Part shown: piece by piece, positions 1 to 64,000 of the stretch
Numbering within the stretch: the stretch's first letter is position 1
How the letters are laid out: each line of letters starts with the position of its first letter
Notes under the pieces: model-generated
The model's input: only the letters and a program-made list of their open reading frames with translations
Database searches by the model: none
What the model was told of the DNA's origin: nothing
Assembly: GCA_041891055.1 (NCBI GenBank)
Contig: CP169074.1
Coordinates: forward strand, 1,824,001 to 1,888,000
DNA from: Halorutilales archaeon Cl-col2-1
GTDB taxonomy: Archaea > Halobacteriota > Halobacteria > Halobacteriales > Afararchaeaceae
DNA length: 64,000 nucleotides
Direction of reading: 5' to 3'
Position numbers and translations under genes: made by a program

Positions 1-69
1 CCAGACTAAAGAGACGAGGAGGTACTTCCTGCGTAGACTGTCTCGGGTGCCGAGTAGAACATCTCTCAT
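1..69 (-). CDS. 5' part of a probable membrane protein, truncated by window edge
   Basis: ATG at 69 just downstream of dhs; reads MRDVLLGTRDSLRRKYLLVSLVW, open to the window edge. Confidence 0.4.
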   Translation of the reverse strand, partial: MRDVLLGTRDSLRRKYLLVSLVW

Positions 70-112
70 GCTGTCATACTCCGAGGGGGTGAAGCGAGGC
101 AGTTCTGTGAGT

Positions 113-1093
113 CTACTCCTTAAACGCGCTAGCAACGAGAAGCGGGAATACGAGTGTCGCCTCTGCTTCGACCTGTGTGTAGTTGGTCTGTTCCTCCTTT
201 ATCTTGCCCCAAGAGACAGCCTCGTTGGGTGGTGCTCCCGACAGTGACCCGTCGCCCTCCATTCCCGTGGATATGTAGACGACGTAGTCGGCTCCGCCTC
301 TGAAGAGGTTGGTCATTATGGCGTGGTGTTTCGGGACTCCGCCGCCGACCGCGATCAGACCCGTCTTTTCAGCGAGTAAGCCGTCCTCGATTAGCGAGTC
401 GTAGTCGTCGAGTATCTCGATTCCGACCTCTGAGTCGTAGCTCTGCCGGTAGAAGTAGAGGAAGTTGCCGACCTCGGCGTCGGTCAGAGCGGGACAGTAG
501 ACGGGGACGTCGTTGTCGGCGGCTTGTTTGAGAACCGAGTCCTCGTCGTCGAGAGTCTCGCCGAGTTCACGTGCGAACTCGGTGGGTGTCCTGATCTTCT
601 CCTCGGCGAAGAAGTCGTCGAAGAAGTCGTAGAGGTACTCCTCCAGCCAGACGTACCGATCCGACGGGACGAAGATGTTTCCCAGACGGTTGATGCCCTT
701 TTCACGTAGCTCCTCCTCGTCTGTCTCCCACTCTCCCATCTTGAACGGCATCTCGGTCTTGATGACGTCCTCGGTCAGCGATCCCGAAGTCGTGATAACG
801 ACGTCGACGTATCCCTCTCGGACGAGATAAGCGACTGTCTCACGTAGCCCCGACGAGATGATGTTCGAGGTAAACGTGAGATAGACCGTCGCGTCCTCTT
901 CCTGCATACGTTCGACGATATCGATTGCTTCTGCTAGCTGGGTTGCCTGGAACCCCGTCGTAGCGTAAGCATCGAGCATCTCACGGAAGTCGAACTCGCC
1001 ACGGAAGTCGTATCCACGTACGTCGGGGGTACCGATCTCCTCGTCAGTCCCGGGAAGGACGTGTTCGCGGGAATCAGAGTCGTCTTTATCCAT
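113..1093 (-). CDS. dys: deoxyhypusine synthase
   Basis: TGFQAT, TSNIISSGLR, INRLGNIFVP, GGGVPKHH, DGSLSGAPPNEAVSWGK motifs; start moved to ATG 1093 because the longer ORF runs into a repeat. Confidence 0.95.
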   Translation of the reverse strand: MDKDDSDSREHVLPGTDEEIGTPDVRGYDFRGEFDFREMLDAYATTGFQATQLAEAIDIVERMQEEDATVYLTFTSNIISSGLRETVAYLVREGYVDVVITTSGSLTEDVIKTEMPFKMGEWETDEEELREKGINRLGNIFVPSDRYVWLEEYLYDFFDDFFAEEKIRTPTEFARELGETLDDEDSVLKQAADNDVPVYCPALTDAEVGNFLYFYRQSYDSEVGIEILDDYDSLIEDGLLAEKTGLIAVGGGVPKHHAIMTNLFRGGADYVVYISTGMEGDGSLSGAPPNEAVSWGKIKEEQTNYTQVEAEATLVFPLLVASAFKE

Positions 1094-1145
1094 GTAGGCG
1101 GTACGTCGCCGAGCGGTTTGAATATCTCGAAATGGATGGAGTAAG

Positions 1146-1193
1146 TCTCCAGAACTTGTTCTGGATGGCACGTCAATCGAAGATTGACATACG
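1146..1193 (+). repeat. double-hairpin mini-insertion unit (48 nt)
   Basis: TCCAGAAC-TT-GTTCTGGA, linker TGGCAC, GTCAATC-GAA-GATTGAC, ends ATACG; GTCTC repeated at 1145 and 1193. Confidence 0.8.
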
Positions 1194-1244
1194 TCTCAGA
1201 TAGTGAACTACCCCACCCTACTCGCTCACGGCTAACGCCGTTCG

Positions 1245-1293
1245 TCTCAAAATCTACGAGTTTGAGGGCTCGCTAATCGGAGATTGGCGAACG
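1245..1293 (+). repeat. double-hairpin unit (49 nt)
   Basis: CTCAAAATC-TAC-GAGTTTGAG GGCT CGCTAATC-GGA-GATTGGCG AACG; CG on both sides; removal restores GCCGTTCGCTCCTTGAGGGTG. Confidence 0.85.
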
Positions 1294-1306
1294 CTCCTTG
1301 AGGGTG

Positions 1307-1399
1307 TCGTCAGAAGTGGAGCTTCTGACTGCTCACAAATCGTAGATTTGTGATGTCTCTGAGGAGACCTCAGAGGCTCGTGAACTTTCGTTCACGATG
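1307..1399 (+). repeat. two tandem double-hairpin units (49+44 nt)
   Basis: Four hairpins (GTCAGAAG/CTTCTGAC, TCACAAATC-GTA-GATTTGTGA, CTCTGAGG-AGA-CCTCAGAG, TCGTGAAC/GTTCACGA); removal restores GAGGGTGGGGCTTCC, the partner arm of CCCCACCCT. Confidence 0.85.
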
Positions 1400-1420
1400 G
1401 GGCTTCCTGTTTCAACGACG

Positions 1421-1466
1421 TTGTCAGACTACGTCTGACAGCCTGTCGAGGTTACCTCGACAAACG
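1421..1466 (+). repeat. double-hairpin unit (46 nt) in tnpB 3' end
   Basis: TGTCAGAC-TAC-GTCTGACA GCC TGTCGAGG-TTA-CCTCGACA AACG; ACG on both sides. Confidence 0.85.
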
Positions 1467-2665
1467 CACTTTGCATCCACGACGGTGGACGACCCACCAG
1501 TCGCGGACGTAGGGAGTGCAGTCTCCGCAGGCGTGACTTCGGCGTGTCCCACGCCTAACTCTGAAAGACCGCGTTGTAGCACGTTGTAGGCGGCGTTCTC
1601 GTCGCGGTCGGTCTCGAACCCACAGGTCGGGCAGGAATGTTCGCGCACCCACAGTTCTTTCTCAACCTCAACCCCGCACTCGGCACACTCTTGGGTCGTG
1701 CCCTCGGGTTCGACTTTCACGAAGTGCGTGTCCTCGCGGTCGCACTTGTATTCGAGGAAGTCGATGAACGTCCGCCACGACGCCGACGCTCTGTTGCGAC
1801 TATTCGACGGCAGTTGCATCATCTCGTGAACGTCAAGGTCTTCCACGGCTACGAGGTCGTACTCACGAGCGTAGTACGCTGAGAGTTTGTGCAGGAAGTC
1901 GCGACGCTTCCGTACAATACGAGCGTGGATGCGGGTCACGCGGCGGCGTTGCTCGTGCCAGTTCTTCGACCCCTTCACCTTGCGACTCAGCGCTCGTTGC
2001 TCGCGTTCGAGCCGTTCGTACTCGTCTTCGAGGTTGAGACTTCCGACCATCGTGCTGTCGGTGTCGTGAGCGTACTTGATGATGCCCACGTCGATACCAA
2101 CCATATCCTCGCGGTCAACCTCATCCAGAGCGGGTTTCTCGGACGCGCCGTCTTCGGTTTCGATGCCGAAGGTGGCGTACCACTCACCCGTTTTCTCTTG
2201 TTTGACCGTGACCTGTTTCACGCGGGCGTCGTCGGGGATGTCGCGGTGGAGGTGTATCGGCATCTCACCAATCTTGGAAAGGGAAAGCACGGTCTGGTCA
2301 CTCGTGTTCTTGAGTTCGAAACCAGACTGGTTGTAGGTGAGGCTCCGATACTCTCGCGGACTCTTCCACTTGAGCATCCCAACCTTGTGCCCATTCTCCT
2401 TCTTTTCTTTGAGGCGGTCGAGGTTGTCGCTGACGCGGCGGGCAACCATTTGCAACACTTTCGAGTACACGTCGGTGAGGTCGTCCCACCAATCTTTCAG
2501 GTCGGGAAGCATATTCTGCATCGCGGTGTACGATAGGTACTCGTCCGTGTTGCGGAGTTCGTACAAGTAGTGGTTGTAGAGTTGCCTACAGGCATCTATA
2601 TGCCGTTCTAGTTCAGATTGAACGGCTTCGTCGGGGTCGATGCGATATCTGTAGTTGTAGTTCAT
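1424..2665 (-). CDS. tnpB: RNA-guided endonuclease TnpB
   Basis: N-terminal YRYRIDP HTH; RuvC GIDVG / VEDL / DRDENAA; Zn finger CAEC..CPTC. Confidence 0.95.
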   Translation of the reverse strand: MNYNYRYRIDPDEAVQSELERHIDACRQLYNHYLYELRNTDEYLSYTAMQNMLPDLKDWWDDLTDVYSKVLQMVARRVSDNLDRLKEKKENGHKVGMLKWKSPREYRSLTYNQSGFELKNTSDQTVLSLSKIGEMPIHLHRDIPDDARVKQVTVKQEKTGEWYATFGIETEDGASEKPALDEVDREDMVGIDVGIIKYAHDTDSTMVGSLNLEDEYERLEREQRALSRKVKGSKNWHEQRRRVTRIHARIVRKRRDFLHKLSAYYAREYDLVAVEDLDVHEMMQLPSNSRNRASASWRTFIDFLEYKCDREDTHFVKVEPEGTTQECAECGVEVEKELWVREHSCPTCGFETDRDENAAYNVLQRGLSELGVGHAEVTPAETALPTSATGGSSTVVDAKCVCRGNLDRLSDVV

Positions 2666-2669
2666 CGTG

Positions 2670-2828
2670 TTACTCGTCTTGGTCGTCGGTTTCGTCGGGG
2701 TCGCTGACGCGGATGACTTTCACGTCTGCGCCGCGCCAGTCTTTGGGAACTGTAACGTGGGCACTCCCGCCGAACTCCTTCGCTTCACGGTCAATGATTT
2801 CTTCGCCTTCTAGTTCGAATGTGCCCAT
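2670..2828 (-). CDS. DUF2080-type transposase-associated small protein (52 aa)
   Basis: Read by hand: MGTFELEGEEIIDREAKEFGGSAHVTVPKDWRGADVKVIRVSDP..., directly upstream of tnpB. Confidence 0.85.
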   Translation of the reverse strand: MGTFELEGEEIIDREAKEFGGSAHVTVPKDWRGADVKVIRVSDPDETDDQDE

Positions 2829-2892
2829 ACACAAATATATATTGGGCATATATTATATGTTTCGGTGGAGAATGACGATAGCTTACGGCTGT

Positions 2893-2942
2893 TGCAAGAT
2901 CTACGATCTTGCTATCCACAAATTCGGAGAATTTGTGACTGT
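2893..2942. repeat. double-hairpin unit (50 nt)
   Basis: GCAAGATC-TAC-GATCTTGC and CACAAATTC-GGA-GAATTTGTG; CTGT repeated at 2889 and 2939. Confidence 0.8.
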
Positions 2943-2959
2943 ATCCCCGACCTACTGCG

Positions 2960-3118
2960 TATGAAAATCGAAGATTTACTTGTGCTAGAAAACTCTACGA
3001 GTTTTCTGCATCACAGAAATCTCTGATTTCTGAAGACCCGTGAATCTTAGATTCACGGACGTCCTCAGAACGCGAAGCGTTCTGATGTGCGAACGAGACG
3101 CGAAGCGTCTCGTCAACG
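2960..3118 (+). repeat. array of three tandem double-hairpin units (51, 51, 57 nt)
   Basis: Six hairpins, e.g. AGAAAACTC-TAC-GAGTTTTCT, CAGAAATC-TCT-GATTTCTG, CCGTGAATC-TTA-GATTCACGG, TCAGAACGC-GAA-GCGTTCTGA, ACGAGACGC-GAA-GCGTCTCGT. Confidence 0.85.
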
Positions 3119-3149
3119 CTACTCACTCGCTTCGCTCGTTGTGTTGCCG

Positions 3150-3251
3150 TCCGAAAATCTTCGATTTTCGTGATCTCGGAAATCTACGATTTCCGACGGT
3201 ACGCGAATCCTTGATTCGCTCGATCACGAGAGAGCGAAGCTCTCTCGAACG
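3150..3251 (+). repeat. two tandem double-hairpin units (50+52 nt)
   Basis: CGAAAATC-TTC-GATTTTCG, TCGGAAATC-TAC-GATTTCCGA, GCGAATC-CTT-GATTCGC, CGAGAGAGC-GAA-GCTCTCTCG. Confidence 0.85.
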
Positions 3252-3297
3252 ACTCCTTAAGGACGGGGACTTAGCCTGTAAGAGTGAAAATCAGAAG

Positions 3298-4359
3298 CTA
3301 CGCCAGGTTCCCCACGACGTTCTCTATCACGTCGACTGCGTTCCTGAACTCGGAGATCTCTATGTGTTCGTCGGGGGTGTGGTCAAGGTTCGAGTCGCCG
3401 GGTCCGTAGGTCACCATCGGACAGTCCCACGACTCGGCGAAGACGTTCATGTCACTCGTCCCCGTCTTGACCGAGAGACCCATGTCGCCGTCCTCGTCAC
3501 GTATCGACCGCGTAAAGGCACGCACGACGGGGTTCGATCTGTCAGCCATAACGGGCTCCGTCGACTCTCCGAAGTAGAGGTCGCCGTCTCCGACGTGTTC
3601 CCTGACTTCGCTCTTGAGCTCGTCGACAGAGTGGCTCGGGGGTATACGTATGTTGCCACGGAGCTCCGACCTGAGTTCGAAGCCGTCGGAGTCGGACTCT
3701 ATGTTGGTGGGCTTAGCCTGTAAACTCCGGAAGCCGTCCTCGTCGTCGGCGACTGTCTTGACGGCGTTCCAGAAGTCTATGACGTCCTCTATCGCATTAA
3801 CACCCGGACGTGCTGTATGTATAACCTCCCCGGTGACACGGTAACGCAGACGGAGTATGCCACGGTATCCGAGTGTGACCGTGTCCCAGCCCGACGGCTC
3901 GCCGTTTATGAGGAACTCGGGCTCTTCGCGGTTCTGTGACAGGTACCGCGCTCCGCGTCCCGACTTCTCCTCCTCGACGACCGCCGCGACGGTGATACGT
4001 CTGTCCGTATCAGTCTCGGCGTGGCGCGCCGCTCCGAGTATCATCGAGGAGAGTGGACCCTTGGCATCGACAGTCCCGCGTCCGTACATCTTACCACCCT
4101 CTATGCTCACGGGAATCTCTCCCGGAACTGTGTCCATGTGGCTCGTGAGGAGTATCTCGTCGGAACTCTCGTCTTCTGTGTTTCCGACACTCGCTATTAC
4201 GTTTCCTACCGAGTCAGTCTCGACCTCGAACCCCATCTCGGGAAGCTCTTCGAGTAGGTAGTCACGTGCCTCGCCCTCGTTCTCTGACGGGCTGTACCTC
4301 TCTACGAATCCCTTGAAGAACTCAATCTCCTCGTCGGAAGATAATGAGACGGATGTCAT
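3298..4359 (-). CDS. lysK: [LysW]-lysine/ornithine hydrolase (M20)
   Basis: [36 protein letters not shown]; cluster context. Confidence 0.92.
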
Positions 4360-4374
4360 CTTCTTGTATTTATA

Positions 4375-5544
4375 TTACAGAACTTCGTCGATCGTCTCGA
4401 CTACCCTGTCGACGTGTTCTTCCTCGACTGTAAGGGGCGGAAGGAACCGTATCACGTTGACACCCGCCGAGAGTGCGAGTATGCCGTTCTTCGCAAGCTG
4501 AGACAGGTACCGTCCGCTTCTTCCTCTGACCTGGACGCCGACCATCAGACCCTTCCCACGTACATCGACTATCCTGTCTGAGTCGAGTCCTTCTATCCCC
4601 GAGGTGAGACGTTCCCCCATCTTCTTCGCGTTCTCGGCGAGGTCGTTCTCGACTATGTAGTCGAGAGACGCACGTGCCGCCGCCGATGTCACGGGGTTTC
4701 CACAGTAGGTTCCGCCGTGGCTTCCCTTCGGTATCTCTGCCATCTCTTCTGTGTAGACGACCGCGCTTATCGGAGTGCCTCCCCCAAGAGACTTCGCCGT
4801 CGTGAGAGCGTCGGGGGTGACGTCGTAATGCTCGTGGCTCCAGATCTCACCCGTCCTTCCGAGACCCGCCTGTATCTCGTCGAAGACGAGGTAAGCGCCG
4901 TGGTCATCACACAGGTCACGCGCCGCTTCTAAGTAGTCCTCGTTGGCGGGGTATATTCCCCCCTCGCCCTGTATGGGTTCGAGGAGTACCATCGCAGTCT
5001 CGTCGTCGACAGTCTCCTTGAGGTCGTCTACGTCGTTGTAAGACGAGAACTCGAACTCGGGGACGACGGGCTCGAAGGGCTCCCTGTACTTCGACTTCCA
5101 CGTCGCCGATATAGAGCCGTAAGTACGTCCGTGGAAACCTCTCTTTGCGGCGACTACCTTCCGGCTGTCGTCGTCAGTCGACCCCCTCGCGAACTTGATA
5201 GCAGTCTCGTTCGCCTCGGTTCCTGCGTTCGTGAGGAAGACCTTGTCGAGAGCCTCGGGTGTGATCTCGACGAGACGTTCCATCAGCTTTCCTCTCTCGG
5301 GGGTGGCGTACGACGCCTGTGCGTAGGTGAATTTCTCAGCCTGTTCTTTTATCGCATCGACTACCTCGGGGTTCGAGTGTCCGACCGCCATCACTCCGTA
5401 CGACGCTCCGAAGTCGAGGTACTCGTTCCCGTCGTGGTCGTAGACGTAGACGCCGTCACCCGACTCCACGGTTATGGGCTTCTTCGAGAAGACTTCCTCG
5501 TACCTCTTTTCCCTCTGAATTATGTCCTGGCTGTCCTCAGTCAT
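4375..5544 (-). CDS. lysJ: [LysW]-semialdehyde transaminase (class III PLP)
   Basis: FHGRT, EPIQGEGG, DEIQAGLGRTG, TAKSLGGG. Confidence 0.92.
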   Translation of the reverse strand: MTEDSQDIIQREKRYEEVFSKKPITVESGDGVYVYDHDGNEYLDFGASYGVMAVGHSNPEVVDAIKEQAEKFTYAQASYATPERGKLMERLVEITPEALDKVFLTNAGTEANETAIKFARGSTDDDSRKVVAAKRGFHGRTYGSISATWKSKYREPFEPVVPEFEFSSYNDVDDLKETVDDETAMVLLEPIQGEGGIYPANEDYLEAARDLCDDHGAYLVFDEIQAGLGRTGEIWSHEHYDVTPDALTTAKSLGGGTPISAVVYTEEMAEIPKGSHGGTYCGNPVTSAAARASLDYIVENDLAENAKKMGERLTSGIEGLDSDRIVDVRGKGLMVGVQVRGRSGRYLSQLAKNGILALSAGVNVIRFLPPLTVEEEHVDRVVETIDEVL

Positions 5545-6349
5545 TCTTATTAGTGAATACAGTTCCGTTTCCTTCGAGTGCTTGAGTCACGGGTGACTTT
5601 ACGTTCGCCGACGCGAATACGACTTCGGTCGCTCCCTTGTCGAGAGCCTCACGCGCCGCCATGACCTTCTTCTTCATCTTGCCCTCGGCGTACTTCTCTA
5701 TGACGTCGTCTATCTCGTCGTAGCCGACCTTCTCGATTAAGCTGTCTTCGTCGTCGGGGTCACGCAGAAGACCCGGGACGTCGGAAAGTATGGCGAGACG
5801 GCTTCCGAGTGCTCCCGCGACTGCCGCTGCCGACCGGTCGGCGTCTGTGTTGACAGCCGTACCCTCGTACGAGATCATGGGCACCGAGACTACTGGGGTG
5901 TAGCCGGCGTCGAGATGCATAGAGAGGAGTTCGTCGTTGACCTTCTCTATCTTGCCCGAGTGATCCCCTCTCATGACCTTCTTCCTGCCGTCTTCCTTGA
6001 CTATCACGGTGTCCTTTCTCTCTCCCTCTAGGAGACGTCCGTCGACTCCCGAGAGACCGACTGCGTCGACACCGCGTGACTGGAGCCCCTCGACGAGGTC
6101 GGTGTTTACGAGACCGGGCATAGCCATCTTGAAGATCTCCATCGAGTCCTCGTCTGTGAAACGTCCCTTGACTCCCGACGCGCTCGTGACATACGTCGGC
6201 TCGGTTCCGAGCCTCTCGTGGAGCCCGTCGACTACACCGCTTCCACCGTGGACGACTACGAAGCTGTCTTCTTCTATACCGGCTAAGTCGTCGAGGACGT
6301 TCTCGGGATCTACTCCGCTCGTGCCGCCTATCTTGACTACGAATGTCAT
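5537..6349 (-). CDS. lysZ: [LysW]-aminoadipate/glutamate kinase
   Basis: VVKIGG, VHGG, NTDADR, GKMKKK. Confidence 0.92.
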   Translation of the reverse strand: MTFVVKIGGTSGVDPENVLDDLAGIEEDSFVVVHGGSGVVDGLHERLGTEPTYVTSASGVKGRFTDEDSMEIFKMAMPGLVNTDLVEGLQSRGVDAVGLSGVDGRLLEGERKDTVIVKEDGRKKVMRGDHSGKIEKVNDELLSMHLDAGYTPVVSVPMISYEGTAVNTDADRSAAAVAGALGSRLAILSDVPGLLRDPDDEDSLIEKVGYDEIDDVIEKYAEGKMKKKVMAAREALDKGATEVVFASANVKSPVTQALEGNGTVFTNKND

Positions 6350-7368
6350 ACTGGATGTAGTCCCGTGTGTTCTAACCCGGCTGTCTCGTCGAATCCGAAC
6401 GCAATGTTCATGTCCTGCACAGCGGTTCCCGCGCTTCCCTTCATCATGTTGTCTATCGCGGAGAACGCCACCACGCGACCGTCTCCGATCTCGAATCCGA
6501 CGTCACAGTAGTTGGTTCCCTCGACTATCTTCGGCTCGGGGTATCTGTAGACCCCCCGGCGCGAGTTGGCTATACGTACGAAGGGCTCGTCGGAGTAGGT
6601 CGACTTGTAGGCTCTCTTGAGGTCAGCCTTCGATACGTCTTCCTCGGGGAAGACGTGTGCCGTCGACGCTATTCCACGCACTAGCTCTATGGCGTGGACG
6701 GTCATGCTCACGTCGAGCCCTGTCTCCTGGGTGATCTCCGCCTGGTGTCTGTGGCTCGTCGGAGCGTACGGACGCACTGTCCTCGACCTCTCGGCGTGGT
6801 GCGACGCCTTGTTCGCGCTCGCTCCTCCCGCGCTCGAACTCGTCTTGACGTCTAGTACGACGTTGTCGTTTTCGTCCACGATATCCTCCTCGACGAGAGG
6901 ATAGAGACCGAGTATCGCCGCGGTCGCGTTACAGCCTGGAGCGGCGATGAGGTCGGCGTCCCGGATGTCTTCCCTGTAGAGCTCGGGCACCCCGTATACG
7001 GCGTCGTCGAGAAGATCCGTGTTGGGATGCGGGTCGTACCATCTGTCGTAGTCGGCGGGGTCGTCGAGACGGTAGTCGCCGCTGAGGTCTATTATCTTCT
7101 CGCCGTATTCGAGAAGGTCGGGAAGCTCCTCCATCGTGTAGCCGTGGGGAGTTGCCGTAAAGAGGACATCTACCTCTTCGAGGTCGTCCGGACTCGTGAA
7201 CCTCAGGTTAGTCTTCCCCCTGAGGTTGGGATGTAGAGTCTCGACTGTCGCCCTCTCGTAAGACCGTGACGTGACCTGGCTGACCTCTACCTCGGGATGC
7301 TCTACGAGAAGGCGGAGAAGCTCTCCGCCCGTGTATCCGCTTCCGCCTATGATGCTAGCTTGAATCAT
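6346..7368 (-). CDS. lysY: [LysW]-phosphate reductase (ArgC family)
   Basis: GGSGYTGGE, DLSGDYR, PGCNAT, IDNMMKGSAG. Confidence 0.93.
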   Translation of the reverse strand: MIQASIIGGSGYTGGELLRLLVEHPEVEVSQVTSRSYERATVETLHPNLRGKTNLRFTSPDDLEEVDVLFTATPHGYTMEELPDLLEYGEKIIDLSGDYRLDDPADYDRWYDPHPNTDLLDDAVYGVPELYREDIRDADLIAAPGCNATAAILGLYPLVEEDIVDENDNVVLDVKTSSSAGGASANKASHHAERSRTVRPYAPTSHRHQAEITQETGLDVSMTVHAIELVRGIASTAHVFPEEDVSKADLKRAYKSTYSDEPFVRIANSRRGVYRYPEPKIVEGTNYCDVGFEIGDGRVVAFSAIDNMMKGSAGTAVQDMNIAFGFDETAGLEHTGLHPV

Positions 7369-8224
7369 AATTCTCCTCTATGTAGTCGACGTACTCCGAC
7401 GCGACGTCTATTCCGGTCGCCTCGGTGAGTGCCTTGAACTCTAAGCTGTGGTTGACCTCGTGTACGGTGTATCCGTCGTCGGTCTCCATTACGTCGACCC
7501 CTAAGACGCCTCCACCGACTGCTTCGGCTGCGTCGAGGGCGACTTCTTCGAGTTCGTCGGTAACATCGCAGTTCGACGCCTCGCCCCCTCTCGCGGCGTT
7601 CGTGATCCATTCGTCGCTCGAACGGTAGATCGCTCCTACGATATCGTCTCCGGCTACAATCACACGTATGTCACGTCCGGGCTTGTCGACGTAGTTCTGT
7701 ATGTAGAAGACAGAGTGCTCGTAATGACCAAGGACGTCCTTATGTTCGAGGACTGCCTCCGCCGACTCGGGGTCGTTTATCTTCGCCAAGAGACGTGCCC
7801 ACGAGCCTATAACGGGCTTGACTACGACGGGGTATCCCATCTCGTCTATAGTATCGAGTGCCGAGTCGATGGTGAACGCCACTCTTGTCTTGGGGGTCGG
7901 CACGCCGTTCTCAGTCAGAGCGAGCGAAGTCTCTACCTTGTTCCCACAGACGCGTGAGACCTCATATCCGTTGAGGGTCGGCACTCCGTACGACTCGAAG
8001 AACCTCACCGAGTAGAGCCCGCGCGAGTAACTTATCGCACGGTTGACGACGACATCGAGGTCTTCTACGTCTACGTCAGCTCCCTCGATCCCCGATGCTC
8101 CACTCAGTCCCAGAGAGACGTCGCGTGTGTCTATCTTGACGACGTCGTGTCCTCTGTCCCTCAGCTCGTTGAGGAGTAGCTTCTCGTCCTTACGTATACG
8201 GGAATAAAGGAAGCCGACCTTCAT
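7355..8224 (-). CDS. lysX: LysX/ArgX ATP-grasp ligase
   Basis: KPVIGSWARL, GRDIRV, WITNAARGG, HEVN. Confidence 0.93.
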   Translation of the reverse strand: MKVGFLYSRIRKDEKLLLNELRDRGHDVVKIDTRDVSLGLSGASGIEGADVDVEDLDVVVNRAISYSRGLYSVRFFESYGVPTLNGYEVSRVCGNKVETSLALTENGVPTPKTRVAFTIDSALDTIDEMGYPVVVKPVIGSWARLLAKINDPESAEAVLEHKDVLGHYEHSVFYIQNYVDKPGRDIRVIVAGDDIVGAIYRSSDEWITNAARGGEASNCDVTDELEEVALDAAEAVGGGVLGVDVMETDDGYTVHEVNHSLEFKALTEATGIDVASEYVDYIEENYDSS

Positions 8225-8228
8225 CTAA

Positions 8229-8402
8229 CTACTCTCCCCAGTCCTCTTCGAGTTCGGGTGCCTCTATGAGGTCGAGAGGATCTGTGTCTGCGACCTCAAG
8301 CTCAGCACCGCACTCGGTACAGTCTATTATCTCTCCGCGCTCTACTTCCCATTCTGGCTCTACCTCTGCTCCACATACGGGGCATTCTGCTTTCTGTGTC
8401 AT
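8229..8402 (-). CDS. lysW: amino-group carrier protein LysW
   Basis: CPVC...CTEC and C-terminal EEDWGE. Confidence 0.95.
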   Translation of the reverse strand: MTQKAECPVCGAEVEPEWEVERGEIIDCTECGAELEVADTDPLDLIEAPELEEDWGE

Positions 8403-8419
8403 TCTTGTCACCTGTATAT

Positions 8420-8830
8420 CTATATTTTCTCGTCTAGTATAAGACGTGTTCGTGTCGAGACGGTCTCGTCGAGCTTACGCAGACGCGTCACGAGGTCGTT
8501 GACCTCCGAGGTATCTGAGACGTCGACTACGACTATGAGATCCTCGTTTCCGCTGATCTCCCAGACGAAGTCTACGCCCTCCCAGTCAACTATCTCGTCC
8601 GAGACCTTCGAAGTCTCGACGTCTATGTCGACCTCGACCTCTATCATAGCGCGTACGTTTCCGACACTCGTCGAGACCGTGAAACGGCGTATCACGTCTT
8701 CTTCTCTGAGGCTCCGGACGCGGTTGCGCACTGTACCCTCCGAGGTTCCGACCTCCTCGGCTACCTCTGTGAAGGGCTTGCGTGCGTCGTGTTTGAGTAC
8801 TTCGAGTATCTTACGGTCAGTCGCGTCCAT
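8420..8830 (-). CDS. Lrp/AsnC transcriptional regulator
   Basis: MDATDRKILEVL..DAR..SEGTVRNRV HTH plus RAM domain. Confidence 0.92.
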   Translation of the reverse strand: MDATDRKILEVLKHDARKPFTEVAEEVGTSEGTVRNRVRSLREEDVIRRFTVSTSVGNVRAMIEVEVDIDVETSKVSDEIVDWEGVDFVWEISGNEDLIVVVDVSDTSEVNDLVTRLRKLDETVSTRTRLILDEKI

Positions 8831-8869
8831 CGTCTCTTACAGACGAGACGTCGGCTTAGAACATGAAGC

Positions 8870-8900
8870 TTACGAACTTCGTAAAGTCTTCTACGAAGAC
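8870..8900. promoter_or_regulatory. candidate Lrp operator palindromes upstream of the lrp-lysW operon
   Basis: Perfect TTACGAA-C-TTCGTAA (8870-8884) followed by GTCTTC-TAC-GAAGAC (8886-8900), 40-70 nt upstream of the start. Confidence 0.55.
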
Positions 8901-8999
8901 GAAAACGCGGTACGTAGACCAAACTCTTCTGACTTACCCACTCTTAACTGAAACAGTGACAACATACTGAACTATATATTTCACTCAGTTTCATAGACA

Positions 9000-9935
9000 T
9001 CAGTCAGTCTCAGACTCCTTTTCGATGTTCGAAGGCGACACACTAGTCCCTACTTTTCCGCCTTCGATAGCCGCCGAGAGACCCTCCGGGGTTGTTATCA
9101 CACCTTTCTCTCCGCCCTTCTCTACGAAGTCGGCACACGCTTCTACCTTGGGCATCATGCTTCCTTCTCCGAACTCCCTTTCTCGTATATGTCGTCTGGC
9201 TTCCTCGGGAGTCATCTCCTCTATACGTCTCTCGTCGTCGGTTCCGTATCCGAGATAGGCGTACTCGACGTCTGTGACCGACACGAATACCTCGGCGTCG
9301 AGACACGTAGCCATAAGACTCGACGTCTTGTCCTTGTCGACCACAGCCTCGACGCCTCTCAGACCTCCGTCCCTCACGACTGGTACTCCACCACCTCCAC
9401 AGCAGATGACGTGCGTGCCGGCTTCGACGGCTCTCGCAATCTCGTCTGACTCGACTATCTTGACCGGGTCGGGGGACGGAACCACCCTTCTGTAGGTTTC
9501 TCCCGTCTTCACGGTATCGAACTCCTTCTCACGTGCTTCTTCCTCGGTGTAATCTGGTCCCACGGGCTTCGTGGGGCTGTCGAAGGCGGTGTCGTCGGGA
9601 TCTACGACAGTCTGTGTGAGAAACGTCACGAACTCCGAGTCGGTCTCAACTGCGTTGTCGAGCTCCTGCTGAAGGAGGTAGCCTATCTGTGCCTGTGTCT
9701 CTGCCACCAACACGTCGAGGGGTATCCTGGGACTCTCAGACCCCTCCTGCTGGAGCATCAGTCTCCCCACCTGTGGACCGTTTCCGTGTGTCACTACGGC
9801 TCTGTGCCCTTCTTCTATCAGACTCGCTATCTCGGACGCAGTCTTCCTAATCTCCTCCCTCTGTTCCTCGACAGTCCCCTCCGCTCCTTTTCTGAGAACT
9901 GCGTTTCCACCTAGTCCTACTACGACTGTTTTCAT
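9000..9935 (-). CDS. arcC: carbamate kinase
   Basis: LGGNA, THGNGPQVG, RRVVPSP, GGGGVPV, EAVVDKD, GSMMPKV. Confidence 0.95.
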   Translation of the reverse strand: MKTVVVGLGGNAVLRKGAEGTVEEQREEIRKTASEIASLIEEGHRAVVTHGNGPQVGRLMLQQEGSESPRIPLDVLVAETQAQIGYLLQQELDNAVETDSEFVTFLTQTVVDPDDTAFDSPTKPVGPDYTEEEAREKEFDTVKTGETYRRVVPSPDPVKIVESDEIARAVEAGTHVICCGGGGVPVVRDGGLRGVEAVVDKDKTSSLMATCLDAEVFVSVTDVEYAYLGYGTDDERRIEEMTPEEARRHIREREFGEGSMMPKVEACADFVEKGGEKGVITTPEGLSAAIEGGKVGTSVSPSNIEKESETD

Positions 9936-9950
9936 ATAGCGTTATTTAAT

Positions 9951-10343
9951 TTAAACGACGGCTTTTACTGATGTCGACGAGACTTCTGCGGCTTTCTCGC
10001 CCTTCTCGGGGAACTCGACCCTGAACTCCCACGTCTCTCCCGCTTCGAGCGTAGACCTCGATGTCTCGGACTCCCCGAGCACAGTACCTCTGCTGTTGGT
10101 GAACTCGACTACGATACTCACGTCGTTGAGTCTACCCCCGCTCACGTTCTCGGCGACACCCGTGACTGCCATAGTCTCGTTGGGTGTTCCCTCGTTCTCG
10201 TGTACGTACTCTATGTCTCCGATGTCTATCCTCTTCTGACCTCCACCGCCCGAACTGCACCCCGCAACCGAGACTGTGGCTGATGTGGCTACTACTCCGA
10301 CGAAACGTCTTCTCGTTATATGTCGTGTCACTGTGTAACGCAC
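9951..10343 (-). CDS. Tat-exported FxLYD-like lipoprotein
   Basis: TRRRF twin-arginine, VAGC lipobox, Ig-like domain ..GETWEF. Confidence 0.75.
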   Translation of the reverse strand: MRYTVTRHITRRRFVGVVATSATVSVAGCSSGGGGQKRIDIGDIEYVHENEGTPNETMAVTGVAENVSGGRLNDVSIVVEFTNSRGTVLGESETSRSTLEAGETWEFRVEFPEKGEKAAEVSSTSVKAVV

Positions 10344-10502
10344 CGGTTTCCACCGCGGACTCTGAGGTTATATATCTAAGTCAGACGCGTGTCGTATCTC
10401 TGTGTTACCGAAGCCCGTTTCTATATAGCGACATAGGATTTAAACGAGCCACAGCCGTCGTCTTTCCGAACTCTCTATACGGTTCGACGAATAAATTCGG
10501 CT

Positions 10503-11372
10503 GTGGCTCGTAACATAGCACCCGTATTCACTCAGCTTGAGGACAAGGACATACGCGTTCTCAACGCAGTCGAGAGAGGCATGAAGTCCTCGGAGTGGGT
10601 TCCTGAGTCCGAGATCGCGGGTCTCGCGCGTCTTCCACCCGAGGAGACCGAGTACCGTATCAGCAGACTTGAGGACAGAGAGTTAATAACGGGTGAGACG
10701 GTTCAGTACAGGGGATACCAGCTTCTCTTCGCGGGATACGACGTACTCGCTCTCAACAGCTTCGTAAAAGCCGATCAGCTTACTGCGATGGGTGCGAAGG
10801 TCGGCGAGGGGAAGGAGAGCGTCGTCTACGAGTGCAAGAACGACGACACTAACCTCGTGGTCAAGCTCCACCGTGAGGGCTACTCGAGTTTCCGTGAGGT
10901 CGACCGTCACAGGGAGTACACAGCCGACAAACACCACGTAAGCTGGATGTACACCGCGAGGAAGGCAGCCGAGAAGGAGTACGACGCACTCGTCGACCTC
11001 CACCCCGATGTCTCTGTTCCTAAGCCAGTCGACCACAGCAGACACGCCGTTCTCCTCGAACGTATGGATGGCATCGAACTCAGGAGAGCCGACCTCGACA
11101 AGCCACGTGTCGTCTTCGACACCGTCGTAACAGAGCTGTCCAAGGCTTGGGAGAGAGGCTACGTACACGCAGACATAAGCGAGTACAATATCTTTGTCTC
11201 GGGGAGTCAGATATGGATCTTCGACTGGCCTCAGAGTGTCGAGACACAGCATCCACACGCCGAAGAGCTTCTGAGACGAGACCTCAACAACCTCGTAAGC
11301 TACTTCTCACGTACCTACCCGAAGACGGAGTTCCCTGCCGTCGAAGACGTTATAGAGACTGTACGTGGCTGA
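10503..11372 (+). CDS. rio2: RIO2 Ser/Thr kinase
   Basis: Winged-helix N-terminus, GEGKES, HADISEYNI, IFDWPQ. Confidence 0.93.
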   Translation: MARNIAPVFTQLEDKDIRVLNAVERGMKSSEWVPESEIAGLARLPPEETEYRISRLEDRELITGETVQYRGYQLLFAGYDVLALNSFVKADQLTAMGAKVGEGKESVVYECKNDDTNLVVKLHREGYSSFREVDRHREYTADKHHVSWMYTARKAAEKEYDALVDLHPDVSVPKPVDHSRHAVLLERMDGIELRRADLDKPRVVFDTVVTELSKAWERGYVHADISEYNIFVSGSQIWIFDWPQSVETQHPHAEELLRRDLNNLVSYFSRTYPKTEFPAVEDVIETVRG

Positions 11373-11914
11373 TACAGTTCGCGTTCCCCTCTAACTCCTT
11401 TCTGACCTCTAACCTTCTGACTCTGAACCTCTTTCTCCACCCATGTCTAAAACGTACTTTGTGCTGTTTAACTGTGATATCTAATATTAGGGGATTATCT
11501 TAGGACACTAAGTACTGGTTTAATCTAATTTCTAATATTAGACTGGGATTTGTGTCGGAGAACTTCTGAGATCCGCGACTCCTGGGGTCTCGTGAACCGA
11601 GGATTCACGACCAGGTACGTAGATCTTTGATTTGCTTTACCGTGAAGCCTCGGAAACACCCAACTTCGAGGTACTAATCCTCTGAATCTGCCCGGTCTCG
11701 GAAAACCCGTTTCCGACCCCTCTAATGTAGGGGGTTCGACGGTATTAGAGTAATAATCCGTATCTGTAGACTACTGTATCTCTGTCTCAAACTCTCTGAT
11801 ATACCCCTATACACGGCAGATAGACACTACATAAATCTTATTCCGCTATACAGTCACCCGGTATTTCCCAACTACTTACTGTATAGAGAAGATACGTGTA
11901 TACGGTGAAAACAG

Positions 11915-12082
11915 ATGGGATTTGGATCTTATGACGAGAGTGAACAGGAGAACCAGCAGGAAGATATTGAGACCGACGAGGATGAGATAATCACCACGGA
12001 GTCGTACGACGGCGAAGAGACCGTAGAGGCGGAGAGTGCCGACGAGCTCCTCGAAACCTACAAGCAGAACAAGGACGACTGA
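11915..12082 (+). CDS. small acidic protein, DUF5786-like (55 aa)
   Basis: Read by hand: MGFGSYDESEQENQ..., a start recognised from haloarchaeal small proteins. Confidence 0.8.
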   Translation: MGFGSYDESEQENQQEDIETDEDEIITTESYDGEETVEAESADELLETYKQNKDD

Positions 12083-12119
12083 GACTCTTTTTCTTCTGTC
12101 TTCTACCTAACGTCTGACA

Positions 12120-12147
12120 AAGATATATTAACTGCCTAATGTTAGAT
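12120..12147 (+). promoter_or_regulatory. dif-like / Xer-binding candidate overlapping the xerA operon promoter
   Basis: AAGATATATTA-ACTGCC-TAATGTTAGAT (11-6-11); right arm matches the E. coli XerD arm TTATGTTAAAT at 9/11. Confidence 0.35.
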
Positions 12148-12154
12148 ATGTCTG

Positions 12155-12616
12155 ATGTCAGACTCCTCGAAGTCGAACGAAAAGGACTGGGAGAACGGTC
12201 TCAAGAGTGAGCCCGTGACGACGTATGTGAGTTACGAGACGAAGGAGATCTGGAAACAACACGCCGAAAACCTCGATACCACACTCAGCCGGTTCGTCGA
12301 GATGATGGTAAACGCGGGAAGATCGATGTACGACGACACCGCTCCTGAGGGATACGAGGACTCGGATCTCGTCTCGGCGAACCGTGAGATTCAGGCTCTC
12401 AGAGACCGGATCGAGGAGATAGAGTCACATCCTGAGTCGGCTGATCCCATAGATGTCTATACGTCTCTCGGCGAGGGCTATGTCACCGTAGACGAGATAT
12501 CCGAGTCGATGGAGTACTCCGAGTCGGAGGTCTACGAGGCACTTCAAACTCTTCTCGACGAGGAGGTCGTCGAGTACGACCCCATGAGGAACGCATACAG
12601 GAGGACGGATGCGTAG
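12155..12616 (+). CDS. DUF5805-like protein (RHH + wHTH) upstream of xerA
   Basis: VTTYVS..K..W..HA...SRFV.MV.AGR; overlaps the integrase start. Confidence 0.8.
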   Translation: MSDSSKSNEKDWENGLKSEPVTTYVSYETKEIWKQHAENLDTTLSRFVEMMVNAGRSMYDDTAPEGYEDSDLVSANREIQALRDRIEEIESHPESADPIDVYTSLGEGYVTVDEISESMEYSESEVYEALQTLLDEEVVEYDPMRNAYRRTDA

Positions 12617-13721
12617 GATAGGTGCTCAAGACCCACTCGACGAGGTCGAGGATCTCGAAGATCACGACTTCATCTCTTACTTCATCGAGGACATGGAAGC
12701 GTATGGCAAATCTTCCTCAACGCTCTACGAGTACGAACGTGTTCTGCGTGACTTCGACGACTTCACTGACACCCACCACGCGCGCGCCTCGAGACGTGAC
12801 TGCATGGGCTATATCTCCGACCTCCGTAGTCGGGGACTCTCAGCGTCGACGGTCTCGACCTATGCCTCCTATCTCCACAGATTCTACTCGTACCTCGTCA
12901 AGGCGGACGAGTTCCCCCACTCTAACAACCCGATGGCTCTCGTCACTGAGGAGATGAGCGAGGGAATAGACAAGAATCCCCAGAGACGTGAACTCTCGGT
13001 CACCGACGTCACTGAGTTCCTCAAGACTGTGAATCACCCGAGGGACAGATGTATACTCGTCACCCTCTTCAAGACGGGGATGCGCGCGGGTGAGCTTTCG
13101 AACCTCAAACTCGAAGACATCTCACTGACTACTGACCTCGACGATGAGTTCGGTCTCGGTGGAAACGCGCGTCTGAGTCGGAACTCACTCCTCGTCGTTA
13201 GCGACAGAGACGGAAACAAACGTCTGCGTGACACTCTGATCCCCATCGACGACGAGCTCAGGAAAGAGCTCGTGAGATGGCTGCGTGTGCGTCCCGAGAA
13301 TGGTAGTTCTCGTGGGCGCGTGAATCAGAAGATTCACGAACGTCTCGAAGCGGAAGCTTCGATGGCTCGGAAATCAGAGATTTCCGAACGTCCCGAGACT
13401 GACTCGGACGCCGTCTTCGTCTCTCTCAGCAGAGCGTCCGAGACGGGAAGTCTCAGCCCTGAGGCGGTCTCTTCCCTGATGAGGAAGTACACTCAGCCTT
13501 ACGGCTGGTGGGAGGAGGGAAGAGGTCTTGAGGAAAACGTCACCCCGCATTACTGCCGCCATTTCTTCACGACCCATCTCAGAGAGGCTTCGGGAGACGA
13601 CGCCCTCGTCAAGTACCTAAGAGGCGATGTCGGCGGAGACGTGATCGAGACCTACACCCATCAGTGGGGTGACAACGTCCGTGAGAGCTATGAGAAGTAC
13701 ATATACCGTCTCGTTTCCTGA
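12609..13721 (+). CDS. xerA: tyrosine recombinase XerA-like, with a 33-aa in-frame repeat insertion
   Basis: TGMRAGE, GNKR, PHYCRH, RGD, catalytic Y in ETYTH. Confidence 0.9.
   Translation: MRRIGAQDPLDEVEDLEDHDFISYFIEDMEAYGKSSSTLYEYERVLRDFDDFTDTHHARASRRDCMGYISDLRSRGLSASTVSTYASYLHRFYSYLVKADEFPHSNNPMALVTEEMSEGIDKNPQRRELSVTDVTEFLKTVNHPRDRCILVTLFKTGMRAGELSNLKLEDISLTTDLDDEFGLGGNARLSRNSLLVVSDRDGNKRLRDTLIPIDDELRKELVRWLRVRPENGSSRGRVNQKIHERLEAEASMARKSEISERPETDSDAVFVSLSRASETGSLSPEAVSSLMRKYTQPYGWWEEGRGLEENVTPHYCRHFFTTHLREASGDDALVKYLRGDVGGDVIETYTHQWGDNVRESYEKYIYRLVS
13292..13390 (+). repeat. two tandem double-hairpin units (51+48 nt) in frame in xerA
   Basis: CGAGAA/TTCTCG, CGTGAATC/GATTCACG, TCGAAGC/GCTTCGA, TCGGAAATC-AGA-GATTTCCGA; CGTCCCGAGA at 13290 and 13389. 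Confidence 0.9.
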
Positions 13722-13742
13722 GGTATATGTCCCTCATAAACT

Positions 13743-14075
13743 CTATTTCGCTATACTGAACACGGTGACTGTGACGAGACAGACGACGTATCCCACGACG
13801 AAGCCGACGGCAGCCGGTACCAGAGACCCCGAGAGACTGAGAGAGAGTCCTGAGAAGAGACGTCTCAGACCCACGAGAATCCAGACGACCTCGAAGACGA
13901 CACCGATTCCGACGAGGGCTACGACTCCGTAGACGGCGTATCTCACGAGACGGAGGACTTTCTTTATGTCTTGGTACTCCTCCGAGACTTCCTCCAGAGA
14001 TCCGAGTAAGTGTTCTGTGATGATGAGGGCGAGCCTGTACACAGTCGACCGCGAGCCTGAGCCGTCTTGGGTCAT
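13743..14075 (-). CDS. hypothetical membrane protein
   Basis: 110-aa ORF with two hydrophobic segments filling the gap. Confidence 0.55.
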   Translation of the reverse strand: MTQDGSGSRSTVYRLALIITEHLLGSLEEVSEEYQDIKKVLRLVRYAVYGVVALVGIGVVFEVVWILVGLRRLFSGLSLSLSGSLVPAAVGFVVGYVVCLVTVTVFSIAK

Positions 14076-14153
14076 GGTTCCGGTGTATAAAGACTCGGGT
14101 GACTTCTACCTTTCGTCCGTATATTTATGTTCTGCCGACACGAGTTACAGCCG

Positions 14154-16319
14154 ATGGGTAATCTCTCGAAGCTCTTCTCGCCTTCACGTGTCGCAGTAAT
14201 TGGAGCGACCGATAGGGAGGGGTCTGTCGGACGTGTGGTGACACAGAACCTCGTCTCGGGGTTCGAGGGAGAGGTGATCGCTGTCAATCCCAACAGGGAC
14301 GAGGTTCTCGGACTTCCGACTTACACCGACGTCGGCTCCGTTCCGGGTGAGATAGACCTGGGCGTCGTAATAGTGCCGGCTCCCGTGGTTCTGGAGGTTC
14401 TCGAAGAGATGGGGAAAGCTGGCGTCACGAACGCCGTCGTCATAACCGCGGGGTTCTCGGAGGCGGGCGACGAGGGGAAGGCGAGAGAGGAGAGGCTGAA
14501 GGAGATCGCCGACGAGTACGGAATCAGCCTCGTAGGTCCCAACTGTATAGGAATAGTAAGTAGTGATTCGGGTCTCAACACGACCTTCACGACCGTGAAA
14601 TACTCGAAGGGAGCCACGTCTTTCATGAGCCAGTCGGGGGCTCTCATAGGTGCAGTCCTCGAATGGGCACCCTCTCACAACATGGGTTTCAACCAAGTCG
14701 TCTCTCTCGGCAACAAGGCTGTACTCGACGAGACCGACTTCATCGAGGACTGGAGTGACGACCCCGACACCGACGTAGTGATGGCATATCTCGAAAGCAT
14801 TGAGGACGGGAGACGTTTCATCAAGAAGACACGTGAGGCTGTGACTGAGACTCCCGTAGTCGCTCTCAAGGCGGGTAGGTCCGAGAAAGGATCGAGGGCG
14901 GCGTCTTCACACACGGGGGCTCTCGCTGGGAGCGACGAGGCGTACGACTCCGCCTTCAGACAGTCAGGCGTCATAAGAGCTGAGACACTTCTCGAACTCT
15001 TCGACTACAGTGACACGCTCGCTGATCAGCCGGTTCCCGAGAAGGACGGCTTAGCAGTGGTCACCAACGGTGGAGGACCCGGGGTCATAGCTACCGACGC
15101 GGTCAGTGACTCGATCGTCTCGTTCGCGGATCTGAGCCACGAGACCGTCGACTACCTCGAAGACCGTCTCCCCGAATCGGCTGTCGTTGAGAATCCTCTC
15201 GACATAATAGGAGACGCAGACGTCGACAGGCTGTCTGACTCACTCGATGCAGTTCTTGGAGATCCTGACGTCGGCGGTGCTCTCGTCATAGTCACTCCGA
15301 ACGGAGTCCTCGACTACAGAGAAGCCGTCGATCCGATAGAGGAAATCCAGAGACGTCACTCGAAGCCCGTAGTGACTTGTATGATGGGCTCCAACGACGA
15401 GACGAGCCAGAGGCTGAGTCAAGCAAACCTACCCGACTTCTTCGATCCTGAGAGGGCGGTCGGGAGCTACGAGGCTCTTGAGAGGTACAGACGTATAAGA
15501 CAGAGATCCCGGGAAGAGAGACACGTCACGGAGTTCGACGTCGACGAGGGGAGGGCACGCGGGATAATCCGAGAAGCCGTCGAAGAGGGTCGTAACCGTC
15601 TCGGCGTCGAGTCGATGGAGATACTCGATGCCTACGGGATACCCACTCCCGACGGCACTGTCGTCGAGACAGCCGACGAAGCCGACGAGGCGGCACGCAG
15701 TATCGACTCCGAAACCGGTACTGTCGTCCTCAAGATAGTCAGCCCCGACATAAGCCACAAGACAGACGTCGGCGGTGTCAGAACGCGTGTCTCCCCAGAC
15801 GACGTCAGAGACGTCTTCTCGGAGATGGTCGAGGAGGTTCGAGACAGACGTCCCGAAGCCGAGATAGAAGGTATTCTCGTACAGGAATCTGTCGACGTCT
15901 CGAAGGGCGAGGAGGTCATAGTCGGTGCGAGAAGCGATCCTCAGTTCGGTCATCTCCTCGTGTTCGGTCTCGGAGGTGTATTCGTCGAGGTCTTCAAGGA
16001 CGTCTCTTTCCGTGTCCCACCTGTCACTCAGCGAGAGGCGGAGGAGATGACCCGCGAGATAGAGTCGGCACCTCTCCTCCGAGGTGCGAGAGGACGTGAC
16101 CCCCTCGATACCGACGGTGTCACTGAAGTCATACAGAGGCTGTCGCAGATGGTGACCGAGATAGATGCGATCGAAGAAGTCGAGGCTAATCCTGTCTTCG
16201 TGGGAACTGGCGGCGTTCAGAAATCTTCTATTTCTGATTCTGAGGACGTCAACCGAAGATTGACGGATGTCGTTGCGCTTGACTTCCGTATGACGGTCGA
16301 CGAGAGCCGGGTCGGTTAA
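14154..16319 (+). CDS. acdAB: ADP-forming acyl-CoA synthetase (fused alpha/beta)
   Basis: VAVIGA, GPNCIG, SQSGA, SHTGALAG, NPLDIIGDA, HKTDVGGV, EANP. Confidence 0.92.
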   Translation: MGNLSKLFSPSRVAVIGATDREGSVGRVVTQNLVSGFEGEVIAVNPNRDEVLGLPTYTDVGSVPGEIDLGVVIVPAPVVLEVLEEMGKAGVTNAVVITAGFSEAGDEGKAREERLKEIADEYGISLVGPNCIGIVSSDSGLNTTFTTVKYSKGATSFMSQSGALIGAVLEWAPSHNMGFNQVVSLGNKAVLDETDFIEDWSDDPDTDVVMAYLESIEDGRRFIKKTREAVTETPVVALKAGRSEKGSRAASSHTGALAGSDEAYDSAFRQSGVIRAETLLELFDYSDTLADQPVPEKDGLAVVTNGGGPGVIATDAVSDSIVSFADLSHETVDYLEDRLPESAVVENPLDIIGDADVDRLSDSLDAVLGDPDVGGALVIVTPNGVLDYREAVDPIEEIQRRHSKPVVTCMMGSNDETSQRLSQANLPDFFDPERAVGSYEALERYRRIRQRSREERHVTEFDVDEGRARGIIREAVEEGRNRLGVESMEILDAYGIPTPDGTVVETADEADEAARSIDSETGTVVLKIVSPDISHKTDVGGVRTRVSPDDVRDVFSEMVEEVRDRRPEAEIEGILVQESVDVSKGEEVIVGARSDPQFGHLLVFGLGGVFVEVFKDVSFRVPPVTQREAEEMTREIESAPLLRGARGRDPLDTDGVTEVIQRLSQMVTEIDAIEEVEANPVFVGTGGVQKSSISDSEDVNRRLTDVVALDFRMTVDESRVG
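16216..16269 (+). repeat. double-hairpin unit (54 nt) in frame in acdAB
   Basis: TCAGAAAT/ATTTCTGA plus CGTCAACC-GAA-GATTGACG; removal restores NPVFVGTGGVVALD. Confidence 0.85.
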
Positions 16320-16324
16320 GATAT

Positions 16325-18061
16325 TTAGTCCTTAGACGACGGTACTGGTGTCAGAGGTTTGTTTTTCCCGTCCCTGAGGCGCACCGTGACAACGGTTCCT
16401 CGCGGCTCCCTGTCTTCGAACTCCAGGTCTCCACCTGATCTCTTGACTATCCAGTGGACGAGCCAGAGTCCGAGACCGCTTCCGTGGTATAAGGGCTCTA
16501 TCTCCCGTTCGTCGCCGAGAACCCCGATGTCCGAATCGGGTATCCTTGATCCGTTGTCCGAGACTCTTATCTCGACCGAGGTGTCGGATTTCTCGACCTC
16601 GACAGACACACGTGGCGTCTCCGTGTCGTTGTGCTCGACAGCGTTGTTGACTAACTCGTCTACTGCACGCGGTATCTGAGGGACTACGTAGGCTGTCGTC
16701 TCTGAGTCTGGGGTGTGAACCTCTATCTCAGCTTCGGGGTATCTCTCCTCATACTCCGAGAGTCTCCTCTCGACTGTCTCGGCGATGTCGACCTCCTCGG
16801 GCGGCGACCTGTCGGAGATTATCTCGACTAACTCGCGTTCCTTGTCAGTGGTGTCGAGCAGACGGTTGCCGACCTCACGTATCTTCTCGGCATATCTTCT
16901 CTCGTCGTCTGTCAGGGACTCCGACTCAGAAAGTTCCTCCGAGTAGCCGAGTATTATGTTCATCTTGTTATGCATGTTGTGGCGGAGGACACGGTCGAAG
17001 ACCTCGAGGTGCTTCTGTCTCTCCTTGAGTTCGCTGTTGAGGACTCGAAGCTCCTTCTCTCTCTTAATACGGTCGAGTGTCGCCTTTGCGTTTCTCGCGA
17101 GTGTCTCGACGAAACGCACGTCTGAGTCGTCGAAAGCTGCCTTGTGTGTCTCACCGACGCTCACGGTTCCGTACCCCTCTATCGGGACGTACATCACCGA
17201 TCTAACGTCTTTCCTGTCGTACTCCGTCTCGACTTCACGTATGTCGTCGAAGACGTATGTCTCCGACTCCCTGTACGCTTTCCCAGCAAGGCTGTCGTGT
17301 ACAGGATACGTCGGCGTTCCGCCTCTGACTTCCTCCGTCTCTGACGTTGACGACACAATAACGAGCTCTTCACTGTCGTCGTCTGTGAAACGCACTCCGT
17401 TTGCGGGGAACCCGAGTACATTCTTCGTCGCCTTGACGATTCTCTGAGCCACCTCGTCGGCGTCGTCGGCGTCTATTAGCTCACGTGTCGTCTCGTGTAG
17501 GCTAGTGAGTATCTCTTCGCTCCTCTGTAGTCTCTCGACGTTCTTCCTCTGGTCTATGGCAAGCTTGAGAAGAGACGCGACTGTCTTTCCTGCGTTTACG
17601 GCGTGGTCGTCGTACTCAGTCTCCTCGCTCGACTCGGGTGCTCCTGTTCCTATGAGTCCGTGCTCACCCACGGGAATCATTATCCCAGACCCCACCGGGA
17701 GTTCGGGATGAACTTCGCTGACATCGTAGATGCTTATGCCGTCACTCTCGAACTGATCCCATTCCAGGTCGTGTCTTCTAATCTCCGTAGGAGCGAACTC
17801 GTCTGCCGACTCGGTTGCTTTTACGAGATTCAGACGTTCTTCCTCCTCATCACGTATCCAGCAAGCCCCGAACGGCAGATCGACTATGTCTGTGAGAGAA
17901 TCCACGGCGATCTCACACAGCCTGTCGATATCTTTCACCCTGTCGTCCTGGAGCCTCCGCGCTGCCTCGTAGACAGACCTGACGGTCTTACCCGGGTCTG
18001 CGTCGAAGTCTGTGCCGGAGTCAGAGCCTGAGGACTGTCCCTCCGAGCCTTTATCCCTCAT
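16325..18061 (-). CDS. GAF-domain sensor histidine kinase
   Basis: Two GAF-like regions, LRHNMHN H-box, ELVNNAVEH, DNG, GSGLGLW. Confidence 0.9.
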   Translation of the reverse strand: MRDKGSEGQSSGSDSGTDFDADPGKTVRSVYEAARRLQDDRVKDIDRLCEIAVDSLTDIVDLPFGACWIRDEEEERLNLVKATESADEFAPTEIRRHDLEWDQFESDGISIYDVSEVHPELPVGSGIMIPVGEHGLIGTGAPESSEETEYDDHAVNAGKTVASLLKLAIDQRKNVERLQRSEEILTSLHETTRELIDADDADEVAQRIVKATKNVLGFPANGVRFTDDDSEELVIVSSTSETEEVRGGTPTYPVHDSLAGKAYRESETYVFDDIREVETEYDRKDVRSVMYVPIEGYGTVSVGETHKAAFDDSDVRFVETLARNAKATLDRIKREKELRVLNSELKERQKHLEVFDRVLRHNMHNKMNIILGYSEELSESESLTDDERRYAEKIREVGNRLLDTTDKERELVEIISDRSPPEEVDIAETVERRLSEYEERYPEAEIEVHTPDSETTAYVVPQIPRAVDELVNNAVEHNDTETPRVSVEVEKSDTSVEIRVSDNGSRIPDSDIGVLGDEREIEPLYHGSGLGLWLVHWIVKRSGGDLEFEDREPRGTVVTVRLRDGKNKPLTPVPSSKD

Positions 18062-18127
18062 ATGACACCGTTCCTACAACCCTACACGACTGAGGATAAT
18101 AGATTTTTGGGAGGTTTATAAGGAGCC

Positions 18128-18310
18128 TCAGGCAATCTCGCCGAAGGAGCCGAAGTACCTGTCGAGTGCTGCCTCAACTGCTTCGTCTTCGTCGTCGAAC
18201 TCGTCGAGTGCCTCACTCAGAAGCTCCAGGAAGTAGGAGTCGTTGACGAGACGGCTCGCGTTACGTCTCGTGAGTCTGCGTCCGTCGTCGGAATCTGTGT
18301 TCTTCCTCAT
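18128..18310 (-). CDS. small hypothetical protein
   Basis: 60-aa acidic ORF co-oriented with neighbours. Confidence 0.5.
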   Translation of the reverse strand: MRKNTDSDDGRRLTRRNASRLVNDSYFLELLSEALDEFDDEDEAVEAALDRYFGSFGEIA

Positions 18311-18354
18311 CCTCTGCGCCCTAAGTCTTCCTCGTTGAAGAAACTGTCTGTGGT

Positions 18355-18711
18355 TTACACGAGATCGGCTTCTGGGTCGCCTTTAGTTTTGTAGAGATCG
18401 TCCCAGGCGGTTATGCCGCCTTGAAGGTTGTAGATCTCGTCGAAGTCGTCGAGGTTGGAGAGGAAGTCGCAGGCGTCCTGACTTCTCGATCCGCTGTGGC
18501 AGTAGACGAGGAGTTTGTCGCCTTCTATCTCGTCGACCCTGTCCGGGAGTATTTCGACCGGTATCAGATGGTCGACGCCGGGTACTCTCTTCCACTCGTA
18601 CTCGTCGGGATTCCTCACATCGAGGAGAGTATAATCGCCGCCCTCTACCATCTCCTTTGCTTCGTCAGGTGTTACGTCGTTGAAGTTCTGATTCTGTGTT
18701 ATCTCTTTCAT
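18355..18711 (-). CDS. rhodanese-like sulfurtransferase
   Basis: LLDVR..EY, YCHSGSRS, NLQGGI.AW. Confidence 0.9.
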   Translation of the reverse strand: MKEITQNQNFNDVTPDEAKEMVEGGDYTLLDVRNPDEYEWKRVPGVDHLIPVEILPDRVDEIEGDKLLVYCHSGSRSQDACDFLSNLDDFDEIYNLQGGITAWDDLYKTKGDPEADLV

Positions 18712-18768
18712 ATTACAACTGTAGTACCACAGCCATATAAGTCTTACCACCACTGAAGAATGGTGGTG

Positions 18769-19371
18769 TTATTTCAGCGCAAGGATCGACTCGCCTGCTC
18801 TAACTGTGTCACCCTCATCGACTTCGAGGTCGTCACGTGAGTATCCGCTAGGAAAGACGATGTCGACGCGTGAACTGAACGCAATCATTCCTATGCGTTC
18901 GCCCCTTTCTACGGAGTCACCTTCATCGAGGTAGGACGTCACTCGTCTCGCGACTGTGCCCGCTATCTGTACCGTCTCTAACTCTCCGTCCGGGGTCTCG
19001 AACCGTGTTACCACGCGCTCGTTTCTCTCGCTTGACTTCGAGAAGGCAGGGAGATGACTTCCGTCTATATGTGTCTGTGATACGACCTTTCCGTCGAGAG
19101 GAGCTCTGTTGACGTGGACGTTGTGGAGGTTCATGAAGACGCCGACGCGGAGCCCTCCCTCCTCCTGCCTTACGACTGAGACACGTCCGTCGGCGGGAGA
19201 GACGACGCCCTCGTCAGGCACGTCACGGTCGGGGTCTCTGAAGAAGGCGGCGATGAGTACGGGAACGCCTAGAAGAGACAGGCTTAGGGGGGAGTCCCAG
19301 AACGGCACTGCGACGAGTGGGAGACAGCCCAGTAGAATCCATCCCAGGGAGCCTTCTGCTAGTCTCGGCAT
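18769..19371 (-). CDS. psd: archaetidylserine/phosphatidylserine decarboxylase
   Basis: FFRDPDR, SPADG, FMNLHNVHVNRAP, NER, QIAG, FSSRVD. Confidence 0.9.
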   Translation of the reverse strand: MPRLAEGSLGWILLGCLPLVAVPFWDSPLSLSLLGVPVLIAAFFRDPDRDVPDEGVVSPADGRVSVVRQEEGGLRVGVFMNLHNVHVNRAPLDGKVVSQTHIDGSHLPAFSKSSERNERVVTRFETPDGELETVQIAGTVARRVTSYLDEGDSVERGERIGMIAFSSRVDIVFPSGYSRDDLEVDEGDTVRAGESILALK

Positions 19372-19460
19372 TTAACGTTGAGACGCCGACTTGACGGTTA
19401 AGGATTTCCGTCCACTAGTGTCAACTACCCCACCCTACTTCGCTCGGTCTGACGACCTCA

Positions 19461-19557
19461 TCTGTAAATCTTTGATTTACAGGCACGCGAATCGAAGATT
19501 CGCGAACGTCTCAAACTCTACGAGTTTGAGGGCTCGGAAATCAGAGATTTCCGAACG
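19461..19557 (+). repeat. two tandem double-hairpin units (48+49 nt) in the IS right end
   Basis: CTGTAAATC-TTT-GATTTACAG, CGCGAATC-GAA-GATTCGCG, CTCAAACTC-TAC-GAGTTTGAG, TCGGAAATC-AGA-GATTTCCGA. Confidence 0.9.
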
Positions 19558-20899
19558 CTCGTTGAGAATGGGGCTTGTCCATGTACTCAACCTCTAACCT
19601 CTCGGTGGAGGAACTACCCTCACTCGGTTTCAGTGTACCGGACTTAAGGGCAAGTTGACACGTTGCCCGTCCGTCCTGTGACTTTTGCACACGACGGACG
19701 TGTTGCGAATCGTTAGATTCGCATACGTCTGCAAAGCTTTGCTTTGTAACATAACGAAGACCGACATTCTTAGAAGCGTTGTAGTCTGCGTCTACCGAAT
19801 ACCCACACTCTCGACACTCAAAGTCGTGTTTCGTCCTGCGGTTACTTCGGTCGGTGTGTCCACAGCGAGAACAAGTCTGACTCGTGTACTCTGGATTCAC
19901 CGACTCGACAGAAACGCCGTACTCTTCGGCTTTGTACTCCACGAACGCGACGAACTGATTGAACGCCCACTGCTGAAACTCTTTGTTGTTCGAGATACGC
20001 TCACGGATGCCGTCAAGCTCCTCGAACACAATAGTAGAACAGTCGTAGCGTACAGCCTCTTCTACGATTTCGTTAGCCCACTTGTGGTACTTCTGATTAC
20101 TCCACTGGCTGAAACGGTCGCCCATACGTTCTATGACCTCGTGAGCGCGACGCGAGCCGTTTCGTTGGAGTGACGCACGCCTACTCTCGTATTCGTCACG
20201 TTCGTGGTTGATATGGTCGCTTGAACCTACGAACCGCCCCGTAGAGGTGACGGCGAAGCTACCTGTGCTGTTCAGGTCTACACCGAGAACCGTTCGCAAA
20301 TCTTCAATCTGCGAGCCATCGAAGCTCCCGCTTCGAGACGTTCCGCTCTCGGTTTCTCCTACGTCCTCTTCTTTCACGACTGAGATATGCAGGTAGTAGT
20401 CGCCGCCCCTGTGGTGTAGCGTCGCCTCTTTCCGTCCCCACTCTTCGGAAAGGTACTCTGTCTGGGGGTTGTCGCCCGTTTCGTCAATCACGAAGTCGGC
20501 TTGTACACGCCCGTCCACGGTTGCGAGAGTACAGCCTTCGTCGGTATACGTGACGGTTCGGTAGTCGTAGGCGACGAACCAACTCTGGAACGTGGGTTTG
20601 GTGGCTTGTTCGCCTTCTTTCCACCGGTTGATTACCTGTTGTAGGCTGTCTACGGCGTAGTCACGCGCCTTCTGTATCAGTCCGGTGTTGAGTCCGGTCT
20701 GTTCCTTGATGTCATCGTAGGTCTGTTCGTGTAGCCACGTCTTGCGCGTGTCTATGTGACCGCCGTCAGTTCGGTTGTTCCATGCGTAGTCTACGGTGTA
20801 CTGACATGCTTCTCGGAACGCCCTGAACGTCTCTCGTAGGCGTTCCTCGTCGGAGCCGTCAACGTCAAGCTTGACCTGTACAGTACGCCGTAGCTCCAT
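19541..20899 (-). CDS. tnpB: RNA-guided endonuclease TnpB with two in-frame repeat insertions
   Basis: RTVQVKL start; GVDLN, FEEL, TSQTCSRCG..CRECG, DADYNAS. Confidence 0.93.
   Translation of the reverse strand: MELRRTVQVKLDVDGSDEERLRETFRAFREACQYTVDYAWNNRTDGGHIDTRKTWLHEQTYDDIKEQTGLNTGLIQKARDYAVDSLQQVINRWKEGEQATKPTFQSWFVAYDYRTVTYTDEGCTLATVDGRVQADFVIDETGDNPQTEYLSEEWGRKEATLHHRGGDYYLHISVVKEEDVGETESGTSRSGSFDGSQIEDLRTVLGVDLNSTGSFAVTSTGRFVGSSDHINHERDEYESRRASLQRNGSRRAHEVIERMGDRFSQWSNQKYHKWANEIVEEAVRYDCSTIVFEELDGIRERISNNKEFQQWAFNQFVAFVEYKAEEYGVSVESVNPEYTSQTCSRCGHTDRSNRRTKHDFECRECGYSVDADYNASKNVGLRYVTKQSFADVCESNDSQHVRRVQKSQDGRATCQLALKSGTLKPSEGSSSTERLEVEYMDKPHSQRAFGNL
19701..19751. repeat. double-hairpin unit (51 nt) in frame in tnpB
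   Basis: TGCGAATC-GTTA-GATTCGCA and TGCAAAGC-TTT-GCTTTGTA; adds VTKQSFADVCESNDSQH. Confidence 0.85.
20291..20338 (-). repeat. double-hairpin unit (48 nt) in frame in tnpB
   Basis: Minus strand TCTCGAAGCGGGAGCTTCGATGGCTCGCAGATTGAAGATTTGCGAACG; CGTTC at 20291 and 20339. Confidence 0.9.
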
Positions 20900-20994
20900 G
20901 CTTATATATTATATCTATACTTACTTAGTTCTTGTGGGGTAATTTACCCACTCAAAGCACTAAGGCTTAAGTAGTGGTGGTCTATATCACCACC

Positions 20995-21138
20995 ATGGCA
21001 GAAGTCAGAGTACAAAATCCAGACATACACGAAGAGAAGACAGCAGATGGAAAGGGACGTGTATATTTGGGCAAAGATTATGAGAACAGGAAGGTCAGAA
21101 TAGTGGTGGAAGTAGTTGACGACGAACCGGAAGAGTAG
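20995..21138 (+). CDS. small AbrB/DUF2080-like IS-associated protein (47 aa)
   Basis: Read by hand: MAEVRVQNPDIHEEKTADGKGRVYLGKDYENRKVRIVVEV... Confidence 0.7.
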   Translation: MAEVRVQNPDIHEEKTADGKGRVYLGKDYENRKVRIVVEVVDDEPEE

Positions 21139-21152
21139 GAGTTGACGGGCTG

Positions 21153-21224
21153 TCACAAAATCTCCGATCTTGTTGGCTCGCTAATCTATGATTAGCGGGC
21201 ACGTAAATCTTAGATTTACGAACG
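21153..21224 (+). repeat. triple-hairpin unit (72 nt) in the IS left end
   Basis: ACAAAATC-TCC-GATCTTGT, CGCTAATC-TAT-GATTAGCG, CGTAAATC-TTA-GATTTACG joined by GGCT/GGCA linkers, ends AACG. Confidence 0.85.
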
Positions 21225-21290
21225 GTTCGTAGAGGGTGGAGTCTTAGCCCTGCCAAAAGATAAAATACTCTTACCGAGTATATGGAATAG

Positions 21291-22160
21291 ATGATCGAGG
21301 CAGACGGGCTCCGGAAGGAGTACGGCGGGTTCGTAGCTGTCGACGGTATCTCGTTCTCGGTCGACGACGGCGAGATATTTGGGATAATAGGTCCCAACGG
21401 CGCGGGGAAGACTACGACCTTAAAGATGGTCTCGGGTCTCGTCGAGCCTACGGCTGGGAGTGCGAGGGTCGCTGGATACGACTCCGAGTCGCTCGACATG
21501 AGGTACCATCTCGGCTACCTCCCCGAAGAGTCGCCGCTCTACGAGGACATGACAGCGGTCTCGTACCTCAAGTTCTTCGCCGACCTCTACGACGTTCCGA
21601 GCCACGTCGCCGAGGAGAGGATACACGAGACACTCGACCGTCTCGACCTCGAACACCGCGACAGGAAGATAGGCGACATGTCTAAGGGTATGAAGAGGAA
21701 GGTCGCCATAACACGGTCACTTGTCAACGACCCCGACGTTCTGATATACGACGAGCCGGCGAGCGGTCTCGATCCCCTCACGACTAACTACATAATCGAG
21801 TTCATGCGTGACCTCCGCGACGAGGGAATGACCATGATCTTCAGCGCGCACAACCTCTTCCATGTCGAGGAGATCTGTGACCGAGTCGTAATACTCAACG
21901 AAGGTGATGTAGTCGCACGTGGCACACTCGACGAGATACGTGACGACTACGGCGGAACCGAGTACCACGTCTACTCGACCGTCGACGTCGAGGGACGCGA
22001 GACGGAGAGGGAGGACGGCAGGTACAGGATAGTCCTCGACTCGATGGACGGCGTCGAGGCACTCCGCGACGAGATCCACGCCGAGGGCGGCGAGATAGAC
22101 GACATACGTACACACGAGCCGAGCCTCGAAGAGATATTCCTCAACGTAGCGAGGAGGTAA
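21291..22160 (+). CDS. ABC exporter ATP-binding protein
   Basis: GPNGAGKTT, MSKGM, YDEP. Confidence 0.95.
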   Translation: MIEADGLRKEYGGFVAVDGISFSVDDGEIFGIIGPNGAGKTTTLKMVSGLVEPTAGSARVAGYDSESLDMRYHLGYLPEESPLYEDMTAVSYLKFFADLYDVPSHVAEERIHETLDRLDLEHRDRKIGDMSKGMKRKVAITRSLVNDPDVLIYDEPASGLDPLTTNYIIEFMRDLRDEGMTMIFSAHNLFHVEEICDRVVILNEGDVVARGTLDEIRDDYGGTEYHVYSTVDVEGRETEREDGRYRIVLDSMDGVEALRDEIHAEGGEIDDIRTHEPSLEEIFLNVARR

Positions 22161-22161
22161 T

Positions 22162-23955
22162 GTGAGGCTCTCGAAGATACTCCGTATATCCAAGTGGGAG
22201 GTCACGAAGTCGACTGGCGACATCGACAGACGCACCGGTGTTCTCGTTCTAGTCGGTGTCTTAGCCGTCGGGGCTCTCGTCCTCGGATACGTCCAGGCGG
22301 GAGCCGTTCTCGATCAGGGAATATACCGTGTCGGAGTCTCGGAGGAGTCGGAGTACTACGACGCCGTCGAAGTCTCCGATCGTCTTGTCGCACGCGAGCC
22401 GAGTATCGAGGACGTCAGGAACGGTGACCTCGACGTCTCTATAGACGACGACATCATACGTTACCACGACTCGAAGAAGGGGAAGGCTGCGGTGTCGGAG
22501 CTCAGGAGCGCGGTACAGGACTACAACGGCTTACTCATGTCGAGGGAGGCAGACGAGGGGAGAGGAGTAGCCGCTTTTCCCGTGAGGGTGAACCTCCTCT
22601 ATGTCAACCAGAATATCACAGTCGGCGGAGGTGACACAGGAGACGGAGCCAGTGGCGGTGGCGGGGGAGCCGGCGGAGGAACGGGTGGTGGAACAGGTGG
22701 TACGGGCAGTGACACGGGTCAGACACCTGTGCCACCCGTCTCGGGCGGCGGCGGTTCGAATATATTTGACTCGAACGAAGGAGCCACGACGCCCTCGGGA
22801 ATATCGCCTCCGTTCCCGTTCGAGTCACTCATACTCGCGTTCGCCTTCATAGTCCCGATGAACTTCATCGTACAGGCTTACGCGAGTAGCATGATCGACG
22901 AGAGGATAAACAGACGCGGTGAGCTACTCCTGATCTCTCCCGTCACGAGGTTCGACGTGATAGCGGGGAAGACTCTTCCCTACTTCGTCGGCATGCTCGG
23001 AGTTGCCTCGCTCACTGCGGGAGGTATAGGCTACGTGTCGGGCGAACTATCGGCTCGGTCGGTGGCTGTGATGGTCTCAGCCGTCGTCCCGGTTATGCTT
23101 GCCTTCCTCTCGACTTCGTTCGTAGGAGCGATGTTCTCCCGGTCGTTCAAGGAGCTCACATTCGTGACAGTCTCTATAAGTGTCTTCCTCACCGCATACG
23201 TCTTCATACCCGCTATATTCACCGACGTCCATCCCATCGCCGTGATATCGCCCATAACACTCGTCGTGCAGGTCTTAGAAGGGAGTCGGGTCGCTGTCTC
23301 CGACTACGTCTTCTCGACACTTCCGCTCTACCTCACCTCGGGAGTCCTCTTCGCACTCGGAGGTGGGGTCTACCGCGAGGAGGACATGTTCACTCAGCGT
23401 CCCGTGCCTCTCAAGGCACTCGACTCGGTGGCGAGCCTCATCTACCGACGTCTCAGCGTCTTCAAGCTGAGTATACTCCTCATACCCTTCGTCTTCGGAG
23501 CCGAGCTACTCGGAATTGCTACACTCTTCGCGCTCCCCGTCGGTGTCTCCGTTCCCGCACTCATGGTTATGATAGCCGTGATCGAGGAGGTCGCAAAGAG
23601 CGTCCATATCTACGCGGGCTTCGAGAAGTCCTACTTCGAGAGAACGCGGCGCGAGGCGGTCGTACTCGGAAGTCTGAGCGGCTTCGGCTTCTTCGTCGGC
23701 GAGAAGATAACTCTCGTGTCCCAGTTAGTTGGACTCCCACAGCTCGAACTCGGACGTGCAGCCTTCGGAGGACATCCCGGACTTCCGACTGCACTCGGTC
23801 TACTCCTCGCGCCGCTCGTCCTCCACGTCGTAACTGCGTCAGTCTCGTCGCTCGGTGCGTCGCGGGGAAGACGTGGATACGCGATAGGTCTCGCGGGAGC
23901 CGTCGTGATACACGCAGTCTACAACATAACGGTGGTGACTACACTTGGGATTTAA
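22162..23955 (+). CDS. ABC-2 permease fused to a PrsW-like domain
   Basis: Many TM segments, IEEVAK, GFFVGEK, LHV, HAVYN. Confidence 0.85.
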   Translation: MRLSKILRISKWEVTKSTGDIDRRTGVLVLVGVLAVGALVLGYVQAGAVLDQGIYRVGVSEESEYYDAVEVSDRLVAREPSIEDVRNGDLDVSIDDDIIRYHDSKKGKAAVSELRSAVQDYNGLLMSREADEGRGVAAFPVRVNLLYVNQNITVGGGDTGDGASGGGGGAGGGTGGGTGGTGSDTGQTPVPPVSGGGGSNIFDSNEGATTPSGISPPFPFESLILAFAFIVPMNFIVQAYASSMIDERINRRGELLLISPVTRFDVIAGKTLPYFVGMLGVASLTAGGIGYVSGELSARSVAVMVSAVVPVMLAFLSTSFVGAMFSRSFKELTFVTVSISVFLTAYVFIPAIFTDVHPIAVISPITLVVQVLEGSRVAVSDYVFSTLPLYLTSGVLFALGGGVYREEDMFTQRPVPLKALDSVASLIYRRLSVFKLSILLIPFVFGAELLGIATLFALPVGVSVPALMVMIAVIEEVAKSVHIYAGFEKSYFERTRREAVVLGSLSGFGFFVGEKITLVSQLVGLPQLELGRAAFGGHPGLPTALGLLLAPLVLHVVTASVSSLGASRGRRGYAIGLAGAVVIHAVYNITVVTTLGI

Positions 23956-25015
23956 ACAGGTACTCACGGTCACTCGACGCGAACTCTCGTCGCTGAGGAG
24001 CGAGAAGACAGTCGTCCTCGCCCTCATGATACAGCTCTTCATAGCCGCTTTCTCGTCTTTCCTCGTCGTGGGTCTCGTCTCGATGTACAGCCCCGACGCC
24101 GTCGGGGACAGCGGCTTCACGGTCGACTACGGGGTCACAGGGGATGCTGCCGACGACGTAGCGCGTGCGATAGACGACGAGGACGGCTGGAGGGTCTCGG
24201 AGTACGAAAGCTACGAGGCGGCTATGTCGGAGTTCAGTGGGGGTGGTCTCGACGTAGTACTCGACACCTCACGTCTCGAAAACGGACGTATCGAAATAAC
24301 GGCTGTCGTCCCCGACTCGAGTATACGTACGACCCTCATCGTCGTACAGGCGAAACAGGCTCTCCAGACCGTCGAGAGGAGCCAGAGAGCCGAGATGAGT
24401 TCGACCCTCGAACGTCAGCCTGTTCCCCTTCCTGAGAAGGTCGGGTCGAGCCCCTACTTCGGCTTCACCTACACGGTTCTAATACCACTCCTGATGTTTC
24501 TCCCAGTCTTCATAAGCGGGAGCATCTCGTCCGACTCTATCACGGAGGAGTTCGAGAGGGGAACATTCGATCTACTTAGGACGGCTCCGATCTCCGAGAA
24601 CGAGATAATCGACGGCAAGATGGCGGCTATGGCTGTCCTCTCGCCCGTACAGGCGGCGGTCTGGCTCGGACTCCTGCGTTTCAACGGCACTGCGGTAGAA
24701 CGTCCCTTCCTACTCGTCGCCGTCGTCGCCGCCTTCTCCGTGATAACCGTGACCGCGGGCTCGACGGTCGCGCTCCGGTTTAGAGACAGGAAGAAGGCAC
24801 AGTTCATCTACTCCGTGAGCCTCATGCTTATATTCGGCGCGCTCCATCTCGACCTCGGCGTCATACCCGAGTCACCCACCAACACCGTCGCGAAGCTAGC
24901 TATAGGTAGTTCGACCCCCGAGACGTATCTCATGGTCGCCGTCTACGCCGTTCTCGCGGTCGTGGGCTATCTCGCCGTCAGACGCGGGTTCGTCCCCTCG
25001 CTCTCGGATTCGTAA
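23945..25015 (+). CDS. ABC-2 permease
   Basis: RRELSSL.., DSITEEFERGT..LL..P, TM segments. Confidence 0.88.
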   Translation: MGFKQVLTVTRRELSSLRSEKTVVLALMIQLFIAAFSSFLVVGLVSMYSPDAVGDSGFTVDYGVTGDAADDVARAIDDEDGWRVSEYESYEAAMSEFSGGGLDVVLDTSRLENGRIEITAVVPDSSIRTTLIVVQAKQALQTVERSQRAEMSSTLERQPVPLPEKVGSSPYFGFTYTVLIPLLMFLPVFISGSISSDSITEEFERGTFDLLRTAPISENEIIDGKMAAMAVLSPVQAAVWLGLLRFNGTAVERPFLLVAVVAAFSVITVTAGSTVALRFRDRKKAQFIYSVSLMLIFGALHLDLGVIPESPTNTVAKLAIGSSTPETYLMVAVYAVLAVVGYLAVRRGFVPSLSDS

Positions 25016-25058
25016 CGTAACAAATAGATACTTATCCGAGGAGGACGACCTACGGAGT

Positions 25059-25238
25059 ATGCAGGAAACCTGGGTAAACGTCGAATGTAACAGCTGTGGA
25101 GAGACTTGGGAGGTAAAGGTCTCGGAGCTCCCGGTCGACAACGGAACGTTCAGGTGTAAGGAGTGTGGCAACGAGTCTCCCGTCAAGGAGTTCCTCAAGA
25201 CTGAGAAGGATCTCGAAGTCTACGACGAACTCAAGTAG
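25059..25238 (+). CDS. small zinc-finger protein (59 aa)
   Basis: Read by hand: MQETWVNVECNSCGETW...FRCKECG. Confidence 0.8.
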   Translation: MQETWVNVECNSCGETWEVKVSELPVDNGTFRCKECGNESPVKEFLKTEKDLEVYDELK

Positions 25239-25250
25239 TACCGACTCATA

Positions 25251-25883
25251 TCACACCGCGTCGACTGCGGTCTCAAGTAGGTCAAGTGCACGTACGGCGT
25301 CGTCTCTCTCTACGACTATTATCGTCTCGGTGTAACACGAGGTGATGTCGACTATGTTTATCTCCTCCGACGTGAAACGTGATATCATGTACGACAGAAC
25401 ACCCGAGACATCGGTGATCTCCTCGGGCGACTCGACGACGATACCCGTGAGGTCGTGTCTCTCCTCGACTACCTCGCCCTCGCCGTCCTCGATACCCTCC
25501 CTGACCTCGTCGGCGTAGGTGTCGTCTGTGACTACCGTGGTGTAACTCCTCCCACGAACGAGATGGAAGAAGCCCGACTCTATACCTAAGTCTCCCACAC
25601 GTGTCGCCGTGAAAGAGACGACGTTTCCCCTCAGAGAGACCCTCGAACCGCCGAGCACCTCCCTTACCCTCTCGACGTTCTCGACACCGTCTTCGAGCTC
25701 GTCGCCGTACCTTCTCAGTGCCGTCGTCACCGCCTCTATGTTGACGTCTCCGCCGACCTCCTCTTCGACCTCGGGCTTTATCTTCCTCGCTAAAGCGCGG
25801 TAGTTGACGACGCCCTCACGGAGACAGTCGAGCATATACGGATAACGAGATACGACATCGCGGCAGTCCTGTGCGAGTGACAT
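25251..25883 (-). CDS. ACT-domain protein (probable regulator)
   Basis: GVVNYRALAR..AVTTALRRY; C-terminal GVL..INIVDITSCYTE. Confidence 0.85.
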   Translation of the reverse strand: MSLAQDCRDVVSRYPYMLDCLREGVVNYRALARKIKPEVEEEVGGDVNIEAVTTALRRYGDELEDGVENVERVREVLGGSRVSLRGNVVSFTATRVGDLGIESGFFHLVRGRSYTTVVTDDTYADEVREGIEDGEGEVVEERHDLTGIVVESPEEITDVSGVLSYMISRFTSEEINIVDITSCYTETIIVVERDDAVRALDLLETAVDAV

Positions 25884-25989
25884 ACATGTAGTACGTCATA
25901 ACAGACTAAAATACTGTGGTTTTGAACTATATAAGTCATTAACGACCCAAATACAAAGACTTTAGTTCTTTTACGTCTTAGACTGAGGT

Positions 25990-27243
25990 ATGACAGAGAC
26001 AGATACACGTAAAGCAGTCCTCGCCTTCTCGGGAGGTCTCGACACGAGCGTCTGTGTTCCCCTTCTCAAGGAGGAGTACGGATACGACGAGGTCATTCCC
26101 GTAGTCGTCGACGTCGGACAGCCCGAGGAGGACATGGAGGAAGCCTACGAACGCGCTGAGGAGCTTGACCTCGATCTCCGTGTCGTCGAGGCGAGCGAGG
26201 AGTACGCCGAGGAGTACATACTCCCCCTCATAAAGGCAAACGGAAGCTACGAGGGTTACCCGATGGGCACGAGCATAGCGCGTCCCGTCATAGCGCGCCA
26301 CTGTCTCGACATAGCCCTCGAAGAGGACGCCGACGGTCTCGCACACGGCTGTACGGGAAAGGGCAACGACCAGCTCAGATTCGAGGCGGTCTGGCGTGAG
26401 TCCGACCTGGAGATAATTGCTCCGATGCGTGAGAAGAACCTCACTCGTGAGTGGGAAATAGAGTACGCACAGGATCACGGCATGAGCGTCCGAGCGACGA
26501 AGGAGGAGCCGTGGTCGATAGACTCGAACCTCTGGAGCCGTTCGATAGAGGGAGGAGACCTCGAAAACCCGTCGAACGAGCCTCCTGAGGAGATCTTCGA
26601 GTGGACGGCGTCTCCCGTCGATGCCCCCGACGAACCCGAGGTAGTCGAGATAGAGTTCGAGGAGGGCAGACCCGTCGCTCTAAACGTCGTCGAGGGAACC
26701 TCGACTGGCTCTCAGACTCCGTCTGGGAATGGAAACGAGATGGATCTTCTCGAACTCATAAGGGAGCTACACGACGTCGCGGGGAAACACGGCGTCGGAA
26801 GAAACGACATGATGGAGGATCGCGTCTTAGGTCTCAAGGTGCGCGAGGTCTACGAGCACCCTGCGGCGACAGTCCTCCTCAAGGCACACGAGGATCTCGA
26901 GAGCCTCGTCCTCACACGTTCACAGCTCAAGTTCAAGTCGGGGGTCGAGGAAGAATGGAGCGAACTCGCCTACAAGGGACTCGTCAACGAGCCTCTCTAC
27001 GACGACCTCAACGCCTTCATAGAGTCGACACAGGAGAACGTCACCGGAACCGTGAGGGTCAAGCTCCACAAGGGAACCGCACGCGTCGTCGGACGTGAGA
27101 GTCCCTACGGTCTCTACGGCGAGGAGATGGTCTCGTTCGACACGGGAAGCGTGACACAGGACATAGACCAGACCGACGCCGTCGGCTTCTCGAAGTACCA
27201 CGGCATACAGGGACGGTTCAGGAAGAAGTTCAAGGATCAGTAG
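25990..27243 (+). CDS. argG: argininosuccinate synthase with a 15-aa in-frame insertion
   Basis: AFSGGLDTS, HGCTGKGNDQLRF, SIDSNLWSRSIEGG, REVYEHP. Confidence 0.96.
   Translation: MTETDTRKAVLAFSGGLDTSVCVPLLKEEYGYDEVIPVVVDVGQPEEDMEEAYERAEELDLDLRVVEASEEYAEEYILPLIKANGSYEGYPMGTSIARPVIARHCLDIALEEDADGLAHGCTGKGNDQLRFEAVWRESDLEIIAPMREKNLTREWEIEYAQDHGMSVRATKEEPWSIDSNLWSRSIEGGDLENPSNEPPEEIFEWTASPVDAPDEPEVVEIEFEEGRPVALNVVEGTSTGSQTPSGNGNEMDLLELIRELHDVAGKHGVGRNDMMEDRVLGLKVREVYEHPAATVLLKAHEDLESLVLTRSQLKFKSGVEEEWSELAYKGLVNEPLYDDLNAFIESTQENVTGTVRVKLHKGTARVVGRESPYGLYGEEMVSFDTGSVTQDIDQTDAVGFSKYHGIQGRFRKKFKDQ
26687..26731 (+). repeat. double-hairpin unit (45 nt) in frame in argG
   Basis: GTCGAGG-GAA-CCTCGAC TGGCT CTCAGAC-TCC-GTCTGGG AATG; removal restores PVALNGNEM. 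Confidence 0.85.
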
Positions 27244-27344
27244 TCACCGCCCTTCGTAGAGGCGGTCTCGTAGATCCAGTAACGTAACTGCTTTGCGCAA
27301 ACCCACCCAAAGGCACAATATTCTGTGTATACATACTTTTCTGT

Positions 27345-27575
27345 ATGCCCAGCATCACGGTCAACGTAGACGCCGACCTCAAAGAGAGAATGGAAGAGCA
27401 TCCCGAGATCAACTGGAGTGAGGTAACACGCCAAGCCATACAGGAGAAAGTAGAGACACTTGAAGTAATGGACGAACTCACAAGTGAGAGCGAGCTTACC
27501 GAAACTGACGTTCAGGAGATTGCCGAGAAGATCAACGAATCCGGACGTAATCGCGTCGACAAGGATTTAGCCTAG
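27345..27575 (+). CDS. antitoxin (VapB-like, RHH)
   Basis: MPSITVNVDADLKERM..HPEINWSEV.RQAI, upstream of a PIN gene. Confidence 0.88.
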   Translation: MPSITVNVDADLKERMEEHPEINWSEVTRQAIQEKVETLEVMDELTSESELTETDVQEIAEKINESGRNRVDKDLA

Positions 27576-27584
27576 ACTCGAAAG

Positions 27585-28049
27585 ATGAAGCTGGTTATCG
27601 ACGCCAACGTCTTCAGATCTATGATCTGAAGGCTCATCAATCTCCGATTGAGGAACGTTGTTATCTCTGCACTTATCGCCGATTCAAAAACACGTGAACT
27701 CATCGTCACACTCGAACCCGATCTCCTGACACCTGAGTTTGTCCACGACGAAGTCGAGAATTACGAAGACATGATTGCAGTGAAGTCGGGCATGGAACCG
27801 GATCGAGTAGAACAGTTCATGGATCTCCTGTTCCAGTACATCGAGACGGCTCCTGCTGACGAATTCTATCCGTCGATTGAGACAGCGAAAGAAGCAATCG
27901 GATATACCGACCCGGACGATGTGCTCTACTTAGCCTGCGCGATCGAAAGAAATGCTGCTATCTGGAGCGATGACTCTGACTTCGACAGACAGGACTTAGT
28001 CGACACTTACTCGACGAGTGACGTAATCAACTCGTTTGATACAGTCTAA
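27585..28049 (+). pseudogene. vapC: PIN-domain toxin VapC interrupted by a 48-nt unit carrying an in-frame TGA
   Basis: MKLVIDAN[insert; TGA 27627-27629]VVISALI...DPDD..YLACA..IWSDDSDF. Confidence 0.85.
27610..27657 (+). repeat. double-hairpin unit (48 nt) in vapC
   Basis: CTTCAGATC-TAT-GATCTGAAG GCTCA TCAATC-TCC-GATTGA GGAACG; AACGT at 27606 and 27654. Confidence 0.9.
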
Positions 28050-28071
28050 TGCCTCTGTCTTTCAGTATTAC

Positions 28072-28734
28072 TCACCGCCCCTCGTAGAGGCGGTTCCCTA
28101 GCTCCGGCGGCAGACCCACGTCTTCTATCCTCTCGTCGACTTCTTCTATCGGATACTCGACACGTCTCAGATCGACCTCGACCTCCTCGGTGTCGAGTAT
28201 GGCATATGCCGCCCGCGGATCTCCGTCACGCGGCTGTCCCACGCTCCCCGGGTTGACTATGGTACCTTCGTCGAAGGTCTCTGAGTGCTGTACGTGTGTG
28301 TGTCCGAGTACGAGAACGTCCTCGTCCCCTATCAGATTGGGCGAGAACTCGTGGGGTCTCGTGTACCTGTCGGGAGCGTCGGGGGCACCGTGTGCGATAT
28401 GTATATTAACACCGTCGTTCTCGATGTCTTTCTCGACGGGGAGTGACTCGATGTACTCGAGGTCGTCGTCGGAGAGTCTGTCGCGTGTCCAGTCGACTGC
28501 ACGTCCCGCTACTGAGTGAAATCCGAAAGACGACCCACCGGCTACGGCGCGGTCGTGGTTGCCCTTTATCGACTTCACCCCTCTCTCCCTGAAGACGTCG
28601 ATCACCTCAGTCGGGTAGGGGTTGTATCCGACTACGTCTCCTGCGTGTATCACACGGTCGACTTCCATGTCTCGGAGTACCGATTCGAGTGCGGGAGCGT
28701 TACCGTGGACGTCGCTTATGATGCCTACTCTCAT
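28072..28734 (-). CDS. metallophosphoesterase
   Basis: SDVHGN, GDVVGY, GNHD, GHTH, NPGSVGQPRD. Confidence 0.92.
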   Translation of the reverse strand: MRVGIISDVHGNAPALESVLRDMEVDRVIHAGDVVGYNPYPTEVIDVFRERGVKSIKGNHDRAVAGGSSFGFHSVAGRAVDWTRDRLSDDDLEYIESLPVEKDIENDGVNIHIAHGAPDAPDRYTRPHEFSPNLIGDEDVLVLGHTHVQHSETFDEGTIVNPGSVGQPRDGDPRAAYAILDTEEVEVDLRRVEYPIEEVDERIEDVGLPPELGNRLYEGR

Positions 28735-28812
28735 GTCTTCAAATACGTTCCCGATCCCCAAGTCTCTGTTCAATAGCCGTCTTCAAATACTGCGGGTTCC
28801 TGAATCTATATT

Positions 28813-29412
28813 ATGTTCACGGGAATAATAGAGGAGACGGGCGAGATAGACTCGGTCGACGAGACCGACGACGGCGTACGTATCAGAATACGTGGCGACG
28901 AGGTTCTCGGAGACGTCGAGGAAGGCGCGAGCATAAGCGTGAGCGGCGTCTGTCTCACGGTCGAGGAGTACGCAGACTCGTGGTTCGAGGTCTTCCTCGC
29001 TCAGGAGACAGTCGAGAAGACCTACCTCGGAGACCTCTCCGAGGGCGACGTCGTCAACCTAGAACGTGCACTCCGCGCCGACGACAGACTTGATGGACAT
29101 TTCGTACAGGGACACGTCGACACGACGACCCAGCTAACCGATGTGAGACGCGTAGGTGACGACTGGGAGTACGACTTCGCTCTTCCCGACGACTACTCGG
29201 ATTACATAGTCTCGAAGGGATCGGTCTCATTGGACGGAATAAGCCTCACAGTCGCCGAAGTCGAAGAGGAGACCTTCACCGTCGCTGTGATACCCACGAC
29301 ACACGACCTCACAAATCTCTCGGAGAAAGAAGTCGGGGACAGCGTCAACATCGAGGTCGACGTCATAGCCAAGTACGTCGAGAGTCTCGTATCAGACTTC
29401 GGACAGACGTAG
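28813..29412 (+). CDS. ribC: riboflavin synthase (bacterial-type alpha chain)
   Basis: MFTGIIEE, GVCLTV, VNLERAL, GHFVQGHVD. Confidence 0.95.
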   Translation: MFTGIIEETGEIDSVDETDDGVRIRIRGDEVLGDVEEGASISVSGVCLTVEEYADSWFEVFLAQETVEKTYLGDLSEGDVVNLERALRADDRLDGHFVQGHVDTTTQLTDVRRVGDDWEYDFALPDDYSDYIVSKGSVSLDGISLTVAEVEEETFTVAVIPTTHDLTNLSEKEVGDSVNIEVDVIAKYVESLVSDFGQT

Positions 29413-30069
29413 GTAATGTCCGTCGGGGTCACCGAGTACGGTGGAGTCGGATTCCTCGGAGACCCAACAAGCCTTTTCTTCTGTCTCTTCGAGCCCGTCG
29501 AGGCTCTCGACCTCTATACCCATCTCGACGTGTATACCGCCTCTCGCGTCGGCGATTCCGAGATGGGGCTCCCAGAGTTCGAGGTCGAATCCCCCCGCGT
29601 CGAGACGAACCCTCCGTCGCGCGTCACCTCTGTCGTAGACCTCCATGCCGAGCGACTCGTAGAACTCCTCCGACCTTTCGAGGTCTTCGACTTCGAGGAC
29701 GACCTCGAAGATACCGGTTATTCCCTCTCCCTCGCTGTCTTTCGCTCCTATCTCGACACAGTGCCCGTCGGGGTCGTAGAAGTAGGCTGACTTCGCCTCG
29801 CCGAAGGAGTACTCCGAGACCGAGAGTCCGAGGTCTAAGAGACGTGACAGCCACGATCCGTACTCCTCTGTCGGAGTCGAGAGTGCGAAATGCGTGTGTA
29901 CTCCTCCTCTCGGAAGACCCGACGGTCTCCTCAGTACGACTTCGGTACCCCCCGCGTTGAGACTCACGGCTCGGTCGGTCTCGGCGTCGACTTCGAGACC
30001 CAGGTTCGTGTAGAACTCCCTCGCCCTCCTCAGATACTTGACTTCGAGACCCAGCCGACTTAGCTCCAT
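29392..30069 (-). CDS. VOC/glyoxalase family protein
   Basis: Two VOC domains, RGGVHTHFA, YDPDGHCVE. Confidence 0.85.
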   Translation of the reverse strand: MELSRLGLEVKYLRRAREFYTNLGLEVDAETDRAVSLNAGGTEVVLRRPSGLPRGGVHTHFALSTPTEEYGSWLSRLLDLGLSVSEYSFGEAKSAYFYDPDGHCVEIGAKDSEGEGITGIFEVVLEVEDLERSEEFYESLGMEVYDRGDARRRVRLDAGGFDLELWEPHLGIADARGGIHVEMGIEVESLDGLEETEEKACWVSEESDSTVLGDPDGHYLRLSEV

Positions 30070-30131
30070 ACCTGCGTTATGCAGCACTAACACTAAAACT
30101 AAAGGTAACGCGGCTCGTCTGAGAAAGTAGA

Positions 30132-31382
30132 TTGCGACTCGACGACTACATAGAGATAGAGATCGACTCCGACGAGTCCTACGAGAGACGGAGACTCGCG
30201 AAAGAGAAGTCGTACGAGATCCTCGACTACCTCACCGAGTCGAAGAACCGTTTCGAGGAGGTAGAACAGAGCGGCTCGCTCTTCGGAAGTACGTCTCCTT
30301 CGGTCTTCGTCGGCAGGTCGAACTACCCGCGTGTCTCGGCGGGTCTCCTCTCTCCGGTCGCCGAGGAAGAAGACGCCTCGGAGTTCTCCGAGAGCCAGGA
30401 CTGGTACGAACGCGGTCTGGGTATCGATAACGTCCTACAGTACCGCACCGGACTCCTCAACTCCGATACCAGACTCGACGTAGAGGCGAGAGGAGGATTC
30501 GTCGACGTACAGCAGGAGGTCGCACTCGCCGACCGTCCCGTCGATGTCGAGATACAGCTCGACGACACCCCTGACTTCGACGTCTCACTCGACCAGATTG
30601 CGACTCCCACGGGACCCAGAGCGACAGCCGACGAGGCGGAGCTTACCGAGAACCCTCACGTGCCCCGGAGCGTCGAGAAGGTATTCGGAGACGACGACTG
30701 GAAGGCGGAGGACGCGATGACGTATCTCTACGACAAGGGCTTCGACGTCTACGAGATAGACGACATACTCTCGGCGGGTGCTCTCGGACAGTCTGACGAG
30801 AGGAAACTCGTCCCTACGAGATGGTCGATAACCGCGGTCGACGACGCCGTCGGCAGCCACATACGACACGAGATCAAGACCAACCCGTCGGTCGACTCCA
30901 CGTATGTCTGGGAGAACACTTACATGGGAAACCGTTACTGGGTGATACTCTCGCCGGGGCAGTGGGAGTTCGAGCTAGTCGAGATAAAGAGTCCCGGGAG
31001 CATCTGGAACCCGTCCCCCGACGGCGACGTCTATATGGCGAGCGCACACGAGGGATACGACGGAAGGACGACCTACGTCGCCGAGACCGCGGGGGCGTAC
31101 TACGCCTCACGCATCGGGGCTCTCGACTATCTCCGGTCGGTCGGACGACAGGCGAAATGTCTCGTGATACGTGAGGTCACCGACGAATACTGGGCTCCCG
31201 TCGGAGTCTGGCAGATACGAGAAAGCGTCCGGAATGCTTTCGAGGGCGAGAGTGGAGTCGCTGAGACCTTCCCCGAAGCAATAGATAAGGTCGTCTCGCG
31301 TCTCCCCGTCTCGACCGACCGTCTCAGACGTAAGTCGACTATGGTCTCGGGGCTCCAGACGAGCCTGGACGACTTCTTCTAG
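30132..31382 (+). CDS. nreA: DNA repair protein NreA
   Basis: PSVFVGR.NYP, LVPTRWSITAVD, PVGVWQIRE, C-terminal PIP motif QTSLDDFF; TTG start. Confidence 0.92.
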   Translation: MRLDDYIEIEIDSDESYERRRLAKEKSYEILDYLTESKNRFEEVEQSGSLFGSTSPSVFVGRSNYPRVSAGLLSPVAEEEDASEFSESQDWYERGLGIDNVLQYRTGLLNSDTRLDVEARGGFVDVQQEVALADRPVDVEIQLDDTPDFDVSLDQIATPTGPRATADEAELTENPHVPRSVEKVFGDDDWKAEDAMTYLYDKGFDVYEIDDILSAGALGQSDERKLVPTRWSITAVDDAVGSHIRHEIKTNPSVDSTYVWENTYMGNRYWVILSPGQWEFELVEIKSPGSIWNPSPDGDVYMASAHEGYDGRTTYVAETAGAYYASRIGALDYLRSVGRQAKCLVIREVTDEYWAPVGVWQIRESVRNAFEGESGVAETFPEAIDKVVSRLPVSTDRLRRKSTMVSGLQTSLDDFF

Positions 31383-31384
31383 TT

Positions 31385-32035
31385 TTAGATGATCGCGTCT
31401 ACTGCGTCGCTCAGGGAGTCGAGCCCTCTCTTGAAGTCCCACTCCCCTTCGTCGCCCGTGTAGTTCGAGACCGCGATCACCGCCGAGACTTCGACGTCTC
31501 TGAGGTAACAGACCTGTGCGACACCGGCGGTCTCCATGTCCTCGACGACAGCGCCCGTCCTCTCACGTATCTCGCGCGCAGTCCCGTCGTTCGCCGAGAC
31601 TGACGAGACGGTGGCTACGCCTCCCGATGCGTCTGTCTCGACGTTGACGGGCGAGAGGTCGTACTCGTTGTATCTCCCCGGTGCTGTCTCGAAACCGAGG
31701 TCTTCCATGCCGTGGAACTCGTCGCTTGTGAGACCCAGGTCGGCGTGTACTGCACGCGTTCCCATAACTACGTCGCCGACCTCGACAGCCGTGTCTCGGA
31801 AGGCACCACCTATACCTGCGTCTACGACCTTCTCGATGTCGTACCTTTCGAGAGCCAACGATACCGACGCCGCGGCGTTACTCCTCCCTATTCCCGTTAC
31901 GACGACCAGGCTGTCGCCACACGAGTAGACCGGACGTCCGAGCACCTCGCCGACGGCTTCGGCTTCGGCTTCTCTTTCTCCTAAGACCGCCTCGGCTTCC
32001 TCCTCCATCGCTACACATACGAGTCTGTCTGCCAT
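31385..32035 (-). CDS. mqnB: futalosine hydrolase / MTA-SAH nucleosidase family
   Basis: TGIG..NAA, AGIGGAF, ADLG, EDME.AGVA, VSNY. Confidence 0.7.
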   Translation of the reverse strand: MADRLVCVAMEEEAEAVLGEREAEAEAVGEVLGRPVYSCGDSLVVVTGIGRSNAAASVSLALERYDIEKVVDAGIGGAFRDTAVEVGDVVMGTRAVHADLGLTSDEFHGMEDLGFETAPGRYNEYDLSPVNVETDASGGVATVSSVSANDGTAREIRERTGAVVEDMETAGVAQVCYLRDVEVSAVIAVSNYTGDEGEWDFKRGLDSLSDAVDAII

Positions 32036-32062
32036 CCGTAACCGTCTTAACTCCTCCAGACC

Positions 32063-35000
32063 TTGTTTCTTTACGGTGATAATATCTCCGACTCCTCCCC
32101 TTCTCACTCCCAGAAACAGACAGAAGACAGCCGTGTCGACGCCGACACAGACGTTGACGCCGACGGTCAGATCGACGACGCCCACGTCCTCGAACTCCTA
32201 GAGCCCTCAGTAAGGGACTGGTGGGTCGACGAGTTCGGCGAGTACACAGATATCAACAACGGCTACTTCACACCGCCCCAGAAGGAGGCTGTCCCCCTGA
32301 TACACGAGGGAGAGAACGCACTCATAGCGTCGCCGACGGGCAGCGGAAAATGTGTTACTCCCGATACCCCACTCTTAGTAGACGAAGACGGTGAGAGCCG
32401 GGTACTCAGAGCCTCGGATCTCCTCGACAAGACCGAGACTAAGGTAGCCGACGTCGACCACGACGGTGAGCTACACACGAGTAGCATAAGCTCCTACTCT
32501 CTCACAGACTACGGCGAGATAGAGACGAAGGACGCCCTCGTCTACTCCGAGACCTACTCGGGAGACGTATACCGGCTCAAGACCGTCTATGGAAGGGAGG
32601 TCGAGCTAACACCCGACCATCCTCTTCTCGTCGAGACTCGCGACGGTTCCGAGTGGAGGCGAGCGGAGGAGGTCGATGAGGGGGACAGGATCGGTGTCCC
32701 GAGGCGTATAGATCTACCCGAGGAGACACAGACACTCCACCTCGAAACCGCCGTCCGAAAGCTCAGACAGAGATTCGAAGACGCCGTCACGTCTGAGGAG
32801 TCGGAGAGTCTCGAAATACATCTGCGGGAAGCCGATGGTGTCTCCGACTTATCTGAGACGGATCTGAGACGTCTCCTGTGTCTCGCGCGCCTTACGATTA
32901 CCGAGGCTGCCGAGGCTCTCTCAGTGAGTCCTGCTACCGTACACAGACGTGTCACGTCACCCGAGAGCTTTGACGACGATGACCTGGGTCTTCTGAGACT
33001 GATAGAGGAGAGGTTCGAGCCTCTGGGTGAGACGGAGGTTGCCGTGGTGATGAACAACGGTGCTGTTTCGAGGTTTGAGTACCCCGAGACGGTAGACGCC
33101 GAGGTCGCGAGACTCGCTGCTTTCGTCCTCGCCGAGGGGTTCATAGGCGACTACGACAGGAGCGGCATGGTATCTGTCTCCCAGAGTAAGAGAACCGATC
33201 TTCTCGAAGAGGTAAGACGTACTGCGGAGGAGAGGTTCGGTGTCGTCTTCGAACTCAAGGAGGGTAGCTCTAAGGACTACGCAGTAAACGACTCGGCTTT
33301 CGCTGTCTTCTTCTCAGAGCTCCTAGACATAGACACGGGAGAGGGAAGGGAAGTCGATCTTCCCGACTGGATTCTCAACGCTCCGAGAGACGTCAAGAGG
33401 GCTTTCGTCTCGACCTTCCTCTCACTCGAAGCCGAGGTCAGAAACGACGAGGTACGTCTGACACAGGCTAACGAGATGAAGATAGAACAGATCAACTACC
33501 TCCTGATGTCGTTCGGGATACTCGCGTCACGCCGAACTGTCTCGAAACGCGCCACTAACTCCGGGATGGAGAAGAGGGAGTACACGACCTTAACCGTCAG
33601 ACGGAAGCAGAGTCTCCGGCGTCTCGTCTCTGAGTTCGACATACGCCATCCCAACACAGCCTCAGCCGAGAGACACGCAGTAGGCGACGGCTCGGGGGAG
33701 GTAGTCGGCAAACACAGTATCGACTACAAGCGGATAGCCGGTCTCTCCGAGGAGTACGCGAGCTACGACGACTTCATGGACGAACTCGGCAATGTATACG
33801 AGGTCGCGAGGAGGTCGGGATACATAACACAGAGAGGCTTGGACAAGCTGGATTCGGCTCTCGACTCTCTCCCCGACGGCACAGCCCCCGACCTTGAGGA
33901 AACTGTGGGGGAGATGCGTGACTCGAACGTTGTCTGGCTCGAAGTCACGGAGAAGGAGACCATCGACTACGACGGCGAGATAATCGATCTCAACGTCCCG
34001 GATCTCCACAACTTCGTCGGTGGTTCGGGAGGGATGTACCTACACAACACTCTCGCCTCTTTTACCTCGATCATAAACGAGCTATTCAGGAAGAGTAAGG
34101 AAGACGAACTCGAGAACTCGGTCTACTGTCTCTACGTCTCGCCCCTCAAGAGCCTCGCCAACGACATACATCGGAACCTCGAAGTTCCTCTTGAGGGCAT
34201 AGACGAGGTCGCGCGTGAGAACGGACACGACCCCGCCGAGATACGCCACGCTATACGCCACGGAGACACGAGCGACTACGAGCGTCAGAAGATGCTCGAC
34301 GAGACTCCCCATATCCTCAACACGACTCCCGAGACCCTCGGGATACTCCTCAACTCGCCCAAGTTCCGTGAGAAGCTCAGGACTGTCGAGTACGTCATAG
34401 TCGACGAGATACATTCGCTCGCCGACAACAAGCGGGGCGTCCATCTCTCGGTCTCTCTCGAACGTCTCGAAAACCTGTGTGAGACTTCACCGACACGTAT
34501 AGGCTGTTCGGCGACAGTCGAGCCCCTCGAAGACATCGCCGACTTCCTCGTGGGATACGACGAGGCGGGAGGCGAACCGCGCGACTCGACCGTCGTCGAC
34601 ACACGTTTCGTACGTGACTTCGACATACAGCTCCGGTGTCCGACCGACGACCTCATACACACACCCAACGACGAGATACAGGACGCCTTCTACCAACAGC
34701 TACACTCGATGGTACAGGATCACGACAACACTCTGATATTCACAAATACGAGGTCGGGCGCAGAGAGGGTTCTGCACAATCTACGTGACAGGTTCGACGT
34801 CTACGACGACTCGAACTCGGGCTGCCACCACGGCTCGGTCGGAAAGGAGGGGAGAAAGCAGATCGAGGAGGATCTCAAGTCGGGCGACATCGACTTCGTG
34901 ACCTCGTCTACGTCTCTCGAACTCGGGGTCGACATGCCCCATCTCGACTTAGTCGTTCAGGTCGGCTCGCCGAAGTCGGTAGCGGGTCTCCTTCAGCGCA

Positions 35001-36487
35001 TAGGGAGGGCGGGACACTCCCTCGGAGAGACAGTCGAGGGACGTGTGATAGCACTCGACCGCGACGAACTCATAGAGTGTGCGGTGATGCTCAAGAAGGC
35101 GGAGGAGGGCTTTGTCGACCGCGTCTTCGTTCCCGAGAAGCCACAGGACGTCCTCGCTCAGCACGTCTACGGAATGGCGATCAACTCCGTCCGCCCCGAG
35201 CGCGAGGTCGTCGAGACGGTAAGAAGGGCATACCCCTACCGCAACTACCAACGTGACGACTGGGAGTCTCTGATGAGGTACCTCACTGCCGACTACGAGG
35301 GGATGGAAGACCGCTCTATATACGCCAAGGTCTGGAGGGACGAGAACGATGACGGCACCACGGTGATAGGAAAACGCGGAAAGATGGCGCGTGTCATCTA
35401 CATGACCAACATAGGTACTATACCCGACTCGTTCACGATCGACGTCTTCGTGAGAGGAACCGACGAGTGGGTCGGCGACCTCGACGAGGGATACCTCGAC
35501 AACCTCGACAAGGGCGACGTCTTCGTTCTGGGAGGACAGAACTACGAGTTCAAGTACCGCAGGGGATCGAAGGTCTACGTCGATCCGACGACCGCCTCGC
35601 CGACAGTCCCTTCGTGGTTCTCCGAGCGTCTTCCGCTGTCGTACGACCTCGGACGTGAGATACTCAGGTTCAAACGCCAGACTGTCGAACGCATACACGA
35701 CGAAGACGCTGACGCGCGCGACTGGCTCTCGTCGTACCCCGTTGACTCGAACTCGGTCGAGAGCATACTCCGTATATTCGACGAACAGCTACGTTACGCG
35801 AGCGAACTCAGCGTCTCGACCGATGAACGTTTCGTCGTCGAACAGGTCGTAGACACCGACGCCGGGAGACGTCATTACTACTTCCACTCGAACTACGGGA
35901 GGAAGTTCAACGACGGTCTCTCACGGATAGTCGCCCACGAGGCTTCTCGCCGCATAGAGACCAACGTCAAGATCTCGGTCGCAGACAACGGCTTCGCTGT
36001 CTCGATGCCTATGAACCGGAAGATCGACGTCTACGACGTCATAGACTCCGTGAATCCCGACAACGCCGAAGAGATACTCAGGGACGCACTCGACGGCAGC
36101 GAGCTACTCAAACGGTACTTCCGTATAAACGCGACGCGTTCGCTGATGATACTCAAGAACTACAAGGGCAACACCAAGAGTGCGAAGAGACAGCAGGTCT
36201 CCTCCGACATGCTGATACATTACGCCGAGGATCTCGACGGCTTCGTCGTATTAGAGGAGACCTACAGGGAGGTCACCGAGGACAAGCTCGACATAGACCA
36301 CATACAGGACGTACTCGGCGAGATACACGACGGCGACGTGGATGTCGTCGGAATCGAGCCCGAGAGTCCGACGCCGATGGCTTTCGGAATCGCGTCACTC
36401 GCGGCGAGCGACGTCGTCCTCGCCGAGGACAAGTCGAAGGTCTTAGAGGAGTTCCACGACAGGGTGATGGAGGAGATAGACGGATAG
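32063..36487 (+). CDS. lhr: ATP-dependent helicase Lhr containing an intein
   Basis: TPPQ, SPTGSGK|intein|TL, DEIH, SAT, TSSTSLELGVD, QRIGRAGH; start codon uncertain (TTG). Confidence 0.93.
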   Translation: MFLYGDNISDSSPSHSQKQTEDSRVDADTDVDADGQIDDAHVLELLEPSVRDWWVDEFGEYTDINNGYFTPPQKEAVPLIHEGENALIASPTGSGKCVTPDTPLLVDEDGESRVLRASDLLDKTETKVADVDHDGELHTSSISSYSLTDYGEIETKDALVYSETYSGDVYRLKTVYGREVELTPDHPLLVETRDGSEWRRAEEVDEGDRIGVPRRIDLPEETQTLHLETAVRKLRQRFEDAVTSEESESLEIHLREADGVSDLSETDLRRLLCLARLTITEAAEALSVSPATVHRRVTSPESFDDDDLGLLRLIEERFEPLGETEVAVVMNNGAVSRFEYPETVDAEVARLAAFVLAEGFIGDYDRSGMVSVSQSKRTDLLEEVRRTAEERFGVVFELKEGSSKDYAVNDSAFAVFFSELLDIDTGEGREVDLPDWILNAPRDVKRAFVSTFLSLEAEVRNDEVRLTQANEMKIEQINYLLMSFGILASRRTVSKRATNSGMEKREYTTLTVRRKQSLRRLVSEFDIRHPNTASAERHAVGDGSGEVVGKHSIDYKRIAGLSEEYASYDDFMDELGNVYEVARRSGYITQRGLDKLDSALDSLPDGTAPDLEETVGEMRDSNVVWLEVTEKETIDYDGEIIDLNVPDLHNFVGGSGGMYLHNTLASFTSIINELFRKSKEDELENSVYCLYVSPLKSLANDIHRNLEVPLEGIDEVARENGHDPAEIRHAIRHGDTSDYERQKMLDETPHILNTTPETLGILLNSPKFREKLRTVEYVIVDEIHSLADNKRGVHLSVSLERLENLCETSPTRIGCSATVEPLEDIADFLVGYDEAGGEPRDSTVVDTRFVRDFDIQLRCPTDDLIHTPNDEIQDAFYQQLHSMVQDHDNTLIFTNTRSGAERVLHNLRDRFDVYDDSNSGCHHGSVGKEGRKQIEEDLKSGDIDFVTSSTSLELGVDMPHLDLVVQVGSPKSVAGLLQRIGRAGHSLGETVEGRVIALDRDELIECAVMLKKAEEGFVDRVFVPEKPQDVLAQHVYGMAINSVRPEREVVETVRRAYPYRNYQRDDWESLMRYLTADYEGMEDRSIYAKVWRDENDDGTTVIGKRGKMARVIYMTNIGTIPDSFTIDVFVRGTDEWVGDLDEGYLDNLDKGDVFVLGGQNYEFKYRRGSKVYVDPTTASPTVPSWFSERLPLSYDLGREILRFKRQTVERIHDEDADARDWLSSYPVDSNSVESILRIFDEQLRYASELSVSTDERFVVEQVVDTDAGRRHYYFHSNYGRKFNDGLSRIVAHEASRRIETNVKISVADNGFAVSMPMNRKIDVYDVIDSVNPDNAEEILRDALDGSELLKRYFRINATRSLMILKNYKGNTKSAKRQQVSSDMLIHYAEDLDGFVVLEETYREVTEDKLDIDHIQDVLGEIHDGDVDVVGIEPESPTPMAFGIASLAASDVVLAEDKSKVLEEFHDRVMEEIDG
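32351..34048 (+). mobile_element. intein (566 aa) with LAGLIDADG-type homing endonuclease in the Lhr P-loop
   Basis: Starts C(VTPDT), block B LTPDHPL, block C LAAFVLAEG, ends HNF....YLHN followed by Thr. Confidence 0.95.
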
Positions 36488-36571
36488 AACGCCCTCCCCG
36501 GGTCTTTCTCCTTGGTACGTATTTAATAACCGAAGCCGTTATTGTATTAAGACCTAAATATACTGGCACGT

Positions 36572-37687
36572 ATGACAGGTAGAGAAGCCCGAAACAGGTA
36601 TGTAAAGCATTTTGGACCTCAGTGGTTCGCGTCGACTATGGGGATAGGTGCACTCGGTATCGCTCTCGGACTCGTGGCTAACTTCATCGGGTCGAGTAGT
36701 CTACTCACGGCTGCCCAATCAGTTACTCTCGTGACTCTCAGTCTCACGTTAGTCTTTCTCGTGCCGTGGTCTCTCAGGCTCCTGCGTTACCCCGACGAGA
36801 TCGAGAAAGACATGTCCCATCCCATACGTAGCCAGTTCTTTCCGACTATGCCCATAACACTCCTGGTCGTCGGGGTCGCTCTCCAGAGGACACTTGCCGG
36901 AACTGCCCCGGATAGCCTACTCAACCCGGTCTCGTTACTCCTCTTCGGTCTGGGAACGGCGGGAATACTCTACTTTGGACTCCGTCTCACGGCTATACTC
37001 TTCACTAACACCAACATAGAGACAAAACACGGCGTCTTCGCGTGGTACATACCTCCCGTCTCACATCTCCTGATTCCCGTCCTCGGCTTCGTACTCATAC
37101 AGAACGGAGTCTCCGAGAGCCTCGGGGTCAGCCAGTCGGTCTTAGACCGAACCCTCTTCGTCGTCTCGCTCGCGGCTATGGGGATAGGCTTTTTCACCTT
37201 CCTCTTTCTGACTCCCGTGATACTCCACAGGTACGCCTACGAGGATCTTCCCGATGTCAAACTCGCGCCGACCTTCCTCATAGGAATAGCTCCGACTTCG
37301 ATACTCGTAATCGACCTTGCTAACTTAATCCACGTCTTAGAGGCGACACGTATCTTCGGCTTCGATGTCGAGGCAATAGAACCACTCCTCAGCATAGCCA
37401 TAGTCCTGATGTGGGGATTCTCGGCGTGGTGGCTCCTTCTGACAGTCGGAATGGTTCTCCATTATGTCCGGAAGGAGTCCCACGGATTCGAGTTCACGTG
37501 GTGGGCATACACCTTCCCACTCGGAGCCTTCACAATCTCGACCGGAGTCACTGCTAAGACACTCGGCTCGACGACGCTCTACTACGTCATGACGGGACTC
37601 ACGGGACTCCTCGTCTTAGTCGTCGTAGTAGTCGCGGCGTTCACGACACGTCTCGTAAAGAGAGGCGAAGCCTTCGTCCCCGAGTAG
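36572..37687 (+). CDS. TDT (tellurite resistance/dicarboxylate transporter) family
   Basis: PQWFASTMG, HP.RSQFFPT, WWAYTFPLGA. Confidence 0.9.
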   Translation: MTGREARNRYVKHFGPQWFASTMGIGALGIALGLVANFIGSSSLLTAAQSVTLVTLSLTLVFLVPWSLRLLRYPDEIEKDMSHPIRSQFFPTMPITLLVVGVALQRTLAGTAPDSLLNPVSLLLFGLGTAGILYFGLRLTAILFTNTNIETKHGVFAWYIPPVSHLLIPVLGFVLIQNGVSESLGVSQSVLDRTLFVVSLAAMGIGFFTFLFLTPVILHRYAYEDLPDVKLAPTFLIGIAPTSILVIDLANLIHVLEATRIFGFDVEAIEPLLSIAIVLMWGFSAWWLLLTVGMVLHYVRKESHGFEFTWWAYTFPLGAFTISTGVTAKTLGSTTLYYVMTGLTGLLVLVVVVVAAFTTRLVKRGEAFVPE

Positions 37688-37691
37688 AGCC

Positions 37692-38591
37692 CTATTTCCT
37701 CTTGAGTACCTGAACACCCTCGCCGACACGTGCCTGGTACGCGCGTGACTCGACACCCTCCTCCCAGAACCCCTCGACGAAAGCCTCCGCTACATCTGAC
37801 TTGACGTCCTTGTCACAGACCCCGAGAAGCGACGGTCCTGCCCCGCTTATACTGACCGCCTCCGCGCCCGCCTTCATCGCTTTCTGGCTCGCGGCATCGT
37901 ATCCGTCTATCAGGGGAGACCTAGCGTCTTCGACCACGGGGTCACACATCCCGCTCGCTATAAGCCCTATGTCATCCTCTAAGACGCCTGCGACTACCTT
38001 CGACGCGTTCGCTACAGTCTTAGACCTCTCTCTGAGAGACACAGAAGACGGAAGCGCGTCGCGCGCGTCCCTCGTACTCACGACGACCTCGGGGACTGCT
38101 ACGACACAGTGGAAGCCCGTCTCGAACGACTGAGTTCCGTTGTCGGGATCTGAGACCGAGAAGCCGCCCTTTATACACGGAGCGACGTTGTCCTTGTGCG
38201 CCTCGCCGCTTACGACCTTCTCGCCCTGTGCCGCCGCTTCGATGAGCTCGTCGTCGGAGAGGTCGAGACCGTAGAGGTCGTCGAGTGCGACCGCTACCCC
38301 CGCCGCCGACGCCGCGCTCGACCCGAGACCGCTGCTCGGACGTACCCCCTTGTCGATCTCTATACGTGCCGAGACCCCAAGCTGTCTTGCGACCTCACCC
38401 GCTGTGTTCTTCTTGGGGTCCTCGGGTATGAAGCTCGACCCCGCGCCTCTGACTTCTATGCTCGTCTCGTCCGCCTTCTCGACCCGGAGTATGTCGGCGG
38501 GCTTGTCGAGTGCGATACCGAAGACATCGAAGCCGCTTCCCAGATTCGCCGAGGTAGCGGGAGCACGGACTTCTACCATAGACCTAGACAT
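37692..38591 (-). CDS. thrB: homoserine kinase
   Basis: APATSANLGSGFD, PSSGLGSSAAS, HKDNVAP, ISGAGPS. Confidence 0.95.
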   Translation of the reverse strand: MSRSMVEVRAPATSANLGSGFDVFGIALDKPADILRVEKADETSIEVRGAGSSFIPEDPKKNTAGEVARQLGVSARIEIDKGVRPSSGLGSSAASAAGVAVALDDLYGLDLSDDELIEAAAQGEKVVSGEAHKDNVAPCIKGGFSVSDPDNGTQSFETGFHCVVAVPEVVVSTRDARDALPSSVSLRERSKTVANASKVVAGVLEDDIGLIASGMCDPVVEDARSPLIDGYDAASQKAMKAGAEAVSISGAGPSLLGVCDKDVKSDVAEAFVEGFWEEGVESRAYQARVGEGVQVLKRK

Positions 38592-38651
38592 GGTCTTGGG
38601 TTAGAGGGGACAACGAAAACCGTTTTCGAGTTAGAGCCACAAGACGCGTAT

Positions 38652-38810
38652 ATGCCAGCAACCCTAGAGGTGAGATGTGAGAACGACGACTGCGAACTCG
38701 ACATGTTCGAGCTCCATTATACCTACGGCATGCCCGACGAGACCGGGGTCGACGACTTCACGTGTCCCTACTGTCTCGAAAAGGAGGATCTCACACAGAT
38801 AGAGGTGTAG
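38652..38810 (+). CDS. small CPxC zinc-finger protein (52 aa)
   Basis: MPATLEVRCENDDCELDMFE...CPYC. Confidence 0.8.
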   Translation: MPATLEVRCENDDCELDMFELHYTYGMPDETGVDDFTCPYCLEKEDLTQIEV

Positions 38811-38815
38811 CTACA

Positions 38816-39322
38816 CTACAGCAGAGTCTCCTCTACACCGTCGTAGTCGGGGAATTCGGGCCACTCCGACGCGACCCAGGTGTGCTCGACCCTCATCTCG
38901 TCGTCTAAGACGAAGACGGCTGGACGTGGCTCTTCTATACCCTCCATGCCGTCTAGGTCGTGTACGACGCCGTACTCCTCTGCGATCTCGTTCGAAGGGT
39001 CGGAGAAGAGACGCGCGTCTAGGTCGTTGTCGTCTATGAACTTTATGTGCTCGTACGGCGTTGAGATCGAGACACCGACGACCTCGGCTTCGTCTGCCCA
39101 GCCTCTCTCTTGGATCTCGTTCCAGATGTATATAGCGGGGAACGAGCCGTCCATCGGATGGAAGACAACCACGACGCCGTCGTCAGACTCCTCGACGACC
39201 TCCGACAACGAGGCATCCTCCCAGTACTCGTCGTTGACGAGAGGACGCGTGAAGTCGGGAGCAGTCTCCCCTTCTTCTATGTTGTCGGTCTCGGGGAGTT
39301 CGACCACGTCGAAGTCAAGCAT
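38816..39322 (-). CDS. peroxiredoxin-like (redoxin) protein lacking Cys
   Basis: GETAPDFT, LFSDP, RPAVFVLD. Confidence 0.85.
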   Translation of the reverse strand: MLDFDVVELPETDNIEEGETAPDFTRPLVNDEYWEDASLSEVVEESDDGVVVVFHPMDGSFPAIYIWNEIQERGWADEAEVVGVSISTPYEHIKFIDDNDLDARLFSDPSNEIAEEYGVVHDLDGMEGIEEPRPAVFVLDDEMRVEHTWVASEWPEFPDYDGVEETLL

Positions 39323-39587
39323 TTGTCTCACCTCCGTACCTGTCGTCGAGGTACTGTACTATGTTGTCGCTCTCGGCTATCACGACTCCCGAATCCGCCT
39401 CGACGAGCACGGGGACGAGACGCGTGTTGGCAACTCTCTTAACGACGTTTCTGTAGCTGTGCATCGGTCTCACGAAACGTGAGTCGTAGTCGACGCCGTA
39501 CTCGTTGAGCTTCCTCACGACGCGTTCACAGAAAGGACACGCCTGAAGACGGTAGAGGACGACGTCTGAGTTAGTCGGTACAGACAT
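39315..39587 (-). CDS. glutaredoxin-like protein
   Basis: CPFC, VPVL, ESDNIVQYL. Confidence 0.88.
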   Translation of the reverse strand: MSVPTNSDVVLYRLQACPFCERVVRKLNEYGVDYDSRFVRPMHSYRNVVKRVANTRLVPVLVEADSGVVIAESDNIVQYLDDRYGGETNA

Positions 39588-39593
39588 CTGTTA

Positions 39594-40262
39594 TCAGTCG
39601 TTCAGCTTCCATTTCACGTCCTCGCCATTTCTCTCTTTCGTCACGATACCCCTCTCCTCCAGGCTACGCAGACTCTCGCGGACGACGTCGGGTCTCAGAC
39701 CCATCTCCCTCGACAGCCTCTCGGCGTCGGACGCTCCCGAGTCGACGAGTTCGTCGATGATCTCTATCTGGAGCTTGTTCTCTCCGGTTCCCTCTACCTT
39801 GTCCTCTATCTCCGACATTACCTCGGTTATCTTCGACTGTATGTACCTCTGTGCGAGCGAGAGCTCGTTCTCTATCTTCTCAAGACGTTCGAGCCTGTTG
39901 ACGAGGTCGACGATGTCGCTCGTCTTCTCGCTCTCGTACGAGTAGTTTATCTTTATGTGCTCGTAGTTAGCCTTGAAGTTGGGGTTCGGGTACGCGCTCT
40001 TGACACCGAACGAGTAGGGAGATATGCTGACTTCGAGACGCAGGTTACGTGCTATGTAGAAGTACTTGCGCCTCCTGTCGTCGACCTCGCTCTCTACGAT
40101 CCCGGCGTCCTCAAGTATACTCAGGTGATCGATGACCGCCTTCGGAGACACCCCGAGGTAGTCGCTTATCTCCGTGACATAGCACGGCTTGTAAGCCAGG
40201 AGATCTATTATACGTCTCCTGTTTTCGTTCCCGAGTATCTTGAATAGCTGTGATGACTCCAT
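39594..40262 (-). CDS. ArsR family regulator
   Basis: LGNENRRRI..LL..PCYVTEIS..SPKAVIDHL. Confidence 0.9.
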   Translation of the reverse strand: MESSQLFKILGNENRRRIIDLLAYKPCYVTEISDYLGVSPKAVIDHLSILEDAGIVESEVDDRRRKYFYIARNLRLEVSISPYSFGVKSAYPNPNFKANYEHIKINYSYESEKTSDIVDLVNRLERLEKIENELSLAQRYIQSKITEVMSEIEDKVEGTGENKLQIEIIDELVDSGASDAERLSREMGLRPDVVRESLRSLEERGIVTKERNGEDVKWKLND

Positions 40263-40351
40263 GCCCGACCCTCGTTTAGGGTGAGTAAACTCTCACACAA
40301 TATAAGCCTTCTCCCACGCACCTCGCTGGAAGACAGTCCCGTGTACTGTAT

Positions 40352-40735
40352 CTAACTGTCGATATCGGGCGACTCGTCCTCGACCGACCTCTTCATAGAG
40401 TCACGTCTCGCCTTCGCGTCACGTCCGGTGACTTCTTCGAGGAACTCGTTCTTCTTCTCCATAGCCTCCGAGGCGAGGTCGAGACGTCCCTCCTCCTGGA
40501 GCGTCTGAACGTCCTTCTCCTTGAAGTCGACTGCGAGCTCGTCCTTCTTGCTAGAGTGCTCGATAACGCCGACACCGACGTGGTCGAAGACTAAGACGTC
40601 GTCGACTATGTACATCTCGACGCCGTCTATCTCGTCGCGTCTGTCGACCTCACCGAAGTACTCCTCGACCTTCGCCTTCATGTCGGGGACTCTCTCCTTG
40701 AGGTACTCTCCCCTCCTCATCTTGTAAGTTCTCAT
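40352..40735 (-). CDS. DUF5611-like protein
   Basis: MRTYKMRRG...KNEFL..TGRDAKARR. Confidence 0.8.
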   Translation of the reverse strand: MRTYKMRRGEYLKERVPDMKAKVEEYFGEVDRRDEIDGVEMYIVDDVLVFDHVGVGVIEHSSKKDELAVDFKEKDVQTLQEEGRLDLASEAMEKKNEFLEEVTGRDAKARRDSMKRSVEDESPDIDS

Positions 40736-40772
40736 GACACCAACTAAGCCGATAGGTAACAAATGCGTTTTG

Positions 40773-41291
40773 TTAGGATCTCTCGGTCTCCTCGAGGTAC
40801 GACTTGCCACAGTCGGGACAGATGTCGCCCTCACGGAGCGAGTTCTCGTGTACCGGCGACTCGAAGCCACACGAACAGACATAGACCGTCGTAGGTTTGG
40901 TTCCGGGTGTCGCGGTTCCGTCGGTACTGCTTGAGAGGTCGCGGTCTTTGCTGTCATCGGACTCTAGGACTACGGCATCATCGTCGTCCTCGTTGACCCC
41001 GCTCACCATTCCTACTCCTTCGGTTCCAGTGGTGTATGTGTCGTCGGTACCCTCCTTGTCTTCTTCGTCGGCTTCCTGCGTGGCAGTTTCGACCTCGTCG
41101 TCTGACGTCTCAGAGCCGTCGTCCTTAGCCCTGACTTCTGTGTTCTGACTCACGACACGTTCCTCGCCACATACCTCACAGACCTCGTACTCCACAGTCG
41201 AGACGGCGACTTCGTCGTCGCCCTCCTCACGTTCGGTTCGTGTCCGGGGCTCACCCCATCTGTGTCCGGTTACTGTACATCTGAGACCCAT
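40773..41291 (-). CDS. conserved haloarchaeal zinc-ribbon protein
   Basis: MGLRC..GH, CEVC, SLREGDICPDC. Confidence 0.8.
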   Translation of the reverse strand: MGLRCTVTGHRWGEPRTRTEREEGDDEVAVSTVEYEVCEVCGEERVVSQNTEVRAKDDGSETSDDEVETATQEADEEDKEGTDDTYTTGTEGVGMVSGVNEDDDDAVVLESDDSKDRDLSSSTDGTATPGTKPTTVYVCSCGFESPVHENSLREGDICPDCGKSYLEETERS

Positions 41292-41305
41292 TACGGATAC
41301 CGACG

Positions 41306-42901
41306 TCACCTTGACCTAAAAACCTGGGGTAATACGGAGTCCTCGGGGTCGATGTTCCGTGTCACGAAGAACGACCCGACGAAGACGACTCCCGCTCCAG
41401 CGAGGACGAGAGGCAGAGAAGCCGCGCCGATACTCACTCCGTAGACTCCCACGACGACCTCATACACCGCAACGAAGACCACGGTCGAGACTGCCATCGG
41501 CTCTAAGAGTGGTCTCTTGAACGAGTGGGCGTCTGTGAGGTAGTAGAGGACGACAACGCGTGCGACATTACGGATAACGAGTGCGGCGGCGGTCGCGACT
41601 GCCGCCCCCGTGAGACCGTAGACAGGTATTAGGTAGACGTTGAGTCCGAGGTTGACGAAGAACGCGCCCAGGTTCGCCCACATCACGACACGAGTCCTGC
41701 CTATCGCGGTGAGTGTCGCGCCGTTGGGTCCCATAACGTTTCCGAGGAAGAAAGCGACCGAGAGTATCTGTAACGCCGTCGCGGCGCGCGTGTACTCCGC
41801 GCCGAAGACTCCTCCGAGGACGGCCTCGGGAAAGAGGACGAAGACGACTATCAGGGGATACGTCGCCGACGCGAACCACTTCGTGAGGACGAAGTAGACA
41901 CGTCTCATCGCGTCGTTCCTTCCTTCAGCGTGGAACTCCGAGACTAAGGGGGTGTACATGAAGATCATAGACCCCCAGACAACGGGGACTACACGGACGA
42001 GAGGACGGACTGCGTCGTACATACCTACTTCCTCCGACGTCGTGAAGTATCCTATCATGAGTATGTCCATCCACGTCATCACCTCCATGAGTATAGCCGA
42101 AAACATCAGAGGAACTGAGAAGTAGACGAGTTCCCTCGGGGTCCCGAAGTCACGGAGCCTCTCGGAGACACGGTCGTGGAAACTTCCGGGGTTGAACCTG
42201 ACTGTGTAGACGAGGTAGACCGCCGCGGTCACACCGAGTGATACCGGGTACGCGCCCACCCCCGCGACGTACGACAGTCCTAAGGCAGACACACCGCCCA
42301 CGAGAAGCGGGAAGCCCGCGTTCCGGAGTATCTCATGGAAGACGACGCGCTCCCTCGTGCGTGAGAATCCCCGGAAGACCGCAGTTGAGACACGTATCAG
42401 TGCGAAGAAAGGGACGCCGAGACAGACGACACCCACTGCGAGGGAGTGATCCGAGGAGCCGACGAGTGTCTCGGCGAGGAATCCCGACGACGCGAAGAGT
42501 ATGACCCCGACGAGGCTTCCCGAGACTGACGTAAGTAGAAGTGCCCAGAGTATCACGGTTCCGACGTCGCCCCCTTCTGCGTCGGAGTCCGAGCCGTAGT
42601 AGGCTATCTGTCTCGTGACACCGTTCCGGAAGCCGAGTGACGAGACGACCCCGAATATTGAGACAAGCGTGAAGCCGACGGAGAAGACGCCGTACTCCGA
42701 CGGTGTGAAGCTACGTGTGAAGACTCCTCTTCCTCCTATACGCAGACCTATTCCGACGAGCGTAGCTACGACGACAGCAGTCGCTCCTCTCAGAACACGT
42801 CTGAGTGAGTCCTCGACGTCGGTATCGACATCACCGTCCCCGTCCGTCTCCGAGTCGCCACCGTGTTCGTGGTCGCGACTCCTCGTCGTGTCTTCCGACA
42901 A
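41306..42901 (-). CDS. polysaccharide flippase (MOP/Wzx)
   Basis: About 14 TM segments, EYGVF, DILMIGYF..VGMY, YGLTGAAVAT. Confidence 0.9.
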   Translation of the reverse strand: MSEDTTRSRDHEHGGDSETDGDGDVDTDVEDSLRRVLRGATAVVVATLVGIGLRIGGRGVFTRSFTPSEYGVFSVGFTLVSIFGVVSSLGFRNGVTRQIAYYGSDSDAEGGDVGTVILWALLLTSVSGSLVGVILFASSGFLAETLVGSSDHSLAVGVVCLGVPFFALIRVSTAVFRGFSRTRERVVFHEILRNAGFPLLVGGVSALGLSYVAGVGAYPVSLGVTAAVYLVYTVRFNPGSFHDRVSERLRDFGTPRELVYFSVPLMFSAILMEVMTWMDILMIGYFTTSEEVGMYDAVRPLVRVVPVVWGSMIFMYTPLVSEFHAEGRNDAMRRVYFVLTKWFASATYPLIVVFVLFPEAVLGGVFGAEYTRAATALQILSVAFFLGNVMGPNGATLTAIGRTRVVMWANLGAFFVNLGLNVYLIPVYGLTGAAVATAAALVIRNVARVVVLYYLTDAHSFKRPLLEPMAVSTVVFVAVYEVVVGVYGVSIGAASLPLVLAGAGVVFVGSFFVTRNIDPEDSVLPQVFRSR

Positions 42902-42933
42902 GATTACTCAGGATAGACGGCTGTGAGCTGTCT

Positions 42934-43134
42934 TTACTTCCGCGTGAGGTTTACCGCACGTGGACCTTTCTCTGCTTCCTCTATCTCGAACTCGACCTCC
43001 TCGCCCTCCTCTAGGTCGGGACCGCCGACGTCCTCCATGTGGAAGAAGACGTCCTCGCCTTCGTCAGTCGCGTCAGTCTCTATGAAACCGTAACCGCCAG
43101 TGTCGTTGAAGAAGTTAACCGTACCTTCTACCAT
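42934..43134 (-). CDS. cspA: cold-shock protein
   Basis: GTVNFFNDTGGYGFI, DVFFH, KGPRA. Confidence 0.95.
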   Translation of the reverse strand: MVEGTVNFFNDTGGYGFIETDATDEGEDVFFHMEDVGGPDLEEGEEVEFEIEEAEKGPRAVNLTRK

Positions 43135-43200
43135 TGCATCTCGTATGTGGAGACAGGGGGATATAAGTCTTCCGTGGGTCGAAGTATCATGCGGGTGGCG

Positions 43201-44727
43201 TCACACGAAGCCGTCGACTCTCCTGCCCTCGCGCGAGAGACGTATGTACTCCGACTGCATCCTCCGTATCGCCTCGTCTAGGCTGAGACCGTCTTCGAGA
43301 GCCTCACGCACAGTGTCCTTCTTCCAGACACTCGGTGTCATTTTCTTCTCCCATCTGCGTCTCAGTGGCATGAGGTACTCCTCGACGGTCTCCTCCTCAA
43401 CACCTTCCGAGACGAGTCCCCTCTCGGCGTACTCGAAGACCTCGTCGTAGATGACTTCCTTGTCGCGGGTCTCGTTGCCGTCCTCGTCTATCCATCCTAT
43501 GTTGGCGTCGAGACCTTCTTCGACGACCGAGTAGAAGTCGTCCCTCGTCTTCTCCCAGTCCAGACGTGAGACGGGATGGTCTCCCCGTACGAGACCTATT
43601 ATCAGACCCGATACGACTGCCTGTACTCCCACGATCTCCTCGACGGTCGGCTGTGTGGGAACGGGACGGTACTCTATACGTACCGACTTCTCGTCGTTGT
43701 TCTCGTCGACGTAGTCTCCTCCTATCACGGCACGGAGCCATCTCCAGTAGGTTCCACGTCTGTAATCGAACTCCCAGAACGAGTCGGTGTACTCCTCGTC
43801 GGAGCCATCGCCGTCCTCGAACCACTCCTTCAGAACGGGAGCGTAGAGACAGTCTTCTGTGACCCTGTCGACGACGTCGTCTGGTGTGTCTATGTCACGC
43901 GGAACCCTGACCTTCTTGTCGCCGTACTCGTCTCCGGGATTAACCGACTGCTCGAATATAGGAATCCTAAGCTCGTGAGGCGTCTCGTCGACGAATGACT
44001 CGGGGTCGTCGACGTCGTTGTAGAGGTCGGGCGGTAGGAAGGGTGAGTTAGTGGTGAGCGCGAGCACGGCGGGCATCGTCCGTATCGCAGTGTTGTAGTA
44101 CGGCGCGAGTTCGTCGACATCGGGTATCTGGAGATGGGGCTGTAACGACGTCGCGAGCGACTCGTAGAGTATAGTCTCGAAGTCGTGGCTAGCCCCAGGG
44201 ACGTCGAGTGACGCCTTCCCCGACTTAGCGAGGTAGTAGTTGTCTATGGCGTGGTAACGAGGGTCGACGCGCATGTTTCTTGCGTAGACATAGCTCCCTC
44301 TCTCGTCTACATCGTCGAGGTACTTCTTACTGCCTTCGTCTGGCGGAAGAGTCCAGACCGAATCGAGCACCAGGTCGGTGTCGGAAGCCGTACGTGCCTC
44401 CTCTAAGACGTGTCTCACCTCGTCCTCCTGTCTCCTCAGACCCTCGTCGCTCAGGACGACGGGTGACGAGTTGATCTCGGCGTTGTGGAGTCCCAACTCC
44501 TTAGAGACCGACTCGACCTCGAAGACTTCCTCGGGGACTCTCACGAGACTTCCGTCGTCCTCGACGCCGTAGACCTCGATTTCGAGACCCACGGTGAAGT
44601 CGGAGCTGTCGAGACTTCCGGTCTGGATCTCGTCCTTGAGGAACTCTGCCTGAGACCCGACACGTCTCTCGAACTTCGAGACAGTTGAATCATCGAATGC
44701 CCTTCTTATGATCTCGTCGTCTTCCAT
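43201..44727 (-). CDS. glutamate-cysteine ligase (GCS2)-like protein
   Basis: VGLEIE, ELGLHNAE, QPHLQ, NSPFL, RIEYRP. Confidence 0.82.
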   Translation of the reverse strand: MEDDEIIRRAFDDSTVSKFERRVGSQAEFLKDEIQTGSLDSSDFTVGLEIEVYGVEDDGSLVRVPEEVFEVESVSKELGLHNAEINSSPVVLSDEGLRRQEDEVRHVLEEARTASDTDLVLDSVWTLPPDEGSKKYLDDVDERGSYVYARNMRVDPRYHAIDNYYLAKSGKASLDVPGASHDFETILYESLATSLQPHLQIPDVDELAPYYNTAIRTMPAVLALTTNSPFLPPDLYNDVDDPESFVDETPHELRIPIFEQSVNPGDEYGDKKVRVPRDIDTPDDVVDRVTEDCLYAPVLKEWFEDGDGSDEEYTDSFWEFDYRRGTYWRWLRAVIGGDYVDENNDEKSVRIEYRPVPTQPTVEEIVGVQAVVSGLIIGLVRGDHPVSRLDWEKTRDDFYSVVEEGLDANIGWIDEDGNETRDKEVIYDEVFEYAERGLVSEGVEEETVEEYLMPLRRRWEKKMTPSVWKKDTVREALEDGLSLDEAIRRMQSEYIRLSREGRRVDGFV

Positions 44728-44808
44728 TAAAACTGAGTTGGCTCACGCCGACTTTAGGGTTACGTGTGAGACGGAAAGACTTTCGTCAAGCGCGCGTCTA
44801 CCTCGACT

Positions 44809-45732
44809 ATGGCTCAGATCGAAGGAAAGAAGGTACTCGTCACGGGTGGAGCCGGATTCATAGGCAGCAACCTGGCTAACCATCTCTCCGAGTCGAACCA
44901 AGTCGTGGCTCTCGATGATCTCTATCTCGGAACTCCCGAGAACCTCGATGACGGTGTCGAGTTCGTCGATAAGTCGGCGGTCGACTCCGACATCCCCGTC
45001 GAAAACGTCGATGTAGTCTTCCATCTCGCAGCACTCTCTTCTCTCAATATGCACGAGGAAGAGCCGATGAAGGGAGCGAGAGTCAACGTCGAGGGATTCG
45101 TCAACGTCGTAGAACAGGCTAGGAAGGCGGGTGTCGACGACGTCGTCTACGCGAGCACGAGTAGCATATACGGATCACGTACCGATCCGTCGAGCGAGGA
45201 CGAGAGGGTTGAGGCGAGAACCAACTACGAGGCGTCTAAGTTAGCGCGTGAACGTTACGCCGAGTCTTACTCGAACCGTTACGGGATGTCGCTCGCTGGA
45301 ATGCGTTTCTTCTCGGTCTACCAGGGATACGGCGGCGCGGAGTCACACAAGGACGAGTACGCCAACGTCATCGCACAGTTCGCCGACGACATAGCCCACG
45401 ATGAGTCTCCGGTTCTTTACGGCGACGGGACACAGACACGTGACTTCACACACGTCAACGACGTCGTGAGAGCGTGTCAACTCGCCGTCGGAGCCGACGA
45501 TATCTACAACGTCGGCACGGGCGAAGCCTACTCGTTCAACACGGTCGTCGATATGATAAACCAAGAGCTCGGGAAGGACGTTGATCCCGAGTACATAGAG
45601 AACCCGATTCCCGAGGACGTCTACGTCCACGACACGTGCGCTGACAACACTAAGATCAAGGAGGATCTCGGCTGGGAACCACGCATAGACTTCGACGAGG
45701 GGATCGAGAGGGTGTGTGAGGTATATAACTGA
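44809..45732 (+). CDS. NAD-dependent epimerase/dehydratase
   Basis: TGGAGFIG, YEASK, GDGTQTRDF. Confidence 0.93.
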   Translation: MAQIEGKKVLVTGGAGFIGSNLANHLSESNQVVALDDLYLGTPENLDDGVEFVDKSAVDSDIPVENVDVVFHLAALSSLNMHEEEPMKGARVNVEGFVNVVEQARKAGVDDVVYASTSSIYGSRTDPSSEDERVEARTNYEASKLARERYAESYSNRYGMSLAGMRFFSVYQGYGGAESHKDEYANVIAQFADDIAHDESPVLYGDGTQTRDFTHVNDVVRACQLAVGADDIYNVGTGEAYSFNTVVDMINQELGKDVDPEYIENPIPEDVYVHDTCADNTKIKEDLGWEPRIDFDEGIERVCEVYN

Positions 45733-45748
45733 AACTGAGGACAATCCA

Positions 45749-46201
45749 ATGACTCAGGAGTTCACTCACGACGTCGACCGCGACGAAGTACTCGGTTTCT
45801 GGGACGAGAAGTTCGGCGTCACGAAAGAAGTCTTCGAGGGATACGACCTCTACATGAAGGGAGAGTCGAAGGTCTGGATAACATCGGCGGAGACTCTCGA
45901 CGATCTCGAGTACGAGTCGGTCGGACTCCCGTTTCTGCGCGTCAACCAGGAACATCCGAAGCCCACTACCGACGCGTTACAGGTGTTCGGAGAGTACGCC
46001 ACTAAGAATACAGTCGATCTCGACGCCGACGACGCGAGACGGTTCGTCAAGGGCGAGACAGTCGAGAAGGAGTTCGACGTCGACAGCCTCGGCTACGTTG
46101 TCGTGAAATACGACGACGAGGTTCTCGGCTGTGGTCTCTACTTCCCCGGCGAACTCAGGAGCCAGATGCCGAAGGGAAGACGTGTGAGCCTGGCTATTTA
46201 G
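45749..46201 (+). CDS. NOP2/Fmu C-terminal-like PUA accessory protein
   Basis: KPTTDALQ.FG..ATKN...SQMPKGR. Confidence 0.7.
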   Translation: MTQEFTHDVDRDEVLGFWDEKFGVTKEVFEGYDLYMKGESKVWITSAETLDDLEYESVGLPFLRVNQEHPKPTTDALQVFGEYATKNTVDLDADDARRFVKGETVEKEFDVDSLGYVVVKYDDEVLGCGLYFPGELRSQMPKGRRVSLAI

Positions 46202-46575
46202 TCGATTGAGGCGACTGCCTCTATCTCGACGTCGAATCCCTTTGGAATATTACCCGCCTCGACTGCGCTTCTCGCTGGAGGCTCTTCGTCGAAGTAGCCC
46301 GAGTAGATGTCGTTCATCTCGCTAAAGTCGTCTATGTCGTCGAGGAACACCGTGACCTTGACGACGTCTTCGAGACTCGCTCCCGCTTCTTCGAGTACAG
46401 CCTGAATGTTGTCGAGGCACTGCCGAGTCTGTTCTCCGACGTCGCCGTCGACGGCTTCACCGTCGGGTGTCAGGGGTATCTGTCCTGCTGTGAAGACGAA
46501 TCCGTTCGCAACGGTCGCCTGTGAGTAGGCTCCTACTGCCTCAGGCGCGTCGTCGGTAGAGACTATATCCTTCAT
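46198..46575 (-). CDS. ridA: RidA enamine/imine deaminase
   Basis: GAYSQA, AGQIP, PARSAV, VEIEAVA. Confidence 0.93.
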   Translation of the reverse strand: MKDIVSTDDAPEAVGAYSQATVANGFVFTAGQIPLTPDGEAVDGDVGEQTRQCLDNIQAVLEEAGASLEDVVKVTVFLDDIDDFSEMNDIYSGYFDEEPPARSAVEAGNIPKGFDVEIEAVASID

Positions 46576-46611
46576 GTCCCAGAGTAGACGAGGAAAGACA
46601 AGAATCTGTCG

Positions 46612-47820
46612 TCACGTCGTGACATTCACGTCGTAGCCCTCTCTTTCGAGGCTTCTGACTATCCTGTTGGCGTGTTCCCTGCTTCTCGTCTCTAACTCGA
46701 ACTCGACCTCCGCGGCGTTGAGAGCGACGTCCTTCGCCGTCCTGTCATGGTGTATCGCGTATATGTTGGCGTTCATGTTGGAGATACGGCTGGCTATGTC
46801 GACGAGTGCGCCCGGTTTGTCGTCGAGTACCGTTGTGAACTTGAGATACCGTCCCTCGTTGACGAGACCCCTGTTTATGACCTGGGACAGAGTGTTGCCG
46901 TCTATGTTTCCGCCGCTGAGGACACAGACGACCTTCTCGTCACCCGTCTCGACTTTCGGGCTCAGAGCCGCGGCGACGGTAGCCGCGCCCGCACCCTCGA
47001 CTACGGTCTTGTCACGCTCCAGAAGAAGAAGTATTGCGTTGGCTATCTCGTCGTCGGAGACCGTCACGACCTCGTCGACGTTCTCCTGTATCACCTCGAA
47101 GGTCGACTCCGCAATCGACCTCGTGGCTATCCCGTCGGCTATAGTTGAGACGCCCTCCCTCTCATATATCTCTCCCTTCTCTAAGCTCTGTCGGACGCTC
47201 GCCGCTCCCTCCGCCTGAACACCTATCACGCGCGTGTCGGGGCTCCTCGCCTTTACTGCGGTCGAGATTCCCGAGATCAGACCTCCGCCTCCTATCGAGA
47301 CTATCACCGTATCGGCATCGGGGAGGTCGTCGAGTATCTCTAGTCCTATAGTGCCCTGACCTGCCTGTATATACGTGTCGTCGAAGGGATGGACGAATGT
47401 TCCGCCGTCGTTCCTCTGTATCTCCCTCGCCTTCTCGTACGCCTCGGAGTAATCGACCCCAGAGAGGACGACTGTCGCGCCGTACTCACGCGTCGCCTGT
47501 ACCTTTGAGATAGGAGCGTCCTCGGGCATCACTATGGTCGACTCTATCCCCGCCTCTGTTGCGGCGAGAGCGACGCCCTGTGCGTGGTTTCCTGCGCTCG
47601 CGGCTATGACCCCCTTAGCGCGTTCTTCTTCGCTGAGGTTCTGTATCCTGTTGTAGGCGCCGCGTATCTTGAACGCACCCGTCCTCTGGCGGTTCTCGTA
47701 CTTAAAGTACACTTCGGAGTCGGTGATGTCGCTGAAGGTTCGAGATGAGTTGAGAGGAGTGTGGCGCGCGACCCCTTCGAGCTCTTCGCGCGCATCTTCT
47801 ATGTCGTCTATGTCTATCAT
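46612..47820 (-). CDS. ilvA: threonine ammonia-lyase
   Basis: FKIRGA, SAGNHAQG, GGGGL, SGGN, ACT domain. Confidence 0.95.
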   Translation of the reverse strand: MIDIDDIEDAREELEGVARHTPLNSSRTFSDITDSEVYFKYENRQRTGAFKIRGAYNRIQNLSEEERAKGVIAASAGNHAQGVALAATEAGIESTIVMPEDAPISKVQATREYGATVVLSGVDYSEAYEKAREIQRNDGGTFVHPFDDTYIQAGQGTIGLEILDDLPDADTVIVSIGGGGLISGISTAVKARSPDTRVIGVQAEGAASVRQSLEKGEIYEREGVSTIADGIATRSIAESTFEVIQENVDEVVTVSDDEIANAILLLLERDKTVVEGAGAATVAAALSPKVETGDEKVVCVLSGGNIDGNTLSQVINRGLVNEGRYLKFTTVLDDKPGALVDIASRISNMNANIYAIHHDRTAKDVALNAAEVEFELETRSREHANRIVRSLEREGYDVNVTT

Positions 47821-47904
47821 ACTTACTTGAGGCTCTGTAAGGCTTTTATTGGTGACGGTTGGGCTTCCGATACAGTAAAGTCGTCGTTTCGTGTTTCTTT
47901 AAAC

Positions 47905-48807
47905 ATGACAGTAGACTCTGTCTCCGGATGTGACGGTATCTATATAGTCGACTTCAAGATGCTCGGACACGATGACCACGGCGCAGTCTATATCGTCGAC
48001 GACGAAGAGACTGCTATAGTTGACACCGGAATGTCGCCCGGGGTCGACCATATCTACGACGCACTCGATGAAGTCGAAATCGAGAAGAACAACGTAGACT
48101 ACATCATACCGACACACGTCCATCTCGACCACGGTGGCGGCACGGGATTCTTAGCCGACGAGTGTGAGAACGCCGAGGTCGTCGCCCACGAGAACGCAGT
48201 ACCCTACCTCTCCGACTCCGACAAGATAGAAAAGCTCGTCACGAGTGTCAAACGTGCCGTCGGAGATATGGCTGACGGCTACGGTACCGCGAAGCCAGTC
48301 GACAGGGACAGGATAAGAGCCGTCGACGACGGTGACGTGGTCGATCTCGGCGGACGCCAACTCGAAGTCCTACATGCTCCGGGACACGCGCCCCACCAGA
48401 TCTGTCTCTTCGACACCCACGACGAAGCGATCTTCACCGCCGACGAGGCGGGTATGAACATAGCCGGCGAGCTTAAGCCTACGACTCCACCCCCTAACTT
48501 CGACCTCGAAAAGAACCTCGACAGCTTAGAGCGGTTCAAGGATCTAGATCCCGAGGTTCTCCTCTACGGACATTACGGCGCGAGACACGACGCAGTCGAG
48601 TCTTTAGAAGAGTACTCTGAGATTCTGAGGGACTGGGTCGACGAGGTCGAGGAAGTACGCGAGAACTACGAGACCGACGACGAGGTCGTCGACCATTTCG
48701 TCGAGTCCGACCATCTCTACTACGACGTCTGGGACGAGGAGTCGGCGTCTGAGACGATAAGGATGGACGTCGAGGGGGTTCTTCTCTACCTAGACAGGCA
48801 GGACTGA
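47905..48807 (+). CDS. MBL-fold metallohydrolase
   Basis: THVHLDHGGG, PGHAPH, YGH. Confidence 0.9.
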   Translation: MTVDSVSGCDGIYIVDFKMLGHDDHGAVYIVDDEETAIVDTGMSPGVDHIYDALDEVEIEKNNVDYIIPTHVHLDHGGGTGFLADECENAEVVAHENAVPYLSDSDKIEKLVTSVKRAVGDMADGYGTAKPVDRDRIRAVDDGDVVDLGGRQLEVLHAPGHAPHQICLFDTHDEAIFTADEAGMNIAGELKPTTPPPNFDLEKNLDSLERFKDLDPEVLLYGHYGARHDAVESLEEYSEILRDWVDEVEEVRENYETDDEVVDHFVESDHLYYDVWDEESASETIRMDVEGVLLYLDRQD

Positions 48808-48828
48808 ACGGCGACAGGGATCGCAGCC

Positions 48829-49839
48829 TCAGATTCTCTGCTGTAGCTCGGGGTCTACGTTCCCGTTTCCGAACTCGTACTCGTCGTCTGTCTCCGACTC
48901 CTCCTTCGCTCTCTCGACGTACGGCTCGAATACCTTCTTGAAGCTGACTTCGAGGAACATTCTCTCGTCGGTGGGTCGCAGGACGTTGCCCGTCTCTGTC
49001 TCCTTGTGGACGACGTACTTGTGTACGTTGACCCTACCGGCGTGGCGGAGATCGTCCTTCTCGGAGGTAATCTCGAAGAGCATCCTCCCGTCTCCGTTGT
49101 ACTTCATCTTGACGTCGACGTGTCCCGTGTAGATACGGATGGGAGTTGGAGGACGGTAACGTGAGAAGTACATCTCCTCACCGCGTTTGGCTCCGACCTC
49201 GCGGAAGCCGAGACCCGCGAGTGCCGAGTTACACAGTCTCTCGAAGTAGTCGGCTTCGGGGTTACCCGCACCCGCGGCGGAGGTCGCTGCCTCCGTTGGC
49301 GTCTCCGGGGCTGAGTCGGAAGCTGAGTCCGTGACTGAGACCGTCTCGGCAGCTCCGGAGTCTGTCTTCATGTCCATATCCGGGCTTGGTTCTGTCTGTG
49401 CCCCGCCCGATTCCTCCGTCTCGGAGCCGAAGCTGAAGTCGGGGTCATCTTCCTGACCCGTGTCGTCGTACTCCTGCTTTATCTCATCGAAGCTCTTGCC
49501 GGGCTGTGTAGCCTCCTCTATATCCTTATCCGGCTTAGAGACCGAGGATGTGGAAGAAGTAGCCTCGCTCTCCATATCCGGCTCCGTGTCGTCTGACTCG
49601 TCGAAATCAAAGCTATCGTCCGCGTCTTCCATACCCATTTCGTCCGACTCGTCGAATCCGAAGTCGTCGGATCCTGAGTCGTCGAACTCCATCTCGTCCG
49701 AGTCGCCCGTCTCCATCTCCTCGGAGGCTTCATCGTCGGAACTCGGAGTCTCGTCGGGATCCTCGGACTCCCAGTCGTCCTCCCATTCACCCCCGTTCTC
49801 CTCGTACTCCTCCTTTAGCTCCTTGAAGCTCTTGTCCAT
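48829..49839 (-). CDS. hypothetical protein with a long acidic disordered N-terminus
   Basis: 336-aa ORF, globular C-terminal third. Confidence 0.75.
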   Translation of the reverse strand: MDKSFKELKEEYEENGGEWEDDWESEDPDETPSSDDEASEEMETGDSDEMEFDDSGSDDFGFDESDEMGMEDADDSFDFDESDDTEPDMESEATSSTSSVSKPDKDIEEATQPGKSFDEIKQEYDDTGQEDDPDFSFGSETEESGGAQTEPSPDMDMKTDSGAAETVSVTDSASDSAPETPTEAATSAAGAGNPEADYFERLCNSALAGLGFREVGAKRGEEMYFSRYRPPTPIRIYTGHVDVKMKYNGDGRMLFEITSEKDDLRHAGRVNVHKYVVHKETETGNVLRPTDERMFLEVSFKKVFEPYVERAKEESETDDEYEFGNGNVDPELQQRI

Positions 49840-49889
49840 CTTGTCTCGGTCTCTCTACGGCTCTTCCTAAATTAACTTTTGGGGCTACG

Positions 49890-50660
49890 TTAACCCGTGG
49901 CGTTGTAGACGACGTCGACGTTCGCGGTTACGGTCACGGGACCCGACTCTAACGTAGTGCTCGCACCTCCTGCGTCGCCGCCCGACTGAAGCATCATGCT
50001 TTCTCTAGGAATGAATCTAGACTCCGACGTTCTCACCGAATGCACGCCTGTAATGGAGATCTCGCCTGCGTCTGCTAACGTCTCAGCCTGGGACTGCGCG
50101 TTCTCCATAGCCTCTGTCAGAGCCTCGTTTCTGACAGTTCTCCTCGTTGAGTCCGATAACGTGTACCTCGCTCCGTCGATGTCGGTCGCGCCGTTGTCGA
50201 CGGCTGTGTCTATGACCTCGCCGACTGCGTCGAGGTCGGACATCTCTATCTCGAAGCCGTGTCTAGCGTAGTACTCCGTCTCGGGCTCGTCAGTCTTCTC
50301 CCGAGGTGGGACTACGCGCGGTGTTCTCTCGTCTATCCGGTAGTCAGTCGTACGTATCTGGTCGTCTTCTATTCCTATCTCCCTCAGAGCCTCCCTCATA
50401 CTCGTGACGTTCTCGGCGAGTCTGTCACGCGCGGTCTGTGAGTCGTCCGCCCTGGCGACAGATGAGACTCTAAGTACCGCCTTGTCGGGCTGCGCGTCTA
50501 CCTCACCCGTTGCCGAGACTGAGACTGTCTTACCCGAACTAGGCTGTGTCTGTGCCGACGCTTTAGTCGAACTCTGGTTCACCACGAGTGCCCCCGAGAC
50601 GAGGAGAGCACTCACCAACACGACCCCTGCTAAGTATCTGTAGCTTCGTGACTGTGACAT
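49890..50660 (-). CDS. SIMPL (DUF541) protein
   Basis: Signal peptide, VSATGEV...PD.A, ID.AV..GA, A...A..LA. Confidence 0.9.
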   Translation of the reverse strand: MSQSRSYRYLAGVVLVSALLVSGALVVNQSSTKASAQTQPSSGKTVSVSATGEVDAQPDKAVLRVSSVARADDSQTARDRLAENVTSMREALREIGIEDDQIRTTDYRIDERTPRVVPPREKTDEPETEYYARHGFEIEMSDLDAVGEVIDTAVDNGATDIDGARYTLSDSTRRTVRNEALTEAMENAQSQAETLADAGEISITGVHSVRTSESRFIPRESMMLQSGGDAGGASTTLESGPVTVTANVDVVYNATG

Positions 50661-50729
50661 ACAGATCTACATCACGCCACGAACCTATATACCTGACCTA
50701 GGCTAAAACAGACGTTTGACTCTTATACT

Positions 50730-52178
50730 CTACTCAGCTTCGGCGATACTGTCGAGCTTCTCTCTCAGAGTCTCGTTGACTGTCCCGGGGTCGGCGCTTC
50801 CCCCCGTCTTCTGCATCACCTGTCCGACGAGGAAGTTGAGGGCGTCGTCCTCGCCCGAGACGTAGTCATCGACTGCGTCGGGGTTGTCGTCTATCGCCTC
50901 CTCGACCGCCTCGACAGTGACGTCCTCGCCCGCCTTCTTCATATCCCTCTCCTCGACTATCTCGACGGGATCACGTCCCTCGTCGAGTGCGTCACGCAGA
51001 GCCTCGACGGCGTTTCTGTCGGTGATCTCGTCCTCGTCGACCATCTCGACGAGTCCCACGAACTCCGAGACGTCGACCTCGTCTACTGTCATGTCCCTGT
51101 AGTTGAGCTCACCCAGGAGTTCGTCGGCGACCCAGGTCGAGGCGACGTCGTAGCTGACCTCCTCGGCGACAGTCTCGTAGAAGTCGGCGACCGCCTTCTT
51201 CGAGGTGAGCTTCTCGGCGACCTCGTCGGAGACGTCGTACTCGTCTATGAATCTCTCACGGCGGGCGTCGGGAAGCTCAGGTATGCCGATCTCGCCCTTG
51301 AACTCCTCGACGCGCACGACTGGAATGTCAGCCTCCTCGAAGTAACGGTAGTCGTGTTCCTCCGCCTTCTCCCTCAGAGTAACCGTGATTCCTCTGTCGT
51401 CGTCGTAATGGCGTGTCTCCTGTCTGATCTCCGCGCCCCTCTTTATCTGGTTCTTCTGACGCGTGATCTCGTATGCGAGAGCCTTCTCGACCCCTTTCGT
51501 CGATCCTATGTTCTTTATCTCAGTCCTGTTCCCGCCCTCGCCGTCGACCTCGATCGAGACGTTGGCGTCGACCCTTATCGTACCTCCCTCTTCAGTGTCG
51601 AAGACGTCGAGGTACTCCAGTATCTCACGTAGCTTGTCGACGAAGCCTCTCGCCTCCTCGGGGGTTTCGAGGTCGGGCTCAGTGACTATCTCCATAAGGG
51701 GAGTACCCGACCTGTTGTAGTCGACGAGTGTGTGGCTCGCCGACTCTATCGAGCCTCCCTTGTGGACGAGAGAGCCGGGGTCTTCCTCCATGTGGGCGCG
51801 GCGTATACGTACCTCCTTCTCGTCGTCTCCGACCCTCAGATCGACAGAGCCGTCCTGGTTTATCGGAGCGTCGTACTGTGTGATCTGGAAGTTCTTCGGG
51901 AGGTCGGGGTAGAAGTAGTTCTTCCTGTGGAAACGCGTCTCGTCGGCTATCTCGCAGTCGAGTGCCTTTCCGACCATGACGGCGTACTCGACAGCCTTCT
52001 GGTTGACGACGGGAAGTGATCCGGGGAGTCCGAGACAGACGGGACACGTATGTGTGTTCGGCTCGGCGTTCTCGTAGTCGGTCGAACAGCCGCAGAACAT
52101 CTTCGTCTGGGTGTCGAGCTGAACGTGAATTTCGAGTCCTATCGTGACGTCGAGACTCTCCCCGGGTTTAGCGCTCAT
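50730..52178 (-). CDS. gatB: Asp/Glu-tRNA amidotransferase subunit B
   Basis: IGLEIHVQL, RKNYFYPDLPK, DYNRSGTPLMEIVTEP. Confidence 0.97.
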   Translation of the reverse strand: MSAKPGESLDVTIGLEIHVQLDTQTKMFCGCSTDYENAEPNTHTCPVCLGLPGSLPVVNQKAVEYAVMVGKALDCEIADETRFHRKNYFYPDLPKNFQITQYDAPINQDGSVDLRVGDDEKEVRIRRAHMEEDPGSLVHKGGSIESASHTLVDYNRSGTPLMEIVTEPDLETPEEARGFVDKLREILEYLDVFDTEEGGTIRVDANVSIEVDGEGGNRTEIKNIGSTKGVEKALAYEITRQKNQIKRGAEIRQETRHYDDDRGITVTLREKAEEHDYRYFEEADIPVVRVEEFKGEIGIPELPDARRERFIDEYDVSDEVAEKLTSKKAVADFYETVAEEVSYDVASTWVADELLGELNYRDMTVDEVDVSEFVGLVEMVDEDEITDRNAVEALRDALDEGRDPVEIVEERDMKKAGEDVTVEAVEEAIDDNPDAVDDYVSGEDDALNFLVGQVMQKTGGSADPGTVNETLREKLDSIAEAE

Positions 52179-52247
52179 CGGGTCAAGATTGACCAGATAC
52201 GTATAAAAGACTGTTGCTACTCCTACTCTCGTCGAGTGACGTGGCTT

Positions 52248-53849
52248 CTAATCTTCATCCTCGCCAGTGCCGACCTCCGTGACCGTTCCCACACCCTTGC
52301 TCTTGCCCTCACGGAAGACGAACCTCTGCCCCTCTTTCACCATGTAGGGTCGGAACTTGAACCTCAGCTTAGCCTTTCCTTCTTGACCCGGGAGGAGATG
52401 TCCGCCCTCGGGCTCGAAGACGGCGGCTTCGGAGACTGTTTCGAGATGTACGACGGGCTCGTATCCCTCCCTTATACGTGTGGGATGGTTGAGTACCATG
52501 ACCTCCGCCTCGAACTCACGTACGCTCTCGGCGTCGGGGTCGGAGGTCAGAGCCATTCCGCGGCTTATCTCGACCTCGTCGACCTCCTTGCCCTTGAGAG
52601 CCACGCCGACTATGTTTCCGGGCTTTGCCTTCTCGACCCTGTGGTAATGCATCTCTATGCTCCTGACCTCTGCGCGCCGGAAGTCGCCGTCCGACGTCGG
52701 ACCCAGGTAGACCTCGTCGCCGACCTCGACCTCGCCCTGCTTGACGGTACCGCTCGCCACGGTTCCGACCCCCGTGACCTCGTAAGTTCTGTCTATGTAC
52801 ATCTCGAACTTCTCGTCGCTCTCGATCTCGCCGTGTGTCTTCGGAAGCTCCCTGAATATCTCATCGAGAGTGTCGAGACCTTCCATGCTCACCGCACTCG
52901 TTCTCACTATCGGGACTATCACACCGCGTGGCAGACGGTCTACGGCGGTCTCAACACCCCTGTCCTCGACGCTGTGAGGTATCTTTCCGACGTTCTTGAG
53001 GAGTTCGGCGACTTCGTCCTCGACCTCTTCGATCCTGTCGTCTGAGACGAGATCTGACTTCGTGACTGCGACTATTGTCGGAAGGTCGGCGGCGAGAAGA
53101 ATCCCGAGGTGCTCGCGCGTTATATGTGTGGGACCGTCGTCTGCGGCGACTGTGACGAGTCCGTAGTCGAGCTTCTGACCCATTATTCCTCTTATAGTCG
53201 TCTTGAGCCACGGCTCGTGTCCGACGGTGTCGACGAAGCTCACGAGCTTCTCGGAGTTCTCGACGACGCTAGACCTCTCGCGTTTCGAGAGCGGGTTGTT
53301 CATCCTCACCGGCTCCTCTGACCCCGACTCGAAGCCGTAGACTCCGTAGCTCAGATCCGCCGAGAGACCCCTGTCCATCTCGTGAGGCTGGACGTCGAGG
53401 TAGACACGTGTGCTCCCGTCTCCGTCGTCGGGTGTTCCCGTCACTAAGCTCCCGACGAGTGTCGACTTGCCGTGGTCGACGTGTCCCGCGGTTCCGACGA
53501 CTAAGTGGTCTTTGTCCTCGTATGCGTTCGTGATACTAACGACGGCGACCTCCCCGGTTCCGACGTCGTGAGTCTCGACTTCACGTAGGGCGGCGTCTGC
53601 CTCTCCGGCTATCACAGACAGAACACTTATGCTCTCGTCGAGCTCTTCGTCGCTGATTCCTTCGAGACCTCCGTCGTCGGTCACACCCACGACGTAAGTA
53701 GCCGATCCTCCCCCCGTGAGGATACGGTGTTTCATCTGTGCAGCAAGAGATTCGAGACGCCCGGATTCGAGGTGAGTCTGTCTTTCGAGCCTTTCCTTGA
53801 ACTCTATGTTCTCACGCTCGCCGTCCTCGACGAGCCGGGCTAACTCCAT
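52248..53849 (-). CDS. GTPBP1-family translational GTPase
   Basis: GHVDHGKST, DTVGHE, TKSD, EF-Tu-like domains II/III. Confidence 0.9.
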   Translation of the reverse strand: MELARLVEDGERENIEFKERLERQTHLESGRLESLAAQMKHRILTGGGSATYVVGVTDDGGLEGISDEELDESISVLSVIAGEADAALREVETHDVGTGEVAVVSITNAYEDKDHLVVGTAGHVDHGKSTLVGSLVTGTPDDGDGSTRVYLDVQPHEMDRGLSADLSYGVYGFESGSEEPVRMNNPLSKRERSSVVENSEKLVSFVDTVGHEPWLKTTIRGIMGQKLDYGLVTVAADDGPTHITREHLGILLAADLPTIVAVTKSDLVSDDRIEEVEDEVAELLKNVGKIPHSVEDRGVETAVDRLPRGVIVPIVRTSAVSMEGLDTLDEIFRELPKTHGEIESDEKFEMYIDRTYEVTGVGTVASGTVKQGEVEVGDEVYLGPTSDGDFRRAEVRSIEMHYHRVEKAKPGNIVGVALKGKEVDEVEISRGMALTSDPDAESVREFEAEVMVLNHPTRIREGYEPVVHLETVSEAAVFEPEGGHLLPGQEGKAKLRFKFRPYMVKEGQRFVFREGKSKGVGTVTEVGTGEDED

Positions 53850-53887
53850 ACACTACGTTTGTGTGGTGGTAACAAAAGTCTTCCCCC

Positions 53888-54283
53888 CTAACCGACCTCG
53901 TAACTCCTTATCGTGCTGTTCGACCCGTCGTACTCGCCGACTACTGTGACTGTGGTTCCCGAGTCTGGGTTTAGGTTTATCGTATCGCCGATGTCGCTAC
54001 TCCCGACCGGAGCCCACGTACTGTCTATTTTCGATTTGTCACTTCCAGTATACCTCACGTATATCCTGTCCGCCCTCGGTGCCGTGATAAGTGTGATATT
54101 CACGCTGCCTCCTCTCTCCTCTATCGCTACACCCGCCTGAGCGTTCTGGTTGACCTCACCTCCTAGGTTCATAAACGTAACCCCGGCTACCGCGGCTATT
54201 ATCACCGTGATAGCTACCATGAGTACCACGCCTATGACGGGTGAGACACCTCTGTCTTGCTTCAGTCTGCGCCTCCGTATCAT
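53888..54283 (-). CDS. archaeal type IV pilin
   Basis: Class III signal RG|VSPVIGVVLMVAITV. Confidence 0.9.
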   Translation of the reverse strand: MIRRRRLKQDRGVSPVIGVVLMVAITVIIAAVAGVTFMNLGGEVNQNAQAGVAIEERGGSVNITLITAPRADRIYVRYTGSDKSKIDSTWAPVGSSDIGDTINLNPDSGTTVTVVGEYDGSNSTIRSYEVG

Positions 54284-54384
54284 TCCCCAAACTTACACAG
54301 TAATTATGTATAAATCTGTCTCACTCACAGACGCACCGAGACACTTCGGCATATTTATGGGTTCAGCACCTCCTCTCAGAACTA

Positions 54385-55530
54385 ATGAGGCTACACGAAT
54401 ATCAGGCTAAGGAGATCTTCGCCGACGCGGGGATTCCGACGCCCGAAGGCGTCGTCGTCTCGACGCCCGAGGACGCGCGAGAAGCCGCCGACGAGATAGG
54501 AGGAACCGTCGCGGTCAAGGCACAGGTTCACGTAGGAGGACGTGGAAAGGCAGGCGGAATAAAGATAGCTTCGTCGCCCGACGAGGCTGAGGAAGCCGCC
54601 GACGAGATACTCGGGATGGATCTCAAGGGTCACACCGTCGAGGAGGTTCTCATCGAGGAAGGAGTCGACATCGAAGAGGAGTTCTACGTCGGGATCACGA
54701 TGGATCGCGGAGAGGGTCAGGGTGTCGCTATGGTCTCGTCGAAGGGCGGTGTCAACATAGAGGAGGTCGCCGAGGAGGAGCCCGAGGCGATAGCACAGAA
54801 CCACATCGATCCTGCCTACGGATTACAGGGATTCGAGGCTCGTGAGTGCGTCTACAACACCGACATACCCGACGAGGCGACGAGAGGCGTCTCGGCTGTA
54901 CTCTCGACACTCTACGAGATATGGGACGAGAACGACGCAGAGGACGCCGAGATAAACCCCCTGATGCTCACGGGAGACGGCGACCTGATCGCAGCCGACG
55001 CAGTTCTCAACATAGACGGATCGTCTCTCTACAGACACGAGGATCTCGCCGAACTCGAAGAGGAGTCCTTCGACGACGAGTTCGAGGCTAAGGCGAGCGA
55101 AGAGGGATTCGACTACGTCCGTCTCGACGGAAACGTCGGAATAATAGGAAACGGAGCGGGTCTCGTGATGACGACGCTCGACCTCGTAGACCACTTCGGA
55201 GGCAAGCCCGCCAACTTCCTCGACATAGGAGGGGGAGCGCGCGCGGATCGCGTCCAGTCGGCACTCGAACTCGTCTTCGACGACGAGAACGTCGACGCAG
55301 TCCTCTTCAACATCTTCGGAGGAATCACGAGATGTGACGAGGTCGCACAGGGAATAAACGAGGCTCTCGAAAGCTTCGACGAGCTTCCGAAGCCACTCGT
55401 CGTACGTCTCACGGGTACAAACGAGACCGAGGGAAGAGAGATCCTCACCGAGAGGGTCGAGACACGTGAGGAGCTTGAGGACGCCGTAAAGACAGCAGTT
55501 GAACTCGCCGAAACAGGAGGTGACCAGTAA
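54385..55530 (+). CDS. sucC: succinyl-CoA synthetase beta
   Basis: [32 protein letters not shown]. Confidence 0.97.
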
Positions 55531-56396
55531 TGAGCGCACTAGTCGATGAAGACACGCGTGTGATAGTACAGGGAATAACCGGAAGCGAAGGTAAGTTCCA
55601 CGCCGAACAGATGATGGAGTACGGCACCAACGTAGTCGCTGGTGTCACTCCCGGAAAGGGCGGACAGGAGGAGCTCGGGGTTCCCGTCTACGACACGGTC
55701 AAGGAAGCCGCCGAGGAGGAAAACGCCAACACCTCGATAATCTTCGTTCCTCCCGCCTTCGCCGGAGACGCTGTGATGGAGAGTCTCGACGCTGACCTCG
55801 ACCTCTCGATAGCGATAACCGAGGGGATACCCGTCCACGACATGGTACGTGTCAACCGCCGTCTCCAGGAGGTTGACACACATCTCGTCGGACCCAACTG
55901 CCCCGGAGTCATAACCCCTGGTGAGTCGAAGGTCGGAATAATGCCCGGCAACATATTCGAGAGCGGCAAGGTGGGACTCGTCTCGCGCTCGGGTACTCTG
56001 ACCTACCAGATAGTCGACTCCCTCACGAGGAGAGGAATAGGACAGAGTACCGCTATAGGAATAGGCGGAGATCCTATAATAGGGACGTCTTTCACCGACG
56101 CTCTCCAGCATTTCGAGAACGACGACGAGACAGAGGCTGTCGCTCTCGTGGGTGAGATAGGAGGCTCCGACGAGGAGGAAGCCGCCGAGTGGGTTGACGA
56201 GAACATGTCGAAGCCAGTCGTCGGATTCATAGCAGGCAGGACAGCGCCTCCCGGCAAGCAGATGGGACACGCCGGAGCCATAGTCAGCGGAAGCTCCGGA
56301 ACTGCTGAGTCGAAGATCGCTGCGTTCGAGGAAGCAGGCATAGAGGTCGCCGACACTCCCGACGAGGTCGCTGACTCGATAGAAGAGATACTCTAA
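55530..56396 (+). CDS. sucD: succinyl-CoA synthetase alpha
   Basis: [25 protein letters not shown]. Confidence 0.97.
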
Positions 56397-56457
56397 ACAC
56401 AGAGTACACAGACTCGACTCACCACCTTTTTGGTGGTTGAGACTGGTATCCTAAGTA

Positions 56458-57195
56458 ATGCCGTTGGGAGACGCCCCCCAGACTTCCTACGACGACTCGG
56501 GTCTCCGTCTCAAGGTCGATCTTCACGTCCACTCCGACGCGTCACACGACGGACGCTCGTCTGTCGAGTCGATACTCGAACGCGCGAGTGAGATCGGACT
56601 AGACGCCGTAGCTATTACTGACCACGACAGTATCTCCGAGTCTCTCCGTGCTCACGAGATAGCCTCGGAGTACGACATCATAAGTATACCCGGTGTCGAG
56701 ATATCGACCTCTGACGGACATCTCCTCGCTCTCGGTATCGAGGATCTCCCCGAAATAGGGATGCCTATAGATGAGACGGTAGAGAGGGTACGTGACCTCG
56801 GAGGTCTCGCTGTCGTTCCTCATCCCTTCCAGAGGACTAGACACGGAGCGGGAAAGGTCGACGACTGCGACGCGATGGAGGTCTACAACTCACGTCTTCT
56901 CACCGGAAGGTCGAACAGGAAGGCGAGGAAGTACGCCGAGGCTAACGGCTTCACCCAGGTCGGCGGGAGTGACGCACACACCGTGAGCATGGTCGGGCGA
57001 ACCTACACCGAGATACTCACTACGATAGACTCTAAGATAGAGACGAGCGAAAACGTCGTCGACTCACTCAGACAGGGTGTCACGAGCATCCACGGAAAGA
57101 GGACACCGATACATCTGAGCGCGAGACAGATAGCCAAGGGTGGGAGTAAGAAGGCGGCGAAGTCGCTAAAGTCGGCTGTCTCGGGTCTTCTCTAA
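56458..57195 (+). CDS. PHP-domain phosphoesterase
   Basis: DLHVHS, ITDHD, PHP, GGSDAH. Confidence 0.9.
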   Translation: MPLGDAPQTSYDDSGLRLKVDLHVHSDASHDGRSSVESILERASEIGLDAVAITDHDSISESLRAHEIASEYDIISIPGVEISTSDGHLLALGIEDLPEIGMPIDETVERVRDLGGLAVVPHPFQRTRHGAGKVDDCDAMEVYNSRLLTGRSNRKARKYAEANGFTQVGGSDAHTVSMVGRTYTEILTTIDSKIETSENVVDSLRQGVTSIHGKRTPIHLSARQIAKGGSKKAAKSLKSAVSGLL

Positions 57196-57260
57196 GGAAA
57201 GGAAAGACAGCGAGAGTTCGATGACTCGCTGTACCCGTGCCCGTACGTGGGCATGGCTTC

Positions 57261-58379
57261 TTACGACGTTTCGAGGAGTGCGTCTGCGAGTCTCTCGGGA
57301 TCGAACTTCTCCAGGTCGTCGTATCCCTGACCCGTTCCGAGGAAGAGTATCGGCTTCCCCGTGACCTTCGAGATCGAGATAGCCGCGCCACCCTGTGAGT
57401 CGGCGTCAGCCTTAGTGAGGACGGTACCGTCTATCTCGGCGGCGTCGTTGAACTCCCTCGCCCTGTTGACGGCGTCCTGTCCTGCGACCGCCTCGTCGAC
57501 GAAGACCGTGAGATCGGGGTCGACCACACGGTCGATCTTACCCAACTGATCCATGAGATCCTGGGAGGTATGGAGCCTCCCGGCTGTGTCGCCGAGGACG
57601 ACGTCTATTCCGTTTGCCTCGGCGTACTCGACGGCGTCGTATATCACTGCGGCGGGGTCTCCTCCCTTGTCGTGTTTTATGAGCTTCTTTCCGAGGTTCT
57701 CGGAGTGCTGCTCTATCTGTTCGTTCGCGCCCGCCCTGTAGGTGTCTCCGTTGGCGAGTACACTCGATATACCTCTGTCTTCGAGTCTCCTCGCTATCTT
57801 GGCGATTGTCGTTGTCTTTCCGACCCCGTTCACTCCCGTGAAGATCACGACGACGGGCTTGTCGGCTTCTTCGACGTATGTGTCGAACTCCAGACCGTCT
57901 ACGTCGAGTACGTCGACGAGTGCGTCGTGGAGAGCCTCGGTGACTATCTCGTCGGTCGACTCCCTCCATTTCCTCTTCTCACCGACTAAGCTCTCCTCGA
58001 CGTCTTGGGTTATGGTGTCGGCGACGCCGACCTCGACGTCGCTCGAAAGAAGTGCTCTCTCTAGCTCCCAGAGAGGGTCTTCGAGGTCTTCCTCCTCTAT
58101 TATGAAAGACCTCTCAGTGACGAGTGTCTTAGCCTTCTGAGTGATCGAGGTCGACGACTCCTCGTCTTCGTCTACATCAGACTCCGTCTTCTCTTCGGTC
58201 TCCTCCTCAGCCACAGCCTCGGACTTGGCGGAAGTGGAAGTCTCCTCTTTCTCGGACTCAGAGGTCTCCGTGTCGGTTTCTTCCACAGCCTCGGACTCGA
58301 CCTCCTCGGCTTTCTCCTCGACGCTCTCGTCTACGTCGTCACGGAAGCTTGAGAGCTTGTCCTTGAGGCTGTCGAACAT
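57261..58379 (-). CDS. ftsY: SRP receptor FtsY
   Basis: GVNGVGKTTT, DTAGR, TKAD, GTGQ. Confidence 0.96.
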   Translation of the reverse strand: MFDSLKDKLSSFRDDVDESVEEKAEEVESEAVEETDTETSESEKEETSTSAKSEAVAEEETEEKTESDVDEDEESSTSITQKAKTLVTERSFIIEEEDLEDPLWELERALLSSDVEVGVADTITQDVEESLVGEKRKWRESTDEIVTEALHDALVDVLDVDGLEFDTYVEEADKPVVVIFTGVNGVGKTTTIAKIARRLEDRGISSVLANGDTYRAGANEQIEQHSENLGKKLIKHDKGGDPAAVIYDAVEYAEANGIDVVLGDTAGRLHTSQDLMDQLGKIDRVVDPDLTVFVDEAVAGQDAVNRAREFNDAAEIDGTVLTKADADSQGGAAISISKVTGKPILFLGTGQGYDDLEKFDPERLADALLETS

Positions 58380-58391
58380 CTCTACCTACTC

Positions 58392-58820
58392 CTATTCTTC
58401 GTCCTGCTGCATCTGCTGCTGCTGTTGCTGCTGAGCCATCTGTGCCTGCTGCTGTATCTGCTGTATCTCCTGAGTCTTCTGCTCTATGTTGTCCTCGGCA
58501 CTCTGTTTCTCTTCCTTGAGGTCGTCTCTCTTCTTCTCGAGCTTCTCGACAGCCTCCTCGGGTCCGACCTCGACGTTGACTCCCGCGCCTATTCCGACTA
58601 CGACGTCGTCTACGTTGTCGACAGTCGCGGGTATGTAGGTGTCGCCTCCGAGAGGTAGAAGGATCTCGGAGCCCTCTTCGAGGTTTTCGAGCGACTCTAT
58701 CGCGTCGTCACATCCCTCTATCTCGTCTTCGAGTGTCTCTACGAGTTCGCGGAGTTCTTCTATCTCGCCCGCGAGCTCACTGTACGCCTGCTGTAACTGC
58801 TGCTGTTGTTGCATGCTCAT
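58392..58820 (-). CDS. pfdA: prefoldin alpha
   Basis: Coiled coils around LPLGG...VGIGAG; Q-rich ends. Confidence 0.93.
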   Translation of the reverse strand: MSMQQQQQLQQAYSELAGEIEELRELVETLEDEIEGCDDAIESLENLEEGSEILLPLGGDTYIPATVDNVDDVVVGIGAGVNVEVGPEEAVEKLEKKRDDLKEEKQSAEDNIEQKTQEIQQIQQQAQMAQQQQQQQMQQDEE

Positions 58821-58846
58821 TTTAATCAGTCTCCTGTCGTCTTAGT

Positions 58847-59524
58847 TTAGCTGTCTTCGTCTATAAATCCCAGAGCCTCTTCAATCCTTCCAAGCTCTGG
58901 TCCTGTCGTCTCGGCTCCAACCACGTACCCCTTCGAGTTGGCTATAAGACCGCTTCCCACAAGAGGGGTTCCGTAGTTGACCGTACCTATGTCGACGGGC
59001 ACCTCGAAGACATCTTCGAGATATTCTACCTCGTCGTCGTTCGACTTGGGATGTACGAGGACGCCCTCGTCTGTCGCCACACCCGCGGAGCCGACGGTAT
59101 CGAGACCCGCTACGGTTCCCTCGTGAACCTCGACGCCGAGAACGCCGGCTATCTCGTCCTTCGCATCCTCCGAAAGCTCAGGACTCACGAGGGCGGCGTT
59201 GTCGTTCGCTAGGACTGTGTTTCCGACCGCAGTATGGCGTCCCGATATTCTCTCGACGTTGACCCCGGTAATGTCTCTGATCTCTCTTATCTCCCTGTCC
59301 AAGGCGTTAGAAGAAACAGCGATGCCCTCGGTGTTTCCTTCCGCCATAGTACCGAGGACTGACGAACCGTTGATGGTTCCCGTGTAAACGTTTTCGACGC
59401 CGAGTTCGTCGGCGACCTCTTCGGCTCTCGACTCGTCTATCTCGGAGGTCACGAGTAGAGATCTGTCTGTCGTGACACCGAAGACGCCTAAGAACGGGCT
59501 CCCGTTGAACTCGGCTCTTAACAT
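58847..59524 (-). CDS. eif6: translation initiation factor 6
   Basis: [30 protein letters not shown]. Confidence 0.95.
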
Positions 59525-59533
59525 TAGATTAGT

Positions 59534-59788
59534 TTACTCAGCTATCTCGGCTTCGACGACTCCGTCGTCGAACTTGGCGGCTCTGACACGTACCTTTGAG
59601 GGAGGACTCGAACGTCCGTTCGACCAGACTTCCTCGTTTATAGACGAGTCGAGGTTGATCTCGTCCTCGTCAGCCTTGAGGTGTTTCGAGAGATGGTCGC
59701 GGATGATCTTCATAGCCTCGTCGGCTCTCTCGTACTTCTTCGCCTTCTTGGCGTCCCTAAGCGGGACGTTCATGACTCTCTCTTCCAT
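59534..59788 (-). CDS. rpl31e: 50S ribosomal protein L31e
   Basis: VPLRD, RA..A, INEEVW.NG..PP. Confidence 0.95.
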   Translation of the reverse strand: MEERVMNVPLRDAKKAKKYERADEAMKIIRDHLSKHLKADEDEINLDSSINEEVWSNGRSSPPSKVRVRAAKFDDGVVEAEIAE

Positions 59789-59791
59789 TGT

Positions 59792-59944
59792 TTACTCGTC
59801 TAGGTCGCTACGTCTCCAGTTCCTTCTCTTGGGATTCCTCACGACGTCCTGGTTCGTCTTCATTATGACCCACGCAGGAACCCTCGAGTTCTGCTTGTTC
59901 GCCTTCGCGAGACGTTTCTTCTTCGCCTTGTTCTTCTTGGTCAT
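59792..59944 (-). CDS. rpl39e: 50S ribosomal protein L39e
   Basis: [23 protein letters not shown]. Confidence 0.96.
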
Positions 59945-59999
59945 GTTGGCGACTATGTCAGCACCACATAAATCTGTTATCTTCCTGTCTCCCACGTAG

Positions 60000-60662
60000 T
60001 CAGTCAGTCCTCACGACACCCAGGGTCTCGCCGTCGCCTGTCGACGAACAAGAATCGACAGTCTCGACTGATATCTTCTCTATCTCTGAGGAGTTGCCCG
60101 GTATATCCACCCTGAGCTTGTCCTTCGAAGTAGTCAGACCCCAGATAACGTCGGGAACTCGGTTGAACGTCCTGACGCTTCTCCCACCGTAACAGACCTC
60201 GTACGGTACATCCGTCTGGCGCGGGAGAACCGACGGATTACTCACTTCTAAATCACCCACGACGACCGGAAACGCTGCCTCGCCCAACGAACCCCACTTG
60301 TTGAACTCCGCCTTGTCGTTCGGGTCTAGGGAGTAAGATGGATCGGGCTGTACGAAGTCGAAGCCTACGAGGAGTACGCCCACTAGGAGTATTCCGACCA
60401 CGATTTTCTTGTACGTATCTGTCGTCATCCTCCACTCCTTGACCCTTCCGAGACCTATGAACCCCAAGACGAGAGGCGGAACAACTACGAGGAAGAACAT
60501 CGGAGCCGCAAAACCCGTGAAAGACATCAGCGACCTCACGAAGCCGAGGTAGATCACGAAGCCGACACCGTAGAGCGTCGTAACCGCGTAGTAGTACCCC
60601 GTCGTTATCACTAGTCCGAAGCCGAGGAAGTAGAGGACTGACTCCGTGAGTGGTGACAGCAT
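60000..60662 (-). CDS. hypothetical membrane protein
   Basis: Four N-terminal TM segments plus an extracellular domain. Confidence 0.65.
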
Positions 60663-60712
60663 CTGATGGAGTAAGAACGCGGTGAGACCGGAGAAAGCTT
60701 ACGGTTTAAGAT

Positions 60713-61876
60713 TTAGAGCTCCTTGAAGAAGCTCTTGACACCTCTCTTCGCTCCTCTAACCGAAGCTATGTGTCTCGCTGCGACCGTCTTCTTGAGGAGG
60801 CGCGCTGCGACCCCGCCGAAGACATTTCCGTTCACCATAGCGACCGCCTCACGTCCCACAGAGACGAGCGTCCCGGGGTCGTTTAGCTCTAACTCCTTGA
60901 GGCCGTCGCCGTCTATCTTCCTCAGTATGTTCTCGGCACATACGTCCGCCTCGTCCTCCGCCGCCCAAGCCGTCTGTGGTGCTCTGTTTCCGTTGGTGTC
61001 TTCGACAGCCGCAGCGTCTCCTATTACGAATACGTCGTCGGCGTCGACCGACTCGAGGTACTCGTCGACCTTGAAGGCGTTTCTCTCGGCGTCCTCGGTC
61101 TCTATGTCGATGTCGAACTCCCTCGCCGTCAGACCGCCCGCCCAGATCAGCATGTCGTACTCTATCGGGTCACCCTCGTCAAGACGCACCTCGTTGTCGG
61201 TGACCTCGGTTATGGGGTCGCCCGTCTTCGTCTGTATCCCCTTCGAGCGCAGGAGTCTCTTTATATGTGACCTCAGACGGTCGTCGACGCTGGGTCCCGG
61301 CATGACCTCGTCGAGAGCCTCTATTATGTTCACAGTAACTTCCCCTTCCCTGACCTCTGCGTCGTCTATGACGTCTGCTATCTCTCCCGCCGTCTGTATA
61401 CCTGAGAGACCCGCCCCTCCGATGACGACACGTTTCTCGGCACCCTCCTTCGCCTCCTCGACTATCTCCTCTAGCTCGTGTCTTATGCTGAAGCCGTCGC
61501 CGAGGCTCCGGAGAGTGTGGGCATTCTCCTCCATCCCCGGAATTCCGTAGAAAGCAGTACGCTGTCCGAGTGCTATAACGAGGTAGTCGTACTCGATCTC
61601 GTCGTCTTCTAAGACAACCTTCTTCTCCTCGAACTCGAATCCCTCGACCTCCGACTCGACGAATTTCTCCCTATCCTTCTTTATCTCGTCCATGGGTATG
61701 GCAATCTCCTCGTCGACCGACGGGTCGTATATGACTCTGTGAACTTCGTGGCGCACGAGGTGGTAGTCGTTCTTGTCGATCCAGACGATCTCGTCGTTGT
61801 CGTCGAGGCTACTCCTGAGACGTTTAACCACGGTCGCGCCCCCGTATCCCGCGCCGAGAACTACTACCCTGTTCAT
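60713..61876 (-). CDS. ndh: type II NADH dehydrogenase-like FAD oxidoreductase
   Basis: VLGAGYGG, GAGLSG.Q.AGE, IWAGG, FVIGD. Confidence 0.88.
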   Translation of the reverse strand: MNRVVVLGAGYGGATVVKRLRSSLDDNDEIVWIDKNDYHLVRHEVHRVIYDPSVDEEIAIPMDEIKKDREKFVESEVEGFEFEEKKVVLEDDEIEYDYLVIALGQRTAFYGIPGMEENAHTLRSLGDGFSIRHELEEIVEEAKEGAEKRVVIGGAGLSGIQTAGEIADVIDDAEVREGEVTVNIIEALDEVMPGPSVDDRLRSHIKRLLRSKGIQTKTGDPITEVTDNEVRLDEGDPIEYDMLIWAGGLTAREFDIDIETEDAERNAFKVDEYLESVDADDVFVIGDAAAVEDTNGNRAPQTAWAAEDEADVCAENILRKIDGDGLKELELNDPGTLVSVGREAVAMVNGNVFGGVAARLLKKTVAARHIASVRGAKRGVKSFFKEL

Positions 61877-62069
61877 ATACCTTTTAGAGTCTTGACCACA
61901 AAACGTCTATCGGTAGGAATCAACTCACTACTATCGATTGTGTATATCTATCTATCGTTGCAATTCGGGAAGTATGTAAACAGTCCCCAAGGCATCGAAA
62001 TAAAGCAAGAGTTTTATTATACCGATCCCCGATATACACAGTGGAACAGACTTTTTCACGGGAGAAAGA

Positions 62070-62309
62070 ATGAGCACGTTCAACGTCACTGACCACGACA
62101 TGGCGCCCGAGCACATCTTGCTCGACGACGACGAGGTCGAGGAGGTTCTGGAGAGGTACGATCTCGAAAAGCCCGAGCTCCCCAAGATACGGGAGAGCGA
62201 CGCCGGCTTGTCGAACCTCGACGCCGAGGTCGGCGACGTCATCAAGATTGTCAGGGAGTCGTGGACTACCGACAGAGCCGTCACATACAGACTTGTCATA
62301 GAGGACTAA
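62070..62309 (+). CDS. rpoH: RNA polymerase subunit H (Rpo5)
   Basis: H..PEH..L, LPKI, GDVIKIVRES..YRLV. Confidence 0.95.
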   Translation: MSTFNVTDHDMAPEHILLDDDEVEEVLERYDLEKPELPKIRESDAGLSNLDAEVGDVIKIVRESWTTDRAVTYRLVIED

Positions 62310-62316
62310 AACAAAA

Positions 62317-63945
62317 ATGAGCTTGGACAGAGGAAAGCTAGCCGACGCTTACTTCGGACAGGAACGCCTCGCACAGCACCATATCTCGTCGTTCAACAAC
62401 TTCCTTGAACACGGGATGCAGAGGGTTGTCGACGAGCAGGAGACGATAGATACCGACATAGGTGAGAAGGAGGGTGAGGAAGAGGTCTACATAAAGCTCG
62501 GAGAGGTCGAGGTCGGAACACCTATGGTGAGAGAGGCAGATGGAAGCGAGGAGACACTCTACCCGCAGGAGTCGCGTCTCAGGAACATAAGTTACAGCGC
62601 GCCTCTGAGGATGGAGATGCAGATCGTCGAGGGCGACTACGAACACGAGCCCGTCAAGACGACTATAGGCAAGATGCCTATAATGATAAAGAGTAAGAAC
62701 TGTAACCTCGCGGGACTCGACGACGACGAGCTAGTCAAGACAGGAGAGGACCCCGTTGACCCCGGAGGCTACTTCATAGTCAACGGGAGCGAGCGTGTCC
62801 TGATGACGAGCGAGGATCTCGCGCCCAACACTATACTCGCCGAGAAAGACACTAAGTACGGCGACGATATACAGGTCGCGAAGGTCTTCTCACACAGACA
62901 GGGATACCGCGCCCTCGTGACTGTCGAGAGAGGACGTGATTCGCTCCTCAACGTCGGATTCCCGAGCGTCTCGAACGACATAAACTTCGTCACACTCGTA
63001 CGTGCTCTCGGACTTGAGACCGACGAGGAGATAGTCAACTCTGTCTCTAACGACCCCGAGATAGTCAAGTTCATGCTCGAAAATCTCGAAGAGGCGGAGG
63101 TTCAGACACAGGAGGAGGCGATGGAACTCCTAGGCGAGAAGGTCGCGAGCGGACAGGCGAAGGACTACCAGAGAAAGCGCGCCGACTACGTCATAGACAG
63201 ATATCTACTCCCTCATCTCGAGGACGTCAGTGAGAACGACGAGGAGGTCAGGATAGCGAAGGCGCATTACCTCTGCCGTATGGCGGAGACGTGTTTCGAG
63301 CTCGCACTCGGCAGGAGGGAGCCCGACGACAAGGATCATTACTCGAACAAACGTCTCAAGATATCCGGAGACCTGATGCAGGATCTCTTCCGTGTCGCTC
63401 TCAACAAGCTCGCGCGCGACGTCAAGTACCAGCTCGAACGTGCCAACATGAGAAACCGCGAGCTACGTGTCGACACCGTCGTCCGTAGCGACGTACTCAC
63501 CGAGAGACTCGAACATCCACTCGCTACGGGTAACTGGGTCGGAGGACGTACTGGTGTCGCACAGCTTCTCGACAGGTCGAACCACATGGCGATACTGAGC
63601 CATCTCAGACGTGTCGTCTCACCCCTCTCACGCGGACAGCCCCATTTCGAGGCGCGCGACCTACATCCGACACAGTGGGGACGTATCTGCCCGGGTGAGA
63701 CACCAGAGGGACCTAACTGTGGACTCGTGAAGAACTTCGCCCAGTCGGTCGAGATATCGAAGGGGCTTGAAGACGACACACACGTACGTGACACACTCTC
63801 CGACCTCGGAGTCGAGAGGATACATACTTCGCCGACCTCCTCGGACGCAGGAGCTGAGTCTGACTCCGAGTCCGAGGCAGAGGCGGAGGAGTCCAACGAC
63901 GTCGAAACCGAAGAGATTCCCGAGACAGAGGAAGCAGAAGCATAA
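62317..63945 (+). CDS. rpoB2: RNA polymerase subunit B''
   Basis: DPGGYFIVNGSERV, DKDHY.NKRL, ARDLHPTQWGR, ETPEG.NCGL. Confidence 0.96.
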   Translation: MSLDRGKLADAYFGQERLAQHHISSFNNFLEHGMQRVVDEQETIDTDIGEKEGEEEVYIKLGEVEVGTPMVREADGSEETLYPQESRLRNISYSAPLRMEMQIVEGDYEHEPVKTTIGKMPIMIKSKNCNLAGLDDDELVKTGEDPVDPGGYFIVNGSERVLMTSEDLAPNTILAEKDTKYGDDIQVAKVFSHRQGYRALVTVERGRDSLLNVGFPSVSNDINFVTLVRALGLETDEEIVNSVSNDPEIVKFMLENLEEAEVQTQEEAMELLGEKVASGQAKDYQRKRADYVIDRYLLPHLEDVSENDEEVRIAKAHYLCRMAETCFELALGRREPDDKDHYSNKRLKISGDLMQDLFRVALNKLARDVKYQLERANMRNRELRVDTVVRSDVLTERLEHPLATGNWVGGRTGVAQLLDRSNHMAILSHLRRVVSPLSRGQPHFEARDLHPTQWGRICPGETPEGPNCGLVKNFAQSVEISKGLEDDTHVRDTLSDLGVERIHTSPTSSDAGAESDSESEAEAEESNDVETEEIPETEEAEA

Positions 63946-63954
63946 CAATATAAC

Positions 63955-64000
63955 ATGAGTTCGGAAACCTCGAAAGTATACATAGACGGAAGTCTCGTAG
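63955..64000 (+). CDS. rpoB1: RNA polymerase subunit B' (5' fragment)
   Basis: MSSETSKVYIDGSLV directly after rpoB''. Confidence 0.8.
   Translation, partial: MSSETSKVYIDGSLV

Follow-up and report, generated by a model that had tools for sequence, protein, structure and literature searches.

How transposase-free hairpin repeats such as SMRs, CGTC-REPs and mitochondrial double-hairpin elements (DHEs) move is stated in the literature as an open question. The window (the whole stretch analysed, 64,000 nt of contig CP169074.1 of Halorutilales archaeon Cl-col2-1, positions 1,824,001 to 1,888,000 of the forward strand) carries a family of very short twin-hairpin units that makes the question testable, since the substrate is a 48-mer, alleles with and without a unit are exactly defined, and the junctions follow a clear rule. 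An earlier note, made from the letters alone, had listed 21 such places and proposed a non-autonomous, REP/REPIN-like mobile unit with a conserved fold, moved by an HUH/Y1 transposase or by an unknown enzyme. Two adjacent hairpins are indeed present at all 21 places, and a covariance model (R1), itself partly built from such units, scores 19 of the 21 at E<=0.02 in the window, with the places at 1356 and 3062 recovered only partly or not at all.

Units within the window

1146..1193, plus strand: 48-nt unit lying directly outside a TnpB element, at its right end; unit ends unmatched (AG/CG)
1245..1293, plus strand: 49-nt unit within the palindrome at the right end of the TnpB element
1307..1399, plus strand: two tandem units (49 and 44 nt) in the same TnpB right end; TG at each junction
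1419..1464, minus strand: 46-nt unit at the 3' end of tnpB; provides the stop codon of ORF 1424-2665
1424..2665, minus strand: TnpB gene, IS605/IS1341-type (Pfam PF01385, PF07282, PF12323)
2893..2941, plus strand: 49-nt unit at the left end of the TnpB element (TG...TG)
2960..3061, plus strand: nested pair, a 54-nt twin hairpin within the linker of a 48-nt unit
3062..3118, plus strand: 57-nt unit with longer stems
3150..3251, plus strand: a 49-nt unit of the symmetric type and a 52-nt unit
13292..13390, plus strand: tandem pair of 51- and 48-nt units, 99 nt in all, that keeps the reading frame of a tyrosine-integrase gene (12609-13721; Pfam PF00589)
16216..16269, no strand assigned: degenerate 54-nt unit within an acyl-CoA synthetase gene (14127-16319), where it lies in frame close to the C-terminal end
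19461..19557, plus strand: two tandem units (48 and 49 nt) in a second TnpB element, at its right end
19541..20899, minus strand: second TnpB gene (Pfam PF07282) with two in-frame units
19699..19749 (listed earlier as 19701), minus strand: 51-nt unit, in frame in the second tnpB; identical in the sister genome G001
20291..20338, minus strand: 48-nt unit, in frame in the second tnpB
21153..21224, plus strand: three-hairpin composite of 72 nt
26687..26731, plus strand: 45-nt unit within argG (25990-27243), to which it adds 15 residues in frame
27610..27657, plus strand: 48-nt unit that interrupts a PIN-domain gene (27585-28049) by introducing a stop codon

Relative to the positions and lengths given earlier, the units at 1421 and 20291 are read on the minus strand (1419-1464 and 20291-20338), and those at 16216 and 26687 are 54 and 45 nt long. 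The pairs at 2960/3011 and 3150/3200 are nested rather than simple tandem copies, probably so in the case of 3150..3251; at 2960..3061, paralogues in G001 have just the outer unit and lack the 54 nt. The two ends of the first TnpB element together hold 11 units.

Mobility of the units

We are highly confident that the units are real, mobile DNA elements. The sister genome G001 (96-97% identical) provides the exact empty sites that the earlier note had proposed to look for in a close strain: it precisely lacks the 99 nt at 13292-13390, the 48 nt at 19461 and the 48 nt at 27610, that is, removal of the units restores the host sequence, and ArgG homologues likewise lack the 15 residues encoded at 26687. 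Metagenome contigs likewise lack the units at 13292..13390 (runs X2, X3 and X4), 19461 and 27610 (runs X1, X2 and X3). Within the genome of the window itself (G000), there are 19 filled/empty rows (43-51 nt), array variants among them, and an empty paralogue exists for the 44-nt type (the second unit of 1307..1399). The proposal of a non-autonomous mobile unit with a conserved fold is borne out by these precise empty alleles and empty paralogues, and by the covariation described below.

It is the doublet that moves: empty alleles drop two hairpins or multiples thereof, and the counts of hairpin chains on the main contig of G000 (C1) agree, with 108 chains of two, 16 of three and 19 of four (even numbers dominate). 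In f25, a distant mcr-bearing, methane-metabolising family, no empty allele was found at the one site examined, where both relatives carry a single-hairpin derivative instead, i.e., two hairpins collapsed to one at an orthologous site. The whole 1144-3280 region is missing from G001, which has a different, larger nest at the site of 21153..21224 and has the unit 16216..16269 in common with G000. An assembly artefact was rejected, since the units at 19509, 19701 and 26687 are present in G001 as well and one unit type recurs across the public genome collection (see below). An empty allele by itself cannot separate gain from precise loss, and no excised circle or intermediate was seen among the assembled contigs.

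Fold, loops and conserved sequence

The units are not products of chance, because perfect-hairpin pairs (stems of at least 7 bp, 19-32 nt apart) number 167 on C1 vs. 5 in a copy of C1 generated by an order-3 Markov model. The unit proper runs from T to A over about 41-55 nt and consists of two perfect 7-9-bp hairpins with C(RNA)G triloop caps; C-closed triloops are found in 248 of 309 hairpins, and 231 of those 248 are RNA or its complement. GNA triloops are described as thermodynamically stable DNA loops in passages of PMC10085684, and the loops of the units are DNA-stable C(RNA)G triloops, selected for DNA-hairpin stability. The earlier view that fold and length are kept rather than sequence is right in that stems vary yet pair, with both-sided changes in 15/17 pairs and one-sided cells in only 2/357 (a partly circular result, as the covariation set was picked for perfect stems), but the core AATC-NNN-GATT and a C-G pair closing the loop recur. 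Further, the consensus (alignment A3) starts with CGTC, and the G of column 2 pairs with the C of column 27, in the linker, in 19/21 aligned rows.

A second type of unit is symmetric, 54 nt long, carries short inverted ends and is inserted at G|C without duplication; the suggested lack of terminal inverted repeats applies to the main type and not to this one, and the inverted ends of units span only 1-4 bp. Identical stems carry loops in either orientation, and a single left hairpin is combined with seven different right hairpins. Folding into a (circular) dumbbell is not clearly favoured, 9% of 200 linker shuffles being equally good. No Rfam family matched the window at gathering score, and three matches in 1000-3400 were at chance level.

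Insertion sites and junctions

In the main type, the dinucleotide seen on both sides of a unit is, as the earlier note suspected, a true but variable 2-nt duplication (CG, TG, AG, CT, TA). Within a single subfamily the last two bases track the target, with TG/TG at window position 1307 vs. AG/AG at L070:1976 of G001, and same-subfamily ends elsewhere read CG/CG vs. AG/AG (C1:979479) and TA/TA (C1:1205649). Flanking direct repeats, which range from 1 to 6 nt and more, exceeded those of permuted flanks in G000 (3.09 vs. 2.55, n=43), G001 (3.44 vs. 2.77, n=25) and f25 (3.64 vs. 2.74, n=28), with 0/1000 in each case; in other Halobacteria there was no excess (2.40 vs. 2.35, n=35). Unmatched ends are found at 16216..16269 (CG/TG), 19461 (CA/CG) and C1:939007 (CT/CG), in addition to 1146..1193. 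One mechanism may not cover both the main and the symmetric 54-nt types. Target hairpins were seen only at IS-associated sites (p=0.16 at non-IS sites in G000), a restriction on which we rejected a general target hairpin, and the insertion targets in f25 are less structured than background.

Distribution

The covariance model scan of Halobacteria, likewise proposed in the earlier note, gave matches in 125/150 genomes, as well as in 5/5 genomes of f25 and in 1/125 other Halobacteriota. One unit type occurs at 34 places of the public genome collection, all under halobacterial titles, and copies are present in named haloarchaeal genera. A metagenome pattern search returned 3 matches, and the two matches in a phage collection were at chance level only.

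Association with IS605/TnpB elements and the search for the mover

Units target IS605 and PATE palindromes, and they are strongly enriched in the ends of IS605/TnpB elements, with 42/125 strong chains lying within 500 bp of tnpB loci that make up 3.1% of the genome. TnpB and TnpA are also the only genes that recur beside units in other genomes; no recurrent neighbour gene was found in f25. Such an association would be expected if the units were minimal PATE-like passengers of the IS200/IS605 Y1 TnpA, i.e., ssDNA circles pasted by the HUH mechanism, and so would intact TnpA in G000 and G196, the location of type-A units on the strand opposite to tnpB in 14/17 cases (although many of these were inherited with the IS), the pairing of the G|T junction with a base of the linker, which recalls guide pairing, and the dinucleotide reported to be cut by TnpA-REP (passages of PMC8266576). 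We nonetheless consider this reading unlikely, since the presence of Y1 genes and of units is unassociated across Halobacteria (Y1 in 86/125 unit-positive vs. 16/25 unit-negative genomes), since Y1 is present in 44/125 other Halobacteriota but units in only 1/125, and since the unit-rich complete genomes G043 and G045 (33 and 25 unit matches, both strands counted) have no Y1 match, while the unit-rich G186 and G166 (86-91% complete) retain only broken Y1 remnants. Moreover, IS605-type elements and PATEs produce no target duplication (PMC3119063), whereas the end bases of the units follow the target, an outcome foreign to IS200/IS605 peel-and-paste. The reconstructed IS end palindromes, judged by eye, are GC-rich with 4-6-nt loops and unlike unit stems. 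The single Y1 gene of G000 is an ordinary IS200-type/IS605 TnpA (L001:1474-1878) beside tnpB, with units within its IS end palindrome on one side. No RAYT (class 2 Y1) gene flanked by units is present in G000, a GTAG tag at the hairpin foot is absent (the consensus starts with CGTC instead), and passages of PMC6006769 report only IS200-type Y1, not the RAYT class, from archaea. Y1 TnpA is neither necessary nor sufficient, the co-occurrence with tnpA/RAYT-like genes that the earlier note had suggested checking is lacking across Halobacteria, and the mover is probably not TnpA; the other option that the note had offered, an enzyme outside this class, is the better reading.

Other candidates fared no better. 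A query for Ssn-type GIY-YIG nucleases (one query only, taken from beside an NTS-like repeat, its family label being our own reading) found one weak homologue (29-45% identity) per genome in 149/150 Halobacteria and none in the five f25 genomes. No such gene flanked by units was found; the GIY-YIG loci of 5 genomes lack flanking units, as does the single small GIY-YIG of G000, which is syntenic with that of G001. IS110/IS1111 recombinases were found in 0/5 genomes tested and serine recombinases in 2/5 but not in G000, with none shared by the unit carriers; resolvase-family matches were absent from G000, G043 and G186. An autonomous parent, that is, a gene between units or half-units, was not found among 39 lone hairpins and 35 G000 regions. 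The mover is probably none of the four candidates examined (Y1 TnpA, Ssn-type GIY-YIG, IS110, serine recombinase).

A possible cycle and its alternatives

We give roughly even chances to a cycle in which a structure-specific enzyme supplied in trans moves the units. A small nuclease or recombinase specific for structure, SsnA- or RAYT-like in its working but of neither family, would recognise a folded single strand or a paired cruciform and then excise or copy it. Owing to its very stable triloops, the ~48-mer would stay folded and shielded once freed, and pairing with the (G/A)C of the linker would hold its left G|T junction. Insertion would follow at a dinucleotide (CG or TG in most cases) that then flanks both sides, as the junctions show; a 2-nt staggered cut with fill-in, or a matched 2-nt core, would yield the duplicated dinucleotide. 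Targets, as the data partly show, would be easily opened DNA, such as the loops of IS605 end hairpins, other units and AT-rich start-codon regions. Tandem or nested insertion, with subsequent deletion between linkers or hairpin cores, would shuffle left and right hairpins and flip loops between strands, in keeping with the arrangements observed. Copies sitting in IS ends are also carried along passively by the IS, and copies of 45, 48, 51 or 54 nt persist in frame in essential genes.

A bolder version, which we put forward tentatively, is that the units may be the smallest self-specifying mobile DNA of prokaryotes, a folded strand of ~48 nt whose linker pairs with its own junction and target, moved by a new enzyme class common to Halobacteria and f25 or by core repair enzymes alone, homing repeatedly to the same sites, crossing classes, and having given loops of 15-18 residues to core enzymes like ArgG across haloarchaea. 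A new ssDNA insertase that follows a 2-nt target rule, should the mover prove to be one, would be of interest both mechanistically and as a tool.

Alternatively, no dedicated enzyme might be involved, and the hairpins would self-propagate as by-products of replication and repair, with mini-hairpin fragments caught at nicks via 2-5-nt microhomology, template switching keeping stems perfect and flipping loops, and gene conversion spreading filled alleles in polyploid cells. We regard this as doubtful. The fixed unit size and T...A ends across two archaeal classes, the precise and repeated use of one argG site (the ArgG tree has the insert at one identical site in four separate places) and the sharply patchy distribution are hard to obtain from general repair alone, even though every mover-gene test came out negative, the range of direct-repeat lengths is that expected from microhomology, and identical stems carry both loop orientations; giant-virus contigs, with tandem single-hairpin arrays of the same AATC-NNN-GATT core and the same loop set, and the comparable yeast GC42 clusters and fungal DHEs, which lack a known mover, also fit.

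Duplications of 2 nt are typical of some DDE families, and serine recombinases and IS110 use 2-nt cores. Movement as ultra-short MITEs on dsDNA by a DDE transposase or site-specific recombinase, with the palindromes as binding sites rather than extruded hairpins, is quite improbable given stems that vary yet stay paired, loops selected for DNA-hairpin stability and the negative IS110 and resolvase searches above, despite the DDE pseudogenes with units in G000 and the short terminal inverted repeats of the symmetric type.

Relationship to known elements

We found no description of this family in the open-access literature, and the units are a new variant among non-autonomous hairpin elements. 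The following comparisons draw on passages of the cited papers. SMR-A/SMR-B of Haloquadratum walsbyi (HqIRS42, 43, 55; 40, 41) are, like the units, transposase-free, haloarchaeal and strain-specific in insertion, and prefer near-terminal palindromes of IS605-type elements and PATEs, by a mechanism termed enigmatic (PMC3119063). SMRs differ in length (80-110 bp), in their prominent terminal inverted repeats, in lacking a target duplication and in their >95% identity per type (PMC3119063), whereas the main unit type is 43-57 nt long and diverse, with a 2-nt duplication. The symmetric 54-nt type is SMR-like in its short inverted ends and lack of duplication but not in length, and nested units may equal SMR-A (SMRs being compared by description); the passages on SMRs in PMC3119063 do not describe a twin-hairpin fold. 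PATEs and IS200-IS605 ends share subterminal hairpins, the absence of long inverted repeats and the genomic neighbourhood, but PATEs consist of fused IS ends, have palindromes like those of the IS and show no duplication (PMC3119063), and units invade them.

The REP/REPIN likeness suggested earlier is borne out as architecture (two tagged hairpins in inverted arrangement, as in CGTC-REP dimers). CGTC-REPs share an 8-9-bp stem preceded on its 5' side by a CGTC or TGTC tag, inverted and often hetero-dimers, intragenic copies and no associated transposase, but they are bacterial, with 4-5-nt loops, a CCA-type tail and a spacer in the dimer (PMC3733652); in the units, two tails overlap within ~48 nt, the loops are triloops, and filled and empty alleles are at hand. 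NTS/SRM repeats flank ssnA (SsnA GIY-YIG nuclease) genes (PMC11893778), and no such gene was found here. REPINs (RAYT/TnpA-REP) also replicate as a non-autonomous doublet, with short perfect palindromes in group 3 (PMC3116915, PMC8266576), but the units have no GTAG tag or RAYT gene, many copies lie in coding DNA, and the halves fold separately, not into one long hairpin. Fungal mitochondrial DHEs and yeast GC42 clusters are similarly tiny two-hairpin or palindromic elements with presence/absence polymorphism, merger, shuffling, 2-3-nt flanking repeats (GC42) and no known mover (PMC10085805, PMC4478555), but they are GC-rich and organellar, and no sequence relation to the units was seen.

Effects on host genes

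Through the units, essential enzymes gain in-frame peptide insertions. They also damage the ends of TnpB elements, which are expected to encode the guide RNA. Near-identical copies of the 20291..20338 unit are present in three paralogous tnpB genes. Finally, units knock out genes, as in the case of the PIN-domain gene, which is intact in G001.

Paired hairpins with diverse stems

The window sits on the main contig (C1) of a 2.06-Mb archaeal genome (G000, 55% GC) whose relatives, like the homologues of its proteins, are Halobacteria, and its genes include two IS605-type TnpB genes, a tyrosine integrase, an acyl-CoA synthetase and argG; an Rfam scan of the window returned no family matches. Two adjacent hairpins were found at every coordinate at which an earlier note had placed a unit. 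Across C1, there were 167 pairs of perfect hairpins (at least 7 bp, centres 19-32 nt apart, overlapping pairs within arrays counted singly) vs. 5 in one order-3 Markov copy, and the second contig gave 26 by the same criterion. With relaxed stems, 108 of the 149 chains on C1 consisted of two hairpins, part of these 108 being background, while 19 had four and 16 had three.

When 21 units sharing one geometry were aligned without gaps, two helices emerged, with changes on both sides in 15 of 17 pairs and wobble nearly absent; since the rows were picked for perfect stems, the alignment shows the diversity of paired stems and is not an independent covariation test. The earlier proposal that fold rather than sequence is conserved holds insofar as diverse stems stay paired, but a core (AATC-NNN-GATT) and a C-G closing pair recur. 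C-closed triloops occurred in 248 of 309 paired hairpins and read RNA (in ambiguity letters) on one strand in 231 of the 248, compared with 54 of 99 unpaired C-closed triloops, a set that includes decayed units. GNA triloops are described as DNA loops that owe their closure to a sheared G:A pair and are stable (PMC10085684), which suggests that the units fold as DNA rather than as RNA. A single 24-nt hairpin whose core and loop set are identical to those of the archaeal units was also seen, repeated in many tandem arrays, in contigs of metagenome-assembled genomes labelled as giant virus (L233, L241, L249, L251, L255, L268-L270, L274-L279, L288).

Filled and empty alleles

The sister genome of the same genus (G001) is 96-97% identical across most of the window region. 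The window features compared below, and further differences from G001, are:

12609-13721: tyrosine integrase gene with a helix-turn-helix gene upstream; reading frame intact despite a 33-codon double insertion
13292-13390: tandem pair of units within that gene
26687-26731: unit in argG
27231-27240: point just past argG at which G001 has ~1.85 kb of extra AT-rich DNA and the window none
27610-27657: unit in a PIN-domain gene
32063-36487, + strand: Lhr-type helicase gene that contains an intein and a LAGLIDADG domain; 123 nt at about 33692-33815 missing in G001
36482-37701: ~1.2 kb, including an ORF at 36572-37687, missing from G001

Precise empty sites, for which the earlier note had proposed to align close strains, were found in G001: exactly 99 nt are missing there at 13292-13390, and exactly 48 nt each at 19461 and 27610. 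The first TnpB element of the window is wholly missing there, the nest at 21153 differs, and the units at 16216, 19509, 19701 and 26687 are common to both genomes. Because the unit at 27610 brings a stop codon into the PIN-domain gene, which is intact in G001, the filled state is derived at this site. Further filled/empty pairs, in both directions and of 45-54 nt or near multiples, came from 169 kb of the ~1.9-Mb G001 around its own units, several of these rows being paralogue or array-variant comparisons, and G000 itself gave 19 filled/empty rows (43-51 nt). These stretches are also missing from contigs of four public metagenome runs, which come from three studies: the 99 nt in X2, X3 and X4 and a net 48 nt at 27607 in X1, X2 and X3. 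G001-like differences occur in both X2 and X3, which are perhaps not independent of that genome; X1 is nearer to the window.

The 15-residue insert that the argG unit encodes, scored on protein rows, occurred in 20 of 43 ArgG sequences and required four changes on the tree; besides the window's lineage, its carriers were one large clade of haloarchaea and two single rows placed within groups that lack it. The pattern would be explained by recurrent insertion at a single site or by conversion spreading the filled allele.

Unit ends, targets and rearrangement

The dinucleotide that had appeared duplicated is a true duplication in the main type, whose ends follow the site. Individual subfamilies show this most directly. 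In one of them, the last two bases are TG where the site is TG (window 1307) and AG where it is AG (G001, L070:1976); in another, they are CG, AG (C1:979479) or TA (C1:1205649), each as its site, and CT/CT ends occur too. Since the last two bases track the target, the unit proper is T...A. Mismatched ends (window 1146, 16216, 19461; C1:256162, 939007, 1161017) are mostly single transitions. In G000, G001 and f25, a distant mcr-bearing family, the longest direct repeat around isolated units was longer than with permuted flanks (0/1000 each), with no such excess in the other Halobacteria set; unit orientation was set by a simple rule in this test and a few rows are array junctions. The linker (G/A)C can pair with the G that ends the target in 19 of 21 rows and with the T that begins the unit in 17 of 21, which is only suggestive of a part for such pairing because the columns concerned vary little.

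No duplication accompanies the symmetric 54-nt type, whose insertion point is between G and C. Its copies lie in the loops of IS ends, in repeats between genes and, in frame, within tnpA genes; it was found at 34 places in the public genome collection, under halobacterial titles throughout. At L084, L089 and a plasmid hit (H1), it lies in frame in an IS200-type tnpA, just upstream of the HUH motif.

Strong chains lay within 500 bp of tnpB loci in 42 of 125 cases, those loci making up 3.1% of G000. Reconstructed targets had more structure than background in G001 (p=0.006, n=18). In G000 the excess was marginal at IS-linked sites (p=0.05, n=8) and absent at the other sites (p=0.16, n=19), and f25 showed none either. 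Units also insert beside and within one another, a single left hairpin is combined with seven right hairpins, and loops are flipped between strands on identical stems. Unit arrays of differing content stand immediately behind a tRNA-Glu gene in G000 (L019:7122-7400) and G001 (L057:4062-4320), and tRNA-end-like copies elsewhere likewise bear units.

Distribution

The scan of other Halobacteria that had been proposed, with a covariance model of the units (R1), matched 125 of 150 genomes (E<=0.001), with only 39 candidates scored per genome; the sites inspected (24 and 41), which are among the stronger matches, were mostly clear twin hairpins. Across the phylum (E<=1e-5), R1 matched 13 of 21 Halobacteria, 4 of 4 f25 and 1 of 125 others. 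All five f25 genomes were positive, three with 53-83 matches (both strands counted), and their loci (31-47% GC) carry methyl-coenzyme M reductase genes. Their units have the same cores, mostly flanked ATG...ATG, and in 5 of 24 ATG-bounded units a reading frame of at least 158 codons starts at the second ATG. In the f25 genome G186, mcrB and mcrD are separated by a cluster of units (L200:1500-1625). At an orthologous f25 start codon, G186 has a 48-nt double hairpin (L197:1500-1551) and two relatives (L455, L456) a 25-nt single chimeric hairpin, the two forms differing by a deletion of 23 nt that runs from one hairpin core to the other.

Mechanism and known relatives

We favor, at roughly even odds, a model in which a folded ~48-nt strand would be released by a putative structure-specific enzyme acting in trans and inserted, through a 2-nt staggered or matched-core junction, into DNA that opens easily. 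The comparisons establish the unit, its ends, the duplication, gain at derived sites, and the nesting and shuffling of copies; the single-strand intermediate, the enzyme and a part for linker pairing are inferences of the model.

Movement by a Y1 TnpA, the HUH enzyme that the earlier note had proposed to act in trans, now seems rather unlikely. The single Y1 gene of G000 codes for an IS605 TnpA, and units have invaded this element's own end palindrome. The anticipated co-occurrence did not appear: Y1 was present in 86 of 125 unit-positive vs. 16 of 25 unit-negative Halobacteria (five negatives inferred), and in 44 of 125 other Halobacteriota, which are almost entirely unit-free. A search of two unit-bearing genomes (G043, G045) gave no Y1 match, and unit-bearing G186 and G166 have broken remnants only. 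This distribution weakens TnpA as mover rather than excluding it, since kin are not independent and a mover may be lost after the fact. The variable target duplication is the stronger argument, because IS605-type elements and PATEs are described as making none (PMC3119063). In G043 and G045, units lie within intergenic composite repeats of a second class, in which short GCGAAGC-type hairpins abound (L105-L159).

Enzyme-free capture combined with template switching we consider about as doubtful as TnpA, and a dsDNA transposase or recombinase improbable.

Among other candidates, IS110 (0 of 5 genomes) and a serine recombinase (2 of 5 genomes, G000 not among them) fail as well, and no gene was found between half-units among 39 lone hairpins and 35 regions of G000. 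The Neisseria member of the CGTC-tagged REPs is an ssDNA substrate of SsnA, a GIY-YIG nuclease whose genes are flanked by the repeats, in a paper that makes no mention of archaea (PMC11893778). An Ssn-type mover was not found: a single Ssn-like query gave only one weak homologue in each of 149 of 150 Halobacteria genomes and nothing in f25, and no units flanked those GIY-YIG loci that were inspected.

We found no description of this family of units in the open-access literature searched. The units resemble REPINs and CGTC-REP dimers in how they work, yet lack defining features of each; for CGTC-tagged REPs, the described tag and dimer layout match those of the units, and the source reports no associated transposase (PMC3733652). 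The SMRs of Haloquadratum have their favourite target in common with the units but differ in defining features, compared by description rather than sequence, and nested or symmetric units may overlap with SMR-A.

Follow-up and report, generated by a model that had tools for sequence, protein, structure and literature searches.

Two-hairpin repeats of a haloarchaeal genome as probable miniature mobile elements of the IS200/IS605 world

Introduction

IS200/IS605 elements move by 'peel and paste' transposition. They have imperfect subterminal hairpins and no inverted repeats, insert beside a short specific motif, and all characterised members are, to our knowledge, far larger than the units described here. 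BIMEs are mosaic clusters made of a few hairpin types and linker motifs. The guide RNAs of TnpB are encoded at the right end of IS200/IS605 elements (Meers et al. 2023, PMC10055086; Gomes-Filho et al. 2015, PMC4615843). In bacteria, REP, BIME and REPIN elements have been described together with RAYT transposases (Bertels and Rainey 2011, PMC3116915; PMC3337134), as have CGTC-tagged palindromic repeats with loops of 4-5 nt, A or T at the first two stem positions, a CCA tail and a mostly head-to-head dimeric arrangement; in the latter report, archaea are named in the reference list only (Di Nocera et al. 2013, PMC3733652). In the haloarchaea Haloquadratum and Natronomonas, palindrome-associated transposable elements (PATEs), including 52-bp 'terminal-only' forms, were described along with IS605-type transposons, and Haloquadratum also carries SMR-A, a repeat of ~110 bp whose inverted terminal repeats are prominent (Dyall-Smith et al. 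2011, PMC3119063).

The window analysed here is a 64,000-nt stretch of Halorutilales archaeon Cl-col2-1 (contig CP169074.1, positions 1,824,001 to 1,888,000). The original prediction, made from its letters, was that tandem hairpin units in this window combine their halves freely, with the single hairpin of ~24 nt as the moving module and the GGCTCG linker between hairpins as a second cleavage and joining point. Our analysis confirms the observation and partly supports its interpretation: the combinations are real and the halves are strongly dissociated, but the linker is not supported as a second point of cleavage or joining.

Results

The core motif of the units, AATC-N3-GATT, is present in 194 copies in the 2.06-Mb genome, compared with 11 for a reversed control pattern and 4-18 occurrences genome-wide for other core spacings (0-2 and 4-8 nt instead of 3); since units were found by the exact motif, this count misses diverged copies. 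The units are a repeat family far beyond chance. Each consists of two abutting hairpins over ~48-49 nt, with stems of 8-11 bp and loops of 3 nt, the second hairpin containing the core and a conserved mismatch near its base. Watson-Crick pairing at the two base pairs flanking the core is seen in 86-87% of the 167 distinct copies and drops to 28-39% on shuffling, with all four base-pair types represented at these positions, and units folded as single-stranded DNA give z-scores of -2.3 to -5.6. There are no terminal inverted repeats at the unit ends, the palindromes fill the 48-49 nt and the units are too short for a transposase gene. The consensus foot of 53 units is acgtc, and the two hairpins in tandem differ from each other. 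Units occur within IS200/IS605 (TnpB) element ends, in relatives of these elements that have no genes, and solo in intergenic DNA. Of 105 hairpin clusters, 30 are inside a tnpB ORF call or no more than 600 nt from one, and the other 75 are elsewhere. As in intragenic palindromic elements of the RPE-like kind, insertion is also in frame, in one xerA-like gene and in three of the 29 aligned tnpB genes, with reading frames that stay open.

Subterminal imperfect hairpins and the lack of inverted repeats are shared with IS200/IS605 elements, and the junctions may likewise reflect insertion beside a short motif. The putative cleavage sites of the units would have to abut the hairpins. Like BIMEs, the units form mosaic clusters, in arrays of 2-14 hairpins with recurrent linkers and combinatorial halves. 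Non-coding RNA overlapping the 3' end of tnpB would be a further likeness to published accounts of the IS200/IS605 family (PMC10055086, PMC4615843). The features reported for PATEs are found as well, namely haloarchaeal repeats that lack terminal inverted repeats and have no room for a protein-coding gene, palindromes related to IS200/IS605 element ends, strain-specific presence or absence, heterogeneity, repeat-mediated deletions between palindromes and the targeting of mobile elements by other mobile elements (PMC3119063); here, a same-genus genome and metagenome contigs have empty sites where units are inserted, so that insertions are strain-specific. Unlike PATEs as described there, a unit is made of two different tandem hairpins, not of two ends around a core or one surviving palindrome, and units stack to 14 hairpins, sit inside a conserved right end (RE) without forming it, and lie in frame in genes. 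This distinction is drawn from the published descriptions of PATEs rather than from their palindrome sequences (PMC3119063). SMR-A resembles the units as a small non-coding repeat that prefers the near-terminal palindrome regions of PATEs and IS605-type elements, yet it has the inverted ends that the units of 48-49 nt lack (PMC3119063).

REP and REPIN elements, as presented in the sources cited, are likewise short high-copy hairpins presumed to be mobilised by a single-copy HUH/Y1 transposase acting on single-stranded hairpins (PMC3116915, PMC3337134). However, the only Y1 gene of this archaeal host is an ordinary IS200/IS605 tnpA beside tnpB and not a RAYT gene flanked by repeats, and the units are head-to-tail pairs of different hairpins with a CGTC-like tag, not inverted head-to-head pairs tagged by GTAG. 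With the bacterial CGTC repeats, as far as their description extends, the units share a CGTC-like motif at the base of an 8-9-bp stem, subsets that vary in stem and loop, and the lack of a transposase of their own (PMC3733652). The terminal motif of that superfamily is CGTC, or else TGTC or CCTC, and the 53-unit consensus and the listed arrays agree with it. They differ from these repeats in having mostly 3-nt loops, C or G at the start of the stem, a (T/G)GG tail on the tag strand and a tandem arrangement, and whereas none of the CGTC repeats is described as adjoining an IS200-type gene, the present modules sit at IS200/IS605 ends (PMC3733652). The units are probably selfish DNA of the known PATE and REP/BIME-like kind.

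In the window, hairpins of a solo unit are seen just outside the RE of TnpB element 1 (1146-1193, + strand), and the block 1144-3279, which includes this unit, is replaced by ~11-22 nt in the same-genus genome G001. The terminal RE segment of element 1 (1203-1244, - strand) was recognised by haloarchaeal conservation and paralogue alignment: 1203-1244/5 is 95-98% identical in 49 haloarchaeal plasmid records from many genera, and in 15 of the 15 matches listed the plasmid match ends at query position 42-43 (window 1244-1245), exactly where a unit starts. This unit (1245-1293, + strand), composed of a left hairpin, the GGCTCG linker and a right AATC-N3-GATT hairpin, is nested in the RE and is absent at the same position in seven paralogous or G001 copies, and the plasmid elements of Halorientalis and Halopenitus are without units. 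Four further hairpins, or two units (1307-1398, + strand), split the 5' arm of a long-range RE helix; they are missing from the plasmid relatives and common to the paralogous ends C1:1160971 and C1:1018972. The tnpB gene itself (1424-2665, - strand, 413 aa) codes for a protein with Pfam OrfB_IS605 and Cas12f1-like TNB domains that scores 283 bits on NCBIfam guided_TnpB (cut-off 100). Element 1 is adjoined by a gene-less, RE-like, PATE-like element of at least 12 tandem hairpins (2878-3281, + strand), whose paralogues (C1:1509680, and G001 contigs C5 and C1) have 0, 1 or 2 extra units at one internal site. Across paralogues, the same RE site holds no unit in seven copies, one in seven, two in three and at least three in one, and otherwise like RE copies carry different units there. 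By these alignments, the units are add-ons to a conserved RE rather than parts of it.

Element 2 has a terminal RE segment at 19420-19457 (- strand), followed by an extra 48-nt unit with two AATC-type hairpins (19458-19505, + strand) that is present in a paralogue too and absent from the G001 orthologue, which is 48 nt shorter here; metagenome joints at this place have short flanks only. The neighbouring unit (19509-19557, + strand) is 100% conserved in the G001 orthologue. The tnpB gene, identified by domain and family profiles (19541-20899, - strand, 452 aa as an ORF call), enters the RE hairpins with its 3' end and, immediately before the first RuvC motif, contains a 48-nt unit that is translated in frame (20291-20338, - strand). 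Three of 29 aligned TnpB proteins have the same insert of ~15-16 residues at that position, encoded by the same 48-nt unit. A three-hairpin array lies on the upstream side of element 2 (21152-21224, + strand).

The xerA-like tyrosine recombinase gene (12609-13721, + strand), with a Pfam Phage_integrase domain and 121 bits on NCBIfam XerA_Arch, under the cut-off of 220, contains an in-frame insertion of two units, 99 nt or 33 codons (13303-13401, + strand), that is absent from G001 and from distant orthologues. Its placement is ambiguous within a 13-nt imperfect direct repeat; in unit phase it comprises units 13292-13342 and 13343-13390. Metagenome contigs from three runs of two studies join 13300 to 13400, that is, they do not have the insertion. 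This gain of 99 nt is the sole event polarised as an insertion by outgroups, and the other gains could be precise losses in the other genome.

The comparison of gains and losses covered ~187 kb of the 1.9-Mb same-genus relative, plus paralogous copies. Around 18 indels are gains or losses of whole two-hairpin units or multiples of them (48-49, 54-55, 94-105 and ~194 nt), with their limits at an ACG|TC junction between units or an array edge, and these sizes do not support the single hairpin as the moving module. Examples are C1:259774 (~+194 nt relative to a clean empty site), C1:1621362 (+48), C1:1634092 (~+94) and C1:1618569 (~+54 nt). A further 5-6 deletions (25, 49 and 74 nt) have their breakpoints inside hairpin cores, several leaving chimeric hairpins, and the 25-nt and 74-nt events share 13-21 nt of core sequence at the breakpoint. 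Unit starts share 0-22 nt with the flank, 5-22 nt at many junctions (13 at xerA, 12 in one G001 case), so that insertion target and duplication are not separable, and junctions centre on ACG|TC. These shared nucleotides fit cut-and-paste into a 3-4-nt target no better, and perhaps less well, than a spread by copy-choice or recombination. Almost all units are polymorphic between the two congeneric species, and units turn over quickly within the genus.

When the sequences behind the original prediction were read again, each comparison was reproduced. Over the left half and linker, unit 1245-1293 has 27 of 28 positions in common with 19509-19557, while the 27 nt of 19531-19557 recur unchanged at 13364-13390, within ORF 12609-13721. 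The minus-strand unit 20338-20291, whose right hairpin is different and degenerate, shares 26 of 27 left-half positions with unit 13343-13390, and the middle stem of the array at 21152-21224 equals the stem of the right hairpin of unit 1245, with different loops. At the scale of the genome, 53 de-duplicated units were compared: 71 of the 194 cores could be oriented by their flanks, 63 were left once contexts at least 90% identical had been removed, and 53 of these had the upstream hairpin that was required. Left halves differ at two positions or fewer in 42 pairs, whose right halves differ at four positions or more in 32 and which have both halves in common in 7, and left and right distances have a Mantel correlation of r = 0.146. 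The two halves, for which congruent descent would have told against shuffling, are not inherited together.

This strong dissociation is what would be expected if each ~24-nt hairpin were an independent cassette, with a transposase acting on the GGCTCG linker in addition to the unit ends, cutting and joining at both and so swapping halves site-specifically. Odd-numbered arrays (3, 5 and 9 hairpins, and that at 21152-21224) also suit this model, and Y1 transposases of the REP-associated kind have been reported to cut on either side of a hairpin. We nevertheless consider it unlikely, as the ~24 indels catalogued from this genome, the same-genus genome and paralogous copies can all be explained with no break in the linker, and the 25-nt and 74-nt deletions occur at shared core sequence. 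Excess mutual information between stem and loop within one hairpin (0.25 bit) is about as low as that between the left half and the right-hand stem (0.21 bit), so that dissociation is not special to the linker. Moreover, the linker is invariant and has a variable hairpin on either side, which would make any exchange seem to map there; breakpoints are not resolvable within it, and mapping to the linker is partly an artefact.

The opposite explanation needs no exchange, only vertical descent in diverging IS ends, in which one half is constrained and the other would drift by compensatory changes and loop mutation, with a small sequence space giving chance identities. Only two base pairs and three loop bases vary, and over 25 nt 1.5% of 1378 random right-hairpin pairs show no difference; for this reason, right halves that match over 27 nt are weak evidence for exchange. 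Of six copies with one left hairpin, five occupy one and the same RE position in related elements. Unit 19509-19557 is identical in two species that differ by ~10% in the spanning alignment, and another orthologous hairpin differs by a single loop base. Yet descent alone does not account for one RE site with such varied unit numbers and with different units in like ends, nor for relatives in other genera without any unit. Differences also cluster in the hairpin: two ends 93% identical over 137 nt have four differences in the five central hairpin bases and one arm. Chimeric hairpins and clean empty sites reflect physical rearrangement, and purely vertical descent seems improbable to us.

Discussion

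The units are probably miniature non-coding mobile elements of the haloarchaeal IS200/IS605 (IS1341-type TnpB) world, whose combinations arise without a dedicated linker cut. Units are gained and lost whole at the ACG|TC junction, which the unit's own end recreates, allowing head-to-tail stacking into arrays. Combinations probably have three sources acting together. Different units could insert independently at the same junctions. Homology-driven recombination or slippage could take place between neighbouring or ectopic hairpins, whose cores, stems and linkers are nearly identical, with deletions of 1, 2 or 3 hairpin periods re-partnering neighbours and sometimes leaving chimeric hairpins. Finally, the hairpins are of such low complexity that identical modules recur. 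A dedicated cut at the GGCTCG linker would be unnecessary, and ordinary recombination between look-alike hairpins explains the combinations better than a special cutting site.

The strong covariation of the stems and the conserved G-T wobble or mismatch near the stem base could also be expected of functional RNA structures, such as an expanded TnpB guide-RNA scaffold, terminators or stabilisers of transcripts, whose variety would come from selection on RNA. Units do lie downstream of tnpB, where the guide RNAs of the family are encoded, enclosed by a covarying long-range helix. Nonetheless, no Rfam family matches at gathering score in the window (chance-level hits only in 1100-3400), units are found in frame in coding genes and at unrelated intergenic sites, they are almost all polymorphic between the congeneric species, and relatives in other genera work without them. 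We regard an RNA function as the origin of this variety as quite unlikely.

For mobile units, movement would proceed through single-stranded hairpin DNA, with the activity supplied in trans by the single Y1 transposase, as proximity and knowledge of the family suggest. Against 29 full-length tnpB ORFs, the genome has one IS200/IS605 Y1 transposase gene, whose product scores 159.5 bits on the IS200/IS605 model (cut-off 55) and 26.1 on the REP-associated model (cut-off 80). Directly after the stop codon of this gene comes an array of six hairpins built from the same modules, on one side of the gene only, with a divergent tnpB on the other, and those 211 nt recur at two other places with 98% identity. 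The sequence just behind the only tnpA gene and the regions downstream of tnpB genes have the same hairpin modules. Unit orientation along the chromosome does not track the GC-skew profile and gives no sign of the lagging-strand signature for which this transposase family is known. Orientation is weakly clustered (16 runs against 21.6 expected in 42 clusters, P ~0.05; P = 0.09 among 24 solo clusters). Among 31 genomes of the order, 15 have a Y1 transposase, including all of the six richest in the motif.

A compact family of two-hairpin units

The units analyzed here consist of two abutting hairpins, 48-49 nt in total, in which a GGCTCG linker separates the left hairpin from a right hairpin with an AATC-N3-GATT core. 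This core is found in 194 copies in the 2.06-Mb genome (55% G+C; C1 and C2 below are its contigs), against 11 for the reversed control and 4-18 for other spacings, and the draft genome of a relative from the same genus also has the family, with 167 cores vs 9 for the control. Watson-Crick pairing was seen at the two stem positions adjoining the core in 145 and 144 of the 167 distinct copies (shuffled means, 65 and 47), with all four pair types represented; at the sixth stem pair a mismatch or wobble is conserved, and just 13% of copies are Watson-Crick there. When six units were folded as single-stranded DNA, each formed two or three hairpins, and the z-scores ranged from -2.3 to -5.6. Arrays run head to tail and reach 14 hairpins; the lax hairpin finder, with a signal of 2618 hairpins per Mb over a background of 2234, was applied just to arrays of at least three hairpins. 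Searches for tRNAs and against Rfam gave no match at the gathering score, and a permissive Rfam scan of 1100-3400 returned two matches, both at chance level. A further complete unit lies in intergenic DNA at 27610-27657.

Gains and losses of whole units

Comparison with the same-genus draft genome, which covered ~187 kb and has 90-98% identity in syntenic DNA, showed that the units come and go as wholes. The segment 19458-19505 is an additional 48 nt in the present genome, and the four-unit array at C1:259774-259959 adds ~194 nt to what is a clean empty site in the relative; this array had no match to plasmids at E <= 1e-3. Further whole-unit differences were seen at C1:1621362 (+48 nt), C1:1634092 (~+94 nt) and C1:1618569 (~+54 nt). 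A two-hairpin element of 54-55 nt likewise varies in presence. The gene-less element at 2878-3281 and its paralogues hold 0, 1 or 2 units at one site, and all-against-all comparison of 131 array loci gave nine more whole-unit cases. The total is ~18 events, all of them whole two-hairpin units or multiples, with limits at the ACG|TC junction between units or at the array edge. Since the end of a unit recreates this junction, units can keep stacking head to tail, which accounts for arrays as long as 14 hairpins. Polarity as an insertion is fixed for the event in the xerA-like gene alone. At several junctions the unit start and the flank have 12-22 nt in common, which spread by copy-choice or recombination would explain at least as well as cut-and-paste. 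Metagenome joints inside arrays (3064 to 3263, 3171 to 3222 and 19457 to 19506) were set aside because their flanks are of 30 nt or less and may derive from other repeat copies.

Another five or six events have their breaks inside hairpin cores, with 12-21 nt shared at the breakpoint. These include two deletions of 49 nt, one of 25 nt and two of 74 nt, and several events leave hairpins with non-matching arms, which fixes deletion as their direction. The original prediction had the GGCTCG linker as a second cleavage and joining point, but none of the ~18 whole-unit and five or six core-internal events needs a breakpoint there.

Left and right halves are largely dissociated

The same prediction held that half-units pair up combinatorially, and the sequence identities behind it were confirmed. 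Units 1245-1293 and 19509-19557 agree at 27/28 bases over the left hairpin and linker; the right half of the latter (19531-19557) is identical over 27 nt to 13364-13390 of the xerA-like gene; the unit at 13343-13390 matches the minus-strand unit at 20338-20291 at 26/27 bases on the left while their right halves differ; and the unit at 21152-21224 does have three hairpins. Such right-half identities are to be read with the small number of variable positions in mind, because of which 1.5% of random pairs of right hairpins are identical over 25 nt.

For a genome-wide view, a core was assigned an orientation when 8 or more of the 10 flank positions supported it, which was so for 71 of the 194 cores and not for the other 123; relative to these flanks the loop occurs both ways, 50 vs 21. 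After contexts with 90% identity or more had been removed, 63 units remained, and the 53 with an upstream hairpin gave 1378 pairs. Left halves differ at two positions or fewer in 42 pairs, seven of which also have near-identical right halves (1.43 expected under independence), while 32 differ at four or more right positions. Conversely, 26 of the 47 pairs with near-identical right halves have left halves that differ at 10 or more of 26 positions. Left and right distances are weakly correlated (Mantel r = 0.146, P about 0.001). The halves are thus largely dissociated, as had been proposed. The linker is not, however, a special point of dissociation: excess mutual information between left type and right stem (0.21 bit, P = 0.01) is similar to that between the right stem and its own loop within one hairpin (0.25 bit, P = 0.006), and left type vs right loop gave 0.05 bit (P = 0.27).

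Taken as a whole, these results show real shuffling of halves, which probably arose as a side effect when modular repeats recombined. Whole units would insert at junctions that each insertion regenerates, the same sites would be entered independently by different units, and recombination or slippage between look-alike hairpins could occur at any conserved stretch, whether core, stem or linker. A crossover inside a stem common to two hairpins would be invisible apart from the changed partners of its neighbours, which is exactly the pattern that led to the original prediction. Apparent linker shuffling in low-complexity modular repeats is therefore to be viewed with caution, as ordinary recombination between look-alike hairpins can produce it.

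In-frame units in protein-coding genes

The xerA-like gene contains an additional 99 nt, equal to 33 codons and two units, with a 13-nt imperfect repeat on its flanks. The segment is absent in the same-genus genome and in more distant xerA orthologues, and the joint from 13300 to 13400, the single metagenome joint used, stands in contigs from three runs of two studies. A search for the donor found no exact source in the genome, the best partial match being 91% over 70 nt in the array at C1:259773.

An insert of ~15-16 residues is also common to three of the 29 aligned TnpB proteins (20291-20338 on the minus strand, C1:129998 and C1:219456), which belong to different subfamilies. A single 48-nt hairpin unit, directly upstream of the first RuvC motif, encodes it; either such units entered the same spot in frame more than once, or tnpB genes exchanged the insert.

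Units are nested in the right ends of TnpB elements

The minus-strand ORFs at 1424-2665 (element 1) and 19541-20899 (element 2) are TnpB genes. Genome-wide there are 33 domain matches, 29 of which are full-length tnpB ORFs. The core motif forms 105 clusters; 30 are inside or within 600 nt of a tnpB ORF call and 75 are elsewhere. Nine paralogous right ends that were aligned, and 33 ends tabulated from this genome and from the compared segments of its relative, show a conserved order: a terminal segment with a small hairpin, a site with 0, 1, 2 or at least three units, and the 3' arm of a long-range helix. Different units occupy this site in otherwise like ends. Haloarchaeal plasmids carry the DNA relatives of element 1, in copies whose annotation is TnpB plus a DUF2080 protein. 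The terminal 42 nt of element 1 (1203-1244) are found at 95-98% identity in 49 plasmid records from many genera, and in 15 of the 15 matches listed the similarity stops at 1244-1245, where the unit starts; Halorientalis and Halopenitus elements have neither a unit at this site nor the four hairpins at 1307-1398. The arrest of the plasmid match at the unit start and the unit-free elements indicate that the units are add-ons nested in a conserved right end and not the end itself.

The long-range helix around the insertion site pairs CCCC-variable triplet-CCT with AGG-complementary triplet-GGGG (1207-1306 and 2945-3275; 33 ends listed). Both TnpB elements and gene-less relatives have it at their ends, and at least four triplet variants each have a matching partner, which is covariation. 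The helix is probably part of a guide-RNA scaffold or of a transposon-end fold; in element 1, ~96 nt of hairpins split its 5' arm. The block 1144-3279, made up of the solo unit, TnpB element 1 and the 400-nt multi-hairpin element, lies between the deoxyhypusine synthase gene and lysine/arginine biosynthesis genes, and ~11-22 unrelated bases take its place in the same-genus genome.

A possible role for the single Y1 transposase

The genome has one gene for a Y1 (IS200/IS605-type) transposase, TnpA (C1:979038-979397), whose product scores above the cut-off of the IS200/IS605 model (159.5 bits vs 55) and below that of the REP-associated model (26.1 bits vs 80). Directly after its stop codon stands a six-hairpin array of unit-type modules, 211 nt of which recur at two more places with 98% identity. 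The 533-nt gene-less insertion at C1:533104-533636, which has no counterpart in the same-genus genome, terminates in one of these two further copies of the 211-nt segment and is probably a non-autonomous derivative of the tnpA-tnpB element.

Judging from the known biology of the family and from this proximity, the Y1 transposase could mobilise the units via their single-stranded hairpins. The gene is present in 15 of 31 genomes of the order, including all six of the most motif-rich, a co-occurrence that is suggestive at most because relatives are not independent samples. In a run test of unit orientation, made with lagging-strand transposition in mind, the departure from randomness was slight (P about 0.05, or 0.09 with solo clusters alone), and the runs do not follow GC skew. 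A more ambitious proposal, which we regard as improbable, is that haloarchaea have a CGTC-tagged two-hairpin mini-transposon of 48-49 nt, smaller than any other known client of an IS200/IS605 Y1 enzyme. Its hairpins would be interchangeable left-end and right-end modules, any two of which in an array, linker-adjacent ones included, could be paired by the enzyme to make new elements combinatorially; its targets would be guide-RNA-encoding TnpB ends and protein-coding genes, and it would provide the first transposase link for the 'orphan' bacterial CGTC superfamily.

Relation to known repeats and significance

The closest described systems (PMC3119063) are the palindrome-associated transposable elements (PATEs), terminal-only PATEs and SMR-A repeats of Haloquadratum and Natronomonas. 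The unit hairpins may already be catalogued among the palindromes published there. Bacterial REP/BIME/REPIN elements work in a similar manner, but their defining RAYT and GTAG features were looked for and not found. The CGTC-tagged repeats (PMC3733652) resemble the units in tag, stem length and in-frame intragenic copies, but their loop, tail and arrangement are different, and the descriptions come from bacteria alone. If the Y1 transposase moves the units, this would help to explain the bacterial CGTC-type repeats, which are without a known transposase.

With a size near the lower limit for a mobile element, the units offer a compact natural system in which to study hairpin-based selfish DNA: how it multiplies, forms stacks and recombines. 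A chromosome-resolution recombinase and TnpB proteins gain 16-33 in-frame residues from the units, and as the units invade conserved TnpB ends that encode guide RNA, they may disable or alter RNA-guided nucleases of genome-editing interest.

Other repeats

A second over-represented palindrome, TCGA-N5-TCGA (950 copies), proved to be a codon-usage effect and no repeat family. A separate repeated element of several hundred bases, also with AATC-type hairpins, is present in at least four copies (C1:368751-369136, C1:1016148-1016556, C1:1299436-1300280 and C2:71579-72385). The intergenic short tandem repeat of ~33 nt at 11417-11447 has one copy more in the same-genus genome. Finally, in the minus-strand ORF 16325-18061, a GAF histidine kinase, comparison with the same-genus genome and with metagenome contigs, which have 16 different letters there, gave an indel of ~198-211 nt at 16577-16787. 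Hairpin units do not make up this segment; because parts of 16396-16657 recur at many other places in the same-genus genome, the indel may be a repeated sensor-domain segment.

Follow-up and report, generated by a model that had tools for sequence, protein, structure and literature searches.

We found that the genome of Halorutilales archaeon Cl-col2-1 contains many copies of a mobile unit of about 48 nt made up of two small hairpins. They are probably members of a family of mobile elements, very small and devoid of genes, whose genic copies are filtered for lengths divisible by three (3n) and translated together with the host gene. The window, a stretch of 64,000 nucleotides from this genome (G000), carries the features compiled in Table 1, and the main comparison was made with the other genome of the same genus (G001).

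Table 1. Hairpin units and associated genes in the window (positions are those of the window)
Feature	Position	Strand	Basis or composition
Additional arrays of this hairpin family next to a different tnpB	1161..3216	.	Outside the range covered by the first-pass annotation
xerA-like tyrosine recombinase gene, insertion host	12609..13721	+	Pfam Phage_integrase and SAM-like N-terminal domain
xerA unit 1, 51 nt	13292..13342	+	TCC, hairpin CGAGAA/TTCTCG, TGGGCG, hairpin CGTGAATC/GATTCACG, AACG
xerA unit 2, 48 nt	13343..13390	+	Sequence
Degenerate two-hairpin unit in ADP-forming acetyl-CoA synthetase gene acd	16216..16274 (edges approximate)	-	Alignment, DNA
Intergenic 48-nt unit downstream of tnpB, G000 specific	19458..19505	+	Exact 48-nt gap in G001
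49-nt unit spanning the tnpB stop codon (gene tail)	19509..19557	+	Sequence
tnpB, IS605 type, Cas12f1-like TNB domain	19541..20899	-	Pfam
tnpB 51-nt in-frame unit, 17 residues (VTKQSFADVCESNDSQH)	19700..19750	-	Hairpins CAAAGC/GCTTTG and TGCGAATC/GATTCGCA
tnpB 48-nt in-frame unit (GTSRSGSFDGSQIEDL), directly ahead of the RuvC-I motif	20291..20338	-	Canonical unit after AACG
Pair of neighboring AATC-type hairpins, upstream of an ABC-transporter gene	21175..21224	+	Region differs between G000 and G001
argG unit	26687..26734	+	TC, GTCGAGG/CCTCGAC, TGGC, TCTCAGAC/GTCTGGGA; DNA and fold
vapC 48-nt unit, G000 specific	27610..27657	+	Original vapC start 27585; in-frame TGA at 27627-27629

Read 5' to 3', a unit opens with TC and hairpin A; a short GGC-like linker then leads to hairpin B (often CGnnAATC-loop-GATTnnCG), and (A)ACG closes the unit, the total length ranging from 45 to 57 nt. 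Stem sequences vary from copy to copy, and their pairing is nonetheless perfect. The motif was matched nine times in the window against 0.10 matches expected by chance. Genome-wide, we counted 181 AATC-type hairpins with at least three of four further paired bases, 132 of which were perfect, and the units stack in tandem, giving 114 arrays of at least two perfect hairpins compared with 8 in a shuffled chromosome. Copy number was about 55 in both genomes of the genus, whereas none of the other 149 genomes searched in the order had more than 11. Forward-to-reverse counts in some 200-kb bins were uneven (1:8, 2:8, and 15:4), a bias that lagging-strand insertion might produce, although tandem copies are non-independent. 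Rfam 15 covariance models returned no match in window positions 12000 to 30000 at E values up to 0.1.

The units are mobile, as seen from copies that are present in one species and absent from the other, and from environmental contigs that lack them. Where the two genomes align within 1.50 Mb of G001 (all but 0.4 Mb of that genome), 21 clean presence/absence events were detected, in both directions; BLAST overlaps were trimmed, neighboring gaps were merged, and events with more than 30 mismatches in 140 flanking bases were excluded, so that the count refers to simple events, and split or complex ones may still escape. Besides, contigs in each of three of the four metagenome runs skip the 99 nt of xerA, the 48 nt at 19458-19505, and the 48 nt of vapC, one of the contigs lacking the vapC unit being 98.6% identical to the window. 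Therefore, these three window units are recent.

Gene-internal and intergenic copies differed in length. Among the events relative to G001, all 10 gene-internal ones were 3n and kept the frame open throughout, whereas only 1 of 9 intergenic ones was 3n (Fisher P = 1.2e-4). Among fixed copies whose ends could be placed by a single boundary rule (the rule set no ends for 57 of the 85 intergenic arrays and for 6 of the 14 genic-internal ones), 3n lengths were found in 8/8 genic and 8/28 intergenic units. Intergenic two-hairpin lengths of fixed copies were 47 (n = 3), 48 (n = 2), 49 (n = 11), 51 (n = 1), 56 (n = 1), and 57 (n = 3) nt; 49 nt, the commonest intergenic length, had no genic counterpart. 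The first-pass annotation had proposed that insertion is indifferent to length and that selection retains frame-preserving events, and the genome-wide length comparison it suggested came out as predicted by both methods. Only 16 of the 114 arrays lay inside genes, though 87% of the chromosome was called coding by a simple in-house caller, and many copies were located just past gene ends (13 "edge" arrays).

Genic units occur in both orientations, are mostly 48, 51, or 54 nt long, frequently have 4-nt loops (CGCGAATC tgaa GATTCGCG), and encode 15 to 33 extra residues in ordinary enzymes. Hosts recognized by Pfam include glutamate synthase, a phosphodiesterase, DUF3209, a beta-CASP nuclease, an M24 peptidase, a Hel308-like helicase, tetrapyrrole methylase, SAM synthetase, PolB, and ThiN, and one unit type recurs in three proteins that are unrelated to one another, each time read in a single common frame as the peptide ..RESEDSRA... 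Purifying selection would in any case leave only 3n units in intact genes; what is informative is that core enzymes tolerate such inserts and that the commonest length is absent from genes.

Three core-enzyme genes in the window illustrate this, and the insert lengths listed for the window by the first-pass annotation were all correct. In xerA, 13292-13390 (51 + 48 = 99 nt) is an exact extra stretch relative to G001, encoding 33 residues (232-264) that are missing in all 10 aligned orthologues. The acd gene (14127-16319, + strand) contains a 54-nt insert encoding 18 residues (KSSISDSEDVNRRLTDVV), with the DNA hairpins TCAGAAATC..TATTTCTGA and CGTCAACC..GATTGACG; in an alignment of 13 orthologues it was seen in G000 and G001 only and was missing in the 12 orthologues from other genera. 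The argG gene (25990-27243) carries a unit of 48 nt in G000 and 45 nt, the length first noted, in G001, corresponding to 15 to 16 residues that are likewise missing in 12 orthologues from other genera. Since the outgroup genera do not have these residues, the filled state at xerA, argG, and acd is derived. In the older argG and acd copies the hairpins have decayed, and the reading frame is intact in both species. We looked for orthologues having the same residues without palindromic DNA and met none: the residues are absent from the orthologues, and where they are present hairpin DNA encodes them. In two structure models of moderate quality (built from 14 and 11 sequences; mean pLDDT, 68 and 74), which give no measure of solvent exposure, insert residues formed low-confidence stretches between well-modeled elements, with argG residues 237-246 below a pLDDT of 50; the models thus suggest a loop location for the insert residues.

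Five of the six cases listed by the first-pass annotation (xerA, acd, argG, and the two in tnpB) are true in-frame insertions, vapC being the exception; tnpB and vapC are not core enzymes. Both internal tnpB units are in-frame insertions missing in most of 11 paralogues: the 51-nt stretch aligned with a gap in 8 of them and with shorter stretches in the other 3, and the peptide of the 48-nt unit was shared by 3 of 12 aligned TnpB copies (the window copy and 2 of the 11 paralogues). The end of the tnpB open reading frame (ORF) at 19541 falls within hairpin B of the gene-tail unit, which encodes the C-terminal ...SQRAFGNL; its length of 49 nt agrees with the earlier remark that non-3n copies lie in noncoding DNA or gene tails, as does the genome-wide intergenic mode. 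For vapC, the reported 48-nt length was right and the expected added peptide was not, because the in-frame TGA breaks the gene (G000 reads MKLVIDANVFRSMI*, and G001 reads MKLVIDANVVISAL...). This unit disrupts vapC and contributes no peptide; since it is 48 nt long and holds a stop, a 3n length is necessary but not sufficient.

We propose that units would insert whatever their own length and would accumulate in tandem, that inside genes only 3n copies free of host-frame stops would persist, and that such copies would be transcribed and translated with the host gene. Each would then supply a hydrophilic stretch of 15 to 18 residues at a tolerant position, probably loop-like where modeled.

As for movement, our best guess, drawn by analogy, is a single-strand, hairpin-recognizing route resembling the "peel and paste" of IS200/IS605 elements, in which insertion would occur 3' of a short CG-ending target that resembles the 3' end of the unit itself; such a target would account for the tandem arrays. 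Nine of the 21 events can be placed as ...CG/T....CG/ (slashes marking the junctions), and 12 do not fit. Junction microhomology was 0 to 11 nt, with 13 nt including one mismatch at xerA, a spread that a fixed-target transposase would not predict. A Y1 transposase would be available in trans: the genome has one match to the Y1 transposase family PF01797 (C1:979038-979397), located in an ordinary IS200/IS605 element that also carries tnpB, with a hairpin array on one side only, within the IS end hairpin. Furthermore, 33 of the 114 arrays lay no more than 300 nt from a tnpB ORF, compared with about 1 expected, and 20 of the 29 tnpB loci had nearby arrays. Across the flanks of these 29 ORFs, the native end hairpins of resident tnpB/tnpA elements were GC-rich (e.g., CCCGCACC..GGTGCGGG), unlike the units, which had inserted inside or next to them; this dissimilarity counts against the proposed route. 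Landing in hairpin loops, hinted at by the xerA site and certain IS ends, was rejected as a general rule: the best stem averaged 3.4 bp at the 21 empty sites and 3.2 bp at 3,000 random places.

Other explanations were considered. The 3n rule might stem from the insertion process rather than from selection, with 3n subfamilies being aimed at, or generated in, coding DNA. The narrow set of genic lengths, the frequent 4-nt loops, and the same-frame recurrence of the ..RESEDSRA.. type would fit this; however, a 48-nt unit has also entered intergenic DNA of late (19458-19505), a second one brought a stop codon into vapC, genic units lie in both orientations, and genes are under-occupied, as the loss of harmful insertions predicts. 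We therefore regard it as quite unlikely. Archaea splice some RNAs at structured motifs, and the units, being strong hairpins, might be excised at the RNA level or bypassed by the ribosome, leaving the proteins unchanged. No support for this was found, and we consider it highly improbable: length and stops would then be irrelevant, yet all 10 polymorphic genic units and all 8 fixed ones with rule-based ends are 3n with open frames, the argG and acd hairpins decayed while the frame was kept in both species, and no Rfam family was matched in window positions 12000 to 30000.

The hairpins might also be signals selected by the host, such as terminators, RNA stabilizers, or protein-binding sites, with genic copies as by-products. 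Perfect stems with compensating differences do suggest pressure on pairing, and many copies stand directly past genes, but the higher copy number in this genus, the polymorphism within a species-level population, and the nesting of copies in IS ends fit selfish spread, as opposed to a host signal under conservation, which makes this reading improbable as well. Somewhat less remote, though still unlikely, is an origin of the empty alleles through precise deletion between short repeats at the flanks, in which case the polymorphism would reflect loss and not insertion. Many units are indeed flanked by short direct repeats (the 0 to 11 nt, or 13 nt at xerA, given above), and repeat-mediated deletion is known in haloarchaea, as described in the text of Dyall-Smith et al. 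(2011; PMC3119063). Against it, the derived filled state at xerA, argG, and acd argues for insertion. Among the remaining 18 events, which lack an outgroup in this comparison, some may have arisen by deletion, and the 3n result would be unaffected.

Our preferred reading, a mobile family filtered by frame inside genes, can be set beside several known systems. Bacterial REP/BIME elements with RAYT (Y1) transposases consist of short hairpins, arranged as mosaic tandem arrays in which types alternate and linkers are fixed. The units resemble them in all these respects and in the single Y1 transposase gene of the genome, but they have no GTAG-type head, and this Y1 gene is part of an ordinary IS200/IS605 element that also has tnpB, with an array on one side instead of inverted REPs on both. 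Rickettsia palindromic elements (RPE; Ogata et al., 2000, as summarized in PMC10969869) are found between genes and in frame in unrelated housekeeping genes, and are described there as selfish palindromic DNA that adds peptides without destroying the protein. Here, too, a palindromic repeat lies in frame in unrelated protein genes. However, RPE are bacterial, about 100 to 150 bp long in that summary, and form sequence-conserved families with a conserved peptide, whereas the archaeal units are 45 to 57 nt long and combine two independent hairpins with variable stems, a contrast drawn from published descriptions.

Closer in size and host are the terminal-only PATEs of IS605-type elements in Haloquadratum walsbyi, given as 52 bp in the text of Dyall-Smith et al. 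(2011; PMC3119063). Like these, the units are haloarchaeal, about 50 bp long, tnpB associated, and apparently mobile, and they have two sub-terminal palindromes but neither a transposase gene nor terminal inverted repeats, their ends (TC.. and ..ACG, as read from the unit sequences) not being inverted repeats of each other. Nevertheless, the Haloquadratum PATEs, as described, are fused ends of specific IS, while the present palindromes do not resemble those of a resident IS605-type element and are inserted into its GC-rich end hairpins; moreover, the passages of PMC3119063 that describe the PATEs make no mention of in-frame genic copies. The same text describes SMR-A (HqIRS42/43/55) of Haloquadratum, about 110 bp long with prominent terminal inverted repeats. 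SMR-A and the units alike are small and gene-less, have no regular target duplication, and favor near-terminal palindromes of IS605-type elements, for the units as seen from the arrays near tnpB and the examples inside end hairpins, although the 21 events in unique DNA had no hairpin-loop preference; the units are half the size of SMR-A as reported there, and lack its inverted-repeat ends. In the literature searched, no paper on in-frame mini-hairpin insertions in archaea was found.

It is possible, although we stop short of calling it probable, that haloarchaea contain a hitherto undescribed class of mobile elements, ultra-small (about 48 nt) and built of two hairpins, with paired stem changes, movement not explained by any annotated transposase, about 100 arrays in this genus, and a role as a standing source of 15- to 18-residue loop inserts in core enzymes. 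If so, glutamate synthase, argininosuccinate synthase, SAM synthetase, Hel308-like helicase, and XerA would all receive such loops, and the units, whose size is near the lower limit for mobile DNA, would be to an archaeon what the coding palindromes are to Rickettsia, and still polymorphic in natural populations. For annotation, the units matter in that they make new C termini, split genes (vapC), and add loops resembling lineage-specific inserts. They would offer a natural, still active archaeal system for protein insertions made by selfish DNA, in which single units in essential enzymes distinguish sister species and environmental populations, and the age, fitness cost, and structural tolerance of each insertion may thus be measurable.

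A small modular repeat is present in many copies in the region 13292-27657 of the window. Read along one strand, the unit starts with TC and a perfect hairpin A (stem of 6 to 9, loop of 3 to 6), continues through a short linker, usually (T/C/G)GGC, and ends with hairpin B, also perfect and very often of the form CGnnAATC-loop-GATTnnCG, followed by a terminal (A)ACG. Stem sequences vary among copies, and both arms covary. In the genome holding the window (G000; 2.06 Mb, four contigs), we found 212 AATC-N3-4-GATT sites, 181 of them paired at three or more of the next four positions and 132 at all four. A 19-letter motif gave 9 matches in the window versus 0.10 expected, and arrays of at least two adjacent perfect hairpins numbered 114 genome-wide versus 8 in the shuffled main chromosome. 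The motif occurred 57 times in G000, 54 times in a same-genus comparison genome (G001), and at most 11 times in each of the 149 other genomes of the order searched; at least one match was found in 40 of 151 genomes, and the reversed-motif control gave a single match. The unit family is widespread at low copy number, with an expansion in this genus. Besides, the orientation of AATC-type hairpins was uneven along the G000 contig C1 in 200-kb bins (for example, 1 forward versus 8 reverse hairpins between 200 and 400 kb, and 15 versus 4 beyond 1.6 Mb), which could be due to the direction of replication or simply to tandem arrays.

The first-pass annotation had claimed that units inside genes always measure a multiple of three (3n) and add peptides, insertion being length-agnostic and selection retaining the frame-preserving events. 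We aligned 39 G001 contigs (1.50 Mb of ~1.9 Mb) to G000 and collected presence/absence events of 38 to 260 nt with at least one perfect hairpin and well-matching flanks. Among the 21 events obtained, all 10 gene-internal ones were 3n (45, 45, 51, 54, 51, 54, 48, 48, 99, and 54 nt), each with the reading frame open across the insert, whereas only one of nine intergenic events was (113, 49, 46, 49, 97, 155, 92, 50, and 48 nt; Fisher's test, P = 1.2e-4). The others were a 49-nt insertion 9 nt upstream of a stop codon, which rewrote the C-terminus, and the vapC unit. Fixed G000 arrays, taken as an independent check, were delimited by a single rule (start after the nearest upstream CG, end after the first downstream CG); where both ends were found, 8 of 8 gene-internal and 8 of 28 intergenic arrays were 3n. 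In 6 further genic arrays and 57 intergenic ones the rule did not place the ends. Intergenic two-hairpin lengths were 47 (n = 3), 48 (2), 49 (11), 51 (1), 56 (1), and 57 nt (3), and the most frequent, 49 nt, is a length that genes cannot keep. Furthermore, 16 of the 114 arrays lay wholly within called genes, versus 87% of the chromosome called coding by a purpose-built codon-usage caller, not a standard program. The expected genome-wide enrichment was therefore present; the earlier observation is essentially right, and its interpretation that frame-preserving insertions are kept is supported.

The lengths reported earlier for xerA, acd, tnpB, argG, and vapC were all correct, and five of the six inserts (xerA, acd, argG, and both tnpB units) do add peptides in frame. 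The exception is the 48-nt, G000-specific vapC unit, which introduces an in-frame TGA and breaks the gene, changing MKLVIDANVVISAL in G001 to MKLVIDANVFRSMI-stop in G000; a 3n length alone is thus insufficient for in-frame addition. The extra residues were missing in orthologues. In xerA, exactly 99 nt are missing in G001, the junctions showing an imperfect repeat of 13 nt, and the 33 insert residues are absent from 10 of 10 aligned orthologues. The canonical argG unit lies immediately 3' of AACG and measures 48 nt in G000 and 45 nt in G001, and in acd (ADP-forming acetyl-CoA synthetase) two decayed hairpins of the AATC type encode 18 additional residues, which are common to both genomes; both additions are missing in 12 other genera. 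In tnpB, a 49-nt unit spans the stop codon and encodes the final TnpB residues.

Coordinates of units and related features (window positions unless a contig is named)
Feature	Position	Length (nt)	Remark
xerA units	13292-13390	51 + 48	two units
GAF/histidine-kinase gene	16325-18061, minus strand		
Difference within GAF/histidine-kinase gene	16601-16799	198	G000 longer than G001
Segment skipped by metagenome contigs	19458-19505	48	
tnpB second unit	19700-19750	51	most of 11 paralogues without unit
tnpB canonical unit	20291-20338	48	most of 11 paralogues without unit; GTSRSGSFDGSQIEDL locus
Second GTSRSGSFDGSQIEDL locus	G000 C1:129993-130035		
Third GTSRSGSFDGSQIEDL locus	G000 C1:219451-219493		
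Between argG end and vapBC pair	27233-27241		~1.86 kb extra in G001, missing in G000
PolB hairpin pair	G000 C1:645164-645208		in frame
Hel308-like helicase	G000 C1:1725262-1727559		
End hairpin of element with Y1 gene	G000 C1:979447-979586		
Gene-less element	G000 C1:35531-36046	516	one species only
Gene-less element	G000 C1:533102-533634	533	one species only
Gene-less element	G001 contig C12 near 25805	544	one species only

The 16-residue peptide GTSRSGSFDGSQIEDL, from one 48-nt unit type, is identical in three TnpB paralogues (46-49% identity) at the same site just before the RuvC-I motif, which points to repeated insertion at a single hot spot or to gene conversion. The difference in the GAF/histidine-kinase gene contains no hairpins and shows a 44-nt overlap at the G001 junction; it resembles a different type of event, an in-frame duplication or deletion.

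We compared contigs from four metagenome runs with window positions 12001-30000; contigs containing this stretch had hypersaline or salt lake source labels. The xerA 99 nt, the 48-nt segment listed in the table, and the vapC unit were each skipped by a contig in three of the four runs. One contig without the vapC unit matched the window at all but 36 of 2522 positions, so the vapC disruption is polymorphic within a near-identical population.

If units were cut from RNA or bypassed, their length and stop codons would be irrelevant. Units in intact genes are strictly 3n and free of stops, and the hairpins of argG and acd have decayed with the frame preserved in two species; both facts argue at the sequence level that genic units are translated with the host gene. 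Besides XerA, ArgG, and Acd in the window, hosts assigned by Pfam were a glutamate synthase large subunit, type I phosphodiesterase, DUF3209, beta-CASP nuclease, M24 peptidase, Hel308-like helicase, tetrapyrrole methylase, archaeal SAM synthetase, an intein-bearing PolB, and ThiN. The unit-encoded peptides contain many Ser, Arg, Glu, Asp, and Thr residues, and one unit type yields ..RESEDSRA.. in three unrelated proteins. The helicase has a three-hairpin array in G000 and a further 48-nt unit at the same place in G001, together encoding about 50 residues of a single loop. In PolB, which has intein and LAGLIDADG matches, the hairpin pair lies inside the Pfam intein-splicing match span (residues 968-1352).

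Surface loops had been expected at the insert sites. AlphaFold models of ArgG and XerA rested on shallow alignments and had mean pLDDT values of 68 and 74. Confidence was low at ArgG residues 237-246, inside insert 232-247, and at XerA residues 232-241 and 251-264, which are separated by a helix (235-251) likewise of low confidence; elements flanking the inserts were well modelled. This fits predicted loops, exposure being something the models do not give.

G000 has ~30 tnpB genes and one Y1 transposase gene. Arrays lay within 300 nt of a tnpB open reading frame in 33 of 114 cases versus ~1 expected, with 5 more inside such frames, and 20 of 29 tnpB loci had arrays. Several arrays are located within the GC-rich hairpins that natively end the tnpB elements, including the element with the Y1 gene, the sole such insertion sequence, whose end-hairpin loop is packed with six small hairpins (CCCCGCCC...GGGCGGGG). 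Similarly, PMC3119063 describes SMR-A repeats of Haloquadratum inside IS605-type end palindromes, their mobilisation being called enigmatic by the authors, and apparently mobile 52-bp terminal-only versions of IS605-type elements. The three gene-less elements have no evident gene and GC-rich end hairpins loaded with small hairpin units; they look like PATE-type (transposase-less) derivatives of IS605-type elements.

Nine of the 21 events, in unique DNA, can be placed as a CG-ending unit inserted after CG. A unit would insert 3' of CG and itself end in CG, and each unit end would then be a target for the next, which we propose explains the tandem arrays. Since 12 events do not fit, junction microhomology spreads from 0 to 11 nt, and no hairpin-loop preference was found at the empty sites of the 21 events, we only infer this CG-end targeting.

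According to the review PMC10969869, Rickettsia provides the classic example of in-frame palindromic elements, and MITEs within genes have been described from other bacteria. The present units resemble the Rickettsia elements described there as palindromic units in frame inside protein genes, here in an archaeon. A literature search, with the supplements of PMC3119063 outside its scope, found no account of in-frame palindromic insertions in archaea. The principle is already known from Rickettsia; the new aspects are the type of element and the domain in which it occurs.
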